From IMG/VR virus record IMGVR_UViG_3300023179_000086, positions 1 through 64,000 of that record: a DNA stretch of 64,000 nucleotides. One strand, 5' to 3'. The notes below the pieces were generated by a model. It was not told the DNA's origin, did not search any database, and was given only the letters and a program-made list of their open reading frames with translations. The DNA is from a virus. Numbering within the stretch: position 1 is the stretch's first letter; each line of letters starts with the position of its first letter. Shown piece by piece: positions 1 to 64,000 of this stretch. The position numbers were made by a program, and so were the translations under genes.

Positions 1-73
1 TGGAACGTTGTCGTCGCCCCAGGCGATGGCGACGATAGCGCAAACCGTAATGATGTTATTATAACCTTATTGC

Positions 74-502
74 TTGAACATTAATATGCAACATTGGATG
101 ACATACGTTAAACATAGCTACGAGGTTATTTTAGCAGCCGAAGTAGCAGCGTGTGTCAACCTTGACCCTGAAATAGAAGCTTTCACAGTACATATGTTTG
201 CTAGACATATGGAAAACCCCCTGCTCAACAAAGAACCAATTGCAATAAAGTTGATGGAGGCTATGAGTATTGAAGGTGAGGCTAAAAAGATTACCTTGAC
301 AAAGATTGCAGAAGAATGTATACTCATAGATGGGTTGAAACTTAACAAAGCTAAATGGCCTTCATCCTCGTATTTTGTAGATATGGGGCAATTAGCACTA
401 GGGTATCGTACATATAGTGAACGTCCACCTGAAATGTTTTATGATCGTGTTGCAAGACAATTTAATACAATTTCACGAGTTATTGAGAACTGTCGATTAT
501 GA
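74..502 (+). CDS. hypothetical phage protein (true start possibly ATG 86 or 98)
   Basis: 142-aa ORF whose stop overlaps the next start (ATGA). Confidence 0.6.
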   Translation: MNINMQHWMTYVKHSYEVILAAEVAACVNLDPEIEAFTVHMFARHMENPLLNKEPIAIKLMEAMSIEGEAKKITLTKIAEECILIDGLKLNKAKWPSSSYFVDMGQLALGYRTYSERPPEMFYDRVARQFNTISRVIENCRL

Positions 503-1044
503 AATTATTTGAAATAGCAAATCCTAAACCATTTGTTTTTGTTGATATGGATGGTGTATTAGCAGATTTTGATCAAGCTATTGAAAAGTATGATGGTTTT
601 GACAAAGAAAGTAGAGTTAATAGTCTGCGTAAATTAGGACCACGTGGAGTTAAAGATTTTTTTGCTAGTATGTCACCATTACCTGATGGTATGAAGTTAA
701 TTGAATGGTTAAATGGTCATGATATTGAATGGCGAATTTTAAGTGCACCATTACGTAGTGATGGAGTTGACCCAAAAGATAGTCGCAAAGCAAGTGAAAT
801 AGGAAAAAAAGATTGGTTAGCTACTCATTTAGGATGGGAAGTTGCTAAAAAAGCTATATTTGAGCCTAACAAGTGGAAGTGGGCAAATTATGGTCATCAA
901 GCTGCTATCCTAATTGATGATACGCCTAAAAAAATAGATGCGTTTAATAGTGCAGGTGGTATTGGTATGTTATATACTAATTTAAATTCAGTACTACCTA
1001 AGTTAAAACAAATCTTTCACAGTAATATATCCAAAAAAGATTGA
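499..1044 (+). CDS. HAD-superfamily 5'(3')-deoxyribonucleotidase (NT5C-like)
   Basis: HAD motif I FVDMDGVLADF, motif II ILSAP, motif IV ILIDD; N-terminus MKLFEI resembles a capsid-targeting leader. Confidence 0.85.
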   Translation: MKLFEIANPKPFVFVDMDGVLADFDQAIEKYDGFDKESRVNSLRKLGPRGVKDFFASMSPLPDGMKLIEWLNGHDIEWRILSAPLRSDGVDPKDSRKASEIGKKDWLATHLGWEVAKKAIFEPNKWKWANYGHQAAILIDDTPKKIDAFNSAGGIGMLYTNLNSVLPKLKQIFHSNISKKD

Positions 1045-1093
1045 TTTTTTGCATTGTAGAGGTAAACTAAGTACTTTCTTAAAGGAGTATAGT

Positions 1094-1354
1094 ATGTCCA
1101 CTATTGTGTTTTCAGCAGAGCAGAAAGCAAAACTTACGCATTTGATAAATGAAGGATGCCAAGTAATGCATGAAATTGAAACAATGCAAGATGGGTTAAG
1201 TGACACCATTAAAGCAGTTGCTGAAGAAATGAATATTAAAGCAGCAGTATTAAAGAAAGCGATTCGTATTGCACATAAAGCAGAACTAGGTAAAGCAAGA
1301 CAAGACCATGAATTATTAGAAAATATTTTGGAAACAGTTGGGAAAACAATGTAA
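1094..1354 (+). CDS. dsDNA-binding protein, T4 DsbA-like
   Basis: SD AAGGAG before ATG 1094; ~86-aa helical protein with DsbA-like pattern (IKAVAEEMNIKAAVLKKAIRIAHK); lies just upstream of the polymerase. Confidence 0.6.
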   Translation: MSTIVFSAEQKAKLTHLINEGCQVMHEIETMQDGLSDTIKAVAEEMNIKAAVLKKAIRIAHKAELGKARQDHELLENILETVGKTM

Positions 1355-1357
1355 TTT

Positions 1358-4084
1358 ATGTCTTATGTTGACGCATTATTAGATCGTGAATCTGATATTA
1401 TACATATTGTAGAACGTGATAAAAAAGGTAAACGAATATATCAAGAATATAAAGCAAAATATCTTTTTTATTACACTGACCCTAAAGGGAAATATCGTAG
1501 TGTTTATGGCGATTCGTTGTCTAAAATTACCGCATCAAATAAATCAGAATTTTTAAAAGAATTACGTTTACATAAAGGTAAGTCACAAATTTTTGAAAGT
1601 GACATAAATCCTGTTTTTAGATGTTTATCAGATAATTACTTAGATATACCTCCACCAAGTTTACACGTATGCTTTTTTGATATTGAGGTAAACTTTGATC
1701 CTGATAAGGGTTTTGCTCCTACAGACGATCCTTTTAATGCAGTAAATTCGATATCATTGTATCTAGATTGGATGGATGCATTAATTACACTATGTATTCC
1801 GCCACCAAGTTATGTTGATGATCAAATAGAAGACATTGTAAATAAATTTGAAAATACTATAGTTTGTAAGAATGAAATTGAAATGTTCAATCTATTTTTT
1901 GAATTGATTGAAGATGCTGACGTGCTTACAGGTTGGAATAGTGGTGGTTATGATATACCATACATGGTTAATCGTGTTACACAAATTATGTCAAAAGATG
2001 ATACAAGACGATTTTGCTTGTTTAACCAATATCCAAAACAACGTGAATTTGTACAATTTGATCAAAAACAAGTAACTTATGATTTAATTGGTCGTGTTCA
2101 TATAGATTATCTTGAACTATATAAGAAGTATAATTATGAACAACGACATAGTTATAAGTTAGATTATATTGGTGAGATGGAAGTTGGTGAAAAGAAAACA
2201 GAATATGAAGGAACACTTGATCAATTATATAATAATGATTGGAAAACATTTCTTGAATACAATAGACAAGATACAATGCTATTGTATAAAATTCACGCAA
2301 AATTAAAATTTTTAGATTTAGCCAATAGTATTGCACATCAAAATACAGTACTTTTACCTACTGTAATGGGCAGTGTAGCAATGATAGAACAAGCTGTAAT
2401 TAATGAAGCACATCAACGTGGATTAATTATACCTGACAAACCACCACGAATAGAAGAAGATGAAAGTAAGGCTGCAGGTGCATACGTAGCATATCCTAAA
2501 AAGGGTATACATGAATGGATTGCTGCGGTAGATTTAAATTCACTTTATCCATCAACTATTCGAGCATTGAATATGGCACCTGAAACAATTGTAGGACAAT
2601 TACGTCAAACAATGACCGAAAAATATTTGTACGATAAAGGTCAAAAATTAGCAAGAGAAAAGAAAAAGAATCGTAAAATAGCTGAAGATGAAGAAGTTGA
2701 AGGAGAAGATGGTCCGATCTTGTGGGAAGGTTTATTTGGTACACTAGAATATACTGCAGTGATGAATCAAGAACGTGAAACAATGATTACTATTGATTGG
2801 GAGCGTGGTAAAAAATCTCAGGAATTTAGTGCAGCAGAAATACATAAATTAATTTTTGATAGCGGTAAGCCATGGATATTAAGTGCAAATGGTACTATTT
2901 TTTCTTATGAAAACGAAGGGATAATACCTGGGTTGTTAACGAGGTGGTATAATGAACGTAAACAAATCCAAAAACAATTAAAAGAAGCAAAAACACCTGA
3001 AGAAGCTGAATTTTTTGATAAAAGACAACTTGTAAGAAAAATTTTACTTAATTCAGCATATGGTGCATTATTAAATCAACATTGTCGCTTTTACGATAAG
3101 CGTATAGGTCAAAGCACAACACTAACAGGTAGACAAATTGTTAAACATATGAGTGCTACTTTAAATGAATTGATTGCAGGTGAATATAATCATACAGGTG
3201 AAGCAATTGTTTATGGAGATACTGATTCTTGTTATTTTAGTGGATGGCCTATTTGGAGTAAGGATAAAGATTTAAAAAAGAATTGGACAAAAGAATATGC
3301 TACTGAAATATATGATGAATTAGGTAACAACGTAAATCAGACATTTCCCTATTTTATGCATAATGCGTTTCATTGTCCACAAAAAAATGGATCAATTATT
3401 AAAGCAGGACGTGAATTAGTTGCAGATCGTGGTTTATTCATTACTAAAAAAAGATATGCAGTCAATATATATGATAAAGAAGGTAAACGATTAGACGTAA
3501 ATGGTAAGCTTGGAAAAATTAAAGCAATGGGTTTGGATTTAAAACGTGCAGATACACCAAAGTTTGTACAAGAATTTCTTTTTGGAATACTAGAAAATGT
3601 ATTATCAGGAGCAAACAAACAAGATATCATTGATGAAATTATTCAGTTTAAAAAAATTCTACGAGATATGCCAAGTTGGAAAAAGGGTAGTCCAAAAGCT
3701 GTGAACAAACTTACTATATACGAACAAAAAATGAAAAAAACCCCTGATACTAAAATCAACATGCCAGGCCACGTTCGTGCAAGTTTAAATTGGAATTTTT
3801 TAAAACACTTGAATAATGATAATTATAGTACTAAAATTACTAATGGTGCTAAAGTTATAGTGTGTAAACTAAAAAATAATCCATTGGGGTTTACTAGTAT
3901 TGCGTACCCTACAGATGAATTACGATTACCAAAATGGTTTACTGAATTGCCATTTGATGATAAAGAAATGGAATATATTTTAGTTGATAAAAAAATTGAT
4001 AATTTGTTAGGTGGTTTGGATTGGGACTTGGAACATAATACAAGTATTAGTACAGAATTTAATTCATTGTTTACATTTGAGTAG
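1358..4084 (+). CDS. family B DNA polymerase (gp43-like)
   Basis: Exonuclease motifs FDIE, GWNSGGYD, YNRQD; polymerase motifs DLNSLYPS, KILLNSAYG, YGDTDS, KKRY. Confidence 0.97.
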   Translation: MSYVDALLDRESDIIHIVERDKKGKRIYQEYKAKYLFYYTDPKGKYRSVYGDSLSKITASNKSEFLKELRLHKGKSQIFESDINPVFRCLSDNYLDIPPPSLHVCFFDIEVNFDPDKGFAPTDDPFNAVNSISLYLDWMDALITLCIPPPSYVDDQIEDIVNKFENTIVCKNEIEMFNLFFELIEDADVLTGWNSGGYDIPYMVNRVTQIMSKDDTRRFCLFNQYPKQREFVQFDQKQVTYDLIGRVHIDYLELYKKYNYEQRHSYKLDYIGEMEVGEKKTEYEGTLDQLYNNDWKTFLEYNRQDTMLLYKIHAKLKFLDLANSIAHQNTVLLPTVMGSVAMIEQAVINEAHQRGLIIPDKPPRIEEDESKAAGAYVAYPKKGIHEWIAAVDLNSLYPSTIRALNMAPETIVGQLRQTMTEKYLYDKGQKLAREKKKNRKIAEDEEVEGEDGPILWEGLFGTLEYTAVMNQERETMITIDWERGKKSQEFSAAEIHKLIFDSGKPWILSANGTIFSYENEGIIPGLLTRWYNERKQIQKQLKEAKTPEEAEFFDKRQLVRKILLNSAYGALLNQHCRFYDKRIGQSTTLTGRQIVKHMSATLNELIAGEYNHTGEAIVYGDTDSCYFSGWPIWSKDKDLKKNWTKEYATEIYDELGNNVNQTFPYFMHNAFHCPQKNGSIIKAGRELVADRGLFITKKRYAVNIYDKEGKRLDVNGKLGKIKAMGLDLKRADTPKFVQEFLFGILENVLSGANKQDIIDEIIQFKKILRDMPSWKKGSPKAVNKLTIYEQKMKKTPDTKINMPGHVRASLNWNFLKHLNNDNYSTKITNGAKVIVCKLKNNPLGFTSIAYPTDELRLPKWFTELPFDDKEMEYILVDKKIDNLLGGLDWDLEHNTSISTEFNSLFTFE

Positions 4085-4142
4085 ACATCTTATTTTATTG
4101 TATATGTATAAAAACACTATATAATACTTCAAAGGATATTTT

Positions 4143-4862
4143 ATGAGAGATTATTTACTAGATTTAATACAACATACCTGTTCATTGGGTTTTATTGATT
4201 TGATTAAAGTTACAGGAACTGATACTTCTACTACAATTAATGCTATAGCAGAAGATAATACAGTGATTGTTCAAGGCGTATTTCATGAACCCGATCCCGA
4301 ATTCAAAGGTATTTTTGGTATGCCAAATTTACCAAAACTTAAAACAATACTTAAATTTGAAGATTATAATAAAGATGCATTTATTCAAATGATTAGGGAT
4401 AAAGACGGTACACCTAATTCTATTCATTTTCAAACACATAATAATGATTTTGTTAATGATTATAGATTAATGTCGGAAATTATTGTCAAAGAAAGAGTAA
4501 AGGCTGTTAAATTTGCAGGTGCAATATGGAATATTCAATTTGCACCTAAACTTGCAAATATTCAACGATTTAAGCGTCAAATGCAAGCTAACAGTGAAGA
4601 AACAAATTTTACATTAAAACAAGATGGAAATGATTTAAAAGTTTATATGGGTAGCGTTGTAACACATAGCGGTAATTTTGTATTTGAGTCTAGCTTAAAT
4701 GGTAACATTAAACAATCTTGGCAATGGCCTATTAAACAATTCATTAGTATAATGGATTTACCAGGGCAGAAAGTGGTTCATATTAGTGATTCTCCTGCAA
4801 TGCGTATTACTGTAGATAGTGGTCTTGCAAATTATGAATATATGTTACCTGCCCAATCATGA
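4143..4862 (+). CDS. DNA polymerase sliding clamp (gp45-like)
   Basis: 239 aa, beta-rich two-domain clamp-like pattern, immediately downstream of the polymerase. Confidence 0.65.
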   Translation: MRDYLLDLIQHTCSLGFIDLIKVTGTDTSTTINAIAEDNTVIVQGVFHEPDPEFKGIFGMPNLPKLKTILKFEDYNKDAFIQMIRDKDGTPNSIHFQTHNNDFVNDYRLMSEIIVKERVKAVKFAGAIWNIQFAPKLANIQRFKRQMQANSEETNFTLKQDGNDLKVYMGSVVTHSGNFVFESSLNGNIKQSWQWPIKQFISIMDLPGQKVVHISDSPAMRITVDSGLANYEYMLPAQS

Positions 4863-4915
4863 ATGAAAGATAAGCTTGATATTATTAGAATTAGTAAAAG
4901 ACCATAGGAAATAAT

Positions 4916-5302
4916 ATGTATACTGAACAAAGAAAACAAATGTTGGCTGAACGAAACGAGCGTGTTATGCATGAAAGTTTAGTTTATCTAAAAAAGAAAT
5001 ATACATTGACAAATTATCAAATTGAAGTTAAAGTAGAATCACTTGATGGAAATTTTAATGATATTTCCGTTATTGATAATGCAATTAAAAATTTAGATGG
5101 ATTTGGCCTCTACTCCTCTTTCGTCATGCAAGAATGTGATAATAGTTTAATTTTTTGCCAAAAAATTTGTGATGCACTGTTTTTAGCATTGGCAGAGCAT
5201 TTTGCAGATAGTGATATTGAAATCACTACACAAGAACGCAGTGGAGCTGCAATCACTGTACATTATCGTAGTAGAAAACCTAGCTTAACAATAAAAATTT
5301 AA
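4916..5302 (+). CDS. hypothetical protein, possibly a degenerate QueD/T-fold-like protein
   Basis: C-terminal half (CQKICDALF...IEITTQE) resembles a QueD-like fold, but no metal-binding His cluster is visible. Confidence 0.35.
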   Translation: MYTEQRKQMLAERNERVMHESLVYLKKKYTLTNYQIEVKVESLDGNFNDISVIDNAIKNLDGFGLYSSFVMQECDNSLIFCQKICDALFLALAEHFADSDIEITTQERSGAAITVHYRSRKPSLTIKI

Positions 5303-5315
5303 GGATTTATTATAT

Positions 5316-5543
5316 ATGAGTAAAGCAATTAAAGGTCGTAGCGTTTTTGGAACTAATGAACCAATCTTTGAACAACTTGAGAACTATCTTTCTTTTTGTA
5401 GAGATTATGGTTATCGTTTTGATGAGCGTGATCTTACTAATATGCGTAGTTATGCTTTCCAACAATACCAAAAATTTCAAAAAAATAAACCATGTAAAAA
5501 TATGTGGGAAGAAGATTTGAAAAAAATGGAATCAGATTATTAA
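5316..5543 (+). CDS. hypothetical phage protein
   Basis: 75-aa ORF with SD AAGGA. Confidence 0.65.
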   Translation: MSKAIKGRSVFGTNEPIFEQLENYLSFCRDYGYRFDERDLTNMRSYAFQQYQKFQKNKPCKNMWEEDLKKMESDY

Positions 5544-5550
5544 AAATAAT

Positions 5551-5585
5551 TAATCCCCTATTCTAAATAATAGTCTAGGGGATTA
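5551..5585 (+). promoter_or_regulatory. RBS-sequestering hairpin with a late promoter (TAAATA) in its loop
   Basis: Perfect 10-bp stem TAATCCCCTA/TAGGGGATTA; the 3' arm holds the GGGG SD of ATG 5588; TAAATA at 5564-5569. Confidence 0.65.
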
Positions 5586-5587
5586 TT

Positions 5588-6067
5588 ATGATATTTAATC
5601 GGATCAAGGAATTAAAAAATAGTGGTTTAAAAATTGGTATTACCTGTAGCCAATTTGATTTATTACATGCAGGTCATATAGCAATGTTATCTGAAGCTAA
5701 ACAACATTGTGATTACTTAATAGCAGCACTACAAACTGATGCTAATTTAGATAGACCTAATAAAAATTCACCTGTACAAACTATTGTTGAAAGACAAATT
5801 CAACTAAGTGCGTGTAGATTTGTGGATGAAATTGTTGTTTATCAAACAGAAAAAGACTTAGAAGATATATTACTTACTTTACCAATTGATATTCGTATTC
5901 TTGGTATTGAATACATTGATAAAGAATTTACAGGTAAAAGTATTTGTGAACAACGTGGTATTGAATTAATTTACAATAGTAGAGACCATAGTTTTAGTTC
6001 AAGTAGTTTACGAAAACGTGTAGTAGAATCTGAAAATCGTAAGTTTACTGTTACTGAAAAGTGGTAG
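5588..6067 (+). CDS. cytidylyltransferase (TagD/glycerol-3-phosphate cytidylyltransferase-like)
   Basis: FDLLHAGH (HxGH) motif, ER...LSACRFVDE, and C-terminal SSSSLR. Confidence 0.9.
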   Translation: MIFNRIKELKNSGLKIGITCSQFDLLHAGHIAMLSEAKQHCDYLIAALQTDANLDRPNKNSPVQTIVERQIQLSACRFVDEIVVYQTEKDLEDILLTLPIDIRILGIEYIDKEFTGKSICEQRGIELIYNSRDHSFSSSSLRKRVVESENRKFTVTEKW

Positions 6068-6078
6068 AAATACAACAA

Positions 6079-6107
6079 TTGACTGATTTTAATGATTCTG
6101 ATATACT
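6079..6107 (+). promoter_or_regulatory. sigma70-type early promoter
   Basis: TTGACT-N17-TATACT. Confidence 0.7.
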
Positions 6108-6131
6108 AATTTTTCAATCTAAGGAGTATAC

Positions 6132-6338
6132 ATGAAATATATTATTGACAGACCCGATTTTAAGATGTTTATGACTATTAGTGATAGTATTGCACCTAGT
6201 GACATGAAGTCTGTGGAATTTACACGTGAATTATGGGATGTAGAAAAAAATACGTGTATAATGACAAGTACTTTTGAATTATTTGTTCCACGTAAGAAAT
6301 TAAACGAAATTGCCGCACAACTTATTGAGAATGCCTAA
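6132..6338 (+). CDS. hypothetical protein
   Basis: SD AAGGAG; 68 aa. Confidence 0.7.
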   Translation: MKYIIDRPDFKMFMTISDSIAPSDMKSVEFTRELWDVEKNTCIMTSTFELFVPRKKLNEIAAQLIENA

Positions 6339-6340
6339 TT

Positions 6341-7384
6341 ATGCGTAGACTAGGATTTGCTTGTAAATGGATTGATCGTGCAGATCAAGTTGATGGTATC
6401 AAACCAACCGATGACTGTAAGAAATACAATACAGGCACTACGACACGAACTTGGTTAAATAAACAAGTACGTAGTGTTGCTGAAGATAAGCTTTGGGATT
6501 TAATGAAGGGTAATATCGAAGCAACACGTATGCTAGTTAAACGTGTAGGAGAATTAGATGAAAATCTTAGGATGGTGCGTCTTAGTAGTGATATCCTTCC
6601 TGTATACACTGAACCATCATGGAGTTATTTCTATCAACAACCCGATGTTGTTCGATATCTTGAACGGCATTTTGCAGTTATTGGTGATTATGCTAGAGAA
6701 AACTGTGTACGTGTTAGTATGCACCCTGGTCAGTTTTGTGTTCTTGCTAGCGATAATCCCGAAATCGTGGAGAATTCATTAAAGGAGTTTGAATATCATG
6801 CGGATATGGCCCGTTACATGGGGTTTGGAAAAAGCTTTCAGGACTTTAAAATCAACATCCACCTTGCGGGTAAACAAGGTGCCGAAGGTTTCAGACGTGC
6901 GTATGCAAGACTCTCCCCCGAATCCCGCAGTTGTATTACACTTGAAAACGAAGAAATAACCTATGGACTTGATGATTGCCTTCAACTTAGTGATGTTGTT
7001 CCTATTGTTCTCGACATACATCACCATTGGTGTAAAACGGGAGAGTATATCGAAATCAATGATAACCGCATCGACCGTGTTATTGATAGTTGGCGTGGTG
7101 TGCGCCCTGTCATCCATTACTCTGTCAGTCGTGAAGATGTATTAACTAATCATGACATAAATACTTTTCCTAACTTTAATTTGCTTATGGAAAGTGGTCA
7201 CAAGAAACAAGAACTACGAGCACATAGTGATTTTTATTGGAATAATGCTGTTAATCGTTGGGCAATGTCGCATTGGGTTTGGGCAGATATTATGTGTGAA
7301 TCCAAAGCAAAAAACCTTGCTAGTTTTAAACTATATGAACAATATAAGCAAAATAGTATGATTATTGAGACAAATTATGTTTGA
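6341..7384 (+). CDS. uvsE: UV-damage endonuclease (UvsE/UVDE)
   Basis: RLGFAC, RLSSDILP, SMHPGQF, NIH, LENEE, LDIHHH, HYS, RAHSD, MCESKAK motifs. Confidence 0.93.
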   Translation: MRRLGFACKWIDRADQVDGIKPTDDCKKYNTGTTTRTWLNKQVRSVAEDKLWDLMKGNIEATRMLVKRVGELDENLRMVRLSSDILPVYTEPSWSYFYQQPDVVRYLERHFAVIGDYARENCVRVSMHPGQFCVLASDNPEIVENSLKEFEYHADMARYMGFGKSFQDFKINIHLAGKQGAEGFRRAYARLSPESRSCITLENEEITYGLDDCLQLSDVVPIVLDIHHHWCKTGEYIEINDNRIDRVIDSWRGVRPVIHYSVSREDVLTNHDINTFPNFNLLMESGHKKQELRAHSDFYWNNAVNRWAMSHWVWADIMCESKAKNLASFKLYEQYKQNSMIIETNYV

Positions 7385-7808
7385 TAAATTCATTAAAATA
7401 TTTAAACAACCTAAGGAAATACCTAAGGTTGAAAAAACATCTAAACCTAAAGTAAAGCGTGATCGGAAGAAAAAAGAAGAAATTTTGTCCCCAAAAGAAT
7501 TAGCAACTAAAAACAATGAACCTTATGTTGCTATTACAAAAGTAGATATTGATCCTGAAAATATAAATGCGGGTAGTTTTGAGCTTGACTATAACGATAA
7601 GTTTGTGGTAAATTTGATCAAATCAGGATATAAAATAAAACCTGAAGATACTGATAATCAAATTGTTGATCGTTGGTTTCAAACAGTATGTCGTAATATT
7701 GCTTTAGAACTGTATGAGCAACAAAATGCAGACCCTTTTAATCGTGAAAATGATTTACGTATAGTAAGAACAAAGGATATTGGAAATGGAAGATCAGAAA
7801 TCAGTTAA
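7377..7808 (+). CDS. hypothetical phage protein
   Basis: ORF coupled to neighbours; no recognisable motif. Confidence 0.65.
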   Translation: MFDKFIKIFKQPKEIPKVEKTSKPKVKRDRKKKEEILSPKELATKNNEPYVAITKVDIDPENINAGSFELDYNDKFVVNLIKSGYKIKPEDTDNQIVDRWFQTVCRNIALELYEQQNADPFNRENDLRIVRTKDIGNGRSEIS

Positions 7809-8829
7809 GTATATTATTATTGATACCGCTAATCTTTTTTTTAAATCTAAGTATATTGCAAGTCGTAGTCAATCTGACAGTGAACGTGTAGGTATGGCAT
7901 TACACCTTACCTTACAAAGTGCACATACTATGGTGAGGAAATTTTCTCAAAAATCACCTGTTCATATTGTATTTGCGTTAGAAGGTCGTAGTTGGCGCAA
8001 ACAATTTTATGAACCATATAAACGTAATCGGGTTGTTAAAGAAGCAGCTAAGACTGAGAATGAACTACAACTTGATATATTATTCAATGAGACCTATAAT
8101 TCTTTTATTACATTTTTACGAGAAAAGACAAATGTATCGGTAATTCGTTGCGATATTGCTGAAGCTGATGATGTTATCGCACGTTTTGTTCAATTACATC
8201 CTACTAACGATCATGTTATTATTAGTAGTGATACAGACTTTGATCAATTGATTGCACCCAACGTACAACGATATAATAGTTTAGCTAATCAATTAATTAC
8301 CATTAATGGTTACTTTGATGAAAATGGTAAAAAAATTATTGACAATAAAACTAAAGAACATAAGAAGATTGATGATCCACAATTTATTTTGTTTGAAAAA
8401 TGTATGAGAGGTGATAGTACTGATAATATCTTTAGCGCATACCCAGGAATTCGTAAAAAATCTACTAAAAAAACTATAGGACTAATTGAGGCATTTGCTG
8501 ATCGTAATAATAAGGGGTTTAATTGGAATAATGTAATGATGCAACAGTGGGTTGATCATAATGGTGCTGAGCATAAGGTTAAAGAAGATTATGAGCGTAA
8601 TCGTGTATTGATTGATTTAACTATGCAACCACAATCTATTAAGGATCAAGTTGACGCAGTAATTATGGAAGCTGCCAATCGTGTTCCTGTAGGACAGGTT
8701 GGTACTGAATTTATGAGATTTTGTGGTAAAAACCAATTACTTAAAATTGCAGAACAATCATCTTATTATATAGAATGGTTGAAACAGTCCTATAAAGGTC
8801 CATTACTTAATACATTAAAGGTTGCATAA
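7780..8829 (+). CDS. 5'-3' exonuclease / flap endonuclease (T4 RNase H-like)
   Basis: IIDTAN, SWRK..Y..YK.NR, EADDVIA, SSDTDF, GDSTDNI motifs. Confidence 0.9.
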   Translation: MEMEDQKSVKYIIIDTANLFFKSKYIASRSQSDSERVGMALHLTLQSAHTMVRKFSQKSPVHIVFALEGRSWRKQFYEPYKRNRVVKEAAKTENELQLDILFNETYNSFITFLREKTNVSVIRCDIAEADDVIARFVQLHPTNDHVIISSDTDFDQLIAPNVQRYNSLANQLITINGYFDENGKKIIDNKTKEHKKIDDPQFILFEKCMRGDSTDNIFSAYPGIRKKSTKKTIGLIEAFADRNNKGFNWNNVMMQQWVDHNGAEHKVKEDYERNRVLIDLTMQPQSIKDQVDAVIMEAANRVPVGQVGTEFMRFCGKNQLLKIAEQSSYYIEWLKQSYKGPLLNTLKVA

Positions 8830-9458
8830 TGTGGGACTTAGATAAAATTTTTGATTCAATTACCGCACCTGAAGGTACAAATTCTTTGAGTGCTAAAGAA
8901 ATTAATTATGCTTTAGTTCATCGTAATGATATAAATGTAGTTAAAATGATTGATCCTACTGCTGATGGACCATGGATTGCAGGTGGGGCGTGTTTAAAAT
9001 GGTTCGATAATTCTCCAATTGGTGATGCTGATATTGATATATTTTGTGCTAACAAAAATCAAGCATCAATTCTTATTGACAAATTGCATTCAAAACTACA
9101 GCAAGTTTATAAAACTGAAAATGCTACTACTTTCCGTGAATACAAAGGTAGTAAAACTTGGAATATACAGGTCATTACAAAGAATTATTATTCTTCTTTA
9201 GAAGAAGTTGTTAATAGTTTTGACATTACAGTTTGTGAAATTGGAACAGATGGTGACCGTTGGATACTTGGCAACCAATTTGCAAAGGATTTTCATTCTA
9301 AAACATTACGTATGAAGTATCCCTTACAAGATAGTTCAGTTAAACGGTTGCTAAAATATTGGGTATATGGTTATCGACCTGTTGATGGATTGATAGAAGA
9401 TATAATTAATAATCCTCAAAGTCGTTGGAAATTTAATCCTGAGGAGGATTATTCGTAA
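8829..9458 (+). CDS. nucleotidyltransferase (pol-beta superfamily)
   Basis: IAGGA...DADIDIF and FDITVC motifs. Confidence 0.75.
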   Translation: MWDLDKIFDSITAPEGTNSLSAKEINYALVHRNDINVVKMIDPTADGPWIAGGACLKWFDNSPIGDADIDIFCANKNQASILIDKLHSKLQQVYKTENATTFREYKGSKTWNIQVITKNYYSSLEEVVNSFDITVCEIGTDGDRWILGNQFAKDFHSKTLRMKYPLQDSSVKRLLKYWVYGYRPVDGLIEDIINNPQSRWKFNPEEDYS

Positions 9459-9841
9459 TGAGAGAAGAATATACATGGAGTTTAGTAGACCCAAAACCAA
9501 TATTAGTTTACTTAGAACATTATGATGCTTATATTGTTTATTGGAATGGTATTGTCATGACGCACAATCAAGCATTATGCTTAGCGATGGAAATAAGTTG
9601 TGGTAATTATATTACACCTGAAATGAAGAAAAAATTGCAAGAGAATTTTCTTAAATTGTACTATAGTAATGCTTTTGGAAGAAGGGATTGGGATGATATT
9701 ATAGAATGTTATAGTTATTCTTATGATTTTCAAAAGAAAAAATTAATTGAGCATGTCAAAAGCCTAATTAAAGATATGTTACCAAGTGATGTTTTATCAT
9801 GGTTTGATTATAAAAATGCAAGATCAAGTAAGGTTGTTTAA
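9458..9841 (+). CDS. hypothetical protein
   Basis: 127-aa ORF coupled by TAATG. Confidence 0.65.
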   Translation: MREEYTWSLVDPKPILVYLEHYDAYIVYWNGIVMTHNQALCLAMEISCGNYITPEMKKKLQENFLKLYYSNAFGRRDWDDIIECYSYSYDFQKKKLIEHVKSLIKDMLPSDVLSWFDYKNARSSKVV

Positions 9842-9861
9842 TTACAACATCAAAATAATGC

Positions 9862-9890
9862 TTGACACATAGTTTGATTTTACCTATAAT
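9862..9890 (+). promoter_or_regulatory. sigma70 consensus early promoter
   Basis: Perfect TTGACA-N17-TATAAT. Confidence 0.85.
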
Positions 9891-9920
9891 ACATATATGG
9901 TGATTAACAAGGAGATTGAG

Positions 9921-10232
9921 ATGGAACTACGAATTGGTGACACGATTTCTTGGGTTTCTGCTGCAGGTGATCTAGTTGGTAAAATCAGCAATGTTTACAT
10001 TGCATTGTCAGCAGCAGATAAAATGACTCCTTGGATTACAGTAGAGCGTTCAGGTATGAGTGGAGTAACATTCTGCGCATCTGATGCGTATTTGAAAATG
10101 TTGAAAGTTACAAAAGTAACCGAGCCTGAAATGAAAACGGTCACGAGTTATATGACAGGTGAAAAGGTTGAAATTCCTGCGGACACGCCATGGTGTTGCA
10201 ACCCTGCTAGCGAAACATATTGGAGCATGTGA
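9921..10232 (+). CDS. hypothetical early protein
   Basis: SD AAGGAGA before ATG 9921. Confidence 0.7.
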   Translation: MELRIGDTISWVSAAGDLVGKISNVYIALSAADKMTPWITVERSGMSGVTFCASDAYLKMLKVTKVTEPEMKTVTSYMTGEKVEIPADTPWCCNPASETYWSM

Positions 10233-10233
10233 A

Positions 10234-10377
10234 ATGAAAATTATTTTTAATCGCCTTTTGAACGGTTGGTATATTGTACGTGGTCCTCATCAAACACCTA
10301 TCAGTGGTCGATTTGATAGTAAACAAGCTGCTTTAGCACATTTACGTAGTAGAAATCCATTATATACAGAAATTTAA
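10234..10377 (+). CDS. small hypothetical protein (MKIIFNRLLNGWYIVRG...)
   Basis: ATG right after the upstream stop. Confidence 0.6.
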   Translation: MKIIFNRLLNGWYIVRGPHQTPISGRFDSKQAALAHLRSRNPLYTEI

Positions 10378-10384
10378 GATAATC

Positions 10385-10642
10385 ATGAACGAACGAATTC
10401 GAGAACTAGTTAGAGAATCCAATTTAGATGTGTATGGTTTAGGCAAAGAAAGGTATAAGTGGGAATACACTGTAGAAAAATTCGCCGAGTTGATTGTGAA
10501 AGAATGTGTTCAGACCTTGTTGGATAACACACCAGACCCGTTTACCAACGAAGCAGCCGAGGAAGATTGGGATAGAGGATATGACCAAGCAATGAGAGAT
10601 TGTGTGCACCATATCAAAGAACATTTCGGAGTTGAAGGATGA
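10385..10642 (+). CDS. small phage protein of an MNERI..KFAELIV.EC..IKEHFG family
   Basis: Visible paralogy with ORFs at 10817 and 11466. Confidence 0.7.
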   Translation: MNERIRELVRESNLDVYGLGKERYKWEYTVEKFAELIVKECVQTLLDNTPDPFTNEAAEEDWDRGYDQAMRDCVHHIKEHFGVEG

Positions 10643-10833
10643 CGGAAGATTATGACGTTGTATTGGCTACTCTTAAAGAAAAGAGAGATCAACTATGGAC
10701 TATGACCGAACGTAATATGCGTAGTGAATATATTGGAATGAACATTATGGATGACATTAGACTGGATCAGATCCAACAGTTGGAGGAGGCTATGCGTATG
10801 TGGCAAGCAAGAGCAAATGACACCAAGGATTAA
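10639..10833 (+). CDS. hypothetical protein
   Basis: ATGA-coupled 64-aa ORF. Confidence 0.6.
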   Translation: MTEDYDVVLATLKEKRDQLWTMTERNMRSEYIGMNIMDDIRLDQIQQLEEAMRMWQARANDTKD

Positions 10834-11056
10834 AGAACTCATACTAAAGTCAGGTGTGGTACACTTTGAATCTGATGGCAAAATACGGGATGCTGAACGA
10901 TTAGTTAGATTGGTCATAGAAGAATGCCTACTAGCCTTGGAACCTGATTGGTACGGTACCGAAATCGAATACGAGTTTGAACAACGGTTCTTTAGTCGGT
11001 GTAATGCAATTATAAAGAAACATTTTGGATTGAATATTAGAAATAATGATGAATAA
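10817..11056 (+). CDS. paralogue of the 10385 family
   Basis: MTPRIKELI...LVRLVIEECL...IIKKHFG. Confidence 0.65.
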   Translation: MTPRIKELILKSGVVHFESDGKIRDAERLVRLVIEECLLALEPDWYGTEIEYEFEQRFFSRCNAIIKKHFGLNIRNNDE

Positions 11057-11462
11057 CATAAACATAATTAATTATATTCAAAATAGATGGATGGTTATTG
11101 CAAGAATTTTGTATTTTGTATTGTCTTTGGCAATTATATTAGTTTTAATTTATGAGCGATCATATTTAATTAAACCACCACCACCTCCAATACTACAACC
11201 ATCAATTGATATTGATAATATTAATAAAATTATTAGTAATTTAGAGAGAGAAACTAATTCCCAATTAAATGCAATTAAAACACTTGAAACTAAAATTGAA
11301 GAACAAAAAGCAACAACAAATAATTTAGATAAGAAACTTCAATTACAACTTGAATTTAATAAAAGAATATGCGAATATATTTGGGTTATCACTATTGATA
11401 AAAAAATAGTTCCTAGAAAATGTACTCCTGATTTTAATTGGACAAAAGAGGTTGAAAGATGA
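11046..11462 (+). CDS. membrane-anchored coiled-coil protein
   Basis: N-terminal TM helix, poly-Pro linker, heptad-rich region. Confidence 0.6.
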   Translation: MMNNINIINYIQNRWMVIARILYFVLSLAIILVLIYERSYLIKPPPPPILQPSIDIDNINKIISNLERETNSQLNAIKTLETKIEEQKATTNNLDKKLQLQLEFNKRICEYIWVITIDKKIVPRKCTPDFNWTKEVER

Positions 11463-11465
11463 AAG

Positions 11466-11714
11466 ATGAATGATAATATTAAACATATTTGGCATCAAGC
11501 TTCTGCATCTCATGTGCAAGCAATAACAAGTAAACAAACTAAAGAAAATTTTATAATTAAATTTTCTGAGTTGTTAGTTCAAGACTGTTTAGATTCTTTG
11601 ACACACCTTAAAGGATATAGTGGAGTTGGGGAGGATGGTAATCCATACGACACTTCAAGTTGGAATGCTGCCTTAGCTGCTGCGCAAAAATATATTATTA
11701 ATCGATTAAATTAA
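11466..11714 (+). CDS. divergent member of the 10385 family
   Basis: MNDNIK...KFSELLVQDCL. Confidence 0.55.
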   Translation: MNDNIKHIWHQASASHVQAITSKQTKENFIIKFSELLVQDCLDSLTHLKGYSGVGEDGNPYDTSSWNAALAAAQKYIINRLN

Positions 11715-11736
11715 AAAATAATTAAAGGGAAAATAA

Positions 11737-12168
11737 ATGCATCCATTTTATCGTTTAAAAGAACGTTTACAACAAGAAGGATGGTATATAGGATGGGCAT
11801 TACCCTGTTGCCAAACTTGTGCTTGGCAAGAATTACCTTATGAACATGAGGAGGGACCTTTTAAGGGAGAGACACTTGATTGGACTAAATTATTGTTTAG
11901 TCATGAACAAGATTGCATGGTAGATTATGAATATGATGAAACAAATGATGTTCGTATTTTTCCTGATGGTAAAACTGAGGATGATTATGATTGTGTAACT
12001 TTTCCTCATTATAAACCTGAAGAAACTAGCGGTAGTTTATTTTGTTTTAATGGAGATGATGAAGGTATTAAAAATTTAATTAATATTATTCCACTTATAG
12101 AAGAATGTGGTTGTAAAATACAATGGAACAAAAGCGGAGATTCTCGTCCGTATATAAATTGGAATTAA
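11737..12168 (+). CDS. hypothetical protein
   Basis: 143 aa with CCQTCA motif. Confidence 0.65.
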   Translation: MHPFYRLKERLQQEGWYIGWALPCCQTCAWQELPYEHEEGPFKGETLDWTKLLFSHEQDCMVDYEYDETNDVRIFPDGKTEDDYDCVTFPHYKPEETSGSLFCFNGDDEGIKNLINIIPLIEECGCKIQWNKSGDSRPYINWN

Positions 12169-12206
12169 CCATGAGTTACGATTTAAACAACAAGGAGATT
12201 ATTAAC

Positions 12207-12422
12207 ATGACTGATCGTTTCGATTTAGAGCAGCAAATTCTAGGATGTTGGGGGATTATTGACGAAATTAAATTATTAACTGAACAAGTATTAGAGAATG
12301 ATGATTTTGATAAGGATAAAATTTCTAATTTTTTGATTGGACTAGAAACTATATATCAATTAAAATTTGATCACTTATTTACTACATTTGAAACTTTAGT
12401 ACAGGATAGAAAAATCGTATGA
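12207..12422 (+). CDS. hypothetical protein (MTDRFDLEQQI...)
   Basis: SD AAGGAGA before ATG 12207. Confidence 0.65.
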   Translation: MTDRFDLEQQILGCWGIIDEIKLLTEQVLENDDFDKDKISNFLIGLETIYQLKFDHLFTTFETLVQDRKIV

Positions 12423-12655
12423 GTAAATATAAGTTTGGTGATTTTGTTCGGTATGACAACAATGATCTTTATGGCGTAGCATACGTAATTGGACACAAAA
12501 AAATTGAAAATATTGAAATACCAATTATTGCTAATAAAGATTTTATGGGCATGCCAATTAATAGTTTATTTTTGAAATTGGTAGAAACAGGTTGTTTGGA
12601 TATTGCTAAATCGTTACGTGAACAGTACCAATATAATTTTGGAGATTTAATTTAA
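12419..12655 (+). CDS. hypothetical protein
   Basis: ATGA-coupled ORF. Confidence 0.6.
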   Translation: MSKYKFGDFVRYDNNDLYGVAYVIGHKKIENIEIPIIANKDFMGMPINSLFLKLVETGCLDIAKSLREQYQYNFGDLI

Positions 12656-12697
12656 TTATCTAAATAAATTGACTTTTTGTATAGATAAGGTTACATT

Positions 12698-13150
12698 TTG
12701 CAAATGATATTAAAAGCTAAACCGATTATTAAAAATCAATTTTGGGTTGTTACTGATGGTAGCACTAAGATAGGTAATGTTGAAGCTAGTGGAAATGGAT
12801 TTGATTTTAAATCTATTGATGGTAAGATTACACATTTTAAAGATACTACATCTATTGAAAAAACTATTGCTATCCAATTTGAAAAACCGCAAAAAAAATA
12901 TTACAATGTAAATATACCATTTGCAAAATGGCCTACTGAAGGTAAAACATACAATAATATGTATGATGTTAAAAGAAAATTACATGTTTATACTAAATCA
13001 AATAAAAGTAAATGTTATCATGCAGCAGGTTATTTTAAAATTAAAATGAATGATATTTGGCAAGTTATATTTTGTCCAAAGTATATTTTTGTACAGCGTT
13101 ATCCTTATTATGGACCATATAATACTTTGGACGAGGTTAATTCCGAATAA
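12698..13150 (+). CDS. hypothetical phage protein
   Basis: 150-aa ORF downstream of TTGACT-N17-TACATT. Confidence 0.7.
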   Translation: MQMILKAKPIIKNQFWVVTDGSTKIGNVEASGNGFDFKSIDGKITHFKDTTSIEKTIAIQFEKPQKKYYNVNIPFAKWPTEGKTYNNMYDVKRKLHVYTKSNKSKCYHAAGYFKIKMNDIWQVIFCPKYIFVQRYPYYGPYNTLDEVNSE

Positions 13151-13158
13151 ATATAGCT

Positions 13159-13350
13159 ATGATTCATATAAAAAAGTTTATTGACAGGGTTGGTGCTAGT
13201 GATAATACATCAAATCGTGATTTTGTAATGCCCCTAAGTGATGCAAGATATTTACGTGATGAAATTGCTAAATTACTTGTAGATAAGGTACAAACTAAAC
13301 AATCTACTCAAGATATAGTTGAAGTACAAGTTAAAGGAGGTAGATTTTAA
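13159..13350 (+). CDS. hypothetical late protein
   Basis: ATAAATA at 13147-13153 just upstream. Confidence 0.6.
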   Translation: MIHIKKFIDRVGASDNTSNRDFVMPLSDARYLRDEIAKLLVDKVQTKQSTQDIVEVQVKGGRF

Positions 13351-13643
13351 TGTCCCGTACTCAACCAAAAGTTCTTATAGAAATAGTAGACAAAAAGACT
13401 TATAAACTTGATCAAATATTAGAAGCAGCAGGTATATGGGCTATTTTTTACGAAAATCAACCTATAAATTTAAAAAATAGTCATCATTATGATAGCAATA
13501 CTGTTCCAAAATATAAAAAAACAAGTTTCAGTAACCCAGGCCACGCTCGTAATCTATGTAAAAAACTTAATAAACAATTCATGACCGATAAATTTTCCGT
13601 TGTTTTTATGAATCAAGGAACTAAAGTTTTCCCCGATCAATGA
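13350..13643 (+). CDS. hypothetical phage protein
   Basis: 97 aa, PKYKKTSFSNPGHA motif; coupled by TAATG. Confidence 0.7.
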   Translation: MSRTQPKVLIEIVDKKTYKLDQILEAAGIWAIFYENQPINLKNSHHYDSNTVPKYKKTSFSNPGHARNLCKKLNKQFMTDKFSVVFMNQGTKVFPDQ

Positions 13644-14044
13644 AACAGTTTGCTGATAGAGATACTGTTGCAACTAAAATATTACAGCTTATAGAGCAAA
13701 ACGATATCGTTTATAAAGAAACTTTTTGGTATAATTTACGTAAAGATGGTGGATGGAGACTATCTGATATCGGTCATGCTATGTGTGAGCAAGCTAAAAT
13801 TACAAGCACTAGTGTTAAATTGTGGGATGATGGTCACAAATATAGAACTGCAGTTGATTCAAAAACATTATTAAAACTGTCTAAATTCATTCAAAGTCCT
13901 TACTATATTCAGTTCGGAAAAATTAAAAAAAATATTATTAAAACTACGGATATATACCTTAAATTATATGACGAACGTATTGCTACCATGATGATATTAT
14001 ATGGTAGTGTACAAGCATATTTAGAATCAATTGAAAATGTTTAA
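13640..14044 (+). CDS. hypothetical protein
   Basis: ATGA-coupled ORF. Confidence 0.65.
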   Translation: MKQFADRDTVATKILQLIEQNDIVYKETFWYNLRKDGGWRLSDIGHAMCEQAKITSTSVKLWDDGHKYRTAVDSKTLLKLSKFIQSPYYIQFGKIKKNIIKTTDIYLKLYDERIATMMILYGSVQAYLESIENV

Positions 14045-14054
14045 AGGAGAAAAT

Positions 14055-14222
14055 ATGAGTCACGATAAACCAAAAAGTAATATGGCTGATTTATTAGAAA
14101 AAAAGAAAATTTTACAAAGTAATCAACAAAGTAAACTTAATCCTAATGGTGGTAAACAAGGTAAAGTTACTAAAGGTAATAATGGTGCTGCTATGGTTCG
14201 TAGAAGTGGGCGTGGTGGGTAA
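14055..14222 (+). CDS. small basic protein
   Basis: SD AAGGAGA; Lys/Gly-rich, ends RRSGRGG. Confidence 0.65.
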   Translation: MSHDKPKSNMADLLEKKKILQSNQQSKLNPNGGKQGKVTKGNNGAAMVRRSGRGG

Positions 14223-14278
14223 TAATTTTGCAAAATATGTCAACCATTATTATCTTTATGCGTTATATGTAATAGTAT

Positions 14279-14336
14279 AGTTAATATTAAGTTTGCTCTG
14301 CGAAATATTAACTTAGTCCGTAAGGATTATAGAGCA
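14279..14336 (+). ncRNA. candidate pseudoknotted cis-regulatory RNA in the leader of ORF 14357
   Basis: 10-bp stem 14279-88/14304-13; GNRA hairpin 14314-29; 7-bp pairing of loop 14294-14300 with 14330-36. Confidence 0.45.
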
Positions 14337-14356
14337 TTTTTTAAAAAGAGATTATT

Positions 14357-14524
14357 ATGAAACAATTATTCATTGCATTATTTGCTAGCCTTTTTGCAGT
14401 AAGCGCATTCGCTGCTGATGCAAAAAAAGAAGAAAAGAAAGACGCACCTAAAGCTGAAGCTAAGAAAGACGCACCTAAAGCTGAAGCTAAGAAAGACGAC
14501 AAAAAGCCAGCAGAAAAAAAGTAA
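14357..14524 (+). CDS. small secreted Lys/Ala/Glu-rich repeat protein (not in the ORF track)
   Basis: MKQLFIALFASLFAVSAFA signal peptide (AxA), then ADAKKEEKKDAPKAEAKKDAPKAEAKKDDKKPAEKK; 27-bp tandem duplication 14435-14488. Confidence 0.75.
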   Translation: MKQLFIALFASLFAVSAFAADAKKEEKKDAPKAEAKKDAPKAEAKKDDKKPAEKK

Positions 14525-14728
14525 TATTGGTTCGTCGAAAAGACTTGCCACTATTACATAAAAATGACTTTACTGATTTAGAAATATTAGCTTTTGATGA
14601 TGTAGTAGGACGTAACCTAACAAGATTACGTATTGTTCAAGAAAATAATTTAAGTCATTTTGTTAAATTTAGGTTATGGTTGGCTAGACAACTTGCTTTA
14701 AAAAAGTTTGATAAAGTCTTTCAACACT

Positions 14729-14752
14729 AAAAGGCACTTCGGTGCCTTTTTT
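14729..14752 (+). terminator. intrinsic terminator
   Basis: AAAAGGCAC-TTCG-GTGCCTTTTTT. Confidence 0.85.
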
Positions 14753-14779
14753 ATCCACCTATTTTACCGCACTGCAACA

Positions 14780-14787
14780 TATAAATA
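14780..14787 (+). promoter_or_regulatory. T4-type late promoter
   Basis: TATAAATA exact T4 late consensus. Confidence 0.7.
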
Positions 14788-14819
14788 ATTTATATACACA
14801 TACACATGGAGAAACCAAA

Positions 14820-14990
14820 ATGTTTATAACCCAATTTATGCTCAATATCCTTGAGCGTTTGTCAGAAATGTTCCCAAATGATGGTTACCAAAATCGTTTG
14901 GAGCGTTATCTTAGTACAAAAAGCATTACAGATGCTGCTATTCTTGACAATTATATCAAAGAGTTCGAATATCAATCCCATAAGGAATAA
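14820..14990 (+). CDS. small protein, DUF3563-like
   Basis: SD GGAGA; RLERYL...D...L...I.EFE pattern reminiscent of DUF3563 small proteins. Confidence 0.55.
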   Translation: MFITQFMLNILERLSEMFPNDGYQNRLERYLSTKSITDAAILDNYIKEFEYQSHKE

Positions 14991-14994
14991 GAAT

Positions 14995-15105
14995 ATGTTT
15001 AGTTTTTTAGCAAGTATAGGTTATCAAATTTTTAAAGCATTAGAAGCTAGTGGGCAAGCACGTGCTCGCAGATATCTCAGTTTACATAAAGGAACTTGGC
15101 AATGA
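14995..15105 (+). CDS. small peptide (MFSFLASIG...GQARARRYL)
   Basis: SD AAGGA; coupled small-ORF cassette. Confidence 0.55.
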   Translation: MFSFLASIGYQIFKALEASGQARARRYLSLHKGTWQ

Positions 15106-15209
15106 CTTTCTTCAAAATGATCTATGAAATATGGTGCCAAGGATTGTTAGCTAGTCATTTAACACGCAGAGGTAAATGGCAAAGTGCGGTAAAGTTGATG
15201 GGGAAGTAA
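15102..15209 (+). CDS. small peptide (MTFFKMIYEIW...)
   Basis: ATGA-coupled 35-aa ORF. Confidence 0.5.
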   Translation: MTFFKMIYEIWCQGLLASHLTRRGKWQSAVKLMGK

Positions 15210-15210
15210 T

Positions 15211-15333
15211 ATGATTTTTGCATACCTTACACTTGGTTCATTAGCACTTGTTGCTTATATTGATGAAAAGTTAAATCATCAATATGTACTTGGTGAAGAG
15301 TGGGATTTTGTGACACCTAGAATAAAAAATTAA
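15211..15333 (+). CDS. small membrane peptide (MIFAYLTLG...)
   Basis: SD GGGGA; 40 aa. Confidence 0.45.
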   Translation: MIFAYLTLGSLALVAYIDEKLNHQYVLGEEWDFVTPRIKN

Positions 15334-16715
15334 AGTAGTTGAATACCTGCTAATTGCTTGTAGCGATCTAAATCTTCGTTAGTCGTTTCTTCTTGTTTAA
15401 ATTTGCTTTCAAACCAACGTCGATAATCAGTAGGTACATACTTTACTGCTTCTAAGCGAAATTCAGGAGTAAGTACTTTTTTGGGCACGTATTCTAATGC
15501 AGCAACATTTTGTTGTACTGCTGCTAAACATAATTCAGGAGTACGTAATTCTTCGGGTACATATCCTAGTGCTTGACCAAATTGTTGTACCGCTTTCAAA
15601 GCAAGTTTGTCATAATTTTTAGTATTTGGTGTTATATACTTTATATTGTTGCCATTGTATGAAACTAAATCACTGAGTAATTCAAAATCATTTCTCCACT
15701 CATTTCTTGCTTTTAATAAATTAATAGGATTATATTTTAACAAAGTAAGTAGTTTTTTTCGGTAATTAGGTAGTTCGTTGGGAGCATATAATATATATTG
15801 AGAATTATGCTTTAGTACTTGCTCCCATGTTTCAATGCTAGGATTATCTAATAATAATTGTACATCCTTAGACACATAATTACTATATTTTTGCTGTATG
15901 TCCCTTGGTGCTTTTAATATTTCAGATGGCGTAATTTTCAATTGATCTCTGATTAATTTTGGCTTGTTTTTATCTATTAGGTCTAAATTTTTTTCATCTA
16001 AGTCAAATATACTGAAATTCATATCAGGTAAATATCCTTTTCCTGTTATGCCTTTTATTATATTGTTTAATAATAATTGCATAATGTATGGGTGATACTT
16101 AGGGTCAGGTTTTCGATTAAAACGAGCTTTCATTTCACCAAGTGTACCATTAGGTTCTAAAATAAATGTCAATAGTACATGTCCACCTGTATCTCTATAG
16201 CTTAATATTCTTTGATCTTCTTTGTGTTGACCGACTACATTACCGCAGTGACCACCACTACGTGCTTCATCTGAACAATATGCTCGGTTTATATACCACC
16301 ATGCTGTGCCATTACTAAATGGTATTAGCTTATAATCACCTGTTTGTATTGCAGGTGGTGCTTCACTTCGTTGCTTTGATTGGTGTTCTTGCTCTATTTG
16401 TGCGAATTGGTTAAACAAATCTTGTGCATTAATTTCATTTTTAAATACTACTGCATCAATTTTTGGTATATTTTGTCCTAAGTAATGAGTAAGTTTTTCT
16501 TGAAATTGACCTAAATCTTTTTCACCACCTAATGGTTTATTATCATTCGGGTTTTGTAAATATTTTTTAAGTACATTTAAATACCAAACCACCCTATCTT
16601 GTTTTTTTAAGTTCTTTCCCCATCTTATATCTTGTTCATGGTCAGGGTACTTACGAACTAATGCGTCCAACATAGAATCATACGCAGCTTCAATAATAAA
16701 TTCAGTAACTCTCAT
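15330..16715 (-). CDS. probable virion-internal protein with C-terminal DUF4116-like repeats
   Basis: N-terminus MRVTEFIIE (capsid-targeting-like); AVQQ.G.AL.YVPEELRTPELCLAAV repeats; C-terminal LDRYKQLAGI; late promoter on the minus strand at 16721-16727. Confidence 0.65.
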   Translation of the reverse strand: MRVTEFIIEAAYDSMLDALVRKYPDHEQDIRWGKNLKKQDRVVWYLNVLKKYLQNPNDNKPLGGEKDLGQFQEKLTHYLGQNIPKIDAVVFKNEINAQDLFNQFAQIEQEHQSKQRSEAPPAIQTGDYKLIPFSNGTAWWYINRAYCSDEARSGGHCGNVVGQHKEDQRILSYRDTGGHVLLTFILEPNGTLGEMKARFNRKPDPKYHPYIMQLLLNNIIKGITGKGYLPDMNFSIFDLDEKNLDLIDKNKPKLIRDQLKITPSEILKAPRDIQQKYSNYVSKDVQLLLDNPSIETWEQVLKHNSQYILYAPNELPNYRKKLLTLLKYNPINLLKARNEWRNDFELLSDLVSYNGNNIKYITPNTKNYDKLALKAVQQFGQALGYVPEELRTPELCLAAVQQNVAALEYVPKKVLTPEFRLEAVKYVPTDYRRWFESKFKQEETTNEDLDRYKQLAGIQLL

Positions 16716-16765
16716 TTATATATTTATTATTATCCAAAATAATTGTAATCAATCTGTAAATCATG

Positions 16766-16800
16766 TATAAATATATATGAGAGCACATAGGGTGCTCTCA
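16766..16800 (+). promoter_or_regulatory. late promoter followed by a 5' leader hairpin
   Basis: TATAAATA 16766-73; stem TGAGAGCAC/GTGCTCTCA 16778-16800. Confidence 0.7.
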
Positions 16801-16833
16801 AACTAGACACATACACACATAAAGGAGAGTAGC

Positions 16834-17112
16834 ATGTCTAATTTAGATCTACCAAAAACTGAAGTAAAATTCAACAAAAACGGTTATGAAATCCGTACAG
16901 AAATCCTCAAAATGGCAAAAGACCTTATTAGCGAGGAATATCATTCTAAATTTCACGGTTGGGAAATGAGCGTACAACGTGACGAAAAAGGTGTTGTTAC
17001 AACAACCCTTGGTATGCCACAGTTCCCAGGCATCGAGCAAGTCCTAAAAACCGCAGAAACCATGTACAACTTTGTCAATCACGCTTCACAAAGCATGACC
17101 AAAACAAAATAA
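16834..17112 (+). CDS. hypothetical phage protein (NGYEIRTEILKMAKD)
   Basis: Strong SD AAGGAGAG, own promoter and terminator. Confidence 0.8.
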   Translation: MSNLDLPKTEVKFNKNGYEIRTEILKMAKDLISEEYHSKFHGWEMSVQRDEKGVVTTTLGMPQFPGIEQVLKTAETMYNFVNHASQSMTKTK

Positions 17113-17134
17113 TTTAGGGTAATTTCAATCCATT

Positions 17135-17160
17135 AAAGCACAGCTAGTCTGTGCTTTTTT
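17135..17160 (+). terminator. intrinsic terminator
   Basis: AAAGCACAG-CTAGT-CTGTGCTTTTTT. Confidence 0.8.
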
Positions 17161-17208
17161 ATTTCCTTCCTGCTACAATATAAGAAATTTTAAACGGAGA
17201 ATATTCCT

Positions 17209-17865
17209 ATGACAGATTCAGGTTATATTTATATTGGTGGTTATTACCACTATAGCGGTAAAGATATCAGTTCACTTACTGAGAAAAAAGTAGGCAAAAG
17301 TATTAACGTACCTAGTAGAGAAAATGCCTTAAACAGTACTAAGTTTACTATTGGCTATACCATGATCAAATATTGGCAAGTTGATAGTATGAGCAGGGTT
17401 GAAAAACTTTTGCATGCTGTACTACCTGAACGTATGAATGGTGAATGGTTCGAAGACACTGATGGTATGCTAGTTGAACGTGTATCTAAGTTTATGGATG
17501 TATATGGTGCTATTGAACAAAATGTTAATCCCACCGACTTAGAACCTGCAGCAGCTAAATTTGTAGCTAGTAATCGTTCACGTGATCGTGTTGCTGAGTT
17601 GGCAGGACAAACATTTAGTCAAGCTAAAAATAGTACTGATGGCAATCCCATAAAAGTAAGTTTTACCGTACAAGCTGATGGTTCATTCTTATGTCATGAA
17701 AATGGTAAAACCTATGATACTAGCCCACATAGCGCATTTTGTGAACTATGGGCGAATCGTGTAACAGGTGAAGCAAAAACTAACGTGTGGACAGGCCCAC
17801 GTAATGAACATGGTCGTAGCATGGATCAAGAATTAGCACTACTTACCCCTAAAGCAGGAGCATAA
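17209..17865 (+). CDS. GIY-YIG-like nuclease (T5orf172/MUG113 domain)
   Basis: GYIYI...KVGKS...R...L...VEKLLH...GEWF. Confidence 0.75.
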   Translation: MTDSGYIYIGGYYHYSGKDISSLTEKKVGKSINVPSRENALNSTKFTIGYTMIKYWQVDSMSRVEKLLHAVLPERMNGEWFEDTDGMLVERVSKFMDVYGAIEQNVNPTDLEPAAAKFVASNRSRDRVAELAGQTFSQAKNSTDGNPIKVSFTVQADGSFLCHENGKTYDTSPHSAFCELWANRVTGEAKTNVWTGPRNEHGRSMDQELALLTPKAGA

Positions 17866-17866
17866 T

Positions 17867-18142
17867 ATGGCACATATTGAAGCATCAACTATTAAAAATA
17901 ATTTTAGCTTATGGCAAGCAGTTGGACTATCAGGTGATTCAGAATTAGCTGAATATTTACTTGAGCATGGATTTTATCGTGTTCCTATGGATAAGTGGAA
18001 AGTAGTTAATGAAATCATGAAAACTGCTGAAGTCAAATGCACCTATAAGTATATGGCAGATAGAGTTGTTACCAAACCACAAGCCACTCATTTTAGTGTG
18101 GTGATAAAACAACCAAGAAAAAAGAAGTTGACAAGTAAATAA
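17867..18142 (+). CDS. hypothetical protein
   Basis: SD AGGAG. Confidence 0.65.
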   Translation: MAHIEASTIKNNFSLWQAVGLSGDSELAEYLLEHGFYRVPMDKWKVVNEIMKTAEVKCTYKYMADRVVTKPQATHFSVVIKQPRKKKLTSK

Positions 18143-18156
18143 AATTTAGATATACT
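18128..18156 (+). promoter_or_regulatory. sigma70-type early promoter
   Basis: TTGACA-N17-TATACT. Confidence 0.8.
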
Positions 18157-18184
18157 GCTTGTATCTTAACAAAAGGACGCAAGC

Positions 18185-18454
18185 ATGGACACCAAAATAC
18201 CTCCAACAATTTCTTTAAGCTGGTTAGAGTTTGACAAGCAAACAAAAATTCTTCGCATGCCCTCTGAATATTTGGGTATGCCTGATCAGTTTTTTGTGGA
18301 GTCGCATCATACAGGTAAAAATGTTCGTTTTACCAAAGTTAACCAATATGATGTACTGTATGACCAAGATGGTTGGGATGGTGAAATGCAGAAGTATCGC
18401 CCTGTTGGAAATGTACCAAACGTTGATCATTTAGTCATCTATCATCAATATTAA
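18185..18454 (+). CDS. hypothetical early protein
   Basis: SD AAGGA. Confidence 0.65.
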   Translation: MDTKIPPTISLSWLEFDKQTKILRMPSEYLGMPDQFFVESHHTGKNVRFTKVNQYDVLYDQDGWDGEMQKYRPVGNVPNVDHLVIYHQY

Positions 18455-18457
18455 TTG

Positions 18458-18487
18458 TTGACATACCAACAACAATGTTGGTATAAT
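18458..18487 (+). promoter_or_regulatory. sigma70-type promoter with a 9-bp inverted repeat in the spacer
   Basis: TTGACA-N18-TATAAT; ATACCAACA/TGTTGGTAT at 18463-71/18476-84. Confidence 0.75.
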
Positions 18488-18520
18488 TGTATTTTCGATT
18501 GACAAACAACGGAGCTAGAA

Positions 18521-19594
18521 ATGCCTAAGTTCATTACAGTGTTTGAAGGTCAGTATTTAGATAAGCCCATTCCTCATGGTACAAAGTTTCAAATTCACCA
18601 AGCGGGACAACGAGAAAATGAATGGGTTGTTCTTAACAAAGACCGTTTGTTGGTGAAAGCAAGCGGTAAAATTTCGGAGAAACCTACTATCGTGGTATCT
18701 CAAGGTCAAGTAACAGAAAACGGTGCAGTAACTGTTCCAAAAAAACAAGTAGTAAAATTTACTGCAGATGAGCATATCGATACAAAACCTGAGCCTACTG
18801 ATGAACAAATTAAGCAGTGGTTCAGAGAAGATTTTGAGAATCTTGAAGAACATATTGAAGATATGTTACGTGGTGAAGAAAAAGGTGGTTTATTCATTTG
18901 CGGTGGGGGTGGTAGTGGAAAAACCTATATTGTAGAGCAAGTGCTAGATCGTTACTCTACTTTTACTAATGTTGGTGGTACACGTGAGCGATTCCAAATC
19001 ATACGTGGTTCGTTGGGTGATTCGCCTGTACACCTTTACAAGATTCTGTTTGAAGGTAGTGATTCAAATTATATTACTGTTTTTGATGACTGTGACGCAA
19101 TTTTCTTTAACCCTGAAATGCTTAATTTGCTTAAAGCAGCACTAGCAACTACGGGTGAACGTCGAATCAATATTCGTTCTAATAGTGCTCAGTTGCGTCG
19201 AGAAGATATTCCTGAAAGTTTTGTGTTCAAGGGTAATCTAATCTTTATTACCAACCTTGACCTTAACAAGATGCGTGATTCTAACCTTAAGAATCACTTG
19301 CAAGCGATGGAAACACGTTGGAAGTCTATTGAAGTACAGTGTTCTTCACCAAGACACATTGTGCTACGTGCAAAACAATTGCATGAAGATTTGCGTAATG
19401 AAGGTGGATTCTTTGCTAATTTTGCCTTAGATAATGAACAAGTTGATGAATTGTTTGCCTATATTGAACAAAATGCAACTAAGTTTAAATCGTTTAGTTT
19501 GAGAACTTTTGTATATGTTGCTGATTACATGGTTCGTAAGGGTAATCGTTGGAAACAAGTTGTTGAGCGTACATTGATGTATAAAGATCGCTGA
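18521..19594 (+). CDS. AAA+ ATPase
   Basis: Walker A GGGGSGKT, Walker B VFDDCD, sensor IFITN. Confidence 0.85.
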   Translation: MPKFITVFEGQYLDKPIPHGTKFQIHQAGQRENEWVVLNKDRLLVKASGKISEKPTIVVSQGQVTENGAVTVPKKQVVKFTADEHIDTKPEPTDEQIKQWFREDFENLEEHIEDMLRGEEKGGLFICGGGGSGKTYIVEQVLDRYSTFTNVGGTRERFQIIRGSLGDSPVHLYKILFEGSDSNYITVFDDCDAIFFNPEMLNLLKAALATTGERRINIRSNSAQLRREDIPESFVFKGNLIFITNLDLNKMRDSNLKNHLQAMETRWKSIEVQCSSPRHIVLRAKQLHEDLRNEGGFFANFALDNEQVDELFAYIEQNATKFKSFSLRTFVYVADYMVRKGNRWKQVVERTLMYKDR

Positions 19595-19613
19595 TTATCT
19601 CCTGTAGTAATTT

Positions 19614-19645
19614 GGAGTAATTGGGAAACCGATTACTCCTTTTTT
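19614..19645 (+). terminator. intrinsic terminator
   Basis: GGAGTAATTGG-GAAA-CCGATTACTCC followed by a T run. Confidence 0.85.
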
Positions 19646-19646
19646 A

Positions 19647-19674
19647 TTGACAATGCACAAATTAGTATTATAAT
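19647..19674 (+). promoter_or_regulatory. sigma70-type promoter
   Basis: TTGACA-N16-TATAAT. Confidence 0.7.
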
Positions 19675-19694
19675 GATTATAAATATATAAACAC

Positions 19695-21152
19695 ATGCCT
19701 ACTGCAAAAATTATTGTAAAAGATGAAGTCAACGTAAAAATAGAAGGTCTTCATTTAGATGACAGGAAAACCTTAGTAAAACGATTTGAGTACGAAATCC
19801 CAGGTGCTCGCTACATACCCTCGGTAAAATTAGGTCGTTGGAATGGTAAAGTATCATATTTTCAATTAGGTGGAAGCACTTATATAAATTTACTTGAGCA
19901 AATAATACCGTATCTTGAAGAACAGGGATATGATATTGAATTAAATGACATACGTGATTATCATAGCTCATTTGATTTTAATCAGATTAATAAAAATACT
20001 TTTTCACATTATTTGTGGCCTATAAAGCACCCTAAGGCTAATGAACCTATAGTATTACGTGATTATCAGGTTGAAATAACAAATCAATTTCTATCTAATC
20101 CACAATGTGTACAAGAAATTGCAACAGGTGCGGGAAAAACTTTGATTACAGCAGCACTAAGTTATAGTTGCGAAGCGTTTGGTAGAACTTTAGTAATTGT
20201 TCCTAATAAATCATTAGTAACGCAGACTGAAGAAGATTATAGAAATTTAGGTTTAGACGTTGGTGTATATTTTGGTGATCGTAAAGAAATTGGACATCAG
20301 CATACCATATGTACGTGGCAAAGTTTAAACAACATTATTAAGAATACTTCTGATGGGGTTAGTGAATTTACAATAGATGAATTTATTGAAGGTGTTGTTG
20401 CATTGATTATTGATGAGTGCCATATGGCTAAAGCTGATGTATTAAAGTCAATGTTAAGTGGATGTATGGCTAAAATTTCAATACGATGGGGATTAACGGG
20501 TACTATACCAAAAGAAAAGTTTGCGTCGGAAGCGTTGTTAACATGTATCGGTCCTGTTATCAATAAGTTAGCGGCAACTGATTTGCAGGATCGTGGGGTA
20601 TTAGCTAATTGTCATGTACATGTTATGCAGTTACAAGATCATTCTGAATTTAAAAACTATCAAAGTGAATTAAAATATTTGTTAGAACAAGAAAATAGGT
20701 TAGATACTATTGCAAATATTATTGACAAAGTTAAAGAAAGTGGTAATACTTTGATATTAGTTGATCGTATTACTGCGGGTAAAGAGTTGGTAAAACGATT
20801 ACCAAATTCGGTATTTGTCAATGGTAGTACAAGTAATAAAAAGCGTAAAAAAGAATATGAAGAAGTTGCAATACAAGATGAAAAAATTATTGTAGCTACT
20901 TATGGTGTAGCGGCAGTGGGTATTAATATTCCTAGGATTTTTAATTTAGTGTTTATTGAGCCTGGGAAGAGTTTTGTACGTGTTATACAAAGTATAGGGC
21001 GTGGTTTGCGCAAAGCTGAAGACAAAGATTTTGTGCAAATATGGGATATTACTTCGAGTTGTAGATTTTCAAAACGTCATTTGACTCAACGAAAAACATT
21101 TTACAAAGAAGCTAATTACCCATTTACTATTGAAAAGTTTAATTACAAATGA
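19695..21152 (+). CDS. uvsW: SF2 DNA helicase (UvsW-like)
   Basis: LRDYQ, ATGAGKT, DECH, GLTGT, QSIGRGLRK motifs. Confidence 0.9.
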   Translation: MPTAKIIVKDEVNVKIEGLHLDDRKTLVKRFEYEIPGARYIPSVKLGRWNGKVSYFQLGGSTYINLLEQIIPYLEEQGYDIELNDIRDYHSSFDFNQINKNTFSHYLWPIKHPKANEPIVLRDYQVEITNQFLSNPQCVQEIATGAGKTLITAALSYSCEAFGRTLVIVPNKSLVTQTEEDYRNLGLDVGVYFGDRKEIGHQHTICTWQSLNNIIKNTSDGVSEFTIDEFIEGVVALIIDECHMAKADVLKSMLSGCMAKISIRWGLTGTIPKEKFASEALLTCIGPVINKLAATDLQDRGVLANCHVHVMQLQDHSEFKNYQSELKYLLEQENRLDTIANIIDKVKESGNTLILVDRITAGKELVKRLPNSVFVNGSTSNKKRKKEYEEVAIQDEKIIVATYGVAAVGINIPRIFNLVFIEPGKSFVRVIQSIGRGLRKAEDKDFVQIWDITSSCRFSKRHLTQRKTFYKEANYPFTIEKFNYK

Positions 21153-21649
21153 ATATATTATTATTAGATGATACAAAATTTAATTTAGAAAATTTACCTG
21201 AAGAGATTGATGATTTAAGATTTGCTATATTGGATAATAGTAATCCTAATGCAGTAGACTATTTTTTTATTCCATTAATTTTTTTAGAGTCATTTAATAG
21301 TCCTGCTTTAGTATTGCGTATTGACGATCAAATTATTAAAATGCCATTAGATTGGCAAATATTAATAGGTGAACCTGAGTTTGGTGATCTTGAAACTGTA
21401 CCATTAACTAGTATTAATGATCGTGGATTTAAAGCATTTCAATTTAATCCTATTAGTGGGTTTAGACCAACTTTTCTTAATATTGAAATCATTGATATTT
21501 ACCATGATGTTACATGGTTTGCTCCACGATTAAAAAATGGACAATTCTTATGCGTACCAATTGATGAAGATAGTAAACCACGGTGTATTTATTTTGTCAA
21601 AGAAATTAGTCGTAATAGTGAAATTGTAGATTATAAACAGGCATTTTAA
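21149..21649 (+). CDS. hypothetical phage protein
   Basis: ATGA-coupled 166-aa ORF. Confidence 0.7.
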   Translation: MNILLLDDTKFNLENLPEEIDDLRFAILDNSNPNAVDYFFIPLIFLESFNSPALVLRIDDQIIKMPLDWQILIGEPEFGDLETVPLTSINDRGFKAFQFNPISGFRPTFLNIEIIDIYHDVTWFAPRLKNGQFLCVPIDEDSKPRCIYFVKEISRNSEIVDYKQAF

Positions 21650-21849
21650 TGAGTAAACAATTAGATCCAACAGCAATCAAAATGGAAACTATGATGACCA
21701 TTATTGATACAACACTTTTAAATTTAGAAAGTCCGACTGAACAACTTATGTTAGCATGTGCAATGTTACAACGTACTAAAGAAATATTTGACCATATCTT
21801 AGGTATAGAAGGATCTAAAAAAATGTTTCAGGACATTGTAGATAAATGA
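21649..21849 (+). CDS. hypothetical protein
   Basis: Coupled ORF. Confidence 0.6.
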   Translation: MSKQLDPTAIKMETMMTIIDTTLLNLESPTEQLMLACAMLQRTKEIFDHILGIEGSKKMFQDIVDK

Positions 21850-22079
21850 AGCAAATTAGTGCTTTTGATTTTTATGTGTATGTTGAGCGTTATTATACAG
21901 AAATTGAGTCCTATACTTTATACATACTTAAACCTAATTGTGAATTCAATTATTTAGGTAAGTATATTATAGTAACAGCAGAAATTAGTAATTTATGGTA
22001 TATTGAAAGAAAATATTACATGATTGATTCGGACGAAGAGCTTACTTTTTTTAGACTAAAGCAAGACTATTATGAATAA
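21846..22079 (+). CDS. hypothetical protein
   Basis: Coupled ORF. Confidence 0.55.
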   Translation: MKQISAFDFYVYVERYYTEIESYTLYILKPNCEFNYLGKYIIVTAEISNLWYIERKYYMIDSDEELTFFRLKQDYYE

Positions 22080-22656
22080 ATCTGATACTAAATTTCAAAA
22101 TATAGATCTTGATGTATTCAAAGTACTTGAGGCATTAGATCGTAAAGACTATGATTATTTTGATAAATTAACTACAGAGCAGCAAAATGCATTTATTGGA
22201 CAATCTTTTACATTATTGACTTGGATGAGTTGTATTAAAAATAGTGGTGAATTAGGTAAGTATTATGTGTTAGTTACAGAAGAATTAGCTAACAAACATT
22301 TTTTTAATGAGCATATTCGTTCACATCCCAAGTTACAATGGTTATTATTATGTACTATCAGTCCAAACATGGGTAAGCAATATCATGAATATATACCTAG
22401 ATTAGGAAATAAAATTTCTAATTTAACAGAACCTCCTGATAAAGGTATGTGGAAAAGATATCTGACAAAGATTTATAAAAATGTTAACGCAAAAGATATT
22501 GATGAATGTGCAATAGAGTTAAGTGAAAACTATGGAATTAAATACAAATTAGCTAAGTTATTCCCTAATATGAAGATATCAGATATTGATGTATTAAGTA
22601 AAATGGTTACAGAAAAGGAAATATTAAATTATGAACGACAATGCGGTAAGCTGTGA
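22072..22656 (+). CDS. possible clamp-loader small subunit (gp62-like)
   Basis: Weak motif resemblance (ELANKHFF..HPKLQWLLL); replication context. Confidence 0.4.
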   Translation: MNKSDTKFQNIDLDVFKVLEALDRKDYDYFDKLTTEQQNAFIGQSFTLLTWMSCIKNSGELGKYYVLVTEELANKHFFNEHIRSHPKLQWLLLCTISPNMGKQYHEYIPRLGNKISNLTEPPDKGMWKRYLTKIYKNVNAKDIDECAIELSENYGIKYKLAKLFPNMKISDIDVLSKMVTEKEILNYERQCGKL

Positions 22657-23314
22657 GTACTGCAATAAATCATTTATTAAACAAGGATCATTTTTAACTC
22701 ATTTATGTGAACCAAAAAGACGTTGGATGGATCGTGATATGCCTACTAACAGAACTGCATATAGTGCATGGAAATATTATTTTTCAAAGCATCATCCTAA
22801 TATGAAATCAATTGAATATCAAGATTTTATAAAAAATTATTATTATAATAGTTTTATGAAGTTTGCAGAATATTGCATTAATATTAAAGTTGTTAATATT
22901 ATATTATTTCTTGATTATTTGGTATCGCATAAAGCACCAATAAATAAATGGTGTAATGATACACATTATTCTAAGTTTTTATTACAATATTTAAAATTAG
23001 AAGATATTAACGATGCTTTTAGACGTAGTATTCGAACTATAGAACAAATGTGTGAGGAAGAAAATATTCAAGTTAAAGATGCTTTTAAATATTTAAATGG
23101 TAATAGGTTGTGTCAAAAGATATATCAAGGATCGATAAGTCCATGGGTTTTATATAATTCCAATAGTGCAATAGATTTTTTGCATAATTTAAATGAAGAT
23201 CAAGTTAGGATTATATACGATATCATTAATCCTGATATATGGAAATTAAAATTATTTAGAGAACAAGATAAAACAGGACATGTTAAAGGATTATTAAAAG
23301 ATTATAATTTATGA
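22631..23314 (+). CDS. zinc-finger protein
   Basis: CEYC-x12-HLC N-terminal Zn finger. Confidence 0.65.
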   Translation: MNDNAVSCEYCNKSFIKQGSFLTHLCEPKRRWMDRDMPTNRTAYSAWKYYFSKHHPNMKSIEYQDFIKNYYYNSFMKFAEYCINIKVVNIILFLDYLVSHKAPINKWCNDTHYSKFLLQYLKLEDINDAFRRSIRTIEQMCEEENIQVKDAFKYLNGNRLCQKIYQGSISPWVLYNSNSAIDFLHNLNEDQVRIIYDIINPDIWKLKLFREQDKTGHVKGLLKDYNL

Positions 23315-23934
23315 AATTCAACAGTGATATTGACATTGATTTTGGTGATAGGTCTAAGATATTAAATCATATTAAACATATTTCTGCGCACTTAAAAGTA
23401 GACCAAAAATTAAGAAAACATCCAACGGGAATTTATGTTACTAAAATACCATATGATCCTATAAATGATTGGTCTTCATTAAATTATCATGAAGCAGAAA
23501 ATCGTGGCTATTTAAAATTAGATTTATTAAATGTATGGATATATAAGTTTGTTCGTGATGAAGATCATTTAAGTGAATTGATGAAAGAGCCTAATTGGGC
23601 TAATCTAAAAAACAAAGAATATTTTAGTAAATTAATTCATATTGGTAATCATTACGATGTTATGATAAAAATGCCACAAGAAATTAATTCAATACCAAGA
23701 ATGGCGATGTTTTTGTCGGTTATTAGACCTGGGAAACGGCAGTTAATTGGTCAACCATGGAATGAAGTAGCAAAAACAGTATGGTTGCGTGAAAATGATG
23801 TTTATGCATTTAAAAAATCTCATAGTATTGCATATGCACATTTAGTTGTTGTGCATATGAATTTGATTGATGAGTTAGGGATACATGCGTTTGACAAGAG
23901 TAATACTTCGTCGCTTGATTCTACGTTTACCTAA
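23311..23934 (+). CDS. miniature DnaE (Pol III alpha)-like polymerase core
   Basis: SDIDIDF, HPTGIY, GYLKLDLL, SVIRPG, FKKSHSIAYA motifs in only 207 aa. Confidence 0.8.
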   Translation: MKFNSDIDIDFGDRSKILNHIKHISAHLKVDQKLRKHPTGIYVTKIPYDPINDWSSLNYHEAENRGYLKLDLLNVWIYKFVRDEDHLSELMKEPNWANLKNKEYFSKLIHIGNHYDVMIKMPQEINSIPRMAMFLSVIRPGKRQLIGQPWNEVAKTVWLRENDVYAFKKSHSIAYAHLVVVHMNLIDELGIHAFDKSNTSSLDSTFT

Positions 23935-24255
23935 TTCACTAATACTTATGGTCGGACCATGAATAATCACTAAGGATTTATTATTAAATGTTCTTAAATA
24001 TTGTTTGAATGGTTGCCATTCTTCTTTTAAAAAAATATTTATTGGTATAAGACGGTTACTTTCCCACCACCAAACATCACCAAGTTCTAAAAAAAGCTTT
24101 TTAAGTTCTTGTTCGATGATTGCTCCGTAATCATAAAAGGTAGTAATGTCATCATCTTTATTTTGGACGACTCCAATATACTCTTGACCTGCATATGAGC
24201 AAACTGTGATAAAAGGATGGTTTGCACTCAATTTTTTTAAAAAATCTGAAGACAT
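23875..24255 (-). CDS. hypothetical phage protein
   Basis: 126-aa ORF with WWWESNR motif; overlaps the dnaE-like 3' end convergently by 60 bp. Confidence 0.7.
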   Translation of the reverse strand: MSSDFLKKLSANHPFITVCSYAGQEYIGVVQNKDDDITTFYDYGAIIEQELKKLFLELGDVWWWESNRLIPINIFLKEEWQPFKQYLRTFNNKSLVIIHGPTISISELGKRRIKRRSITLVKRMYP

Positions 24256-24281
24256 AAATATAATATAAAGGAACCTTTAAC

Positions 24282-25163
24282 GTGGCTGCATATCAAACGC
24301 AAATGTATTTATATAATCAACGACAATATGTAGTTTTATTAAGTTCAGTAGGAAGTATTGCAACAAGGAGATATAGTACAGTGTATGCTAAACAATTAAT
24401 GCTTAACCGTGGTGTAGATAATGTTTTAGAATTTGCGTTTATAAATCAAGACCAAAAACCTGTTAATTTATCAGGAAAATATTTATATTTCCGAGTAATC
24501 AACAATAACGGCACTGAATTAATCTTAACTAAACAACTTACGCCAAATTTACCTGTAACAGGTATATTTAATTTAGAATTATCAATTTCTGAAGTAAATT
24601 TGATTAACCCACAATATTGCTTCTATACTATTGAACTGACCAATACACCATGGGTTAACACAGATACTTCAGGATCGGCTGTATTTACGAATGCTACAGG
24701 TATGGCTAGAGGTGATTTAATTGTGGTTGATAGTATTTTTCCTGTAGTGATTCCTGCATTAGACGTAACTATACCTACACACCCTAAACCAACACAAGGA
24801 AATGCTATGCAAGGTGGTAATAGTACTCAACCTCAACCAAAAACGTATTACAGCAGTGAGATAAAGAATGAGGATACGCAAACATTAACTATTCAATATA
24901 GGATTGAAGAATTTTGTGGTAATATTACAATAGAGGGTAGTAACATTGCTGATTTTACACGTAGTTATGCAATTGGAAACACCATAGTTTATGGTAACGC
25001 CAATGCATTGCCGTATCCTACGGGTGAAACTTTAACAATTGGAACTACAGTGACGGGATATCATCCTTATGTAAGGTTAGCCATACAGAATTATGGAAGC
25101 GGACCTCCTGAGACTAATCAACAGTACCTTAAAGGTGATGTAGTAAAAATTTTGGCTAGATGA
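24282..25163 (+). CDS. virion structural protein (BppU/Ig-like baseplate-associated)
   Basis: ATAAATA at 24254; RGVDN.LEF...NQDQKPVNLSG pattern. Confidence 0.55.
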   Translation: MAAYQTQMYLYNQRQYVVLLSSVGSIATRRYSTVYAKQLMLNRGVDNVLEFAFINQDQKPVNLSGKYLYFRVINNNGTELILTKQLTPNLPVTGIFNLELSISEVNLINPQYCFYTIELTNTPWVNTDTSGSAVFTNATGMARGDLIVVDSIFPVVIPALDVTIPTHPKPTQGNAMQGGNSTQPQPKTYYSSEIKNEDTQTLTIQYRIEEFCGNITIEGSNIADFTRSYAIGNTIVYGNANALPYPTGETLTIGTTVTGYHPYVRLAIQNYGSGPPETNQQYLKGDVVKILAR

Positions 25164-25209
25164 TTTAATTTATTTCATTTATTATTTTTTTGTGTCATAA
25201 TAGTGACGC

Positions 25210-26190
25210 ATGAATAAAATCATTGATAAAACTCTTTTTTACTATTTGCAGCGCAAAACCAAACGTTCGACGGGCGGATGGATAAGCACTAACGCCGTTT
25301 GTTGTCATCATCGTGGGCATAGACCTGATAGAAGAATGCGTGGTGGGTTAATTTACTCTGATGACAAGCTAAGTTATTCTTGTTTCAACTGTCAATTTAA
25401 ATGTGGTTATTCTGTTGGTAAACTTTTTTCGTCTAATTTTAAGTTGTTTTTAAATTGGATTGGTATGGATGAAAAAGAAATACAACAGTTAGCATTTGAT
25501 GCGATGAAATCACGTGATACTAGTTTATTAATAAATAATTCAATATCAAACGAAGTTAATTTTAAAGAATATAATTTACCTCCCGATGCTATTCGACTTA
25601 ATAAACATGATGAATCGCATTATAAATATATAGAATTTTTGTCAAATCGTGGGTTTTCATGTGATGATTATCCATTTTATATTACTCCAAATTCTACATT
25701 AAGAGAAAAAGATAGAATCATTATACCATATTATTACGACAAAAAACTTGTTGGATATACAAGCAGATATTGCGATCATCGTAAACCTAAGTATATTTCT
25801 GAGCAGCAATCAGGATATGTTTTTAATATTGATGAGCAAGATCCAAGTTGGCAAATATGTATTGTTGTAGAAGGACAATTTGATGCATTAGCAATTGGTG
25901 GGTGTGCAATTATGTCAAACAATGTAAGCGAAAAACAGTCTTGGGTATTGAAAAAACTAAAAAGAAAAATAATATATGTTCCTGATCGTGATTTAGCAGG
26001 TATGGAAGGTATTCAATCTGCATTAGAATATGGATATGAAGTAAGCATACCACCTTATTGGGATCGTTCTATTAAAGATGTTAATGATGCGGTAATAAAG
26101 TACGGTCGTTTTCCTACGTTGTTAAGTATAATACAGCATGCTACAACAAGTGCTGCTAAAATTAAAATTTATAAAGATAAAATATTGTGA
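25210..26190 (+). CDS. DNA primase (gp61-like)
   Basis: N-terminal Zn finger, RIIIP, TOPRIM VEGQFDA, PDRD, KDVND. Confidence 0.9.
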   Translation: MNKIIDKTLFYYLQRKTKRSTGGWISTNAVCCHHRGHRPDRRMRGGLIYSDDKLSYSCFNCQFKCGYSVGKLFSSNFKLFLNWIGMDEKEIQQLAFDAMKSRDTSLLINNSISNEVNFKEYNLPPDAIRLNKHDESHYKYIEFLSNRGFSCDDYPFYITPNSTLREKDRIIIPYYYDKKLVGYTSRYCDHRKPKYISEQQSGYVFNIDEQDPSWQICIVVEGQFDALAIGGCAIMSNNVSEKQSWVLKKLKRKIIYVPDRDLAGMEGIQSALEYGYEVSIPPYWDRSIKDVNDAVIKYGRFPTLLSIIQHATTSAAKIKIYKDKIL

Positions 26191-27575
26191 AATTAGACTA
26201 TACAAAAGATATACAGCAATTTTTCTTATCAATGATGATTACTGAACCTAATCTGTTTATTCGTGTTCAAAACATATTAAATGCAGAAAATTTTGATCGT
26301 TCATTAAAAGATACAGTAAAGTTTATTATTGATTTTGCCAATAAATATCATGTTGTACCTGATCCTGAAAAAATTAAGCTCACAACAGATATAGAATTAA
26401 CAAAAATTGTTGATTTACGAGAACAAGATATTGAATGGTTTTTTGATGAATTTGAAAAATTTACACGAAAACAAGAATTAGAACGTGCAATTTTAAAAAG
26501 CGCAGATTTACTTGAAAAAGGTAATTATGATCCTGTAGAAAAAATTATTAAAGACGCAGTACAAATTAGTCTTACTAAGGATTTAGGCACTGATTATTTT
26601 GCTGATCCAAAAGGACGATTATTAGCAATTAAACAAAATAATGGACAAACGAGTACAGGGTGGCCTTGTCTTGATAATAAGTTATATGGTGGGTTTAATC
26701 GTGGTGAATTACAGTTATTTTTAGGTGGATCAGGGTCGGGTAAATCATTATTTATGCAAAATCTTGCGGTGAATTGGGTTCGTGCAGGATTAAATGGGGT
26801 ATACATCACTTTAGAACTTGCTGAAAATTTATGTGCATGGCGAATTGATAGTATGATGACAGATATTGCAACAAAAGAAATTTTTAAACAAATTGATGAT
26901 GTTGAACTAAAAATTAAAATGGCACAGAAAAAATCAGGTAAATTATTTTTAAAATATTTACCTGCTCAAAGTAATATCAATGATATACGTTCATATTGTC
27001 AAGAATTACAGGTGCAAACTGAAAAGAAGATAGATTTTCTGTGTATTGATTATATGGATTTATTAATGCCTGTATCAGTTAAAATCAATGCTAGTGATTT
27101 ATTTACTAAGGATAAATTTGTAAGTGAAGAACTTAGAAATTTTGCAAAAGAATTAAATGTAATATTTGTAACTGCTAGTCAATTAAATCGTTCTGCGGTA
27201 GAAGAAGTAGAATTTGATCATAGTCATATTAGTGGTGGTATTAGTAAAATCAATACTTCGGATAATGTATTTGGTATTTTTACAAGTAGAAATATGCGTG
27301 AGCGTGGTCAATATCAGTTACAGTTAATGAAAACAAGAAGTAGTAGTGGTGTGGGACAGAAAATTAATTTAAAATTTAATGTCGAAACTTTAAGAATATA
27401 TGATGACGAATCAGATGAAGAGCATACTACAGCATCATCTATTTTAGAACAGATTAAAGTTGGTAGTAATATTGTTCCAACTAACGTGGAGAATGAAATA
27501 AAACCATCTCCTGTTGCAGATTTAAGTAGTAACTTGAAAGCTAAACTGCAACATTTTCGTAACATTTCCTCTTAA
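26187..27575 (+). CDS. replicative DnaB-like helicase (gp41-like)
   Basis: GGSGSGKS, ITLE, IDYMDL, TASQLNR, KTRSS. Confidence 0.93.
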   Translation: MKLDYTKDIQQFFLSMMITEPNLFIRVQNILNAENFDRSLKDTVKFIIDFANKYHVVPDPEKIKLTTDIELTKIVDLREQDIEWFFDEFEKFTRKQELERAILKSADLLEKGNYDPVEKIIKDAVQISLTKDLGTDYFADPKGRLLAIKQNNGQTSTGWPCLDNKLYGGFNRGELQLFLGGSGSGKSLFMQNLAVNWVRAGLNGVYITLELAENLCAWRIDSMMTDIATKEIFKQIDDVELKIKMAQKKSGKLFLKYLPAQSNINDIRSYCQELQVQTEKKIDFLCIDYMDLLMPVSVKINASDLFTKDKFVSEELRNFAKELNVIFVTASQLNRSAVEEVEFDHSHISGGISKINTSDNVFGIFTSRNMRERGQYQLQLMKTRSSSGVGQKINLKFNVETLRIYDDESDEEHTTASSILEQIKVGSNIVPTNVENEIKPSPVADLSSNLKAKLQHFRNISS

Positions 27576-27594
27576 TTTAGATAAATACTGTATC

Positions 27595-27843
27595 ATGGAA
27601 AAAAAGACTCGCAGTTTACTAGAAGAGTTAGAAATACTTAGTAAAAATCGTGATACAAAACATATCATTGAAAATCGTGCTAATAGTATTATAACTAGTG
27701 CAATACACTTGTTAGAAGTTATTGAACGTAATTTTACTGCAGAACAAGCACAAATATTAGAAAAAAAACTATTAGTTGCAATTAAAAATCGTGATAATAA
27801 TAAATTTTTAAGAAGCTTAAGAAAGAATTCAGATCATGAATAA
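27595..27843 (+). CDS. hypothetical late protein
   Basis: ATAAATA at 27581-87. Confidence 0.7.
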   Translation: MEKKTRSLLEELEILSKNRDTKHIIENRANSIITSAIHLLEVIERNFTAEQAQILEKKLLVAIKNRDNNKFLRSLRKNSDHE

Positions 27844-28732
27844 AGTTCATGAAAATTACGCTTACGCCGCACTTAAGAGAGATTTAACACAATTTGACCC
27901 TAATCAGGCTAAAGTAAGAAATGCTCAAATTAAAGCTAAAATTGATGCTGCTTTAAAAGCTTATCCGAATTGGGCTAAAACACAAAGAAGTATAACACCG
28001 CAACAACCCACTCAAGCTCAGCCTACTCAAGCTCAGCCTACTCAAGCTCAACCCATTCAAGCTCAACCCACTCAAGCTCAATTAGTTCAACCAAAAATTC
28101 AACAAACTCCAACTTCCTTGCCAAATTATGCTGAAAAACGTGCTGCCGCTGCTCAAAAAGCACAAGCAGATATACAAAGAGGTCCATTGCCCCCAGGCGA
28201 TTACAATACAAAAATGGCTGATTTGCTTAAAAGAAGGCAATCGCAAGGCATGACCGAAAGTAAATTTTCTAAGCTATATCGTTTATTAGAATCTGCAATT
28301 GCCGAACAAGAAGACGATAGAGGAAGTTTTACTGAATATTTAAAAAATGTTATTAAAATGGATTTTGAATCTAATCCTGAAATATCAGTAGATGCAATTA
28401 AAATTGACAATTTATTTAAATCAAATAAACCTAATGAAGCATATGCGGTAGCTAGAAATTTACTTGATAAACATTACAAACAACAATATACATCTAAATC
28501 AAATGGAATTTCTAGTGGTATTTCTTCAGCTTCAACTGAAAATTCTAGATTAAATAGAATTGTTCAAAATATTCAAAGTGGTATTTTAGATCAAAATGAT
28601 TTAAATGAAATTATAATGCAATCATTAATTAGATTAAAAACCAAATTTCCTGAAAATTATTCTAATATAGTTAGTGATATTAAAGGTGCACTTCGTAATT
28701 TTGAAACATCAATTTCTCAAAACGTAAAATAA
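27836..28732 (+). CDS. probable head-associated protein with Gln/Pro repeats
   Basis: Late operon; low-complexity QPTQA repeats. Confidence 0.6.
   Translation: MNKVHENYAYAALKRDLTQFDPNQAKVRNAQIKAKIDAALKAYPNWAKTQRSITPQQPTQAQPTQAQPTQAQPIQAQPTQAQLVQPKIQQTPTSLPNYAEKRAAAAQKAQADIQRGPLPPGDYNTKMADLLKRRQSQGMTESKFSKLYRLLESAIAEQEDDRGSFTEYLKNVIKMDFESNPEISVDAIKIDNLFKSNKPNEAYAVARNLLDKHYKQQYTSKSNGISSGISSASTENSRLNRIVQNIQSGILDQNDLNEIIMQSLIRLKTKFPENYSNIVSDIKGALRNFETSISQNVK
28004..28078 (+). repeat. 5 x 15-bp coding tandem repeat (QPTQA)
   Basis: CA(A/G)CC(C/T)A(C/T)TCAAGCT repeated five times. Confidence 0.9.
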
Positions 28733-28814
28733 AATATCCTAATATATTATTTTTTAAATTTAATGATAAATAAAAGTATAGCCTATAAAGCTTAAAACAT
28801 TAAGGAGAAAGAAA

Positions 28815-29216
28815 ATGGCAGGTTTTACAAGAGTTAATGGTGATTTTAAACCCGTAGCAGTATTTGATGATGGTACAGGTAATGCGTATACTAATAGTAA
28901 TGGTAACGTAAATGCAATGACAAGTGGAGTACCCGTACAACCACAGGGTCCTGCTCTTGAGTTTTTCACAATTACAGGTAATGGTTCACAGATTGCTGAT
29001 TATGCAACAGCAGTATTTCAGTCAATTGAGCAATTAGCTACAATTCATTTGTATGAGTACACAAATTCAACAGATGACACATTAGCAATTGCTGTATATC
29101 CTGTACGTGCATGGACAACAAGCACATTAGATACAGCTATTACAAATGGTATTCAGGCAGCGAATAGCAGCTTTACAGCTAATATTGCAGTTGCAAACGG
29201 TGCGACATTTAGTTAA
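28815..29216 (+). CDS. small, probably abundant virion protein
   Basis: Late promoter 28766-72, strong SD AAGGAGA, own terminator. Confidence 0.7.
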   Translation: MAGFTRVNGDFKPVAVFDDGTGNAYTNSNGNVNAMTSGVPVQPQGPALEFFTITGNGSQIADYATAVFQSIEQLATIHLYEYTNSTDDTLAIAVYPVRAWTTSTLDTAITNGIQAANSSFTANIAVANGATFS

Positions 29217-29245
29217 TTAATATAATATTATATAATATGCACACT

Positions 29246-29271
29246 AGCCCCGATTTTTATCGGGGCTTTTT
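29246..29271 (+). terminator. intrinsic terminator
   Basis: AGCCCCGAT-TTTT-ATCGGGGCT followed by a T run. Confidence 0.85.
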
Positions 29272-29290
29272 ATTGGTATTAAATATCAAT

Positions 29291-29719
29291 ATGAAGATAA
29301 GATGTGCAACATTATTTGATATTACACAGACAGGTGTAAATCATAGAAGATCAAAATTAGAAAGAAAAGAAGAATTTGATATAGCAGGTAGTCAACAATC
29401 TAATTTTGAAACAATTTTACAATGTATAGGTATACGTGCACAACCTGAAGATATTACTTCTCCTATTAAAAAAACTCAACAAATTAAAAATTTTGGAACA
29501 AAATACAAAGTAAATCATGATATTCCTATATGGATGTTTACATTTACAGTATCAAAAAATGGTGTATTTCAAGTTGGAGAACAAGAATTAGATGGTTTAT
29601 ATCAAGATTGTGAATCAGTACCAATGATTATAGGTTTGGAAGAATACAAATTTATTAACAAAACATTAAATACGACACAAGAATATAAAAATATACATTT
29701 TGAAATTATTGATGAATAA
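29291..29719 (+). CDS. hypothetical late protein
   Basis: TAAATA just upstream; TLFDITQTGV motif. Confidence 0.65.
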   Translation: MKIRCATLFDITQTGVNHRRSKLERKEEFDIAGSQQSNFETILQCIGIRAQPEDITSPIKKTQQIKNFGTKYKVNHDIPIWMFTFTVSKNGVFQVGEQELDGLYQDCESVPMIIGLEEYKFINKTLNTTQEYKNIHFEIIDE

Positions 29720-30191
29720 AATACCCTACAAAAAATTAGAAAAAATAGCAGAAATAGTAATTCCAAAAATTATTAATAATATAATTATTGATACTGATAA
29801 TGGGTATGTTGTTTTTAATCAATATTATATTGAAAAAAATAAAACTTTTTATAAATTAATTAGACGTGGTGATGAAAAGACCATTAAATTTTCAAAATTG
29901 AAGAATGCAATAACCTATGCTATTTTGCATAAAAATTATAAAATGTTTGAAGCTAACAGAGTTTATGAATTAGACTATATCTTAGAGGGTATAGATTTAG
30001 AAAAATCTATTAATGAGAAAAAGAACAAAAAGCTTAAAATCAATGATTTTTTATTAAAGGCGATAAAGTTACAATCAATTTTAGATAAACGAAGAAGATT
30101 TGAACATGAGTTGGATAAATACATAATAGTTGCTAAAGACTGTCAACAAAAAGGATTTGAAAATGAGATTAACAGAACTAAACGAAAGTAA
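29712..30191 (+). CDS. hypothetical protein
   Basis: Coupled ORF. Confidence 0.6.
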   Translation: MNKIPYKKLEKIAEIVIPKIINNIIIDTDNGYVVFNQYYIEKNKTFYKLIRRGDEKTIKFSKLKNAITYAILHKNYKMFEANRVYELDYILEGIDLEKSINEKKNKKLKINDFLLKAIKLQSILDKRRRFEHELDKYIIVAKDCQQKGFENEINRTKRK

Positions 30192-30873
30192 AGCTAGTAG
30201 AATTGCCAATCGTGCTTTGAAAGAGCATTATGGTATGCAATATGATTTAGACAAGCTAGATTTTAGAACAACAAAAGCAATGCTTGACAAAGTACGTAAT
30301 TTATTACAGGGAGTTAGATCCACTAGTAAATTACATGAAAGTCATAGAGATAGTTCATATTTAAAATTAGTTATGATGGAGCAAATGCTATCTCATCATT
30401 TTTCTGATTTGAATGTTAAACCTACCATTGTTGTAGAAGATGACACTGTTACTTCTGCGGCAAATGTTATGGCAGCAGAAAATATGATTCAAGAATTGCA
30501 AAAGATGGTTGAACGAGTAAGTGATATGCGTGTTAAAGATCTTGCGGCTATTGAAGAACAAATGCGTCAATCTGAACAAAGTGCACAAGGAGCAGATCAA
30601 TTTAGTCAAAGTGCAAGTGATGCTCTATCACAATTGCAAGATGCTATTGCACAAGCAAAATCATCTATCGTAGGTGCTCAAGATATATTATTAGGTAGGA
30701 CAAATGCAGTAGGAATGGATTCTGCGGCAGCGGTGGCACCTGTTAGTGATGAACCTGAAATGGCGGCACCTTCAGCGGAGTTGGGTGGGGATTTAGATGC
30801 AGCAGAGGAAATGCCCGAACTTCCTGCACCTGATGAAGAAGAAACAGGAAACGTAGGTAGAGAGTTACGCTAA
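30163..30873 (+). CDS. probable prohead core/scaffold-like protein
   Basis: MRLTELNE leader, coiled coil, acidic tail. Confidence 0.55.
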   Translation: MRLTELNESKASRIANRALKEHYGMQYDLDKLDFRTTKAMLDKVRNLLQGVRSTSKLHESHRDSSYLKLVMMEQMLSHHFSDLNVKPTIVVEDDTVTSAANVMAAENMIQELQKMVERVSDMRVKDLAAIEEQMRQSEQSAQGADQFSQSASDALSQLQDAIAQAKSSIVGAQDILLGRTNAVGMDSAAAVAPVSDEPEMAAPSAELGGDLDAAEEMPELPAPDEEETGNVGRELR

Positions 30874-30875
30874 TC

Positions 30876-31217
30876 GTGCGATTTTATGAAATTATTAAGG
30901 AAGATAATGAAGATGATCCTTTAAAAGTTAAGATCACTTCAATTTTATCTCAATTAAAAGCACGACAGCGAGAAAGTGGTGCAAAAAATAATTATAGTGT
31001 AGATTCTGTACTCAACATATTAGGTAAAGATGGTGTACATATTAGTAAAGATGATTTGTACGATATTATAAAAAATGATCCTGTTAAAAATATTATTTCG
31101 GACTTTGATAAAGGAATTCGTTTTAAGGGTATTGATAAAGATAATAAAAGTTTACCTACCGACGATAGTGAAAAAATTGTTAAGGATAAGGCGATAAAAG
31201 CAACTAAATCAATGTAA
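30876..31217 (+). CDS. probable head-internal protein
   Basis: GTG start; MRFYEIIKE leader. Confidence 0.55.
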   Translation: MRFYEIIKEDNEDDPLKVKITSILSQLKARQRESGAKNNYSVDSVLNILGKDGVHISKDDLYDIIKNDPVKNIISDFDKGIRFKGIDKDNKSLPTDDSEKIVKDKAIKATKSM

Positions 31218-31219
31218 TT

Positions 31220-31540
31220 ATGATTACGTTAACTGAAATAGCAGCAAACAAAATAAAAATGTTAATAGAAAAGCGTGGACGTGGTATAGGTATACAGGTC
31301 GGTGTAAAAACTACAGGATGTAGTGGTTTATCATACACATTAGAATATATTGATATTTTACCAATCGGTTATACTATACACGAATCATACGGAGTACATG
31401 TGTATACAAAACCTGAACACCATGTATATCTTAATGAACTAGAAATAGACTATCAAAAAAAAGGATTAAACGAAGGATTTGAATTTGTCAATCCAATTGA
31501 AAAAAATCGTTGCGGTTGTGGGTCTAGTTTTAGTATTTAA
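31220..31540 (+). CDS. iscA: A-type Fe-S cluster carrier (IscA/HesB)
   Basis: ITLTE.AA, GCSGLSY, F.F.NP, CGCGSSF. Confidence 0.93.
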   Translation: MITLTEIAANKIKMLIEKRGRGIGIQVGVKTTGCSGLSYTLEYIDILPIGYTIHESYGVHVYTKPEHHVYLNELEIDYQKKGLNEGFEFVNPIEKNRCGCGSSFSI

Positions 31541-31606
31541 AACCCAATGAACATTAAAACATATATTTTTCTTTCGTTTGGATAAATAAAAGGAAGGAGA
31601 TGTAAT

Positions 31607-32233
31607 ATGTTTTTATGCGAATCAAAAGAAACAACTAATTATGAAAGAAAGAGCAAATACGGAAAGTGTGTTTCTTATAATAGAACAAAAACTCTAACAC
31701 ATTGGAAATGCGACAATTGCGGCGAAGAATTTTCTAAAATAAGAAACGGAATATACGATCCTAATGCAAAATCGTATTGTAAATCTTGTATATCTAAAAT
31801 TGGACTTAATAAATTAGCAAGTCTAGCAGGTTACGAGTCAAAAGTAAAAAATATATTTGAACCTAAAGTGGGTTCTGTAGTTATAGATAAAGAGGGGTAT
31901 CCTCAAATATATATAGGAAAAAATTATCCCTATAGAAATGGCGGCTATACACATATTAGAGAACATCAGTATGTAATGGAAATACACCTAGGAAGAAGAC
32001 TAGAAAAAGGCGAGATAGTTCATCATATTGATGGTAACAAAAGAAATAATAAACTAGAAAACTTATACCTAACAAGTGTAGAAGAACACAATAAACTTCA
32101 CGCAGAATCAGAAAGTATTATATTTGAACTTTATAAAAGAGGCGTTGTAGGGTTTGATAGGATTACAGGTAGATACTTTCTACACGAGGATAAATTACGA
32201 AAATGCGGTTGCGGTGAAAGTTTCGCTGTTTAA
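31607..32233 (+). mobile_element. free-standing HNH homing endonuclease inserted at the iscA 3' end
   Basis: Zn ribbon (CDNC..CKSC), GY...EH..VME..LGR.L..GEIVHHIDGNKRNN..NL; ends in KCGCGESFAV (IscA C-terminus); own ATAAATA and SD AAGGAAGGAG. Confidence 0.85.
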
Positions 32234-32282
32234 CATATCCTAATTATTTGACAAACACTCTTAATTGATCTAACATTTATAA

Positions 32283-32993
32283 ATGTATACTCCAAAATAT
32301 AACTATATTAACTTTAACCGTGTAAATTATGATGGTAAACGTCACTATGAAACACCTACAGGTGCATTACCTTCAGTTACAACAATATTAGATGCTACTA
32401 AACCTGAAGAAGAAAAACGTGCGTTATTTGAATGGAAGAAACGTGTAGGAAAAGAAAAAGCACAACACATAACTACTGAAGCAGCAAATCGTGGTACAAA
32501 AATGCATTCGTATCTAGAACATTTTGTAAAAAATGGGATACAGCAACCAAAAAGCACTAATTTTATGCATCATCCTAGTTGGGATATGGCAGAGCAAATT
32601 ATTTTAGGTGGGTTGAATCATTGTCAAGAATTTTGGGGAGTTGAAGTACCACTTTATTATCCTGATTTATATGCAGGAACTACTGATTGTGTTGGAATTC
32701 ATAAAAACATACCTAGTATTATAGATTTTAAACAATCTAATAAAGTTAAAAAGAAAGAATGGATTGATGGTTATTTTTTACAGTTAGTTTTTTATGCCAA
32801 TGCCCATAATGAGGTACATGGTACTAACATTAAACAAGGTGTTATAATGATGTGTGTAAAACCCGATGAAAATACTAAACCATTATATCAAGAGTTTATT
32901 TTGGCAGGTGATGATTGGAAAAGATTCAACCGAATGATGTGGGATCGTTTAGAACAATACTATACAGAAAAACAAACGATTCAAGTAGCATAG
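32283..32993 (+). CDS. PD-(D/E)XK exonuclease
   Basis: PSVTTIL, RGT.MH, E..L, AGTTD, IIDFKQS, YFLQL..YA. Confidence 0.88.
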   Translation: MYTPKYNYINFNRVNYDGKRHYETPTGALPSVTTILDATKPEEEKRALFEWKKRVGKEKAQHITTEAANRGTKMHSYLEHFVKNGIQQPKSTNFMHHPSWDMAEQIILGGLNHCQEFWGVEVPLYYPDLYAGTTDCVGIHKNIPSIIDFKQSNKVKKKEWIDGYFLQLVFYANAHNEVHGTNIKQGVIMMCVKPDENTKPLYQEFILAGDDWKRFNRMMWDRLEQYYTEKQTIQVA

Positions 32994-33030
32994 TTTGAAT
33001 AAATAAGTATATCACTTTAAAAGTTATACT

Positions 33031-35703
33031 ATGTCTATTATTCAAATTAGTAAAATCCAAGTAAGAACAGGTAATTTAGTTGATGTACCTCAGCTAAGTG
33101 CAGGTGAATTTGGTTGGGCAGATGATGAGCGCAGACTATTTATTGGCAATGATTCAAACCGAGTAGGCGATCCCGATCCAAATAACACTGAAATTTTAAC
33201 AACCTACAGTCCTATTGAACTCAGTGGTAACGTTACAATTGCCAATGTTGAAAATTTTCATGTTGGTGGTGGTAACAATGGTTATTTTTTGCAAACTGAT
33301 GGTAATGGAACTTTAGTATGGAGCGCACTACCTGGGACCTCTAACATTACCATAGCAGGTTCGAATAATCAAATACAATATAATGTAGGCGGAGCATTTA
33401 ATGCAAGTGCTAATTTAAGGTATTTTGATTCAAATACAACATTGCAGTTAGGCGGTGGTAATGGTAATATTGTAAGTTCATATTTGTCTATAAATGTTTC
33501 ATCAGAATTTGCAAATGCTCTTTTCACAGGTAATCTTAGATTATCTAATACTGATCAAAATACTTTTGCAGTTGGTAGCTTAGCAAATACAGGAAATTAT
33601 GTAACTATTGGTAGTGGACAAATATTTGGCAATCGAATTACAGTAAATCAAGCCAACGTAAATGCTAATATTATTGCTAATACTATAACAGCTAATTTAG
33701 TGCTAAGAGCAGCATCTGATTTGATCGTTAACGATGGTACATGGTCAAATTCATCAGGTGAACTTATTGTTGCTAATTATAATGTTAGAGCAAACGGTCT
33801 TGGTTTATTGACCACAGGTTATATTAACGCTGCAGGTGCCATTTATGGTAATAGTTTTACAGGAAATACTTTAACTGTTAATACCTCAGCAAATATCAAT
33901 AATGTTATTGTAGCCAATGGAGATATTACTGCAGCAAATATCAATTCAATTGGTGGAGTGCTGACGGGTAATGGAAGCGGTTTAAGTGCATTAAATGCAA
34001 GTAATATATCATCGGGCACGATACCAAGTGCACGTTTATCAGGTAGTTATTCTATAAACGCAAATAATGCAAATACTGCAGGAACAGTTACTACTGCTGC
34101 TCAACCAAATATTACGTCAGTTGGTACGTTAACATCTTTAGCGGTTGGTGATGTTACATCAAGTGGTACAGTTACTGCTGATGATTTAATTGTTTTAAAT
34201 GGAGCAATTGTTTCAGGAAATATTACACAAACAGGTAATACGAGTATAAGTGCTGCTCTTTCTGTTGGTGGAAATTTAACGGGTACTGATGCTACATTTA
34301 GTAATACAATAACTGCGGCTACATTTGTTGGTAATGTAACTACACCATCTATTGTAAATGGAAATAGTAATATTACTATATTTTCTAATGGTGATATACG
34401 TGTCAGTAGTTTTAGTCAAGCAGATATTATCTCTATTGTGTCTAATGGTATTACTGCTACGACAACAATCGCCAACAGTTTAACAGTAGTTAGTAATGTC
34501 AACGCAGAAAATTTTGTTGGTGCATTAGCAAATGGTACGAGTAATGTATTAGTAGCAACTAATGCGAATATTAGTATTAATGTTAATAACAATAATGTTG
34601 CTAATTTTACTGCTACACAAGCTAATATTTTTAATAATTTAGTAGTCAGTGGAAATATCACTGCAACTAACTTAATCGGATTGTATGCTAATGGCAATAG
34701 TAACGTATCTATTCCCGCAGTCAATGGTAATGTTAATATTAGTGCAATTGGTACACCTAACGTAGTTGTTGTATCTAATACAGGTATAAACGTTAGTGGT
34801 GTATTAAATTCAAGTAATACAATATCTGCACCTAATATTACAGTAACTAATACATTAACATCAAATTTATTGACAGGGGTGTTAACAACTGCTTCTCAAC
34901 CTAATATTACTGCAGTTGGTAATTTAGTAAATCTTATTGTAAGTAATACGATTTCAGTAGGAAGCAATGTTACAGCCAATATTTTAATAGCAAACAATGG
35001 CATTTATGGTGAATTACAAACATCAAGCCAACCATACATCACAGAGATTGGACAATTATCTAATTTAACGATTGGTAATATAACTGACTATATTGAATTA
35101 TATGCTAATGGTGACGTACAAGCTACGGGTAATGCTGTTATTGGTGGTACGTTAACTGTTACAGGTAATGTTGTTGTTACAAACTTAGATCTTGCTAGTG
35201 GTTTTACTGCAAATGGCAATATTGTTGCAGATTATTTTGAAGGTAATGGTTCTGCATTAACGGGTATAAAAGGACCGTTATTTTTAGCGTACAATTCTGT
35301 AAATCAAACATTAACTGCAGGTAACGTTGATTTAATTTACAACACAACTACTGTAAATGATGATAATTATTATGATGAAACAACAGGCGTATTCACTCCA
35401 TTAGTAGAAGGATTTTATCAAGTAAATGTTGTATTAACTCCTGAATTAGCATCAGGTGTGGCAAATGGTTCTTTCTACATATTATTAAAAAAGAATGGAA
35501 CAATTATTGCTAAAAGTCCTAAGGTAGCACAAACACCAACATGGGGAATTGTTGGATCGACTGCAATTTCTACCATGGTTTACATGAATGGAACAACCGA
35601 TGAACTTATTGCTACTGCTGTTAATTCGGTAACAGGTGGTGTATGGCAGAGTGAGATATCTACTACAAATTATTTTCAGGCATTTTGGATTAAAAGTACT
35701 TAA
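33031..35703 (+). CDS. tail fibre/adhesin: Mtd-N-like N-terminus, Asn/Thr/Gly-rich shaft, C1q-like C-terminus
   Basis: IQVRTG...PQLSAGEFGWADD.RRLFIGN; TTAAQPNITSVG-like repeats; GVFTP..EGFYQVN; late promoter at 32999. Confidence 0.8.
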   Translation: MSIIQISKIQVRTGNLVDVPQLSAGEFGWADDERRLFIGNDSNRVGDPDPNNTEILTTYSPIELSGNVTIANVENFHVGGGNNGYFLQTDGNGTLVWSALPGTSNITIAGSNNQIQYNVGGAFNASANLRYFDSNTTLQLGGGNGNIVSSYLSINVSSEFANALFTGNLRLSNTDQNTFAVGSLANTGNYVTIGSGQIFGNRITVNQANVNANIIANTITANLVLRAASDLIVNDGTWSNSSGELIVANYNVRANGLGLLTTGYINAAGAIYGNSFTGNTLTVNTSANINNVIVANGDITAANINSIGGVLTGNGSGLSALNASNISSGTIPSARLSGSYSINANNANTAGTVTTAAQPNITSVGTLTSLAVGDVTSSGTVTADDLIVLNGAIVSGNITQTGNTSISAALSVGGNLTGTDATFSNTITAATFVGNVTTPSIVNGNSNITIFSNGDIRVSSFSQADIISIVSNGITATTTIANSLTVVSNVNAENFVGALANGTSNVLVATNANISINVNNNNVANFTATQANIFNNLVVSGNITATNLIGLYANGNSNVSIPAVNGNVNISAIGTPNVVVVSNTGINVSGVLNSSNTISAPNITVTNTLTSNLLTGVLTTASQPNITAVGNLVNLIVSNTISVGSNVTANILIANNGIYGELQTSSQPYITEIGQLSNLTIGNITDYIELYANGDVQATGNAVIGGTLTVTGNVVVTNLDLASGFTANGNIVADYFEGNGSALTGIKGPLFLAYNSVNQTLTAGNVDLIYNTTTVNDDNYYDETTGVFTPLVEGFYQVNVVLTPELASGVANGSFYILLKKNGTIIAKSPKVAQTPTWGIVGSTAISTMVYMNGTTDELIATAVNSVTGGVWQSEISTTNYFQAFWIKST

Positions 35704-35712
35704 CAGTATTAA

Positions 35713-36144
35713 ATGAATATTTTTCAATGCTCATTTCATCAACGATTACGTAGTTGGAGAGACTTACGTTTATCGATAAAAGACTTACCAATACAAGAAA
35801 AATGCGTTAGAATAGATGAATGGTGGCAGATGGCACCATTAATAACTCATTATTTACATCCTTTAGATTATAATAATTGGCCTGATCCATGGACTTTATT
35901 ATCTGAAAATATGTATTGCATATTGACTAGAGCATTAGGAATTGTATATACTCTTAAAATGAATGGAATATATAACATAAAATTACTAATAGCTACTGAT
36001 TCACAAGCTGAAGAAATACCCATAGTCACAGTCGATGACGCAAAATATGTACTTAATTATTGGCCTGGGATGGTTCTAAATAATTGTTTCAAAGATTTCA
36101 CAGTCAAGCGTGAAATATCGCTATCTTTTATAAAATTAAAATAA
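35713..36144 (+). CDS. hypothetical phage protein
   Basis: WPDPWTLL motif; 143 aa. Confidence 0.7.
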   Translation: MNIFQCSFHQRLRSWRDLRLSIKDLPIQEKCVRIDEWWQMAPLITHYLHPLDYNNWPDPWTLLSENMYCILTRALGIVYTLKMNGIYNIKLLIATDSQAEEIPIVTVDDAKYVLNYWPGMVLNNCFKDFTVKREISLSFIKLK

Positions 36145-36158
36145 TTTAGGATGTAAGA

Positions 36159-38483
36159 ATGACAATCAATGTAATAAAAAGGGATGGGACAAGTGTCCCC
36201 TTAGATATCGCAAAAATACAAAGACAAGTACAAAATGGATGCCGTGGAATAGATAATGTTAGTCCTAGTATGATTGAGATTCGTGCACAAATACAATTTA
36301 CTGATGGTATGTCTACAGAAACAATTGATAAATTACTATTAAAAGCAATGGTAGATTTAATCGATGAATCTGAAAATCCTGATATTAATAACGTAAACTA
36401 CCAATATGTTGCAGGTCGTCAACGTGTTTCTATGTTACGTAAAGAGGTATATGGTAAATATGAACCACCACGTTTATACGATATTGTAAAATCCAACGTA
36501 GAACTAGGAATGTATACGCCTGATTTATTATCATGGTATACAGAACAAGAATGGGATACTATTGAATTATTCATAGACCATGATAAAGATCAAAAATATA
36601 CATATAGTGCAATCGAACAACTATGTCAGAAATATTTAGTACAAAATCGTGCTACAGGTAAAATTTACGAAACCCCTCAAATTAGATATGCCATTGCAGC
36701 AGCAACAGCATTTCATAAAGAACCACAAGATAAAAGATTAAAATATGTAAAGGATTACTATGAATGTGCGTCAGATGGTCATTTCACTCTTGCCACCCCT
36801 GTGCTTGCTGGGCTTGGCACTACTACTAAACAATTCAGTTCTTGCGTTCTTATCAGTAGTGATGATACCCTTGATAGCATATTCGCTGCAGGAGAAATGA
36901 TGGCAAAATATGCGAGTAAACGTGCAGGTATTGGATTAGAAATTGGTCGTATACGTCCTTTAGGTGCACCCATTCGCAACGGAGAAATAAAACATACAGG
37001 GTTAGTACCATTCCTTAAAAAATGGTTTGCTGACTTACGTAGTTGTTCACAAGGTGGTATTCGTAACGCAAGTTGTACCGTTACAATACCTATATGGCAT
37101 GCACAATTTGAAGATTTTATTGTACTTAAAAATAATCAAGGTACTGAAGAAACACGTGTTCGTCAAATGGATTATAGCGTAGTTATTAGTAAATTATTTT
37201 GGCGCAGATATAAGGATGGAGAAAATATCACGCTGTTTGATCCACATGAAGTACCTGATTTATATGAAGCATATTATCGAGATACTAAAGAATTTGAAAA
37301 GTTATATGTCAAGTATGAGCATGCTAAAAATATTAAGAAAAAAATCATTTCAGCAGAAGAAATCTTTAAGAATGGCATATTAAAAGAAAGAACCGATACA
37401 GGAAGAATATATTTTGTAAATATTGATAATGTTATTAATCAAGGATCTTTTGATACTAAAACAGATCCTATCTATCAATCAAATTTGTGTCAAGAAATAT
37501 TATTACCTACAAAACCATTTCAGCGTATCGAAGACCCCAATGGTCGTATAGCGTTGTGCACATTAGGTAGTATTAATTGGGGAGCATTTCGTAATCCACA
37601 AGACATGCGTAAGGCATGTCGTGTATTAGTTCGTTCATTGAGTAATTTATTATCGTATCAAGATTTTCTTAGTGTTCAAAGTCAATTAGCCAATCTTGAT
37701 TTTGAACCATTAGGTGTAGGAATTACTAATTTAGCGTATTGGCATGCACGTAGAAACTTCAAATATGGTGCCCCAGACTCATTAGCTGAAGTGAAGCGTT
37801 GGATCGAACATCAATCATTCTATTTGACTGAAGCTAGTGTAGAACTTGCTGAAGAGCGTGGTTCGTGTAAACGTAGCCAATATACTTATTATGGTCGTGG
37901 AATATTTCCATGGGAACGTAGGGCATCAGGTGTTAACGAATTAACTGATTTTACACCAAGTATTGATTGGGAACCATTAAGAGCTAGAATGAAGAAATAT
38001 GGTATTCGTAATGCTACATTAATGGCAATTGCGCCCGTTGAAAGTAGCTCAGTAGTATTGAACAGTACCAATGGTATCGAAATGCCAATGGAATTAATTA
38101 GTGTAAAAGAAAGTAAAGCAGGAAGTTTTGTACAAGTTGTCCCTGAATACAAACGATTAAAAGGTCGTTATCAACTTATGTGGGAACAAACAGATTGTGT
38201 TGATTATTTAAAAACAGCAGCAGTTTTAGCAGCGTATATTGATCAAAGTATAAGTACAAACACTTTTTATAATCCTGCATATTATAATGATGGCAAAGTT
38301 CCTGCTACATTGATAGCGAAAAATTTAATGTTGGGTATACATTGGGGATTAAAAACTTATTATTATAGTTTAATCAATAAAATGGGTGCAAAAGCTGTAT
38401 TAAAAGATGATAATATCACATCATTTACGCCTCTTATTGAATCAGAATTAATTGAAGAAGATTGTGAAGCATGTAAACTTTAG
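36159..38483 (+). CDS. nrdA: ribonucleotide reductase class Ia alpha subunit
   Basis: ATP cone VIKRDG, QFSSC, SNLCQEI, C-terminal CEAC. Confidence 0.97.
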   Translation: MTINVIKRDGTSVPLDIAKIQRQVQNGCRGIDNVSPSMIEIRAQIQFTDGMSTETIDKLLLKAMVDLIDESENPDINNVNYQYVAGRQRVSMLRKEVYGKYEPPRLYDIVKSNVELGMYTPDLLSWYTEQEWDTIELFIDHDKDQKYTYSAIEQLCQKYLVQNRATGKIYETPQIRYAIAAATAFHKEPQDKRLKYVKDYYECASDGHFTLATPVLAGLGTTTKQFSSCVLISSDDTLDSIFAAGEMMAKYASKRAGIGLEIGRIRPLGAPIRNGEIKHTGLVPFLKKWFADLRSCSQGGIRNASCTVTIPIWHAQFEDFIVLKNNQGTEETRVRQMDYSVVISKLFWRRYKDGENITLFDPHEVPDLYEAYYRDTKEFEKLYVKYEHAKNIKKKIISAEEIFKNGILKERTDTGRIYFVNIDNVINQGSFDTKTDPIYQSNLCQEILLPTKPFQRIEDPNGRIALCTLGSINWGAFRNPQDMRKACRVLVRSLSNLLSYQDFLSVQSQLANLDFEPLGVGITNLAYWHARRNFKYGAPDSLAEVKRWIEHQSFYLTEASVELAEERGSCKRSQYTYYGRGIFPWERRASGVNELTDFTPSIDWEPLRARMKKYGIRNATLMAIAPVESSSVVLNSTNGIEMPMELISVKESKAGSFVQVVPEYKRLKGRYQLMWEQTDCVDYLKTAAVLAAYIDQSISTNTFYNPAYYNDGKVPATLIAKNLMLGIHWGLKTYYYSLINKMGAKAVLKDDNITSFTPLIESELIEEDCEACKL

Positions 38484-38488
38484 GAGTT

Positions 38489-38686
38489 ATGATGAAAGAA
38501 AAAGAAGTAGAATTATTAACCGAAAGATTAAATCAGTCAGTGAGTGATATAAACGGAATCATTGATTTATTGTATAAAAAATACAATGTTGAAACTATTT
38601 TGTATTATGAACATAATAATGGTACGGGTAAATCTTCTCAATTGAAAACACTTAGAATAACACAGATAGTGGATTATTTAAAATAA
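38489..38686 (+). CDS. hypothetical protein
   Basis: SD AGGAG. Confidence 0.6.
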   Translation: MMKEKEVELLTERLNQSVSDINGIIDLLYKKYNVETILYYEHNNGTGKSSQLKTLRITQIVDYLK

Positions 38687-38687
38687 A

Positions 38688-39329
38688 ATGTTAGAAACAT
38701 GTTGTGACATATTAGTTGAAGCGTATAATAGAAATTGGATAACAAGTCGTGATGGAAACATTTCTATACGTTATCATGATCGAAATCATTTTTATATTAC
38801 GCCAAGTGGAGTACGTAAACAAAAAATGCAGTATGATATGTTTAAAAAAATTCGTATTGCTTGTAAAGGAATAACTGAATATCCCGAAGTCATTGAACAA
38901 AATGATATTAGTGGTAATCTACAGCCTAGTGGTGAATTACCCTTACATTTTGGGTTACAACGACAAATGGGACAACATAGTGAAGATATTAGAGTAGTTG
39001 TTCATGTACATCCTACTTACATTATAGCTGCAATGCATGCAGGTATTATATTACAAGATTTAGTAAAAAGCTTCCCTGAACTTAGTAGATATACCAAAGT
39101 TGCACCTAATGTAGGTGATGTTCCACCAATAAGTCAAGAATTAGGTGATGCATGTCATGAAGCATTAGGATTAGATTTAAATGGTTTTATAAAATATGAC
39201 ATTGTTGGTATTAAGGGACATGGTGTAGTAGCAGTAGATAGTACACCATGGAGAGCATTTGAACATATTGAACGGTTAGAACATATATGTAAAATAGTGT
39301 TAGCAAGTGGAGTGCATAATAAATTTTAA
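38688..39329 (+). CDS. class II aldolase/adducin family protein
   Basis: DGNIS.R, ITPSG, PSGE..LH, VVHVHP, GHGV. Confidence 0.9.
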   Translation: MLETCCDILVEAYNRNWITSRDGNISIRYHDRNHFYITPSGVRKQKMQYDMFKKIRIACKGITEYPEVIEQNDISGNLQPSGELPLHFGLQRQMGQHSEDIRVVVHVHPTYIIAAMHAGIILQDLVKSFPELSRYTKVAPNVGDVPPISQELGDACHEALGLDLNGFIKYDIVGIKGHGVVAVDSTPWRAFEHIERLEHICKIVLASGVHNKF

Positions 39330-39343
39330 TAATGGATTGAAAG

Positions 39344-40450
39344 ATGAGTAAAGAACAATATAATTTAACAACGAAAGTAGATTACCTAAATCGTAGAATG
39401 TTTTTGGATGGTGCAGTAACTGTACAACGTTTTGAAGAAGTTAAGTATCCTAAAATTGCAAAGTTTGAAGAAACTGCACGTGGATTTTTTTGGGTTCCCG
39501 AAGAAGTAACGTTGACTAAAGATAAAATTGATATGAAAGATGCTACTGAAGCAATCAAACACATATTTACTTCTAATTTACTTCGTCAAACTGCGCTTGA
39601 TAGCATACAAGGTCGTGCACCATCACAAGTTTTTATGCCTGTAGTAAGTTTACCTGAATTAGAAGCATTGGTTAATAATTGGTCATTCTTTGAAACTAAT
39701 ATTCATAGTAAAAGCTATAGTCATATAATTCGCAATATTTATGGTGTACCCAAAGATGTATTCAATACCATTCATGATACTCAAGAAATTATAGATATGG
39801 CATCTAGTGTAGGAAAATATTATGATGACTTACATAGATTGAATTCACTTAAAGAAATCGCTGATCCTACTAAAGAAACAGTTTTAGAACCTGTACATAT
39901 TAAAGCAATTTGGTTAGCATTAAACGCAAGTTATGCATTAGAAGCATTTAGATTTATGGTGTCATTTGCGACAAGTTTAGCTATGGTCGAGAATAAAATT
40001 TTTATTGGTAATGGTAATATTATTAGTTTGATATTGCAAGATGAATTGTTACATACTGAATGGACAGCATGGATTATTAATCAAGTTGTTAAAGATGATC
40101 CAAGATTTGCAGTAGCGAAAACAGAATGTGAACTTGAAGTTTATATAATGTATCAAGATGTTATACGTGAAGAAAAAGCATGGGCGGATTATCTTTTTAA
40201 GAAAGGACCTGTTATTGGATTGAATGCTGATATTTTAAAAGAGTTTGTTGACTACACTGCTTTTTTAAAGTTAAAAGATATTGGTATTAAATATCAAGAC
40301 GGTCATCCTAAGAGCAACCCAATTCCTTGGTTTAATAAACACTTAAACGTAAACAAGAAACAGGCTGCTCTACAAGAAACAGAAAGCACAAGTTATGTTA
40401 TTGGTGTAATGAGTGACAATGTTGAAAAGGAATTACTGCCTGACTTATAA
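39344..40450 (+). CDS. nrdB: ribonucleotide reductase class Ia beta subunit
   Basis: FFWVPEEV, DSIQGR, ETNIHSKSY, EAFRF, DELLH, QETE. Confidence 0.96.
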   Translation: MSKEQYNLTTKVDYLNRRMFLDGAVTVQRFEEVKYPKIAKFEETARGFFWVPEEVTLTKDKIDMKDATEAIKHIFTSNLLRQTALDSIQGRAPSQVFMPVVSLPELEALVNNWSFFETNIHSKSYSHIIRNIYGVPKDVFNTIHDTQEIIDMASSVGKYYDDLHRLNSLKEIADPTKETVLEPVHIKAIWLALNASYALEAFRFMVSFATSLAMVENKIFIGNGNIISLILQDELLHTEWTAWIINQVVKDDPRFAVAKTECELEVYIMYQDVIREEKAWADYLFKKGPVIGLNADILKEFVDYTAFLKLKDIGIKYQDGHPKSNPIPWFNKHLNVNKKQAALQETESTSYVIGVMSDNVEKELLPDL

Positions 40451-40457
40451 GGCATAT

Positions 40458-40856
40458 ATGGATTTAAAACTTGCTAAAAAAATAATTAATAGTATAAAGT
40501 GGAGTATGAACAGAAACAAAATAAGTCATAGACCTATTAAAAATATAACAATTACTCCACAGGATATAGTTGATATTTATAATAATCAAGATGGAAAATG
40601 TTATTGGACTAAAGTTATTTTAGACGAGCAATTTAATTATATACCATATCATCCACTTGCAATTAGTGCAGATAGAGTAGATAATAAAAAAGCTTATGAA
40701 AAAGAAAATATTGTTTTGACAATGAGAATATTAAATTTAGGTAGACGTGAATTTCCTGAAAAAGAATTTCCCAAAGTTATAGAACAATTAATGGAAAGTT
40801 TTGCTATAGAATATAAAATAAAAAAGGATAAGAATGAAAGCAATCGTATGGAGTAA
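40458..40856 (+). CDS. His-Me finger (HNH-like) endonuclease
   Basis: QDGKCYW...S.DRVD..KAY..ENIVL....N. Confidence 0.6.
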   Translation: MDLKLAKKIINSIKWSMNRNKISHRPIKNITITPQDIVDIYNNQDGKCYWTKVILDEQFNYIPYHPLAISADRVDNKKAYEKENIVLTMRILNLGRREFPEKEFPKVIEQLMESFAIEYKIKKDKNESNRME

Positions 40857-41055
40857 GTATCATTGTACATTTTGTGAACAAGCCAAAGCGTTATTGTCAC
40901 AAAAAGGTATTGAATTTGAAGAGCGTAAAATTGGTGATGGTTGGACTAAAGAAGATTTATTAAGTGCAGTTCCAACCGCCCGATCAGTGCCTATTGTATT
41001 CTTAGATGATGAATACATTGGTGGATTTGAACAACTTAAACAGAGGTTAATGTGA
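40834..41055 (+). CDS. glutaredoxin
   Basis: CTFC, SVP, IGGF. Confidence 0.92.
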   Translation: MKAIVWSKYHCTFCEQAKALLSQKGIEFEERKIGDGWTKEDLLSAVPTARSVPIVFLDDEYIGGFEQLKQRLM

Positions 41056-41360
41056 ATATTAAAATAAATGAGATTTATACATTTAAAATGAATAGTGGTG
41101 AAGAACTTGTCGCTAAAGTAGTGGAATTTGGTGAAAAAGACAATTACCTTATTATTAAAGATCCTGTGAGCATTGCTCCTGGGCCGCAGGGGATGGGTCT
41201 TATACCAAGTATGTTTACTGTTGACCATGACAAAAATATTATACTAAATACTAATAATGTAGTGTTACATGGCGTAACTGAAGATGCAATTAGGTCAAAA
41301 TACATTGAAGCAACTACAGGTATTGCCACACCAACACAAAAGAAAGTAATTTTAGGATAA
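41052..41360 (+). CDS. Sm-like small phage protein
   Basis: FKMNSGEELVAK pattern. Confidence 0.55.
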   Translation: MNIKINEIYTFKMNSGEELVAKVVEFGEKDNYLIIKDPVSIAPGPQGMGLIPSMFTVDHDKNIILNTNNVVLHGVTEDAIRSKYIEATTGIATPTQKKVILG

Positions 41361-41364
41361 TAAT

Positions 41365-41634
41365 ATGCCAGCATTAAGCAGAAAAGGTGACAAAAATCAA
41401 GAAGGTGGAGCGATTATTCGAGGTTCTGAGACTGTTTTCTGCAATGGTATACCTGTAGGGTTACACGTGAGTGATATTACTCCACATCCTACTGATGAAC
41501 GACATAAAAAAGCATTCACCACTTCTGCTAGTTCAACAGTAATATGTGAAGGATCTGCTGTACTTAAAGTAGGTAGTGGTAATAGTTGCGGTCATAGTAT
41601 TATACAAGGTTCTAGTAACGTTTTTGTACCATGA
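41365..41634 (+). CDS. PAAR spike-tip protein
   Basis: R.GD, GSETVF.NG, CGH.I..GSSNVF. Confidence 0.88.
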   Translation: MPALSRKGDKNQEGGAIIRGSETVFCNGIPVGLHVSDITPHPTDERHKKAFTTSASSTVICEGSAVLKVGSGNSCGHSIIQGSSNVFVP

Positions 41635-44360
41635 GTTATACAGGTAAGTTTACACCATTACAACTTAATGTTTTAAGTGGTTTGTTAAATAATGAGGGTT
41701 TAAATATAAATCCTACAGTGAGTGGTTTTCAAGGTGTATACGATCCTACCACTATTAACGTTTATACCCCAGGCTCTTTAGTCTCATCAACTGTTTTAAA
41801 AGATTTAACAGCAGCTTTGCCATTATTATATAGTGTTGTTCAATATACCACATTTCGTGGGTTACTAAATATTGGAAGTACTACAATTCCTGCTTTAGGT
41901 AATAGTAGACCTGCTGACTTTATAAGAACTTATCCTGGTCCCTCTGATCCATTCCCTCCACAAGAACCATTAGTATATCCACAATATCCTAGTCCAACTT
42001 CGTCACCATGGAGTGCAACTGCTAATATAGATAATTACGCTTGGTTAACGGGTTGGACTAAAGATGATTATACATATGCAACTATTTTTAATCCTAACGC
42101 ATATAGTGAGGCAGATAATTATTTTCAATATGGTTACATTGCTTGTCACGCTAGAGAAGCATATTATGAATTTTGGAATTTAAAAACAGAAGCAAGACCT
42201 AATCATTATTTAAGATTATGCAGAAGTATTGGTCAGCATAAAAGTTGGAGGGATATGACCAACCAAACAATTGCAAGTTTTAAAAATACAAAAGGATTTT
42301 TAGATGGTTCATACTCAAATATAAATGATTTAACAACATCTGATTTAGCAGGAGTTAGCTTAGCTTTTAAAGCATTTGGTAATGATTTAATTGCCTTAGG
42401 TAATACTATAAATTTAGCTGATATTGAATATTTTGGGCAAGCAGATAAGTTACTATTACAACTTCAAGCTACTAATGCAATTACAAACTCATTGAAATTA
42501 GCTCTATTAACACAAGGATTGTCAACGGAAGAAATTAATAATATATTAATTAGTAAAATTCCAGCAACCTTTACACAAATGAAACAAATTTATGATGCTT
42601 TTTTACTAATTCAGAATACAGATTTAGATGAAATTAAAATAATTACTAATTGTCAAACTAAAAATTTGACATCACTAGCTGATTTATTAAATGTTAAAAA
42701 AATGTTTCCAAATTCTTATGGTAGTATAACAGTACCAAGATGGAGTTTAGACACAATTTCAGTTAAAATTTATGATTTTATTTATGTTGATGGTGGTGTT
42801 AATACACGAATTATTGATCATAGTGAATATTTAGGTGGTTCATTACCGCCTGAAATTGCAATTCCCGCTGCATCATTTGCTTATACATTACAACAAATAA
42901 GATATTTAAAGCAAATGAATTTTGAAAGATTTGCTCAATCTGTATCACAACTTGAAATAACAAATCGAAATTTACCTTTAATTAATAATAATGAAGGAGT
43001 ACCTGGATCAAAGATTGCAGCAGACGATGCACTTTATTTGACTGCTTTAGGTAGCGGAAATAGTGGTACTTATACCATGATTGATTTTATTGGTAGTATT
43101 AGTGGTGATCAATATAATGTATTATATGCTAATATTATTCCATTAATTAGAGAATTACAAACATCACTTTTATTTCAGATTTACAAAAACATTTATGATA
43201 TGGCGATAAGTACGTTTAATTATGGATTAATATTCAATCGTACAACAAGAAATGATCTACCATTTCCTAATCCTCCATATCCTCCTCAACCCGCAGGATC
43301 AACATCATTAGAAATGTCATCAGTTTTGGGGTTAGTTAAAAATCAATATGTATATGGTGTTGGTATTATTACCGACACAAGAATTACTAATATTAGTGGC
43401 AACATTATTAGTTTAAGTAATGCTACAACTGCTCCTTTATCATCAAATACAAGTTTACAGTTTAGAAATGAACCAGGTATTATCTACGAAACTAATCGAG
43501 CTAATGTTGAAATTACAAACATTACAACTTATGCGGGTGATCGAATGCAATTGTTAAATTTTTTGTGGAATTCTATAGGAAACTTATTAAGTTTACAGCA
43601 GCGTGCCATTGTTTTTAGTGCACCAAGCCCACAACAAATTACTCAAGGAACAAACCGAAGTGACTTTTATGAATTTGTTAGATCTTTACCAAATTGGGCT
43701 ACAGAAACTGAGTACAAAGAAATCGCTAGATCAATTGAAAACATTGCCAATTTAAATACGTTAGCAGGACAAAGTATAGTTGGTGTTATGCGTGAAGCAC
43801 GAAATGCATCAAGACTTTCTCAAGTTGGGGGTGTTTTATATAACGATGTAGATGATTTTCTAGTAACGCAAACGGCTAGTGCTAAAGCTGTAGTTACAGA
43901 CGGTAAAGTAACAAGTGTTTCTCTAATTAATAACGGAAGCGGATATGATATTACGAACCCACCAAAAATATATATTAATGGAATATTACCACCAAATGGT
44001 ATAGCTCCAATTCTAGAACCTGTATTGACCGAAATTGGTTTGCCATTAAACAATCCATCTATTTCAGGTAGTGGTGGTTTGCAAAATCCTGCTGCAACAA
44101 TAACAGCTATAAACATAGTGAACCCAGGATCAAATCTTCCTAATACAAATCCCGATGGTAGTGGGGGTATTGACATTGTTATTCAAAACCCTCCCGAACC
44201 TACCAAAGAAGGATTTCCCACCACTCCAGGCGTTATTCCCAATTATGATGTGATAAATACTATACCACCTGAATTAGTTAGTCCACCATCTTCAAGTTAT
44301 ACTGTTGAGGAGGCAATAGAAGATGTGACTATATGTAACTGTGAATGTTGGCTTGTTTGA
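41631..44360 (+). CDS. large virion (baseplate/tail) protein
   Basis: 909 aa after PAAR; V.L.N.GSGY..PP.I.I repeats near the C-terminus. Confidence 0.6.
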   Translation: MSYTGKFTPLQLNVLSGLLNNEGLNINPTVSGFQGVYDPTTINVYTPGSLVSSTVLKDLTAALPLLYSVVQYTTFRGLLNIGSTTIPALGNSRPADFIRTYPGPSDPFPPQEPLVYPQYPSPTSSPWSATANIDNYAWLTGWTKDDYTYATIFNPNAYSEADNYFQYGYIACHAREAYYEFWNLKTEARPNHYLRLCRSIGQHKSWRDMTNQTIASFKNTKGFLDGSYSNINDLTTSDLAGVSLAFKAFGNDLIALGNTINLADIEYFGQADKLLLQLQATNAITNSLKLALLTQGLSTEEINNILISKIPATFTQMKQIYDAFLLIQNTDLDEIKIITNCQTKNLTSLADLLNVKKMFPNSYGSITVPRWSLDTISVKIYDFIYVDGGVNTRIIDHSEYLGGSLPPEIAIPAASFAYTLQQIRYLKQMNFERFAQSVSQLEITNRNLPLINNNEGVPGSKIAADDALYLTALGSGNSGTYTMIDFIGSISGDQYNVLYANIIPLIRELQTSLLFQIYKNIYDMAISTFNYGLIFNRTTRNDLPFPNPPYPPQPAGSTSLEMSSVLGLVKNQYVYGVGIITDTRITNISGNIISLSNATTAPLSSNTSLQFRNEPGIIYETNRANVEITNITTYAGDRMQLLNFLWNSIGNLLSLQQRAIVFSAPSPQQITQGTNRSDFYEFVRSLPNWATETEYKEIARSIENIANLNTLAGQSIVGVMREARNASRLSQVGGVLYNDVDDFLVTQTASAKAVVTDGKVTSVSLINNGSGYDITNPPKIYINGILPPNGIAPILEPVLTEIGLPLNNPSISGSGGLQNPAATITAINIVNPGSNLPNTNPDGSGGIDIVIQNPPEPTKEGFPTTPGVIPNYDVINTIPPELVSPPSSSYTVEEAIEDVTICNCECWLV

Positions 44361-44421
44361 CATTTATGTTATAATCATAGAAAATCTATAGTAAGATTTT
44401 CAGTAAGAAAGGAGTTAATAA

Positions 44422-45069
44422 ATGCTTATATTAAGCAATATAAGACTAATTTCCTTATTGATACCGTTGGCACTAGCTTTACAGTTGTATCAACCGAAAT
44501 TATTCAATAGTAAAATTGGAAATGATTCGTTAGAGTATGTTGCAGAAGAAATTTCTACTAGCGTAAAAGAAGTGTCTAACGTCGTTAAAAATAATCCCAT
44601 AATAAAAACTATCACACAAGATCAAATACGTTGTTTAGCTACCAATATATATTATGAGGCAGGCAATGAACCTTATCAGGGTAAGGTGGCTGTTGCACGT
44701 GTTGTTATTAATCGTGTATTACATGGTTATGGTAGCACACCATGTAATGTAGTTTATGCTCAACATAATATACCTGATCCTAAGCAACCTGCAATCTATA
44801 AAAAATTGTGTCAATTTAGTTGGGTATGTCAGGGTAAAGTTACACCTAACATTAATAGCAATTCATATAAAAAAGCAGAAGAAATTGCTCGTAAAGTATT
44901 AATTGAAAACTATGGACATGATTTACTTCCAAATAATGTTCTTTATTTTCATGCAACTTACGTTAATCCACAATGGACTTACCGTAAGTTAAAACGTATT
45001 GGCAATCATATTTTTTATACTAAAGGTAAAGAAAAACCAACTGAAATTAACGATACTAAGGAAATATAA
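44422..45069 (+). CDS. SleB/Hydrolase_2 cell-wall hydrolase
   Basis: CLATNIYYEAGNE, AVA.V..NRV, CQFSW, LYFHATYV.P.W, IGNHIFY. Confidence 0.92.
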   Translation: MLILSNIRLISLLIPLALALQLYQPKLFNSKIGNDSLEYVAEEISTSVKEVSNVVKNNPIIKTITQDQIRCLATNIYYEAGNEPYQGKVAVARVVINRVLHGYGSTPCNVVYAQHNIPDPKQPAIYKKLCQFSWVCQGKVTPNINSNSYKKAEEIARKVLIENYGHDLLPNNVLYFHATYVNPQWTYRKLKRIGNHIFYTKGKEKPTEINDTKEI

Positions 45070-45070
45070 T

Positions 45071-45301
45071 ATGAAAGATTATAATAAAAACTTCCTTATA
45101 GGACTATTAGGTTTAACTTTTTTTGTTTTGATATTAATTGGTTCACCGTTGGCACTAATTTGGGCATGGAACACATTATTTTTTAAATTACATTTTATTG
45201 AATTTTCATTTGAAAATTGGGTAGCAGTATCTATTTTTATGTGGGCTTTTGGTTTGTTAAAACTTGACTTTACAAATTTAAATAATAAAAATGGACATTA
45301 A
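45071..45301 (+). CDS. small membrane protein
   Basis: Two hydrophobic segments; IWAWNTLF. Confidence 0.6.
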   Translation: MKDYNKNFLIGLLGLTFFVLILIGSPLALIWAWNTLFFKLHFIEFSFENWVAVSIFMWAFGLLKLDFTNLNNKNGH

Positions 45302-45686
45302 AAATAAACCTAATCTAGAATTTGACATTATACGCACACCTTGGATGGTTGAAAAAATACAAAACAGCAAGGTGTATGCCCAAAATTTGTACGCAGCAAT
45401 ATGTAATAATCGTTTTTTTAAATTAGATGATTCTTTTGCCATCATTAAAGATGAACAAAATTGGTCAGCATCTTGGAGATATGCAGGACAAATTGTTTCA
45501 AACTTAAGGATAGGAGAAGATTACCTTGATTATTATTGCAGTGGTATACATTGGCTAGATAATCATTCTAATATTTCATCTGCCTATACTACAGCAGTTA
45601 GTGGATTTGTTGAAGAAAGTATGGTAACCGATGAAATAAGAGATGATTTATTAAAATTAGGATGGATGGTAAAATCATATGATTAA
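45291..45686 (+). CDS. hypothetical phage protein
   Basis: YAQNLYAAICNN, SWRYAG, DYLDYYCSG motifs. Confidence 0.7.
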   Translation: MDIKNKPNLEFDIIRTPWMVEKIQNSKVYAQNLYAAICNNRFFKLDDSFAIIKDEQNWSASWRYAGQIVSNLRIGEDYLDYYCSGIHWLDNHSNISSAYTTAVSGFVEESMVTDEIRDDLLKLGWMVKSYD

Positions 45687-46591
45687 AATAAATCATTATA
45701 GTTTGTTGTACTTCCAATAATATTTCCAATTATATTTCCCCAAGATATTGAATTTTTAGTTTCGGGTAAAATATAAGATATAATTTTGTGTTTTTCATGA
45801 TTAAATATATAACTTGGCAAATTATCCCACCCATAACTTCTTGTTCTTAATTCAAATTTACCTAATCCTAAACTATTATAAATTTTTTGTTTCAGTACAG
45901 GAACTAGTGCATGCCCATTAAAATTATTAAAAAAATTATCTTTATGTGCATTTAAAAGTATAGAAACACTGTCTATACTATTACCTAACATGTTTCCAAT
46001 CCCATTTATACTCTTTTCTTTCATATATAAATCATAACATTGATAATCATATTTAAATGGACTTAATAAAGGTTTAGTAATCCAAGGCCATGGATAATCT
46101 CCTCCCAATATTGGATATGTATGACACTTTTCTATTAACCAAAAATGACTAGCCACATGAAATTGGTTAATTTTATATATTTTTAAATAATTTAGATATT
46201 GAAAATTATTAAAAAACTTTTCAATATCTAAATCAAAAAAATATTGTTTTAAATGGTTTTCCCTACAAAATTTTTCACTATAATACAAATCAACTATATT
46301 AATAGGATATCCATTTTTTATTAAACGAAGTGTAATTACACTAGTTGGTATTTTTTGTGTAATTAAAAACTTTAACACTAGTTCACTATCAAGTCCTCCA
46401 CTATATAATAATTCACAAGTTCCTCTATAGTCGCCTAAGTTTTTGTAAAATGCTTCAGTAATATTTTTAGATGTTATTTCTTGATCACGGATCTCGCAAT
46501 GATAAGTTGCTGAATGAGTTGAGTTATAGTAATTGTGTGTATGTTTACAAAATTCTCCAATACCACTAAACCAAATATTATTAGTATCCAT
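45683..46591 (-). CDS. PP-loop ATPase (asparagine-synthetase/AANH-like)
   Basis: LLYSGGLDSE; start reassigned to ATG 46591 to avoid overlap with the divergent gene. Confidence 0.8.
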   Translation of the reverse strand: MDTNNIWFSGIGEFCKHTHNYYNSTHSATYHCEIRDQEITSKNITEAFYKNLGDYRGTCELLYSGGLDSELVLKFLITQKIPTSVITLRLIKNGYPINIVDLYYSEKFCRENHLKQYFFDLDIEKFFNNFQYLNYLKIYKINQFHVASHFWLIEKCHTYPILGGDYPWPWITKPLLSPFKYDYQCYDLYMKEKSINGIGNMLGNSIDSVSILLNAHKDNFFNNFNGHALVPVLKQKIYNSLGLGKFELRTRSYGWDNLPSYIFNHEKHKIISYILPETKNSISWGNIIGNIIGSTTNYNDLF

Positions 46592-46610
46592 AAAATTAAT
46601 AAATATCTTA

Positions 46611-47222
46611 ATGATTATATTTACTCCAATTAATTTGCCTATAGTAAAACCTGATAGTTGGGATATATTTTGGAATATTTGGAATAAACACAGTCGAATA
46701 TTAGTTAAAGAAAAAATTAATACTAAAACTACCCCTGCATTAGTAGGAACTAAAAATGTTTGGATTGGTTTAGATATTTTTAAAAAATTTGACATTCCTT
46801 TAGTATATTCAGCACCTTATTTTGATATAAAAGATTCTTTACCAAACCTATTTGAGTCATTAAATAATTTATGCACTAATTTACATACTATAAGATTAGT
46901 TCAAAGTATTACGGATTTTGTGGCACATACGGATGATGACTTAGATAAATGGAGTTTAAGAGCTTTTTTTCATGGGGAAAATGTTTCAGAACAATGGTAC
47001 TTTACAAAACCATACGATAGAAATGGGCAAAGATATTATATTGAAATGCCAAACGACACTAATTGGTTTATGTATAATGACAAATATTGTTGGCATGGGA
47101 CAGATTTTGATTCTACCCGAAAAAAAATAATACTTCAAGTATTTTGTTTTGGATCACCTAATGTTGATTATTTGACTTCAAGCATAGAAAAATATAAATT
47201 ATATACTATAAAATTTTTATGA
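46611..47222 (+). CDS. 2OG-Fe(II)/cupin-fold oxygenase
   Basis: AHTD...WHGT...K facial-triad pattern; ATAAATA at 46599-46605. Confidence 0.65.
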   Translation: MIIFTPINLPIVKPDSWDIFWNIWNKHSRILVKEKINTKTTPALVGTKNVWIGLDIFKKFDIPLVYSAPYFDIKDSLPNLFESLNNLCTNLHTIRLVQSITDFVAHTDDDLDKWSLRAFFHGENVSEQWYFTKPYDRNGQRYYIEMPNDTNWFMYNDKYCWHGTDFDSTRKKIILQVFCFGSPNVDYLTSSIEKYKLYTIKFL

Positions 47223-47977
47223 TTGTTGGATCTACTTCTACAAATATAGCTATTATTACAACATGCTCCGCAGTATTGTCAATATTAGGTTTTTTCCACT
47301 TTAATTTTACTATTAGTAATTGTTTAATTTTTATTTTAAGTTTTTACGTTTTAAATATTTTAGGTAATTGGTTAATGTTACATCGTTACTATTCTCATAA
47401 ATCTTTTGAATTTAAATACGATTTTATAAGAATAATTTTAACATTTTTCACTATTTTAAGTGCAAGAGGAAGTCCTATAGGTTGGGCATATATTCATAGG
47501 AAACACCATAGATTTAGTGATACAGAAAAAGATCCTCATAGTCCCCTACATTTAGGATTAAAATTGTTTGGTTTTCAACATTATAAAAGTATGGAATCAC
47601 AAAACATGGAACTATTTTTAGTTAAAGATTTAATGAATAAAGAACAAATTTTTATACATAAGTATTATGTATTGTTATTATTATTTTGTATTATACCTAT
47701 TAGCCTTTATAGTGTGGAATTATTTTATTTTTTATGGATACTACCAATTACCATTGTTCATTTAAGTCAAAATTTGTTTAATTATTTTGGACATACGTAT
47801 GGTTATAAAAATCATATTACTAACGATAATAGTAAAAACAATTTGTGGTTGTTTCCTTTACTATTAGGTGAAGCTTGGCATAATAATCACCATTATAATC
47901 CAAAATTAAATACAACAAAATTTTTAAAATATGAGTTTGATCCATTAAATATTTTTATACGGTTAGTAAAAAAATGA
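47219..47977 (+). CDS. membrane acyl desaturase (delta-9/OLE1-like) #1, type A
   Basis: His boxes HRYYSH, HRKHH, HNNHH; TM helices. Confidence 0.92.
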   Translation: MIVGSTSTNIAIITTCSAVLSILGFFHFNFTISNCLIFILSFYVLNILGNWLMLHRYYSHKSFEFKYDFIRIILTFFTILSARGSPIGWAYIHRKHHRFSDTEKDPHSPLHLGLKLFGFQHYKSMESQNMELFLVKDLMNKEQIFIHKYYVLLLLFCIIPISLYSVELFYFLWILPITIVHLSQNLFNYFGHTYGYKNHITNDNSKNNLWLFPLLLGEAWHNNHHYNPKLNTTKFLKYEFDPLNIFIRLVKK

Positions 47978-48489
47978 AAGAGTCTGATTTTTTTATAAAA
48001 TTAAATACAATGTCTAATATTACTGAAAATATTTTAAAAATAGTAAAATCATCTGATAATTCAATGTGGAAAGAATTATTTGGACTAACTATTTTTACTT
48101 TAGATATAGATCATTTTAAAAATGATAAAGAAATCTTTCAAGCTATTCAACATTTAGATTGTAAAACTAGGTTAAGCATTTTTAGAACTAATCCAAATAC
48201 TTGTTATGATTGGCATTTTGATAAAATAAGACATTCAGCTATAAACATGTTAATTGATGGATTTGATAGTTTTTGTGCATTTGGAGAATATTCTCTAGGA
48301 AATACGTATAAAAATATTTATAAATTACAATATGAACCAAATTATTACTATTTAATTAATGTAAAAAAAACACATTGTGTTTTTAATTTTTCCAATAATA
48401 TGAGATATATTTTAAGTATTGGGATCCCAAATACAACTTATGAGGATTCAGTAAATTATTTTGTTGAAAAAAAACTAATTACTTTATGA
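47974..48489 (+). CDS. 2OG-Fe(II)/cupin-fold oxygenase
   Basis: WHFD...THCVFN...R. Confidence 0.7.
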   Translation: MKESDFFIKLNTMSNITENILKIVKSSDNSMWKELFGLTIFTLDIDHFKNDKEIFQAIQHLDCKTRLSIFRTNPNTCYDWHFDKIRHSAINMLIDGFDSFCAFGEYSLGNTYKNIYKLQYEPNYYYLINVKKTHCVFNFSNNMRYILSIGIPNTTYEDSVNYFVEKKLITL

Positions 48490-49070
48490 AAACTAGACAA
48501 TTATTAGGACCTGAAGACTTTGACAAGTTTAAATTATTATTAACATGTCATAAGAAAATTGGCGGCACACAAGCATTAAATATAGAAAGTTATGAATTAA
48601 TATATAGTAAATATTTTGACTTTAATGAAAACTATAAAATTTTTGGTTATTTTGAAAATAATATTTTAATTAGTTCAATAAGTTTAGCCTATAGAAATAA
48701 CAACACTAGGGGACGATATTGGATGATCTCAGGCTTATTTACTACTAAAAAATATAATATATTCTCTTTTAACAATCCTGAAATTGGATTATTAATTAAA
48801 AAAGCATTTGATATTGCGGAAGAAAATGCATACTATGAATACTATTATTGTATATCTGCACAAGTATCACGTGTATACGAAAGACAAATTGACAAAAATA
48901 ATTATATACCATTACAAAGATATGATAGAATTTCTCTAGATATTGTCCCAAAAAATACTGTACCATCTATAGACCTCTATTTTAAATTAATGGGCGGTAA
49001 AACAAAACCTCATGATATTATAATTAAAAAAAGAGTTTTACAAGAACAATTTCGTAAAAAAATTATTTAA
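48486..49070 (+). CDS. GNAT-like protein
   Basis: GNAT-type pattern (IFGYFEN..LI..I); resembles ORF 53380-54003. Confidence 0.5.
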   Translation: MKTRQLLGPEDFDKFKLLLTCHKKIGGTQALNIESYELIYSKYFDFNENYKIFGYFENNILISSISLAYRNNNTRGRYWMISGLFTTKKYNIFSFNNPEIGLLIKKAFDIAEENAYYEYYYCISAQVSRVYERQIDKNNYIPLQRYDRISLDIVPKNTVPSIDLYFKLMGGKTKPHDIIIKKRVLQEQFRKKII

Positions 49071-49092
49071 TTTAGTAACAATAAATATTAAT

Positions 49093-49869
49093 ATGAAAAA
49101 CTTTTTTGCAAGCAGCACATTGGGTGCACAGATTTTTTTTGTAATTTCTTTAGTAAGTATTTTTTTTGCTACAATACTTTATGGATTTACAATAAAAGAA
49201 CTAGGATTAATAATCTTGGGTTATTTTTTGTATGGCTGTTTAGGAGTGGTAATTACCTTTCATCGATATCTAACTCATAATAGTTTTAAGACACATTCAT
49301 TTATTGTTAAATTATTTTCTATTTTAGGGTGTTTTTCGGGTACAGGAAGTCCTTTAGCGTGGGTGGCAATACATATAAATCATCATCTTAAAAGTGATAA
49401 ACCTGATGACCCACATAGCCCATATTATAGGGGATTTAAAATTTTCACTTTGGATTATGTTGATAATGTTAACATAGATACAAAATGGCGTATGCGCTCT
49501 CTAGTAAAAGATAAATTTCAACAGTTTTTACATCGTTATTATTTTTTAATAAATTTAATTTATAGTATAGTATTGTTTATGTTGGGTGGGATGTACCTAG
49601 TTATATTTTTTCATTGGGCACCTGCAGCACTCACAGCAATTATGAGTAATGTAGTTAATTATTTCGGACACAAACCCAATTGGCTTGGGAGTTTTAGAAC
49701 ATATAATATTAATGATCAAAGCGTAAATAGTTGGTTGTGGGCTATACCAAGTTGGGGAGAAGCATGGCATAATAATCATCATCGATTTCCTAAACGTAGT
49801 TATTTTGGAGAAAAATGGTATCAAGTAGATATATCAGGATTTTTAATTAAACTTATATCAATAAAATAA
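49093..49869 (+). CDS. membrane acyl desaturase #2, type B
   Basis: HRYLTH, HINHH, HNNHH; ATAAATA at 49081-87. Confidence 0.92.
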   Translation: MKNFFASSTLGAQIFFVISLVSIFFATILYGFTIKELGLIILGYFLYGCLGVVITFHRYLTHNSFKTHSFIVKLFSILGCFSGTGSPLAWVAIHINHHLKSDKPDDPHSPYYRGFKIFTLDYVDNVNIDTKWRMRSLVKDKFQQFLHRYYFLINLIYSIVLFMLGGMYLVIFFHWAPAALTAIMSNVVNYFGHKPNWLGSFRTYNINDQSVNSWLWAIPSWGEAWHNNHHRFPKRSYFGEKWYQVDISGFLIKLISIK

Positions 49870-49875
49870 ACTTTT

Positions 49876-50682
49876 ATGTTTTTAGCTCACATTAACTCAG
49901 TAAAACCTAATTCATATTATGTATTAGATCAATTTAACAAAAAAAAAGTTCTTGTAAATTCAGATAAATTTAAATTAATTTCAAATATTTGTCCACATCA
50001 AAATAGTTTAATATCATCTACTGATGGATCAGGTATTAGAGTATGCCCGTATCATAATTGGTCTTTTACAATAGATGGACAATCTATATCTTCAGGTAGA
50101 ACAGAATATTATTGCAAAAATAAAATTAACTTAAAAGAAGAAAACGTTTATTTATGGAATGGATTATTGTTAAGCTCAGATGTTGACTTTTACATTACTG
50201 AAAATTTTGACAATATGGTTTTGATAGAAAATCGAATTGATGTTGTAAAAGCTGATTATCGTATTATTATGGATTTATTTTTAGATGTTGATCACATTCC
50301 ATCTGTGCATAAAGGGGTTTATGATAAAATTGGAATAACAAATTTAAATGTAATGTGGAGTTATTATAACAATGGCAATGTTCAAAAAGTGGATCGAAAT
50401 GCATTGTGGATTGCAATTTATCCATATACAATGATTGAATGGCAATACGGAGCATTATTCATTACCGTCGCTATCCCTAATGGAAATAAATCAAATGTCC
50501 ATATATTTAAATATACAGATAAACAAAATATTGATAAATGGAAATTAAATGAAGATGTTTGGGAAACAGCTTGGTTGCAGGATAAAACACAAGCAGAATT
50601 AATTACTGAATTTCCAAAACATAATCTAGAAACACAAAAAATACATTTTAGGAATTTTTTAAAAGAAAATGGAATTAATTAA
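49876..50682 (+). CDS. Rieske non-heme iron oxygenase (compact)
   Basis: CPH...CPYH Rieske ligands; DVDHIPSVH mononuclear Fe site. Confidence 0.88.
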   Translation: MFLAHINSVKPNSYYVLDQFNKKKVLVNSDKFKLISNICPHQNSLISSTDGSGIRVCPYHNWSFTIDGQSISSGRTEYYCKNKINLKEENVYLWNGLLLSSDVDFYITENFDNMVLIENRIDVVKADYRIIMDLFLDVDHIPSVHKGVYDKIGITNLNVMWSYYNNGNVQKVDRNALWIAIYPYTMIEWQYGALFITVAIPNGNKSNVHIFKYTDKQNIDKWKLNEDVWETAWLQDKTQAELITEFPKHNLETQKIHFRNFLKENGIN

Positions 50683-51580
50683 AAATAATTATTTGTATGG
50701 TACAGGAAATGGTACAACATGGCACGTTAATATTGATCCTCCTACACGCAAGGTAAAAACATATTTTGAAGAAACTTTAGAAGCTGTAAAATATGTTTAT
50801 GAAAATAAAACAGGTAAGTTTCAAGTTTTATTTAGTGGAGGACTTGACAGCCAATATGTATGCGAAGTATTACTATATTTGGGAATGGAATTTGAAATAA
50901 TAATTATTGAATTAAAAAATAATAAAAATGAAATTCTTAATATGCATGATATTAAATATGCATATGAATTTTGTAATTTTAAAAACATTACTCCAACCAT
51001 ATACGATTTGAATTTTGAACAGTTTATCGATACAGATAAAAACATACAAATAGCAGAATCAGTTCAATGTTGTTCGATAGCCATCCCTGCGACAATGTAT
51101 GTAGCTGAAAAAATGGATGGTTTTACATTATTGGGCAATGATCCACCCTATATAAAATATGTACCTGAAAAAAATTATTGGGCATTACAAGAATTAGAAT
51201 ATATTCATAGTTTATTACGATATTATGAAAAATTTAATTTAAATGGTTGTCCTTTTTTATTATCTTATACATCTGAAATGATGCTTTCTTTTTTAATTGA
51301 TCCAACAATTATGAAATTAGGAATGGGTATGATATTAGGTAAAACAGGTAGTAATTCAAGTAAATCGTATGTATTTAATAATGGATCAGGTTTTAATATG
51401 CCTGGTTATGACTTTGTAACCAAATCACGTATAAAATATACAGGATATGAAGAAATTTATCAATCTAATCTAATGAATCATCCAAATTTGCAAATATTTA
51501 AACAATACAGAGAAAAGTGGAATGGAGAATATCTTGAAAATTTTTCAGATGTAATTAATAGATTATCGATAAATCAATAA
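50669..51580 (+). CDS. PP-loop ATPase (asparagine-synthetase/AANH-like)
   Basis: VLFSGGLDSQ; C-terminal R.KYTGYE. Confidence 0.8.
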   Translation: MELIKNNYLYGTGNGTTWHVNIDPPTRKVKTYFEETLEAVKYVYENKTGKFQVLFSGGLDSQYVCEVLLYLGMEFEIIIIELKNNKNEILNMHDIKYAYEFCNFKNITPTIYDLNFEQFIDTDKNIQIAESVQCCSIAIPATMYVAEKMDGFTLLGNDPPYIKYVPEKNYWALQELEYIHSLLRYYEKFNLNGCPFLLSYTSEMMLSFLIDPTIMKLGMGMILGKTGSNSSKSYVFNNGSGFNMPGYDFVTKSRIKYTGYEEIYQSNLMNHPNLQIFKQYREKWNGEYLENFSDVINRLSINQ

Positions 51581-52744
51581 TTAATTATTGATTTTTTTAA
51601 AATTTTCTACTTTTCCGATAAAGTAAGGTTTAATTTGTGTCATAAGACCTGTTTTACTTGAATTCAAGTATATTGAATCAATAGTTGAATAAAAATGTTT
51701 AGTATCAGATGTAATCATATCAAATACTCGTGTAGTGTTATGCAGATCATAAAACCATTGATCATGCTCTCCTAAAATTATTTTTGTTGGTTTTTCTGCT
51801 TGAAATATTTTAGTGTAAGTTGATGGATAAAGTATTGGAATAATGCTTCTTTCGTACTTACTATGTTTAATTCTTTTTTCTACATCGTTTAAAAATTTAT
51901 GATTTTCTGTATTAACCGTATATTTACTTACATCAGTTGTTTCATCTACTGCAGCACGTGCAACAGAATGAGCTTGTTTTATGAGCAAAGCTGTACAAGT
52001 TTTTGCCCAATAAAATGGAACATTGTTAACATTAGAATATTCTCGATCAAAAACGGGTCTTGCCACATTCAATGCCAAATCATTAAAAACCATATAAACT
52101 GAATTATTATCAATAGCAATTTTTGGTTTGTCTATCCCATATACAAACCCAATTTTTAATCCTAAATCTGCTAATTTTACTAAATGTTTTTGTCGCTCTA
52201 ATCTATATCTTGCAATTCCTGAAGGATGAACCCAATCTTCGCTTCTATATAGCCAATCGTCAGTTTTAAAATCTAAAATATCTTGAAAATAATCATGTAA
52301 AGTAATTTTTACTTTAGGATACTCTTTTTCGATTTGTTTAATAAAAGGAATTTGAGCATAATAAGTTTCACTCATAGTGTTTTTATGAGAAGTATCAGTA
52401 TTATTATGTTTAAAGTTGCTAAGACCACTTAACGGTGCTGAAGCAATAATTTCATCAATATGTATATTGTTTCTTAAAAAAGATAAAGCAACATTTCTAC
52501 TATCTGCGCCACCACTGCAAAATACTGCTAGATAATCATAGTTATCTCTAAGTTCTTTTGCTCGTTGCTCATATAATACATGTAGGGAAGTATCAGGTTC
52601 GATAGTCCAATTTACTTTAGAATATTCTTTATCATTAAAATACCATTCTATGTTATATTTATATGGATTTGCTGCAAGAACGGCATCTATTTTATGTAAA
52701 AAAAATTGATTATTTACTTTATAAAATGAATCGTTTTCAATCAT
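51581..52744 (-). CDS. PP-loop ATPase (AANH-like)
   Basis: VFCSGGADS, GIDKP. Confidence 0.8.
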   Translation of the reverse strand: MIENDSFYKVNNQFFLHKIDAVLAANPYKYNIEWYFNDKEYSKVNWTIEPDTSLHVLYEQRAKELRDNYDYLAVFCSGGADSRNVALSFLRNNIHIDEIIASAPLSGLSNFKHNNTDTSHKNTMSETYYAQIPFIKQIEKEYPKVKITLHDYFQDILDFKTDDWLYRSEDWVHPSGIARYRLERQKHLVKLADLGLKIGFVYGIDKPKIAIDNNSVYMVFNDLALNVARPVFDREYSNVNNVPFYWAKTCTALLIKQAHSVARAAVDETTDVSKYTVNTENHKFLNDVEKRIKHSKYERSIIPILYPSTYTKIFQAEKPTKIILGEHDQWFYDLHNTTRVFDMITSDTKHFYSTIDSIYLNSSKTGLMTQIKPYFIGKVENFKKINN

Positions 52745-52751
52745 TGATAAT

Positions 52752-53378
52752 TTAAATATGTGTTCGTGATTTCATGGGATTATGTTCATCTCTTGGCCCA
52801 TCTTCACTATCGGGATGAAAAGCTACTAAACTCATATGGCTATTATTAGTTTTGAATCTATGTCTAGCATATCTATCTAAAATAAATACATCACCTTTTT
52901 CTAAATTGAATTTTTCATCTGTTGTTTCAGCAATACCACGTCCTGATGTAATAAATCCTATCCTTAAACTTGGATGTGTGTGAAAAGTTTGATTAATATT
53001 TTTTGGGAAATATAAATAATTTAGACAAGGATCACCATTTCTAGGCGGACTTATAATATTACTGTTGCTACAACCATCAATATAAGATAAATTACCCACT
53101 AAACTTGCATTTAAAATTGCCATATATTGTTCAGCAAAACAGAAACCTGGCATTTCGATGACCATTCCACCCGTAATATCATTAAGGTTAAATTCTTTTG
53201 TCGTTGTTACAGTAAATAATGAATTTTTAATATCAAAATCTTCGCTAATAAAACTTCCAAATCCTACAATAAATCTTGAATATCCGCAATCATAAAATCT
53301 TAGATTCTCACTCAATGGTATAAGATTTATTACAAAACGATCTCTTATTTGTATTGATGATTTTATTATTTGAAACAT
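52752..53378 (-). CDS. cupin-domain protein
   Basis: QTFHTHPSLRIG...G.G...H.F...FHPDS. Confidence 0.8.
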   Translation of the reverse strand: MFQIIKSSIQIRDRFVINLIPLSENLRFYDCGYSRFIVGFGSFISEDFDIKNSLFTVTTTKEFNLNDITGGMVIEMPGFCFAEQYMAILNASLVGNLSYIDGCSNSNIISPPRNGDPCLNYLYFPKNINQTFHTHPSLRIGFITSGRGIAETTDEKFNLEKGDVFILDRYARHRFKTNNSHMSLVAFHPDSEDGPRDEHNPMKSRTHI

Positions 53379-53379
53379 A

Positions 53380-54003
53380 TTAACCTTCTAAATTTAATAA
53401 TTTAACACGATATTGTTGTTTTAATGCAAATAAACATATTACTGTATCTATTTCAAATGTTTTTCTATACTCAGGAAAATAAAAACTATGTAAACGTGAT
53501 TTGCATGGTTCATTTGCTTTATAAATAGTTTCATAAAAGCAATTATATTTATTTTCAATTATACCATCTGAAACAAATCTCTTCCATACTTTATCAAGTG
53601 CTCGTTGATGTTTTAAATCACGTCTGCTATAAAAACTATAATAATTGTTTTGTTCTCCATGTTCCATAAGCATATACATACATTTTCCCCATACACTCAT
53701 GCTAAGTTTATAATTATTCAAATCTTTTTTATTAAAATTAGAAAATTGGTTAAATGCATACCAATATTGAATGGTTGGTGGAAAATAACCACTTTGTGCA
53801 CAAATCAATTCATCGTTATAAAATGCACCATAAACTAATTTATCTTTGTTATTTAAATCGTTTGAAAATTGATTAATCATAATTGAAGAATATTCTTGTT
53901 TTTTTTTAAGTCTTAATAATTTTTCATTACTATTAAATAATTCTATGTAAATATTTAAGTCATTAATATCTAATTTTCTTATTATAAATTCATTTATTTC
54001 CAT
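53380..54003 (-). CDS. GNAT-like protein
   Basis: IRKL...D, VYGAFYNDELI; similar to ORF 48486. Confidence 0.55.
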   Translation of the reverse strand: MEINEFIIRKLDINDLNIYIELFNSNEKLLRLKKKQEYSSIMINQFSNDLNNKDKLVYGAFYNDELICAQSGYFPPTIQYWYAFNQFSNFNKKDLNNYKLSMSVWGKCMYMLMEHGEQNNYYSFYSRRDLKHQRALDKVWKRFVSDGIIENKYNCFYETIYKANEPCKSRLHSFYFPEYRKTFEIDTVICLFALKQQYRVKLLNLEG

Positions 54004-55204
54004 TATATTTCTCTACAATGATAGATGCGCATTTACCTCCAAAACCAAAACTATTTTTTAAACCTATATTGAATTCGCTAATAATAGATACTTTAGGTAA
54101 ATTAATTTTGTCACCTATACAATGTTGGAGGGTTGGTATGAAACTTATTTGGTTATTATTTATACTTTCAATAAGATAGCTTAATTCAATTAAGCCACAT
54201 GCAGCCATAGTGTGTCCAATATTAGCTTTTAATGCCATAACAGGAGAATTTGGAAAATAGTCAGCAATAATATTATATTCTACTTCATCGCCATTGGGAG
54301 TACTAGTAGCATGTGCCCCTATAATATCTATATCTTCATACTTTAACTTTGCTTTTCTTAAAGCCATATCAATACTATTTCTACCACCTAAACCGTTTGG
54401 GTGTACTGCTGTATCGTGATATGCCTCAGAAGCGTAACCAATACCATTGATAGTTGCTAATATGTTGTCACCATGAGATATGGCTGTTTCTATTTTTTTT
54501 ATAATAAAAACAGCAGCCCCCTCTCCCATAATAAATCCATTACGATTTATATCAAATGGACTACTTTTAGGAGGAACTCTAGTATCTAATGCACCAAGTG
54601 ATTGAAACATGTAAATGTTCATTGGATCTACCATAACATCACATCCTCCTACAATAACTTGTTCATAATCATTATCATTAAGTAATTTTATAGCATAATC
54701 TAAACCCATAATACCACTTGCACATGCACTTGTAATATTAAAAGTTGCACCATAAAATCCAAACTTTTTACTTATTAAACTTGTTAGAGAATCTCTTTGT
54801 GCTGCTAAACACTGTCGTGGAGTAGATCTTTTATTACTTAACAACTGTTTTGTACATTCTAATGTGGTTGATGCACCACCACCTAAAGAACTAAAAATTA
54901 ATGCTGTGTTTTTAGGATTAGGTATATTACATTCGTTTATTGCTTGTTTACAAGCATAAAATCCTATTATACTATAACGATCAAGATTCTTTTTTTCATT
55001 GGTTGAAATATATTCATTTATGTCTAACTCATTAATATTTACTTCTGCAGCATGAGTAATTTTAATTATTGAATATTCCTCTAAAGAAAAATTTGTAATT
55101 GGTTGTACAGCAATGTCACCATTAATGTATTTTTTCCAATTATTAGTTCTATTAAATCCAAGAGGATCAACTAATCCAATAGCAACAATTGCATATTTAT
55201 TCAT
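53990..55204 (-). CDS. fabF: beta-ketoacyl-ACP synthase II (FabF-type ketosynthase)
   Basis: SACASG (catalytic Cys), HATST, GHTMAA, GEGA, NSFGFGG. Confidence 0.93.
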   Translation of the reverse strand: MNKYAIVAIGLVDPLGFNRTNNWKKYINGDIAVQPITNFSLEEYSIIKITHAAEVNINELDINEYISTNEKKNLDRYSIIGFYACKQAINECNIPNPKNTALIFSSLGGGASTTLECTKQLLSNKRSTPRQCLAAQRDSLTSLISKKFGFYGATFNITSACASGIMGLDYAIKLLNDNDYEQVIVGGCDVMVDPMNIYMFQSLGALDTRVPPKSSPFDINRNGFIMGEGAAVFIIKKIETAISHGDNILATINGIGYASEAYHDTAVHPNGLGGRNSIDMALRKAKLKYEDIDIIGAHATSTPNGDEVEYNIIADYFPNSPVMALKANIGHTMAACGLIELSYLIESINNNQISFIPTLQHCIGDKINLPKVSIISEFNIGLKNSFGFGGKCASIIVEKYNGNK

Positions 55205-55316
55205 GTTTCAAATTTGATATATTATCGTGGCTATTGTTCATAAAAAATTTTTCTATTACCCAACCACAAAAATCTTTTTCATTATCTTTAATTGATAGCT
55301 TATAATTGCCAGGATA
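55197..55316 (-). pseudogene. 3' remnant (39 codons) of a ninth desaturase gene
   Basis: Frame reads YPGNYKLSIKDNEKDFCGWVIEKFF...KHE-stop, matching desaturase tails such as PNEY...EFDFSGWLVKKIF; no start; stop overlaps the fabF ATG. Confidence 0.7.
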
Positions 55317-55343
55317 TTAATTTTTTGGTTATATGTCATCTGA

Positions 55344-56159
55344 TTATATTTTATAAGCTTTTATATCACTAGGATCGATAACGAAGATTTTTTTAACCAA
55401 CCAACCACTAAAATCAAATTCACCAGGAGCCATTGCTTGATTGTATTCATTTGGTTTAGCATGGTGATTATTATGTAATCCTTCACCTAATGTATACCAA
55501 TGTATCCATTTATTATTTTGACTATTATCTGTTGTTTCAAAATTTCTATAAGACAATTTTGTAGGTATATGACTCAATGTTGTCACAAATACCCCACTAC
55601 CAAAGATATACCATCCAATTGGAGCAGCAATAATAAAAACAGGTATTTTCCAATTAAAGAGACCTAGTAATATAGATACAATACCTATAATAGCCCAAAT
55701 CTTAAAATAGTTATGATGAACAAACTGTACCGTTGGATCTCTTATAATATCTTTTGGCAATGTTCTAACTTGTTTTACATTTCTAAACCAATCAAAAGGT
55801 TTTATTTCCCATAGCCCCAATGATTCAAAAATATTATTTTTTGGGCTATGAATATCCCTTTCTTGGTCGCTATATTGATGATGATGTCTATGACTTGTAG
55901 CATATAACACTGGACTTCCAGCACCAATTAACACACTAGCCCAACATAGGAATTTATGTTTATTCCTTGTAGTTACAAAACTACGATGTGCAAAATATCT
56001 ATGCATGGCAATATGATTGGCTGGAATAACCACAATTTTAGCAACTAAAAATGATAGTAAGGTCCATAACCAATTACCAGTATAAAATCCATATACAAAT
56101 GAAAATATCCAGCAAGCTATACCAATAGCCCAAATTGTTCTTAATTTATATAAATTCAT
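55344..56159 (-). CDS. membrane acyl desaturase #3
   Basis: HRYFAH, HRHHH, HNNHH. Confidence 0.92.
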   Translation of the reverse strand: MNLYKLRTIWAIGIACWIFSFVYGFYTGNWLWTLLSFLVAKIVVIPANHIAMHRYFAHRSFVTTRNKHKFLCWASVLIGAGSPVLYATSHRHHHQYSDQERDIHSPKNNIFESLGLWEIKPFDWFRNVKQVRTLPKDIIRDPTVQFVHHNYFKIWAIIGIVSILLGLFNWKIPVFIIAAPIGWYIFGSGVFVTTLSHIPTKLSYRNFETTDNSQNNKWIHWYTLGEGLHNNHHAKPNEYNQAMAPGEFDFSGWLVKKIFVIDPSDIKAYKI

Positions 56160-56746
56160 ATTGAATATTTTTTAATTATTGTATAATAAATTTTTTCATC
56201 AAAAAAACCAATAGTGAAAGATAATCTATTTGTTTTTATATTATGCACACTGTGAATTATATCAGTACGCATGATATTCCAATTGTTTTCAGGAAATATG
56301 ATACTGTCTTGTCTTTCCAGTAAATTTAGATCCCAAACATGGGACCAAGGAGATCTAATTAAATCATTACCAAATTCTTTCCACCATAAAGTTTCAACAT
56401 TTGATCCACCTGTATTAAGAATAAAACTTATACAAAAAGGTCCACGAACTTTACCATCTGTATGAGGATGTAATTGACTTAATTCATTACTATAATTTTT
56501 AATACTTTGAAATCCTATATTAAAATTTGTTTGATTAAATTCTGGGATTATTTCCTTTACATAGTCTATGTATTGATTTTCTAAAGGCCATCTTTTATAT
56601 ACAGCATCATTAACTTCAGTTTTATCAATTTGTAATATTTTTTTATTGCTAATTGCCTGCATATGATCTCCAACAATAGCATTTTCAATTCCATTCCTCA
56701 AATTTGTTGGCAAGGTTGGTAAATTTAAAAGAGCAAATAATTTCAT
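56156..56746 (-). CDS. 2OG-Fe(II)/cupin-fold oxygenase
   Basis: PHTD...IHSVHN...R. Confidence 0.7.
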   Translation of the reverse strand: MKLFALLNLPTLPTNLRNGIENAIVGDHMQAISNKKILQIDKTEVNDAVYKRWPLENQYIDYVKEIIPEFNQTNFNIGFQSIKNYSNELSQLHPHTDGKVRGPFCISFILNTGGSNVETLWWKEFGNDLIRSPWSHVWDLNLLERQDSIIFPENNWNIMRTDIIHSVHNIKTNRLSFTIGFFDEKIYYTIIKKYSI

Positions 56747-57510
56747 ATTTTAATTAAAAAGTATTTTATAAAATATCCTGGAAGATCCCATTCATATTTT
56801 TTCACTGCATAATATGGACTTTTACTATCGGCATGATGATTATTGTGTAGCCCACTACCTAACATTAAAATATTTACTAAAGTATTGTTCTTACTATCAT
56901 CTTTTGTATCAAAATTCCTATAACCCCATTTATGGCAGACTATGTCTATAAGTAAACTACTAGTATGAAAAGTCCAGACTGCACTTGCGCTTATTAGAAA
57001 AACAGCAATTCTAATGTCTATTATAGCTAATGTAAAATATATTATTGTAACAATTAAAAAATAATACTTATGAAAAAATAAGTGCCAAGGTTCAATCGCT
57101 AAATCTTTAACAAGTTTAGGACTAAATTTAACTGGGATCCAATTAACCAACCAAATATTATACCATTTGTAATGCCTAGGACTTTGTGGATCTTTATTTG
57201 TATCACTATATCTGTGATGTATTCTATGTGTTCCTACCCATCCATAACTACTGCCCAAACAATTCAAACTACCTAATACAAGTAGAATTCTTTCTTTCCA
57301 CAGTTGAGTTTGAAAACTTCTATGTGCAAATAATCTATGAAATCCAATTTCACCACCGATTTTTCCAAATAGAATCCATCCAAGCAAGGATACCCACAAC
57401 CAACCCCAATCCAAATCTAAATAAAATAGTGATAACAATGCTAAATGATGAAATACAATTAATATTTTAAATTGTATGTCCATATTTGGTTTTTTAATAT
57501 TATTAAACAT
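56743..57510 (-). CDS. membrane acyl desaturase #4, type C
   Basis: HRLFAH, HRIHH, HNNHH; IDIVCH. Confidence 0.92.
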   Translation of the reverse strand: MFNNIKKPNMDIQFKILIVFHHLALLSLFYLDLDWGWLWVSLLGWILFGKIGGEIGFHRLFAHRSFQTQLWKERILLVLGSLNCLGSSYGWVGTHRIHHRYSDTNKDPQSPRHYKWYNIWLVNWIPVKFSPKLVKDLAIEPWHLFFHKYYFLIVTIIYFTLAIIDIRIAVFLISASAVWTFHTSSLLIDIVCHKWGYRNFDTKDDSKNNTLVNILMLGSGLHNNHHADSKSPYYAVKKYEWDLPGYFIKYFLIKI

Positions 57511-58286
57511 TATAAAAAATTACCATTGTAGGATGAAATTGATTTTTCAATCAGTTTTTCTAATTTTGGATTATCTCTTGTGTCATTGTATATAAGAACA
57601 TCAAATCTATGTTCATTACTATAGTTTTTATACGAATGTTGGTGATAACTATTTAAAAACCAAATTTTTTTTATAGATAAATTCTCAACAAAATATCTAC
57701 TATCATTTTGATAATATTCTAAATCTTTAAAATGATAGCGATCTTCATGTACTTCTTTAGTAACAATATGAACTACTTTGCTATTAGTAATTATTGGAAT
57801 ATGCAGTATACATTGCTCAGGTGTATTATATTTTTTAATTAGTGGATCATTTTGATGACTATGCCATCCTAATGAATGTCCGCCTTCAGATTTAACTATT
57901 TTTGCCATTAACGGTTTATCTGTAATAGAGTTTATTAAGTTTAATAGTATTGGAAATCTTTCAGCAACTTCAGTATAATACCATTTTTGATCTTCAAGAG
58001 GCCATGAATAATATTCTTCTAACACTGTTTTTTCTTCGTTTTTCCATCTAGCAAAATGTTCTCTTACTATCGATGAACTTTTAAATTTATGAATTGTTGT
58101 CAATGCACAGTGTTTATATGAATTATGTAATTCTTTAAGAAAGGGTGTAAGTTCAAAGTATGGTGGATGGTAATCATACCAAACATTGTTTTTTAATACT
58201 TCATACTTTATACTTTCAAAATCAAAATTAATATCTAAAGTCATAAATGGTATGTTCTTAAGATGTTCAATTATTAGCTGTTTCAT
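57510..58286 (-). CDS. 2OG-Fe(II) oxygenase, Asp/Asn beta-hydroxylase-like
   Basis: WHSH...LHIPIITN...N..HQH...N.S...R. Confidence 0.7.
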   Translation of the reverse strand: MKQLIIEHLKNIPFMTLDINFDFESIKYEVLKNNVWYDYHPPYFELTPFLKELHNSYKHCALTTIHKFKSSSIVREHFARWKNEEKTVLEEYYSWPLEDQKWYYTEVAERFPILLNLINSITDKPLMAKIVKSEGGHSLGWHSHQNDPLIKKYNTPEQCILHIPIITNSKVVHIVTKEVHEDRYHFKDLEYYQNDSRYFVENLSIKKIWFLNSYHQHSYKNYSNEHRFDVLIYNDTRDNPKLEKLIEKSISSYNGNFL

Positions 58287-59043
58287 TTTTAATTAGTAAA
58301 TGTTTGATGATTAGGCCTGGGAGATCAAATTCATCACTTTTATGATTAAAGTAGGGTTCGTTTGGTCGGGCATGATGATTATTATGTAAACCACTACCAC
58401 CTGTTAGTATATTTACAATGAGATTATTTTTGCTCTGATCTTTTGTATTATAATTTCTGTATCCATACTTATGGCATACTATATCAATCAAATACGAACC
58501 AACATGGAATTGAATAACTGATGGTATAATAATTCCAAAAATTAATAATTTAAAATCTATAAATCCAAAAAGTAAAATTACTAAAAACGATAATGTAAAA
58601 TAATATTTGTGTATGAATCTATGCCATGGATCTTTAATTAAATCAGAGATTGATCGGGGATTTACTATAAACGGTTTCCACATAATTAACCATACTTTTA
58701 TAAGTGAATTAAAATAAGGACTATGTGGATCTTTATCGGTGTCGGCGGTGGCATGATGCACACGATGTACGCCACAAAAATGTAAACTACTCCCTACAAA
58801 ATTTAGACTTCCTAATATTAGTAATAACCGTTCTTTCCATTTATCTGTTTTAAAACTTTTGTGAGCAAATAATCTATGGTAACCAATTTCTCCCCCTATT
58901 TTACCTATAACAATGTAAGATAAAAACGTTATCAAAAAATAGTACCATTCTACATTTGATATAAAAAATGCTGTAATAAACAGAACATGTGTTATCAATA
59001 GTAAAAATCTAATTTTAGTTAATGTGCTTAAATGTAACGACAT
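58267..59043 (-). CDS. membrane acyl desaturase #5, type C
   Basis: HRLFAH, HRVHH, HNNHH; IDIVCH. Confidence 0.92.
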   Translation of the reverse strand: MSLHLSTLTKIRFLLLITHVLFITAFFISNVEWYYFLITFLSYIVIGKIGGEIGYHRLFAHKSFKTDKWKERLLLILGSLNFVGSSLHFCGVHRVHHATADTDKDPHSPYFNSLIKVWLIMWKPFIVNPRSISDLIKDPWHRFIHKYYFTLSFLVILLFGFIDFKLLIFGIIIPSVIQFHVGSYLIDIVCHKYGYRNYNTKDQSKNNLIVNILTGGSGLHNNHHARPNEPYFNHKSDEFDLPGLIIKHLLIKNETANN

Positions 59044-59046
59044 TAT

Positions 59047-59418
59047 TTATAAGTTATATAAATTTTTAGCCTCTTTATCAGTAATATTATAAATTTGATA
59101 TATGAATTCAAATTTTTCAGGATGATTTTGAATACTTTTATTATCCTCATAAATTACGTCTAACTGAGTTTTACATTCTTGTGCAATCTCTTCCGACACA
59201 AATACTCTTTCAGTAACTAAAAGATGACTAGCTAAATATCTTTTAAATGCTTTTTGCGTACCATTTACTACATACGAATTGCATATTTCCATATACTTTA
59301 AAATATTATTTGGTTTAAAAATGTAAGGAAACAGAGCGTGTAAAGTTTCATCTACGGTACCTCTAAGAAGACTGTGGTCATTTATAACAGTTGTTGTTTT
59401 ATATACGCAATAACCCAT
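59047..59418 (-). CDS. hypothetical protein heading the leftward desaturase operon
   Basis: ATG 59418 downstream of a minus-strand ATAAATA. Confidence 0.55.
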   Translation of the reverse strand: MGYCVYKTTTVINDHSLLRGTVDETLHALFPYIFKPNNILKYMEICNSYVVNGTQKAFKRYLASHLLVTERVFVSEEIAQECKTQLDVIYEDNKSIQNHPEKFEFIYQIYNITDKEAKNLYNL

Positions 59419-59432
59419 AAAAAAATTCCTAT

Positions 59433-59473
59433 AATATATCAATATTTATTCTACCGATAAATATTGATATATT
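59433..59473. promoter_or_regulatory. 17-bp perfect inverted repeat containing divergent late promoters
   Basis: AATATATCAATATTTAT-N7-ATAAATATTGATATATT. Confidence 0.7.
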
Positions 59474-59490
59474 TATATTATAAAGTAAAG

Positions 59491-60267
59491 ATGTTTTATT
59501 CAAACGTTAAAAGCATAAAAATATTACAGGTTTTAACTACCATTATTACCTGCGGTTTACTTTTTTTAAATTTTAGTTGGTATTGGTGGAGTATATCAAT
59601 TTTTGTGTATTTTTTAACAGGTTGTTTAGGTATTACTATAACATATCATCGATATCTTTCTCATAAAGCATTTAAAATGCCCAAAATATTAGAATATATT
59701 TTTAGTTTTTTTGGTGCTATTGGTGGTACAGGGTCAACTATTGGATGGTTAGCAGTTCATAATGTTCATCACAAATATAGTGATAAAGATAAAGACCCAC
59801 ACAGTCCACATATCCTAGGTTTGAGATTAATGCTTACAAACTATAATTACAAATTTAACCCACTTGATGCTAAAGTATTGCTAAGAGATAAATTTCACAT
59901 TTTCTTACACCAATATTATAATCTAATATTAATAACATGGGCAATCTTATTAATATTAATAGATATAAAAATTTTTCTATTTGTATTCGTTGTACCAATT
60001 TTTTTACAGATTTGGGCAAGTAACATAAGCAATTATGCTAATCATTTGTATGGGTATAAGAATTTCGAAACAACCGAAGGCAGTAAAAATACATGGTGGG
60101 TAAGCGCAATTACTTGGGGAGAAGGATGGCATAATAATCATCATGCAGAACCATGGTCGTATACTTTTCAAAAAAAATGGTGGGAAATTGATATAAGTGG
60201 GTATATAATATATATAATGGTTTTACTGACGGGTAACAAAGCTAGCTTATATAATTCTAAATATTAG
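59491..60267 (+). CDS. membrane acyl desaturase #6
   Basis: HRYLSH, HNVHH, HNNHH. Confidence 0.92.
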   Translation: MFYSNVKSIKILQVLTTIITCGLLFLNFSWYWWSISIFVYFLTGCLGITITYHRYLSHKAFKMPKILEYIFSFFGAIGGTGSTIGWLAVHNVHHKYSDKDKDPHSPHILGLRLMLTNYNYKFNPLDAKVLLRDKFHIFLHQYYNLILITWAILLILIDIKIFLFVFVVPIFLQIWASNISNYANHLYGYKNFETTEGSKNTWWVSAITWGEGWHNNHHAEPWSYTFQKKWWEIDISGYIIYIMVLLTGNKASLYNSKY

Positions 60268-61034
60268 TTATATTTTATAACTTTAATTACTAAACCACTA
60301 ATATCTATTTCATACCATTTTTCACCATAATACCAACGTTTAGGATAACGATGATGATTATTGTGCCATGATTCGCCCCAACTTGGTATAGCCCATACCC
60401 AATTATTAGCACTCCTATCGTTTAAATTATATCGTCTTGATCCACCAAACCAATTGGGCATATGACCTGAAAAGTTAACTATGTTACTCATAAACACCGA
60501 GAGTACAACAGGTGCCCAATGTAGAAATATCATTAAATACCATCCACCGATTAAGTATAATAACCCACTCCAACTAAGTAATATCAAAACATAATAACGA
60601 TGTAAAAAACGATGGTAAGGATCTGATATTAATTCACGCATGCGCCATTTTACAGAATGGTCCATGGGGTAACGATGAAAAAACAATTTCCAACCATAAA
60701 CGTATGGTGTATGTGGATCATCTTCTTTATCACTTCGTAAATGATGTTTTAAATGTATACTTACCCATACTATACTACTGCCTGTACCTGCCAAACATCC
60801 AAATAATGTGAATAATTTTATAATCCATGGATGTGTGTTATATGCTTTATGTGTGTGAAAACGATGAAATGCTACTACAATACCCAAACAAACGTATATA
60901 AAGTAACCTAATATAGTTAATCCTACTGTTTGCCATGTAACGCCATAGGTATAAAATGCCCATATACTAGCTACACAACTTGTTGCAAGTAGTGCTTGTG
61001 TAAAATTGTTATTGCTGACATACCATTTTTGCAT
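60264..61034 (-). CDS. membrane acyl desaturase #7, type B
   Basis: HRFHTH, HLKHH, HNNHH; close paralogue of #2. Confidence 0.92.
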   Translation of the reverse strand: MQKWYVSNNNFTQALLATSCVASIWAFYTYGVTWQTVGLTILGYFIYVCLGIVVAFHRFHTHKAYNTHPWIIKLFTLFGCLAGTGSSIVWVSIHLKHHLRSDKEDDPHTPYVYGWKLFFHRYPMDHSVKWRMRELISDPYHRFLHRYYVLILLSWSGLLYLIGGWYLMIFLHWAPVVLSVFMSNIVNFSGHMPNWFGGSRRYNLNDRSANNWVWAIPSWGESWHNNHHRYPKRWYYGEKWYEIDISGLVIKVIKYN

Positions 61035-61042
61035 GTTAGTAT

Positions 61043-61663
61043 TTATTGCTGTTCTTCCACCCATCTAATACTATTCCAATCAGGTTCATAACTCTCATCT
61101 ATTTTATGATAGACAACATATTGCTTAGTGTTATTAATCTTAAGTGGATAATCAACATGAAATTGACCATTGTAAAACAAGCTATTTACATTGCGTTTTT
61201 TCTGTATGCCTAAACCACTCCGTTTAAAATAAGGTATAAGTCGTTTATTATATTCATTAAATGTTAAACACAATGTCTTATAATTTCTTTGTTTTGCCCA
61301 CGCTAGTTGTAGTGGACATAGATGCCGACCAACTAAAAACTGTCCACGATATGATTTATTGACCCAAGTTCTTACACCACCAAGTGCAACATAAGGATCA
61401 AAATCTGATTTGTTTACCCCACTAATGGCAATCATTTCACCAAACTTTAATAAAGCAAATACATCACCATTATCTTGCTTAAATCGATTGCTATGATAAA
61501 TTAAGTACGGTAAGGTTGATGGGTTATTTCCCCAATCATCATCCCACATATTTATATGGCTTGGTTCATCCTTTTCTTGAAATGCATCAAAACAAAATTT
61601 AAGAATAAAATTTTTATGATCAACATGAAAATTATTGTCAAATATACTTAAAGTAGTAAGCAT
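61043..61663 (-). CDS. GNAT-family acyltransferase
   Basis: RTWVNKSYRGQ (CoA-binding motif A-like); LTFNEYN. Confidence 0.7.
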   Translation of the reverse strand: MLTTLSIFDNNFHVDHKNFILKFCFDAFQEKDEPSHINMWDDDWGNNPSTLPYLIYHSNRFKQDNGDVFALLKFGEMIAISGVNKSDFDPYVALGGVRTWVNKSYRGQFLVGRHLCPLQLAWAKQRNYKTLCLTFNEYNKRLIPYFKRSGLGIQKKRNVNSLFYNGQFHVDYPLKINNTKQYVVYHKIDESYEPDWNSIRWVEEQQ

Positions 61664-62418
61664 TATTTTTTAAGAAGTTTAATAATATTACCTGCAATAT
61701 CATATTCCCATGGCTGAACAGTTGTGGTATAGTTAGTACTGTTATGATGGTGATTATTATGCCAACCTTCCCCCCATAAAAACAAATTTAATAACCAACT
61801 ATTTGTACTATTGTCATTAGTTTCAAATGATTTATAACCATTACTATGAGGAACTAAAATAAATGCGGCTGCAGCAAAATGCGTTAAAATAACAGGGATT
61901 GCATAAAAATATATCATTGTTTTAATACTTATTATACTAAGTAAAGTTACCCATATTAAAATTATTAATACGTAATAATCATTTATAAAAACATGTTTTT
62001 TAGTTAACAGATCCTTTATATATTTTTTTTGTATAGTTTCTCCAAAATTTATCATGATAGGCATTAAAACTTTTAATCCAACATTTTTTGGATTATGTGG
62101 ATCATTAATAGTATCTGATTGTTTATGATGTAAACGGTGAATATAACTCCATCCTAATGGACTCCCACGAACTGATAATATAGCCACGATAGTAAAAAAA
62201 TGTTTTAATAAATTTGTTTTAAAAACAAAACTACGATGTGCATAGTAACGATGTAAACCAATTACAAACCCCAAACAACTGAAAATAAAATAACCTATAA
62301 TAATATTAAGTATATCAATTGTTGTTATATCATATGTAACCAATCCATAGATACTTAATAATAAAAAGGAACCATGTAAGATTGATAAATTTAATCCTGT
62401 TGGACGCAAATAATTCAT
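61663..62418 (-). CDS. membrane acyl desaturase #8, type A
   Basis: HRYYAH, HRLHH, HNNHH; shares RGSP.GW.YIHR with #1. Confidence 0.92.
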   Translation of the reverse strand: MNYLRPTGLNLSILHGSFLLLSIYGLVTYDITTIDILNIIIGYFIFSCLGFVIGLHRYYAHRSFVFKTNLLKHFFTIVAILSVRGSPLGWSYIHRLHHKQSDTINDPHNPKNVGLKVLMPIMINFGETIQKKYIKDLLTKKHVFINDYYVLIILIWVTLLSIISIKTMIYFYAIPVILTHFAAAAFILVPHSNGYKSFETNDNSTNSWLLNLFLWGEGWHNNHHHNSTNYTTTVQPWEYDIAGNIIKLLKK

Positions 62419-62421
62419 AAT

Positions 62422-62442
62422 AATATTTAGGTCCTAAATATT
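62422..62442. promoter_or_regulatory. palindromic back-to-back late promoters
   Basis: AATATTTAGG-T-CCTAAATATT; TAAATA 5-7 nt upstream of each divergent ATG. Confidence 0.7.
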
Positions 62443-62447
62443 TCAAT

Positions 62448-63914
62448 ATGCAAATAATACTTTTTACAGACGTAGCAGACACTATTGGTTATGGAAAATA
62501 TGCAGGTACATACAAATTAGCTACAGAATTACGATTACACAGCTACACTTGTCAAGTTATTGATGTGTTTTCTTATTATTCATGGGCACAACTTACATCT
62601 TTAGCAACCAAATTTATAACAAAAGATACTGTATTGGTTGGATTTAGTTGTACGCTAAGCGAAAAAAGAATACATGGTAAAGTATATAACTTTGGAATGG
62701 AGGATCAACGATTTGTAGATTTCCTTACTTATATAAAACAAATTAATCAAAATGTTCGTGTGGCCTTAGGTGGTGCAAGAATGAATAATATATGCCATTG
62801 GCAAGGTGTAGATTATGTTGTATTAAATAAAGCAGATCGAGCAATTATCGCTATTGTTGAACATCTTTTATACAAAAAAGAATTAATTACTCATCGTCAA
62901 AGTCCATCGTTTCTTGTAGATGGTAACGACTACCCATATAACCAAGAAGATTTTAGTCGTAGCCAAATTATTTTTGAACCTAATGATATCATTTTTCAAA
63001 ACGAAGCACTTCCTATTGAAGTTAGTCGTGGTTGTATCTTTCAATGCGCATTCTGTAGATACGATCACATCGGTAAAAAAATTGGAGAATGGCAAAAAAC
63101 TGCGGATACTTTACGCAACGAATTTCTTCGCAACTATGAATTATATGGTACAACGAATTACATGTTTAGTGATGAGTTAATTAATGAAAGTTTAGACAAG
63201 ATGAATTTTTTGTGTGAAGTAGTGAGTAGTTTACCATTTAAGTTGCAGTATACGAGTTACGCTAGGATTGATTTAATATGGCGATACCCTCAAATGCGTG
63301 AATTATTGTTAGAAAGTGGTGCTATTAGTTTGCAATTTGGTATAGAAACATTGAATGAATCAGTAGGAAAAAAGATTGGTAAAGGATTAGCTACACAAAA
63401 AATTAAAGATACTTTAAGTTATTGTGGTGAATTATGGAAAGATAAAATTATTATGGCAAGCAATTTTATTGTAGGGTTACCCAACGAAACTGAAGAAAGT
63501 ATTTGGAATACAGTAAATTATTTAGTAAGTGACGAATGTAAATTAGATATATTTGGATTTCTGCCATTGGCAATAAAAGTAGAAGATGATGGTAGAAAAT
63601 CAAGTAAAATAGATCGAGATCCAAAAAATTTTGGATATACTATTGTTGCAACAAATGATTGGGATAATGGGCACATGAAATATGAAGATGCTAAAAAATT
63701 AGTACACAGAATTTGGAGAGATCCAAGAGTTCAAAAAAAAGCTAAATTTGGGGCAGCAACTTGGATTGGGAGAATTATTAATCTAGGATATTCATTAGAG
63801 GAAATTTTTATCTTATTAAATGGAAATCTTACTCAACATGAACTATCAACTTTTTTTAAAGACAAAACACTTTCAAAAAAATTAGAATATTATAACAAAT
63901 TAATGGAATTATAA
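62448..63914 (+). CDS. radical SAM enzyme with B12-binding-like N-terminal domain
   Basis: SRGCIFQCAFC (CxxxCxxC), FGIET, FIVGLPNET. Confidence 0.88.
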   Translation: MQIILFTDVADTIGYGKYAGTYKLATELRLHSYTCQVIDVFSYYSWAQLTSLATKFITKDTVLVGFSCTLSEKRIHGKVYNFGMEDQRFVDFLTYIKQINQNVRVALGGARMNNICHWQGVDYVVLNKADRAIIAIVEHLLYKKELITHRQSPSFLVDGNDYPYNQEDFSRSQIIFEPNDIIFQNEALPIEVSRGCIFQCAFCRYDHIGKKIGEWQKTADTLRNEFLRNYELYGTTNYMFSDELINESLDKMNFLCEVVSSLPFKLQYTSYARIDLIWRYPQMRELLLESGAISLQFGIETLNESVGKKIGKGLATQKIKDTLSYCGELWKDKIIMASNFIVGLPNETEESIWNTVNYLVSDECKLDIFGFLPLAIKVEDDGRKSSKIDRDPKNFGYTIVATNDWDNGHMKYEDAKKLVHRIWRDPRVQKKAKFGAATWIGRIINLGYSLEEIFILLNGNLTQHELSTFFKDKTLSKKLEYYNKLMEL

Positions 63915-64000
63915 TGATACAAGAAAATAAACTCATTGGTTTTAGTAATGCGGAAACAACTTATTTTGCATACGAATCATTGCCATTGTGCGGCATTGGT
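63914..64000 (+). CDS. partial ORF running off the window
   Basis: TAATG-coupled ATG; open to the end (MIQENKLIGF...). Confidence 0.55.
   Translation, partial: MIQENKLIGFSNAETTYFAYESLPLCGIG

What the first reader, a model, noticed from the sequence alone, without database searches (positions are those of the whole stretch)
1..64000. Window-wide purge of CCGG and CCAG/CTGG, except inside CCWGG
Seen (by-eye scan, counts approximate): no CCGG in 64 kb, about 27 CCWGG sites, and only about 17 other CCAG/CTGG, nine of them in one 1.3-kb patch. At roughly 30% GC one would expect on the order of a hundred non-CCWGG CCAG/CTGG and a few dozen CCGG. Codon pairs visibly avoid the motif: Pro-Glu as CCTGAA/CCCGAA, Thr-Gly as ACAGGT/ACGGGT. 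Inference: selection against a CCRG/CYGG target that spares Dcm sites. Candidate causes are a host restriction system blocked by CCWGG methylation, a target such as CCRGH, a phage nuclease that degrades host DNA at a motif purged from its own genome, or methyl-C deamination with Vsr-like repair at CCWGG.
Basis: partly seen in the sequence, partly recalled or inferred. Interest (0 to 1): 0.72.

Follow-up and report, generated by a model that had tools for sequence, protein, structure and literature searches.

The report
Phage purge of CCAG restriction targets
A lake-water giant phage has removed nearly every copy of a few short DNA words, probably to dodge its host's DNA-cutting enzymes, and the CCWGG copies that seemed spared are ones that the protein sequence (proline followed by glycine) makes unavoidable.

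Summary
The counts are exact. The window has no CCGG, 27 CCWGG and 17 other CCAG/CTGG, nine of them in 55910-57135. On the whole 73.4-kb contig a synonymous-codon shuffle expects 181±11 CCAGH/DCTGG (19 seen), 24.7 CCGG (3 seen) and 19.1 CGCG (0 seen).

The "sparing of Dcm sites" does not hold. Of the 32 CCWGG, 29 are in-frame Pro-Gly codon pairs, 2 lie in a tRNA-Ala gene and 1 is intergenic. Pro-Gly always encodes CCNGG, so with CCGG banned, CCWGG is forced. Avoidable CCWGG (other frames) is 0-1 against 9.2 expected.

The forced sites carry biased flanks, C-CCAGG-C, about 50% against about 11-13% in unpurged relatives. This is unexplained.

Only the closest relatives share the purge (PolB 89% identity or more). 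Relatives at 67% identity do not.

Best reading: ordinary restriction-site avoidance by a freshwater jumbo-phage clade against several host enzymes, one with the asymmetric 4-base target CCAG. Host and enzymes are unknown. Interest is moderate.

The parts
1..64000 (.). Window-wide purge of CCAG/CTGG, CCGG, CGCG, CAGCTG and TGGCCA. It continues to the contig end at 73399.
   Evidence: CCAGH+DCTGG 19 against 181±11, CCGG 3 against 24.7, CGCG 0 against 19.1, CAGCTG 0 against 12.6, TGGCCA 0 against 8.0 (whole contig, synonymous-codon shuffles).
2927..2932 (+). Forced site: CCT GGG, the Pro-Gly of the conserved PolB motif I-P-G-L. It reads CCCAGG on the other strand.
   Evidence: Pro-Gly at this column in 72 of 74 unpurged PolB relatives, many written CCC/CCG GGN. 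All 7 purged-clade sequences have ATA CCT GGG.
3764..3769 (+). Forced site: CCA GGC, the Pro-Gly of the conserved PolB motif M-P-G-H.
   Evidence: all 7 purged-clade sequences have ATG CCA GGC. Pro-Gly stands at this column in 71 of 74 unpurged relatives, which use all four Pro codons.
1358..4084 (+). Family B DNA polymerase, used to find relatives and place the phage.
   Evidence: PF00136, PF03104; 49% to Sinorhizobium phage Phosso, 45.5% to Agrobacterium phage Atu_ph07, about 42.5% to 121Q-like jumbo phages.
55910..57135 (.). Unpurged patch: 9 CCAG/CTGG outside CCWGG in 1,226 b.
   Evidence: In run X5 a contig over 55431-57793 differs at 83 places, while contigs on either side differ at 4-12. 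One listed change, 55910 C>T, removes a CTGG.
55344..56159 (-). Fatty-acid desaturase paralogue carrying 5 of the patch sites.
   Evidence: PF00487, 1.3e-17; 5 sites, 76% identity to the homologue in the unpurged phage G006.
56156..56746 (-). ORF of unknown family carrying 2 of the patch sites.
   Evidence: no Pfam or PHROG match..
56743..57510 (-). Fatty-acid desaturase paralogue carrying 2 of the patch sites.
   Evidence: PF00487, 3.5e-16..
10532..42564 (.). The 8 avoidable CCAG/CTGG sites left outside the patch: 10532, 10762, 14507, 18220, 36808, 37773, 41368, 42561.
   Evidence: All 8 have C at +1 or +2 after CCAG. CCAGWW is 5 against 111 expected, CCAGCA 6 against 15.8 and CCAGAC 3 against 7.2.
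55309..55313 (.). The only CCWGG in the window that is neither a Pro-Gly codon pair nor in a tRNA (intergenic).
17209..17865 (+). No link to the motif was found.
   Evidence: PF10544, 2.3e-7.
32283..32993 (+).
   Evidence: phrog_298, 2.2e-53. (weak DUF2800 match).
40413..40856 (+).
   Evidence: phrog_3322 3.3e-20, phrog_1035 4.9e-8.

Best explanation
The window is part of a 73.4-kb fragment of an uncultured freshwater jumbo phage related to the Phosso / Atu_ph07 / Rak2-121Q group. Its lineage has removed, by synonymous substitution, nearly every avoidable copy of five short words: the asymmetric tetramer CCAG/CTGG in all contexts, plus CCGG, CGCG, CAGCTG and TGGCCA.

The most likely cause (inferred) is avoidance of several restriction enzymes of its unknown host or hosts, one of which recognises CCAG. 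Fewer sites raise the chance that incoming DNA escapes cleavage.

CCWGG is not protected. It survives only because the dipeptide Pro-Gly must be written CCNGG and the CCGG-containing spellings are also banned (shown). The other survivors are in tRNA genes, where structure constrains the sequence, or in small mosaic patches that were probably imported recently from unpurged phages (partly shown).

At the forced sites the neighbouring synonymous positions are tuned to C-CCAGG-C (shown). I infer that this lowers the cost of each site, for example through slower cleavage in that context.
For: - **Depletion.** CCAG is the most depleted tetramer by Markov (z -12) and by codon shuffle (51 against 217.6, z -16). 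It is depleted in every NCCAGH context at 0-0.33 of expectation, on both strands and in non-coding DNA.
- **Synonymous avoidance.** The codon pairs show it directly.
- **CCWGG is forced.** 29 of 32 CCWGG are in-frame Pro-Gly codon pairs, 2 are in tRNA-Ala and 1 is intergenic. CCWGG in other frames is 0-1 against 9.2. In the unpurged relatives G004+G006, 46 of 227 Pro-Gly pairs use CCC/CCG. In the purged contigs it is 0 of 74 (27+22+12+13, contigs that partly overlap).
- **CCGG survivors.** The only 3 CCGG lie in or abut tRNA-Pro at 73142-73228.
- **Lineage specificity.** L001-L006 (PolB 89-100% identity) show CCAG 0-11 against 12-55 expected, with CCGG 0 and CGCG 0. L007-L011 (PolB about 67%) and the rest show CCAG at or above expectation. 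The sister-species loci L102-L104 are purged too. Other lineages lack other words: L020 has CCGG 0 against 15.3 with normal CCAG, and L031, L033 and L035 have GCGC 0-1. Host-specific restriction pressure would give this pattern.
- **Residual sites cluster in patches.** Nine lie in 1.2 kb here. Eight lie in 555 b of small ORFs in G002/G003. The patch here is about 3.5% divergent between runs, against about 0.3-0.6% in its flanks.
- **CCAG-specific methyltransferases exist.** Examples are Helicobacter pylori A45 hp0944, confirmed by knockout, and CCAG plus TGGCCA motifs in Thermacetogenium phaeum (PMC10689673, passages read). CCAG is also listed as a non-unique Type II motif in Sporosarcina P32a (PMC5930826, table passage).
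- **Flank bias.** In CCAG orientation, C at -1 is 26 of 52 and C after CCAGG is 26 of 52. In the unpurged relatives these are 19 of 181 and 23 of 181 (Fisher 4.5e-9 and 6e-8). The preferred codon positions swap between CCA-GGN and CCT-GGN as a DNA-level rule predicts (Gly third base C:G is 19:1 against 3:8, p 1.7e-4).
Against: - No host, restriction enzyme or methylome is known, so the restriction link is inference from pattern.
- About 50 CCAG sites remain per 73 kb, so escape from an efficient enzyme would still be improbable. The argument needs a per-site chance of escape.
- According to Rusinov et al. 2018 (PMC6286503, abstract and section 13), near-elimination is mostly seen for orthodox Type II sites and in under 0.5% of cases for other types. 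An asymmetric 4-mer is therefore an unusual target.
- Pro-Gly itself is not clearly avoided. Its observed/expected ratio is 0.62 in this contig but 0.91-1.05 in the sister contigs. PolB has 2 Pro-Gly both in the purged clade and in the nearest unpurged group.
- My gene calls are crude (greedy longest ORFs).
- The purged-clade contigs overlap and share ancestry, so their sites are not independent.
- The patch genes are no more similar to the unpurged phage G006 than their purged neighbours are (76/59/75% against 65/77/79%), so no donor is identified.
Confidence: 0.72

Rival explanations
1. One reading: a nuclease targets CCAG (or CCRG), and CCWGG sites are immune because a Dcm-type methyltransferase of the host or the phage methylates them.
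For: Total CCWGG is near the shuffle expectation (32 against 36.6). Pro-Gly is always written CCW-GGN.
Against: Both facts follow from coding constraint alone. Avoidable CCWGG is 0-1 against 9.2. The flank tuning at CCWGG implies that these sites still carry a cost. No C5-methyltransferase (PF00145) is present in this contig, in 8 purged-clade fragments (G001-G003, G008-G012) or in 4 unpurged relatives, G005 (complete, 328 kb), G004, G006 and G007. The fragments cover only a small part of each genome.
Confidence: 0.06
2. One enzyme with the degenerate target CCRG/CYGG accounts for both the CCAG and the CCGG purge, instead of two separate enzymes. This is a sub-variant of the best explanation.
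For: The two purges appear together in the same clade. A palindromic CCGG would be read in both orientations by such an enzyme. That could explain why Pro-Gly always takes CCW (27 of 27) and why CCGG is purged more completely than CCAG.
Against: CCGG is purged alone in another lineage (L020: 0 against 15.3 with CCAG 65 against 41.6), so CCGG-specific pressure exists on its own. CGCG, CAGCTG and TGGCCA need further enzymes anyway. I found no CCRG specificity in the papers searched, and REBASE itself was not available.
Confidence: 0.2
3. The phage encodes a nuclease that shreds host DNA at these words and has purged them from its own genome.
For: The purge is specific to the lineage. Only about 12% of the genome is in hand (CheckV estimate), so such a gene could lie elsewhere.
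Against: About 50 CCAG sites per 73 kb remain, including in essential genes and tRNAs, and a self-encoded nuclease would cut them. Five unrelated words would need several nucleases. The nucleases seen here belong to ordinary replication, recombination or homing families.
Confidence: 0.06
4. Mutational bias: methyl-cytosine deamination at these words, with Vsr-like repair rescuing CCWGG.
For: None specific.
Against: Very-short-patch repair is expected to enrich CCAG/CTGG and deplete CTAG (statement in PMC4687349, passage read). Here CTAG is 137 against 141.9 and CCAG is lost. The loss is context-blind, reaches zero for four words and is compensated by specific synonymous choices. No methyltransferase was found.
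Confidence: 0.02

Closest known systems
Restriction-site avoidance in virulent phages, as surveyed by Rusinov et al. 2018 (PMC6286503, abstract and section 13 read). From memory, not checked here: Staphylococcus phage K lacks GATC.
   Same: Short words are eliminated or nearly eliminated. The effect is specific to the lineage, acts on both strands and is achieved by synonymous changes. Several words are lost at once.
   Different: The main target is an asymmetric 4-mer, whereas the survey found elimination almost only for orthodox Type II sites. The host and its enzymes are unknown. What survives is defined by a dipeptide (Pro-Gly = CCNGG), and the forced sites show tuned flanks. I did not find that last point described, though I ran no search aimed at it.
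CCAG-specific methyltransferases / R-M systems: H. pylori A45 hp0944; T. phaeum CCAG and TGGCCA motifs (PMC10689673, passages read); Sporosarcina P32a CCAG (PMC5930826, table passage).
   Same: They show that bacteria have modification systems with exactly this 4-base asymmetric specificity. One organism combines CCAG with TGGCCA, two of the words purged here.
   Different: Those organisms are not freshwater hosts of this phage. No cognate CCAG nuclease is characterised in the passages I read. The papers' supplements, which may give the system type, were closed.
Evasion of Type III restriction by site orientation (T7 and EcoP15I; recalled from memory, not checked here).
   Same: It concerns an asymmetric target and a phage adapting its sequence.
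   Different: There is no orientation bias here: the remaining sites are 26 CCAG and 25 CTGG on the plus strand. The sites are removed, not aligned.
Dcm/Vsr very-short-patch repair bias in enterobacteria (mentioned in PMC4687349, passage read).
   Same: It involves CCWGG and CCAG/CTGG word frequencies.
   Different: The direction is opposite: that repair enriches CCAG and depletes CTAG. Here CCAG is purged and CTAG is normal.

Membership tests
Restriction-site avoidance by a phage | The word is under-represented against models that account for composition and codon usage. | tested here: met
   z -12 (Markov) and z -16 (synonymous shuffle) for CCAG. CCGG 3 against 24.7, CGCG 0 against 19.1.
Restriction-site avoidance by a phage | The effect acts on DNA: both orientations, and both coding and non-coding sequence. 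| tested here: met
   coding-strand CCAGH 8 against 83.0 and DCTGG 9 against 95.4. Non-coding 2 against about 13.6.
Restriction-site avoidance by a phage | Avoidance is achieved by synonymous codon choice without changing the proteins. | tested here: met
   (codon-pair tables). (conserved PolB Pro-Gly retained, with only the spelling changed).
Restriction-site avoidance by a phage | The profile is specific to the lineage (host) and differs among related phages. | tested here: met
   only the clade with PolB identity of 89% or more (and L102-L104) is purged. Other lineages lack other words.
Restriction-site avoidance by a phage | The host encodes restriction enzymes with the purged specificities. 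| not testable with these tools
CCAG-specific methyltransferases are documented only in unrelated bacteria.
Protection of CCWGG by Dcm-type methylation | CCWGG is free of depletion wherever it could occur. | tested here: not met
   frames 1+2 hold 1 (0 after the correction) against 9.2, minimum 3 in 300 shuffles.
Protection of CCWGG by Dcm-type methylation | A C5-cytosine methyltransferase gene is present in the phage. | tested here: inconclusive
   No PF00145 match in G000, in 8 purged-clade fragments (G001-G003, G008-G012) or in 4 unpurged relatives (G004-G007). Only about 12% of this genome is held.
Protection of CCWGG by Dcm-type methylation | 5-methylcytosine is present at CCWGG in phage DNA. 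| not testable with these tools
   Only contigs of the public runs were available, with no modification signal.
Very-short-patch (Vsr) repair bias | CTAG is depleted, and CCAG/CTGG and CCWGG are enriched. | tested here: not met
   CTAG 137 against 141.9, CCAGH+DCTGG 19 against 181, CCWGG 32 against 36.6.
Type III evasion by uniform site orientation | The remaining sites all point the same way. | tested here: not met
   26 CCAG and 25 CTGG on the plus strand of the contig.

The most novel reading that the evidence does not exclude
The host of this freshwater jumbo-phage clade carries an uncharacterised, flank-sensitive nuclease that reads the asymmetric 4-base word CCAG (possibly CCRG, which would also cover CCGG). 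It cuts best in A/T-rich 3' context and poorly at C-CCAGG-C. The phage has tuned the synonymous neighbours of its unavoidable Pro-Gly sites to that weak context. If so, forced sites in purged phage genomes could be used to read the kinetic preferences of restriction enzymes of uncultured hosts.
Probability: 0.25. Interest if true: 0.6.

Novelty: new member of a known kind. Interest (0 to 1): 0.42.

Why it matters
- It is a very clean natural example of multi-target restriction avoidance in an uncultured jumbo phage. It predicts five restriction specificities of an unknown lake bacterium: CCAG, CCGG, CGCG, CAGCTG and TGGCCA.
- It is a caution for word-frequency scans. An apparent exemption of a sub-motif can be a coding necessity rather than protection by methylation. 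Here Pro-Gly must be written CCNGG.
- The flank bias at forced sites and the clustering of residual sites in mosaic patches give a way to study how fast imported DNA is purged and which contexts cost least. Both can be tested once the host or a methylome is available.

Tried and rejected
- **Nucleotide match.** Megablast of 33031-38483 against the phage records found nothing.
- **Methyltransferases.** Searches for PF00145, PF01555, PF02086 and PF02384 in the contig found none. PF00145 and PF01555 in relatives' records also found none. Because all the purged-clade records are fragments, this does not show that the phage lacks them.
- **Purge at the amino-acid level.** I tested whether Pro-Gly itself is purged. 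The ratio is 0.62 here but 0.91-1.05 in the sister contigs, and PolB has 2 Pro-Gly in both the purged group and the nearest unpurged group. I dropped the idea.
- **Donor of the patch.** I looked in the unpurged phage G006. Identities of the patch genes and their neighbours are alike, so no donor emerged.
- **Assembly chimera.** I considered this for the patch. Contigs from three other runs match parts of it exactly (X3 55793-56483, X6 55878-56355, X9 55814-56077), but no listed piece spans its borders, so the question is not fully settled.
- **Rejected mechanisms.** An RNA-level cause is ruled out because both orientations are depleted on the coding strand. General CpG depletion is ruled out because ACGT is 194 against 191.8. 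I set aside CRISPR PAM avoidance and Chi-like sites from general knowledge, without a test.
- **Literature.** The search for a characterised CCAG-cutting nuclease gave nothing usable. The search for 'restriction site avoidance' plus 'jumbo phage' returned 0 papers.
- **Host.** I did not attempt host identification (CRISPR spacers, tRNA matches, scan of bacterial genomes).

Full report
**What the sequence is.** The window is the first 64 kb of a 73,399-b virus contig with no terminal repeats. CheckV rates it 12% complete.

It encodes a replication module:
- a family B polymerase, a UvsW-like helicase, a DnaB-like helicase and both ribonucleotide reductase subunits;
- a UvdE endonuclease and a 5'-3' exonuclease;
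- a weak Toprim match and an HNH endonuclease.

The polymerase is 49% identical to that of Sinorhizobium phage Phosso, 45.5% to Agrobacterium phage Atu_ph07 and about 42.5% to 121Q-like jumbo phages. One relative at 60% polymerase identity is a complete 328-kb genome with terminal repeats. So this is a fragment of a jumbo phage. By their records, public runs that hold the 53-60 kb stretch are lake, freshwater or aquatic metagenomes: 12 rows in 6 studies, two of them flagged as a possible source.

| Null model | Word | Observed | Expected |
|---|---|---|---|
| Maximal-order Markov (window, both strands) | CCAG | 44 | 223.4 (z -12) |
| 200 synonymous shuffles (whole contig) | CCAGH+DCTGG | 19 | 181.3±10.9 |
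| same | CCGG | 3 | 24.7±4.2 |
| same | CGCG | 0 | 19.1±3.8 |
| same | CCWGG | 32 | 36.6±3.4 |
| same | GATC | 203 | 215.3 |
| same | CTAG | 137 | 141.9 |
| 120 synonymous shuffles (whole contig) | ACGT | 194 | 191.8 |

CCAG is the most depleted tetramer in the Markov model. There is no general CpG or palindrome effect, since GATC, CTAG and ACGT are normal.

Two palindromic hexamers are also absent: CAGCTG (0 against 12.6) and TGGCCA (0 against 8.0). Their Poisson probabilities are 3e-6 and 3e-4.

Both orientations of CCAG are lost on the coding strand (8 against 83.0 and 9 against 95.4). Non-coding DNA is depleted too (2 against about 13.6). The target is therefore double-stranded DNA.

**Why CCWGG is still there.** I placed every CCWGG in its reading frame.
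- By my crude gene calls, 27 of the 28 sites inside genes are CCA/CCT followed by GGN in frame, that is, Pro-Gly.
- The 28th (41178) is CCT GGG in the plus-strand ORF 41052-41360.
- The site at position 19 is Pro-Gly in the open frame at the contig start.
- Two more lie in a tRNA-Ala gene at 72674-72748, and one (55309) is intergenic.

All 27 Pro-Gly dipeptides are spelled CCW-GGN. Pro-Gly can only be written CCNGG: CCA and CCT give CCWGG, while CCC and CCG give CCGG. With CCGG banned, CCWGG cannot be avoided.

Where CCWGG can be avoided (NCC-TGG, NCC-AGG, NNC-CAG-G, NNC-CTG-G) it is missing. The count is 1 by the crude calls and 0 after the correction above, against 9.2 expected, with a minimum of 3 in 300 shuffles.

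An internal control points the same way. CCA is shunned before Val/Ala/Asp/Glu codons (8 of 167, against 54% elsewhere), where switching to CCT removes the site. It is used freely before Gly (15 CCA, 12 CCT), where switching does not help.

The two Pro-Gly of the polymerase sit in conserved motifs. I-P-G-L is kept in 72 of 74 unpurged relatives and M-P-G-H in 70 of 74, with Pro-Gly kept at that second column in 71. Those relatives use all four Pro codons; all 7 purged-clade sequences use CCT GGG and CCA GGC.

The unpurged relative G004 has 13 of 78 coding CCWGG outside Pro-Gly and spells 12 of 77 Pro-Gly with CCC/CCG.

The "sparing of Dcm sites" is thus a coding residue, not protection.

**Other survivors.**
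- The three CCGG of the contig (73141, 73170, 73183) lie in or abut a tRNA-Pro gene at 73142-73228.
- Nine of the 19 avoidable CCAG/CTGG sit in the 1.2-kb patch, which covers two fatty-acid-desaturase paralogues and an unknown ORF.
- In run X5 the contig across 55431-57793 differs from the window at 83 places, while its neighbours differ at 4-12. In run X3 a second, much more divergent allele joins the left flank.
- The patch is therefore a mosaic, polymorphic segment, best read as a recent import from an unpurged phage. No donor was found: the unpurged phage G006 carries the whole lipid cassette at similar identity in patch and non-patch genes.
- The sister contigs G002 and G003 have their own 555-b patch of small ORFs holding 8 of their 9 and 11 residual sites.

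**Who shares the purge.** Of 80 loci found with the polymerase, the six at 89-100% identity are purged: CCAG 0-11 against 12-55 expected, CCGG 0, CGCG 0, and CCWGG near expectation. The five at about 67% identity and the other 69 are not. Whole contigs of the purged sister species also lack CAGCTG and TGGCCA and hold CCWGG almost only as Pro-Gly (22 of 23, 12 of 12, 13 of 13). The same holds in a different genome region (L102-L104).

Other lineages lack other words. L020 lacks CCGG alone, and several lineages lack GCGC and CGCG. Host-specific restriction pressure would give this pattern. It also shows that CCGG can be purged independently of CCAG.

**A new detail: tuned flanks.** Read in the CCAG orientation, the forced sites prefer C before CCAG and C after CCAGG.
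- In this contig CCCAGG/CCTGGG is 15 against 5.6±1.9 (maximum 11 in 200 shuffles), and CCAGGC is 14 against 7.4.
- Over 52 distinct Pro-Gly contexts of the purged contigs, both flanks are C in 26. In G004+G006 the figures are 19 and 23 of 181 (Fisher 4.5e-9 and 6e-8).
- The preferred codon positions swap with orientation. The Gly third base is C:G = 19:1 after CCA and 3:8 after CCT (p 1.7e-4). The preceding third base is C:G = 18:7 against 1:7 (p 0.005). This fits a rule on DNA rather than on codons, although the unpurged relatives already show a weaker form of the first asymmetry (15:1 against 15:8).
- The avoidable survivors outside the patch also tend to carry C at +1 or +2. CCAGWW is 5 against 111, CCAGCA 6 against 15.8 and CCAGAC 3 against 7.2.

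I infer that the cost of a site depends on its flanks and that the phage has minimised it where the site cannot be removed. The mechanism is open: slower cleavage, faster protective methylation, or something else. The sites share ancestry, so the statistics overstate independence.

**Cause.** No DNA methyltransferase family (PF00145, PF01555, PF02086, PF02384) matches the contig. The nucleases present belong to ordinary families.

CCAG-specific methyltransferases are documented. H. pylori A45 hp0944 was confirmed by knockout, and T. phaeum carries CCAG and TGGCCA motifs (PMC10689673, passages). CCAG is also listed for Sporosarcina P32a (PMC5930826, table passage). Systems with this specificity therefore exist. 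The papers' supplements, which may state the system type, were closed.

The survey of Rusinov et al. (PMC6286503, abstract and section 13) found near-elimination in 7.1% of orthodox Type II site-genome pairs and in under 0.5% for other types. A nearly eliminated asymmetric 4-mer is thus an uncommon case of a common strategy.

A nuclease encoded by the phage is hard to square with about 50 remaining sites per 73 kb. Vsr-type repair predicts the opposite bias.

**Verdict.** The finding is a clear new example of restriction-site avoidance with two instructive twists, a dipeptide-forced residue and tuned flanks. It is not a new kind of system.

Noticed in passing
window 46533-63914: A large lipid-type cassette. 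It holds eight fatty-acid-desaturase-family paralogues (47219, 49093, 55344, 56743, 58267, 59464, 60264, 61663), a beta-ketoacyl synthase (53990-55204), a Rieske protein (49876-50682), a cupin protein (52752-53378) and a 488-aa radical SAM protein (62448-63914). Part of it is syntenic in the unpurged jumbo phage G006.
   Followed up: partly
G000 66973-73228 (L081 3474-9729), beyond the window: A cluster of nine tRNA genes (Met, Cys, Trp, Arg, Ser, Asn, Thr, Ala, Pro). The window itself has none. tRNA-Pro and tRNA-Ala hold the contig's only CCGG sites and one residual CCAG.
   Followed up: yes
whole contig: TCGA (83 against 124, z -5.0) and AGCT (164 against 206, z -4.4) are mildly depleted, and GGCC is 23 against 33. 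These may be weaker or older avoidance signals. CAGG/CCTG, CCAC and CTGC are enriched, apparently as the synonymous replacements.
   Followed up: no
L090 13586-14311 (G002), also G003 17782-18336: A run of small ORFs (about 76-112 aa) with no family match, two of which translate to similar short peptide stretches. It holds 8 of that contig's 9 residual CCAG sites.
   Followed up: partly
window 6341-7384 and 38688-39329: A UvdE-type UV-damage endonuclease (PF03851, 8.6e-42) and a class II aldolase (PF00596, 2.3e-27) sit inside the replication / nucleotide-metabolism region.
   Followed up: no
window 33031-35703 and 41631-44360: Two proteins of about 900 aa have no PHROG match. The first has only a weak C1q-like Pfam hit (2.3e-4, below the cut-off). 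The second evolves fast: 70% identity in the sister species, where PolB is 90%.
   Followed up: no
related loci L031, L033, L035, L040, L043, L044: Other lineages of this phage group lack GCGC and CGCG almost completely (for example 0 or 1 GCGC in 18-22 kb) while keeping CCAG. These are different avoidance profiles within one phage family.
   Followed up: no

Follow-up and report, generated by a model that had tools for sequence, protein, structure and literature searches.

A packed island of desaturase and other enzyme genes in a freshwater jumbo phage: a possible toolkit for tailoring fatty-acyl chains

We analysed a window of 64,000 bases (positions 1 to 64,000) from IMG/VR record IMGVR_UViG_3300023179_000086, a virus record of 73,399 bases (~73 kb) that is a fragment of a jumbo myovirus and is 12% complete. 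Positions 45,683-63,914 of the window hold a tightly packed island, 99% coding and with ~23 enzyme genes: eight SCD-type desaturases, a FabF-like ketosynthase (KS), three PP-loop (asparagine-synthetase-like) enzymes, three GNAT-fold proteins and four HxD...H beta-helix oxygenase-like proteins, along with a Rieske protein, a cupin and a B12-type radical SAM enzyme. Overlaps occur at 12 of 22 gene junctions, and the genes are packed into translationally coupled operons. HMM and structure searches confirmed this 18-kb enzyme island and the families listed for it in a preliminary description, with graded support for the GNATs and oxygenases. The island had been placed directly after virion genes, which was not confirmed: the preceding genes are PolB, helicases, RNR, HNH, aldolase, a SleB-type hydrolase and two large ORFs without assigned function. 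The features, with strand in brackets, are:

44422..45069 (+), SleB-type cell-wall hydrolase, conserved left border; Pfam Hydrolase_2 7.3e-22; precedes the island in many viral loci
45291..45686 (+), u131, 131-aa protein, left border with SleB; SleB-u131 precede the island in viral loci
45683..46591 (-), PPa, PP-loop ATPase, SGGLDS motif; family profile A7 matches; probable ATG 46591
46611..47222 (+), u229, HxD...H beta-helix, 2OG/Asp-hydroxylase-type oxygenase-like; H106, D108, H162, K172 invariant in 20 sequences
47219..47977 (+), Des1, SCD-type desaturase; PF00487 9e-14; nine His; Des1/Des8 viral clade
47974..48489 (+), u171, HxD...H beta-helix oxygenase-like; H81, D83, H134, R144 invariant in 17 sequences
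48486..49070 (+), u194, possibly GNAT-like; profile A6 matches N-acetyltransferase 4lua, E 0.004
49093..49869 (+), Des2, SCD-type desaturase; PF00487 6.5e-17; Des2/Des7 clade, 27 rows, support 100
49876..50682 (+), Rieske [2Fe-2S] oxygenase-like protein; PF00355 9.2e-9
50669..51580 (+), PPb, PP-loop ATPase, SGGLDS motif; PPa/PPb profile, hhalign A2 vs A7
51581..52744 (-), PPc, asparagine-synthetase-type synthetase domain, SGGADS motif, without glutaminase domain; AF2 model
52752..53378 (-), cupin-fold protein; Cupin_2 1.8e-7
53380..54003 (-), u207, GNAT-fold protein; Atlas neighbours GNAT at TM 0.61-0.66; model pLDDT 0.59 (poor)
53990..55204 (-), FabF-like beta-ketoacyl synthase (KS); PF00109 3.8e-26, PF02801 1.8e-21, both KS domains
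55344..56159 (-), Des3, SCD-type desaturase; PF00487 1.3e-17; long branch in tree; Asn to Thr
56156..56746 (-), u196, HxD...H oxygenase-like; hhalign to fam4 95.4%; 56% identical to L257 counterpart
56743..57510 (-), Des4, SCD-type desaturase; PF00487 3.5e-16; Des4/Des5 clade; Asn to Asp
57510..58286 (-), u258, oxygenase-like beta-helix protein; hhalign u171-u258 86.8%, u258-fam11 82.4%; 65% identical to L257 counterpart
58267..59043 (-), Des5, SCD-type desaturase; PF00487 9.5e-18; Des4/Des5 clade; Asn to Asp
59047..59442 (-), u131b, 131-aa protein, head of operon; 42% identical to L257 counterpart in the same position
59464..60267 (+), Des6, SCD-type desaturase; PF00487 2.4e-17; 79% identical to L257 counterpart
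60264..61064 (-), Des7, SCD-type desaturase; PF00487 6.4e-14; Des2/Des7 clade
61043..61663 (-), GNAT-fold acyltransferase; AF2 model pLDDT 92, Foldseek
61663..62418 (-), Des8, SCD-type desaturase; PF00487 4.2e-15; Des1/Des8 clade; Asn to Ile
62448..63914 (+), radical SAM enzyme, B12-binding (class B); PF04055 9.4e-13

The 370-aa and 229-aa ORFs overlap on opposite strands, with likely starts at 46591 and 46611; the PPa ORF extends to 46795, its likely start being the ATG at 46591. In the gap at 55205..55343 (-), the translation resembles the C-terminal DFSGW...K motif of Des3, which suggests a remnant of a desaturase C-terminus.

The host of the island is an uncultured giant freshwater phage, and the island is genuine phage DNA without misassembly. 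PolB of the record is 42-49% identical to that of jumbo phages, and the order SleB-u131-island recurs in dozens of viral contigs, including near-complete genomes of 335-349 kb and a 348.7-kb genome rated 100% complete; the u131 family, which has no Pfam match, is present in 26 loci. A junction artefact near 45.7 kb, be it an assembly chimera or host DNA fused to a phage contig, had been named as a concern, and G+C is slightly lower in the island (0.25-0.30 vs 0.29-0.35 upstream). Against it, border genes and island families follow one another in many independent viral contigs, an 8.4-kb metagenome contig from another study spans 45561-53957 at flat depth (12.5-16), and cellular desaturases are at most 35% identical to those of the island, so that such an artefact is almost certainly not the explanation. 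The right end of the island is a tRNA array ~3 kb beyond the window end.

All eight desaturase ORFs passed the Pfam FA_desaturase cut-off (52.3-65.3 bits vs 29.7), and they are the only FA_desaturase matches in the entire 73,399-base record. The motifs HRxxxH, HxxHH and HNNHH and a lone His are kept in each, which makes nine invariant His, and a profile built from the eight finds mouse and human SCD1, with E 8e-32 over residues 51-302. Judged from these sequence features, they are intact SCD-type di-iron membrane desaturases, as the three His boxes had first suggested. In the tree, the viral desaturase clade is separated from 25 cellular rows (support 99), and the window desaturases sit in separate clades representing at least five viral subfamilies, with orthologues 40-79% identical. 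Across the alignment, 129 of 131 viral rows keep all nine His. The Asn before the sixth His, present in 26 of 27 cellular rows, is T, D, D and I in Des3, Des4, Des5 and Des8, an active-site change in four of the eight. Tree and active-site changes together bear out the earlier view that the paralogues are diverged, and indicate old viral subfamilies (at least five) rather than redundant copies.

The KS has both KS domains, and its Cys/His/His triad lines up with that of FabF 1ox0, in agreement with the intact triad described before; against TIGR03150 it scores 247.7 bits, under the cut-off of 493.75. The three SGGxDS PP-loop ATPases were likewise upheld. The PPc model (AF2, pLDDT 91.7) aligns with AsnB (Z 11.2), beta-lactam synthetase (Z 9.1) and carbapenam synthetase (Z 8.5) in VIA-align, and its 173 homologues are all without functional names. 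For PPa and PPb, family profile A7 matches NAD synthetase at 3.2e-6, as well as MnmA, TtuA and QueC; hhalign relates A2 to A7 at 91% probability, and the PPb family has 66 members across 57 loci.

The three proposed GNAT-like proteins fared unequally. Structural modelling strongly supports a GNAT identity for 61043-61663 (489 Foldseek matches at E<=1e-3, top 5e-8, all those listed being GNAT/acetyltransferase, with FeeM at rank 46), which occurs as a single copy in each of 60 loci. The case is moderate for u207, predicted to be a GNAT from its Atlas structural neighbours, all GNAT families among those listed; the start of its gene and the stop of KS share 14 nt, and the gene that follows KS in contig L257 of another phage encodes a protein 62% identical to it. 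It is weak for u194, a tentative sequence-based assignment; in two relatives (L053 and L056) u194 and a u229-type protein form a fusion. The four proteins first called 2OG-Fe(II)-type oxygenases (u229, u171, u196, u258) have no Pfam match, and it is their HxD...H beta-helix oxygenase-like fold that is supported, by the invariant HxD...H plus R/K, the profile network and Asp/Arg-hydroxylase-like structural neighbours. Atlas neighbours of u229 carry PF05118 or PF13640 (TM 0.59-0.71), and u171 matches the PDB "Beta-hydroxylase" 7v4f (E 0.015) and fam4 (hhalign 97.5%). The Rieske, cupin and radical SAM domains all pass Pfam, as expected from the earlier reading; the Rieske homologue in relative G007 also has a weak Ring_hydroxyl_A match, and the radical SAM enzyme matches PhpK-family (2e-19) and other B12-rSAM families of NCBIfam, all under their own cut-offs.

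Linkage between KS and desaturases in another phage was corroborated by a nine-gene block (Des6 / u131b-Des5-u258-Des4-u196-Des3-KS-u207) collinear in L257/L258 at 42-79% identity, in which Des and oxygenase-like genes alternate and overlap within one operon; u131b, at its head, has no Pfam or PHROG match. Linkage of desaturases with GNAT, PP-loop, oxygenase and radical SAM genes also recurs in other phages, and is frequent rather than obligatory. A desaturase was found in 82 sources, made up of 80 Des-anchored loci plus the window and its tail; of these, 60 have the GNAT and 57 have PPa/PPb, counts biased by the choice of loci by likeness to Des1. From the other side linkage is loose, which counts against a joint acyl-tailoring function: of 79 PPc-anchored loci 42 have a desaturase and 37 do not, of 80 KS-anchored loci only 15 have one, and PPc often occurs in 2-4 copies without a desaturase. 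Complete relatives have 2-5 desaturase matches, and one rated 100% complete (G001) has two desaturases, no KS and no ACP, again counting against such a function.

In the 73.4-kb record we found no ACP, AcpS, FAAL, thioesterase, rubredoxin or ferredoxin, nor an ACP between Des3 and KS in L257, and both results weigh against acyl tailoring; the search for ACP or FAAL downstream of the window, proposed earlier, gave none up to the tRNA array. KS-bearing relatives also carry AcpS, ACP, FabA or rubredoxin, one of them with 11 desaturases. G006 has KS, six Des, ACP and Des in a single run, plus AcpS, rubredoxin and rubrerythrin (11 desaturase-like genes in total), and G007 has ACP-Des, Rieske, PP-loop, FabA, ACP, KS and AcpS; no FAAL or thioesterase was found in either. 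ACP genes adjoin Des3-clade desaturases in four more contig sets (e.g. L049, L043, L052). The relatives' own AcpS, ACP, FabA and rubredoxin fit work on a carrier-bound acyl chain.

Our best explanation, with a probability of about 0.5, is that the island is a modular accessory toolkit of a freshwater jumbo-phage lineage for tailoring fatty-acyl chains, by a mechanism that we infer from gene content. During infection, KS would extend a fatty-acyl chain carried either by host ACP or by one that the phage may encode beyond the fragment seen here; AcpS and ACP genes of their own are present in relatives. The desaturases would together introduce unsaturation at several chain positions, and some of the paralogues may catalyse different di-iron reactions; oxidation or methylation of the chain would fall to the soluble oxygenases and the radical SAM enzyme, the GNAT-type enzyme would hand the chain to an amine, and PP-loop enzymes would make further amide bonds.

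A hyperplastic region of helper genes is possible though not very likely: each desaturase alone would retune the host membrane (acting on host phospholipids or acyl-CoA for fluidity or composition, e.g. in cold fresh water), KS would boost host fatty-acid synthesis, and the GNAT, PP-loop, oxygenase and radical SAM genes would be unrelated neighbours. Single viral Delta9 desaturases acting on host lipids are documented in PMC5776448, and PMC7029224 lists fabF and stearoyl-CoA desaturase in freshwater pelagimyophages and, as a point against the toolkit, Asp/Asn hydroxylase and 2OG genes without known use in aquatic myophages. Gene content that differs from phage to phage, the few desaturases of complete relatives, PPc loci devoid of them and a record that yielded no carrier or release enzymes all suit this account and speak against the toolkit. 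However, 8-11 paralogues of old subfamilies, some with altered active sites, exceed the needs of fluidity tuning, and neither the alternating, overlapping and collinear operon nor relatives' runs with private AcpS, ACP, FabA and rubredoxin would be expected of it. It is unlikely that the AsnB-like, radical SAM, Asp/Asn-hydroxylase-like and GNAT enzymes have as their target a peptide or a protein of phage or host, with the desaturase-KS module supplying a lipid to attach. Lasso peptides are cyclised by AsnB homologues, and SPASM enzymes have peptides as substrates; by fold, PPc lies closest to the group of AsnB, beta-lactam synthetase and carbapenam synthetase, 11 loci of relatives contain 22 genes of a radical SAM family that has a SPASM match, a u229 structural-neighbour cluster that carries PF05118 includes Nif11 in 14% of its members, and islands contain multi-copy ~100-aa protein families. 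Yet these families resemble folded small proteins, we identified no peptide with the leader and core pattern of a precursor, a Pfam search of island ORFs gave no protease or transporter in the block, and we know of no peptide substrate for membrane desaturases.

A thiotemplated route to a polyyne or alkyne, of the jamABC or cay/pgn kind, is very unlikely; in it the desaturases would be acetylenases on an ACP-bound chain and the product a reactive toxin or signal. Known cassettes, as described in PMC9828172 and PMC8406139, combine three cooperating membrane desaturases, an ACP-bound acyl chain and a rubredoxin or ferritin partner, and G006 has ACP, many desaturases, rubredoxin and the ferritin-like rubrerythrin side by side. 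The acetylenase analogy drawn earlier nevertheless failed: four defining parts of the cassette (FAAL, ACP, thioesterase, rubredoxin) are absent from this record, no FAAL or thioesterase was found in G006 or G007, and KS stands in these phages where the cassette has FAAL.

Thus, of the polyunsaturated or oxygenated acyl-group pathway first proposed, the polyyne product is not upheld and attachment to virion proteins is unsupported, whereas phage DNA, old paralogues, recurrent linkage, the collinear KS operon and relatives' carrier genes favour the acyl-tailoring toolkit. The claim that no such phage system had been described stands for the arrays: multi-desaturase phage arrays did not appear in the literature searched, where the viral desaturase and fabF genes described are all single ones (PMC5776448, PMC7029224). 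The outcome of the toolkit would be a phage-specified unsaturated, oxygenated lipid, probably amide-linked or of the membrane, and in the infected cell the island probably serves to make or remodel unusual unsaturated lipids.

The island of enzyme genes packs 23 ORFs into 45,683-63,914, with 99% of the sequence coding and overlaps at 12 of the 22 junctions. Domain, profile and structure searches bore out the enzyme inventory of the preliminary description; the ORFs discussed by name are as follows.

45683-46591, minus strand, PP-loop enzyme PPa
46611-47222, plus strand, oxygenase-like protein u229
47219-47977, plus strand, desaturase Des1
47974-48489, plus strand, oxygenase-like protein u171
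48486-49070, plus strand, weakly GNAT-like protein u194
49093-49869, plus strand, desaturase Des2
50669-51580, plus strand, PP-loop enzyme PPb
51581-52744, minus strand, PP-loop enzyme PPc
53380-54003, minus strand, GNAT-like protein u207
53990-55204, minus strand, FabF-like ketosynthase KS
55344-56159, minus strand, desaturase Des3
56156-56746, minus strand, oxygenase-like protein u196
56743-57510, minus strand, desaturase Des4
57510-58286, minus strand, oxygenase-like protein u258
58267-59043, minus strand, desaturase Des5
59047-59442, minus strand, small protein u131b
59464-60267, plus strand, desaturase Des6
60264-61064, minus strand, desaturase Des7
61043-61663, minus strand, protein with a clear GNAT fold
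61663-62418, minus strand, desaturase Des8

The window takes in the first 64,000 of the 73,399 bases of a record that is low in G+C and rated 12% complete, and whose PolB is 42-49% identical to PolB of jumbo myoviruses of 350-490 kb. Upstream of the island lie genes for PolB, helicases, both RNR subunits, an HNH nuclease, an aldolase, a 909-aa and an 890-aa ORF and a SleB-type hydrolase; none of these was identified as a virion gene, and the earlier statement that the island directly follows virion genes was not borne out. The two ORFs of about 900 aa (33031-35703 and 41631-44360), which might encode structural or host-contact proteins, have no clear family, the former giving a weak C1q-like match (E 2.3e-4, under the cut-off) and the latter belonging to a family found upstream of SleB in 16 loci. 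Past the window end come one more HxD...H protein and three unassigned ORFs. An array of nine tRNA genes (Met, Cys, Trp, Arg, Ser, Asn, Thr, Ala and Pro; 66,973-73,228, or 4974-11229 of locus L009) then starts near base 66,973 of the record, with genes for a speH-like AdoMet decarboxylase and for an NAD-dependent epimerase interspersed in it; inside the window there are no tRNA genes. Since this array begins about 3 kb past the window end, the island is about 21 kb long. It runs on beyond the window, as the preliminary description stated, and the stretch up to the tRNA array holds no acyl carrier protein (ACP) or ligase.

Misassembly near 45.7 kb, a concern of the preliminary description, was ruled out, as was a chimera: a run of a different study yielded contigs that together span 41-60 kb with even depth, one of them, 8.4 kb long, bridging the 45.7-kb junction, and the same left border (SleB-u131) and gene families recur in other viral contigs. 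Short skipping joints between paralogous desaturases (sides of 21-34 letters) were read as cross-matches among paralogues or relatives and not as rearrangements.

All eight desaturases match Pfam FA_desaturase above cut-off, with no other match in the whole 73,399-base record. Des2-Des8 are 28-38% identical to Des1, and nine histidines (H55, H60, H93, H96, H97, H192, H221, H224 and H225, in HRxxxH, HxxHH, H and HNNHH) are invariant in 8 of 8 copies; of 131 viral relatives, 129 retain these metal ligands. The desaturase profile aligned over nearly its whole length to the solved stearoyl-CoA desaturases (SCD) 4ymk (E 8e-32, chain residues 51-302) and 4zyo (E 1.6e-28), SCD1 structures whose fold and metal site are common to the phage enzymes, and Des1-Des8 are, judging from their sequences, compact (~250 aa) SCD-type di-iron membrane enzymes. 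Unlike mammalian and bacterial SCD, they lack N- and C-terminal extensions, and in four of the eight an Asn near the sixth His is replaced. This residue, four before the sixth His and aligned with the Asn of the LVNSAAH stretch in SCD1, where we take it to be a metal-site residue, has stayed N in Des1, Des2, Des6 and Des7; Des3 has T in its place, Des4 and Des5 have D, and Des8 has I. Of the 27 cellular rows 26 carry N here, while all 7 rows of the Des8-like group of relatives carry something else. Replacement of the Asn may mark changed chemistry, and in Des3, Des4, Des5 and Des8 argues against eight redundant Delta9 enzymes.

Cellular relatives found were at most 35% identical to the phage desaturases, while orthologues of the window copies in other phages reach 40-79%. 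In a FastTree phylogeny of preselected rows with long branches (131 viral and 27 cellular, the latter every third of 80), 25 cellular rows split from the remainder with support of 99, and the window copies fell into the clades Des1+Des8, Des2+Des7, Des4+Des5, Des6 and Des3. The preliminary description had left room for redundant paralogues, and the separate, old viral clades together with the active-site Asn changed in 4 of 8 copies speak for distinct enzymes. The two 'cellular' rows inside the viral clade come from contigs of 5.6 kb (L090) and 5.7 kb (L102) in bacterial MAGs, possibly pieces of phage DNA that were sorted into the wrong bin.

The ketosynthase matches both PF00109 and PF02801 and resembles FabF 1ox0 most (3.5e-48); its Cys, His and His align with the 1ox0 triad, and C161, H298 and H331 are invariant in its family alignment. 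Its score against the NCBIfam fabF model TIGR03150 (247.7 bits) is half the cut-off of 493.75, and so does not reach equivalog level. Among the homologues listed, it is 40-73% identical to a set of metagenome proteins and 31-40% identical to more distant ones, some of which their source names 3-oxoacyl-ACP synthase II. The 139-nt gap between KS and Des3 (55205-55343, minus strand) has a translation resembling a desaturase C-terminus, perhaps what is left of a ninth copy; an ACP hidden there was ruled out, given this desaturase-like reading and a gap of 14 nt at the same junction in L257, one of the viral loci described below. Contigs of run X8 diverge at about 55316-55431.

Pfam found no domain in the three SGGxDS proteins PPa, PPb and PPc, and a PDB profile search with PPc was empty. 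An AlphaFold model of PPc built from 29 homologues (pLDDT 91.7) gave only weak PP-loop rows in Foldseek (E ~2e-3), and VIA-align was therefore used; the best match was AsnB 1ct9 (Z 11.2 over 284 residues), followed by beta-lactam synthetase, TsnB9 and carbapenam synthetase. As PPc (387 aa) aligns to AsnB residues 119-515 only, it is, on this model, a synthetase half of AsnB type without the N-terminal glutaminase domain. The S, G, G, D and S of SGGxDS are invariant in the PPc alignment, and S, G, G and S in that of PPa and PPb, whose profile matches NAD synthetase (3.2e-6), MnmA, TtuA and QueC and whose family is related to PPc. Unassigned proteins of about 100 aa lie beside PP-loop genes in other loci, as many as eight to a locus (L010, L013, L193, L214, L231 and others), and u131b may be a distant cousin of these.

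Three proteins are GNAT-like to differing degrees. That at 61043-61663 has a clear GNAT fold (489 Foldseek matches at E<=1e-3, best 5e-8), the listed Atlas neighbours of u207, whose model is poor, are all GNATs, and u194 is weakly GNAT-like (E 0.004); Pfam PF00583 scored 17 bits, under its cut-off of 20.7. A comparison of two of the family profiles (A3 and A6, the latter of u194) showed no relation, so the three are not treated as one family. The oxygenase-like proteins u229, u171, u196 and u258 form a family web joined by profile comparison, within which the u171 and u229 profiles (A4 and A5) show no relation and are connected only via other families. Invariant residues are H81, D83, H134 and R144 in u171 and H106, D108, H162 and K172 in u229, that is, HxD...H with a basic residue about 10 after the distal His. 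Pfam gave no match for these proteins; in the PDB profile search the best E for u171 was 0.015 and u229 had no match, and Atlas neighbours of u229 (TM 0.59-0.71) carry PF05118 or PF13640, Asp/Arg-hydroxylase or 2OG domains. In two viral contigs a u229-type and a u194-type protein are fused in one ORF of ~395 aa (L053:10750-11925 and L056:10750-11946), a hint that they work jointly. Rieske and cupin domain proteins, found by Pfam, complete the enzyme list with a radical SAM protein (PF04055, 9.4e-13; motif CIFQCAFC) whose best NCBIfam matches are B12-rSAM families, all far under their cut-offs. A separate family of radical SAM proteins, with a SPASM-type match, forms tandem pairs beside PPc in L180, L185, L211, L220, L222, L242 and other loci, and is absent from the window. 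PHROGs searches with the ten ORFs lacking a Pfam match yielded nothing useful, nor was anything learned from aligning individual window proteins with family profiles by hhalign.

Scanning viral contigs with the desaturase alignment gave at least 585 loci, of which 80 were kept for analysis, and in these the SleB-u131 border and the same gene families recur in varying combinations. Desaturase-anchored loci carry one desaturase in 25 cases, two in 39, three in 12, four in 1, five in 2 and six in 1; near-complete relatives (335-349 kb) have 2-5 matches each, and among whole records the closest relative (G008) has eight and another (G006) ten by Pfam plus one by BLAST. Des6 and the series u131b-Des5-u258-Des4-u196-Des3-KS-u207 are collinear in L257 and L258 at 42-79% protein identity, with differing flanks, and this nine-gene block is the best sign of a functional unit. 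More widespread is a core of GNAT, Des1, oxygenase, Des2, PPb and PPc, which the radical SAM enzyme often joins. The linkage of desaturases to KS, GNAT and PP-loop genes on which the preliminary description leaned does recur in other phages but is not obligatory, a desaturase being present in 42 of 79 PPc-anchored and 15 of 80 KS-anchored loci. The uncharacterised PPc and HxD...H families are large and almost purely viral.

Some relatives add a carrier protein. G006 has a run of a desaturase, KS, six desaturases, an ACP with the canonical DSL motif and a desaturase, followed by a PLP-like ORF, one more desaturase, a rubrerythrin-like ORF and rubredoxin, with AcpS nearby; another related record, G007, combines ACP-Des, Rieske, PP-loop, FabA, ACP and KS genes with those for AcpS and a metallophosphoesterase. 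ACP genes adjoin Des3-clade desaturases in four further contig sets. The record studied here (G000), at 12% completeness, had no PF00550 match at E<=1 and, in tblastn with three phage ACPs, nothing under E 0.3; nor did this small part of the genome hold AcpS, rubredoxin, a ferritin-type partner or a 2Fe-2S ferredoxin. Fatty acyl-AMP ligase (FAAL; PF00501) had no match in G000, G006, G007 or the related record G001, and thioesterase, searched as PF00975, none in these or G008. The rubrerythrin-like ORF, absent from G000 and directly followed by the rubredoxin match in G006, recurs near the islands of many relatives at 65-78% identity (L177:547-1117, from G006, and L010, L040, L188, L193, L200, L235, L236 and L250).

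Aminolipids are made and tailored by the ornithine-lipid enzymes OlsB, OlsC and OlsE and by N-acyl amino acid synthases (FeeM), in which an N-acyltransferase of GNAT or related fold is combined with Asp/Asn-hydroxylase-type and di-iron membrane oxygenases acting on an amide-linked lipid. The island resembles these systems in logic, although FeeM is just rank 46 among the generic GNAT matches of 61043-61663. Viral desaturases are themselves known: cyanophage vFAD Delta9 desaturases are described as fatty-acid desaturase helper genes (Roitman et al., PMC5776448), freshwater pelagimyophages carry fabF and a stearoyl-CoA desaturase (PMC7029224), and Lake Baikal viruses an acyl-CoA desaturase (PMC7678222). 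These aquatic phages, as described there, share with the island PF00487 membrane desaturases, sometimes with fabF, thought to act on host lipids, but have one desaturase per genome, in contrast to eight in 15 kb (8-11 in two relatives) of at least five subfamilies; the island differs further from such single genes in that its operons are conserved and also encode oxygenases, GNATs and PP-loop enzymes. In tblastn against 50,697 GenBank phage records, Des5 had matches in three records only, none from a cyanophage. Freshwater Flavobacterium jumbophages, of which isolates exist, have a syntenic multi-gene island with duplicated ACPs and a metal-dependent phosphohydrolase (PMC13573597), and G007 is like it in having two ACPs and a Metallophos gene beside desaturase and KS genes; the word 'desaturase' is absent from the main text of that paper, and the likeness is one of described gene content. 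Already known, then, from the text of these four sources (PMC5776448, PMC7029224, PMC7678222, PMC13573597) are single viral desaturases or fabF genes and an ACP island, in the main text without desaturases; in the texts searched, we found no report of desaturase arrays in jumbo or huge phages or viral contigs.

We favour the view, at a probability of about one in two, that the island is a toolkit acting on fatty-acyl chains. Bound to a phage ACP in some members and, presumably, to a host ACP here, the chain would be extended, desaturated at several positions, oxidised and then transferred to an amine. That the island is instead a hyperplastic region of plain fluidity helper genes is rather doubtful, but this explanation keeps its weight because gene content is so variable among relatives and linkage is loose. 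A system for modifying peptides or proteins is improbable.

The analogy with polyyne clusters drawn in the preliminary description fares badly, and an alkyne or polyyne pathway is very improbable. Bacterial cassettes of this kind (jamABC, cay, pgn, ccn, col), as defined in PMC8406139 and PMC9828172, comprise jamABC, two desaturases, a thioesterase and rubredoxin, with several membrane desaturases cooperating on one acyl chain. Four of the seven parts are missing from this record, namely FAAL, a dedicated ACP, thioesterase (PF00975) and the rubredoxin or ferritin partner; of what such cassettes require, only three or more desaturases are found, the island having eight. The relatives G006 and G007 come closer, with ACP and a rubredoxin or ferritin partner, yet all differ from the cassettes in that KS (with FabA in G007) takes the loader position, desaturases are far more numerous and amide-forming enzymes are present.

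Extending the acyl-chain toolkit, an unlikely possibility is that a freshwater jumbo-phage lineage encodes a complete self-primed lipid pathway (AcpS, ACP, KS, FabA, up to eleven specialised desaturases, oxygenases, GNAT and amide synthetases) making a phage-specific polyunsaturated, oxygenated N-acyl lipid not made by cells, of which the window phage would be a variant relying on host ACP. Such a lipid could build or alter membrane structure during infection, or act against competitors or grazers. Phage lipid genes have so far been treated as single helpers that nudge membrane fluidity, whereas 8-11 diverged desaturases, arrayed in conserved operons alongside an enzyme for chain extension, oxygenases, acyltransferases and enzymes that form amides, to which relatives add a carrier protein of their own and the enzyme that activates it, point to phages designing their own lipids. 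If so, these lipids would represent a new class of viral metabolites, and the phages would offer a pool of compact desaturases with altered active sites for studying regiochemistry and reaction type, as well as a way into how giant phages reshape host envelopes.
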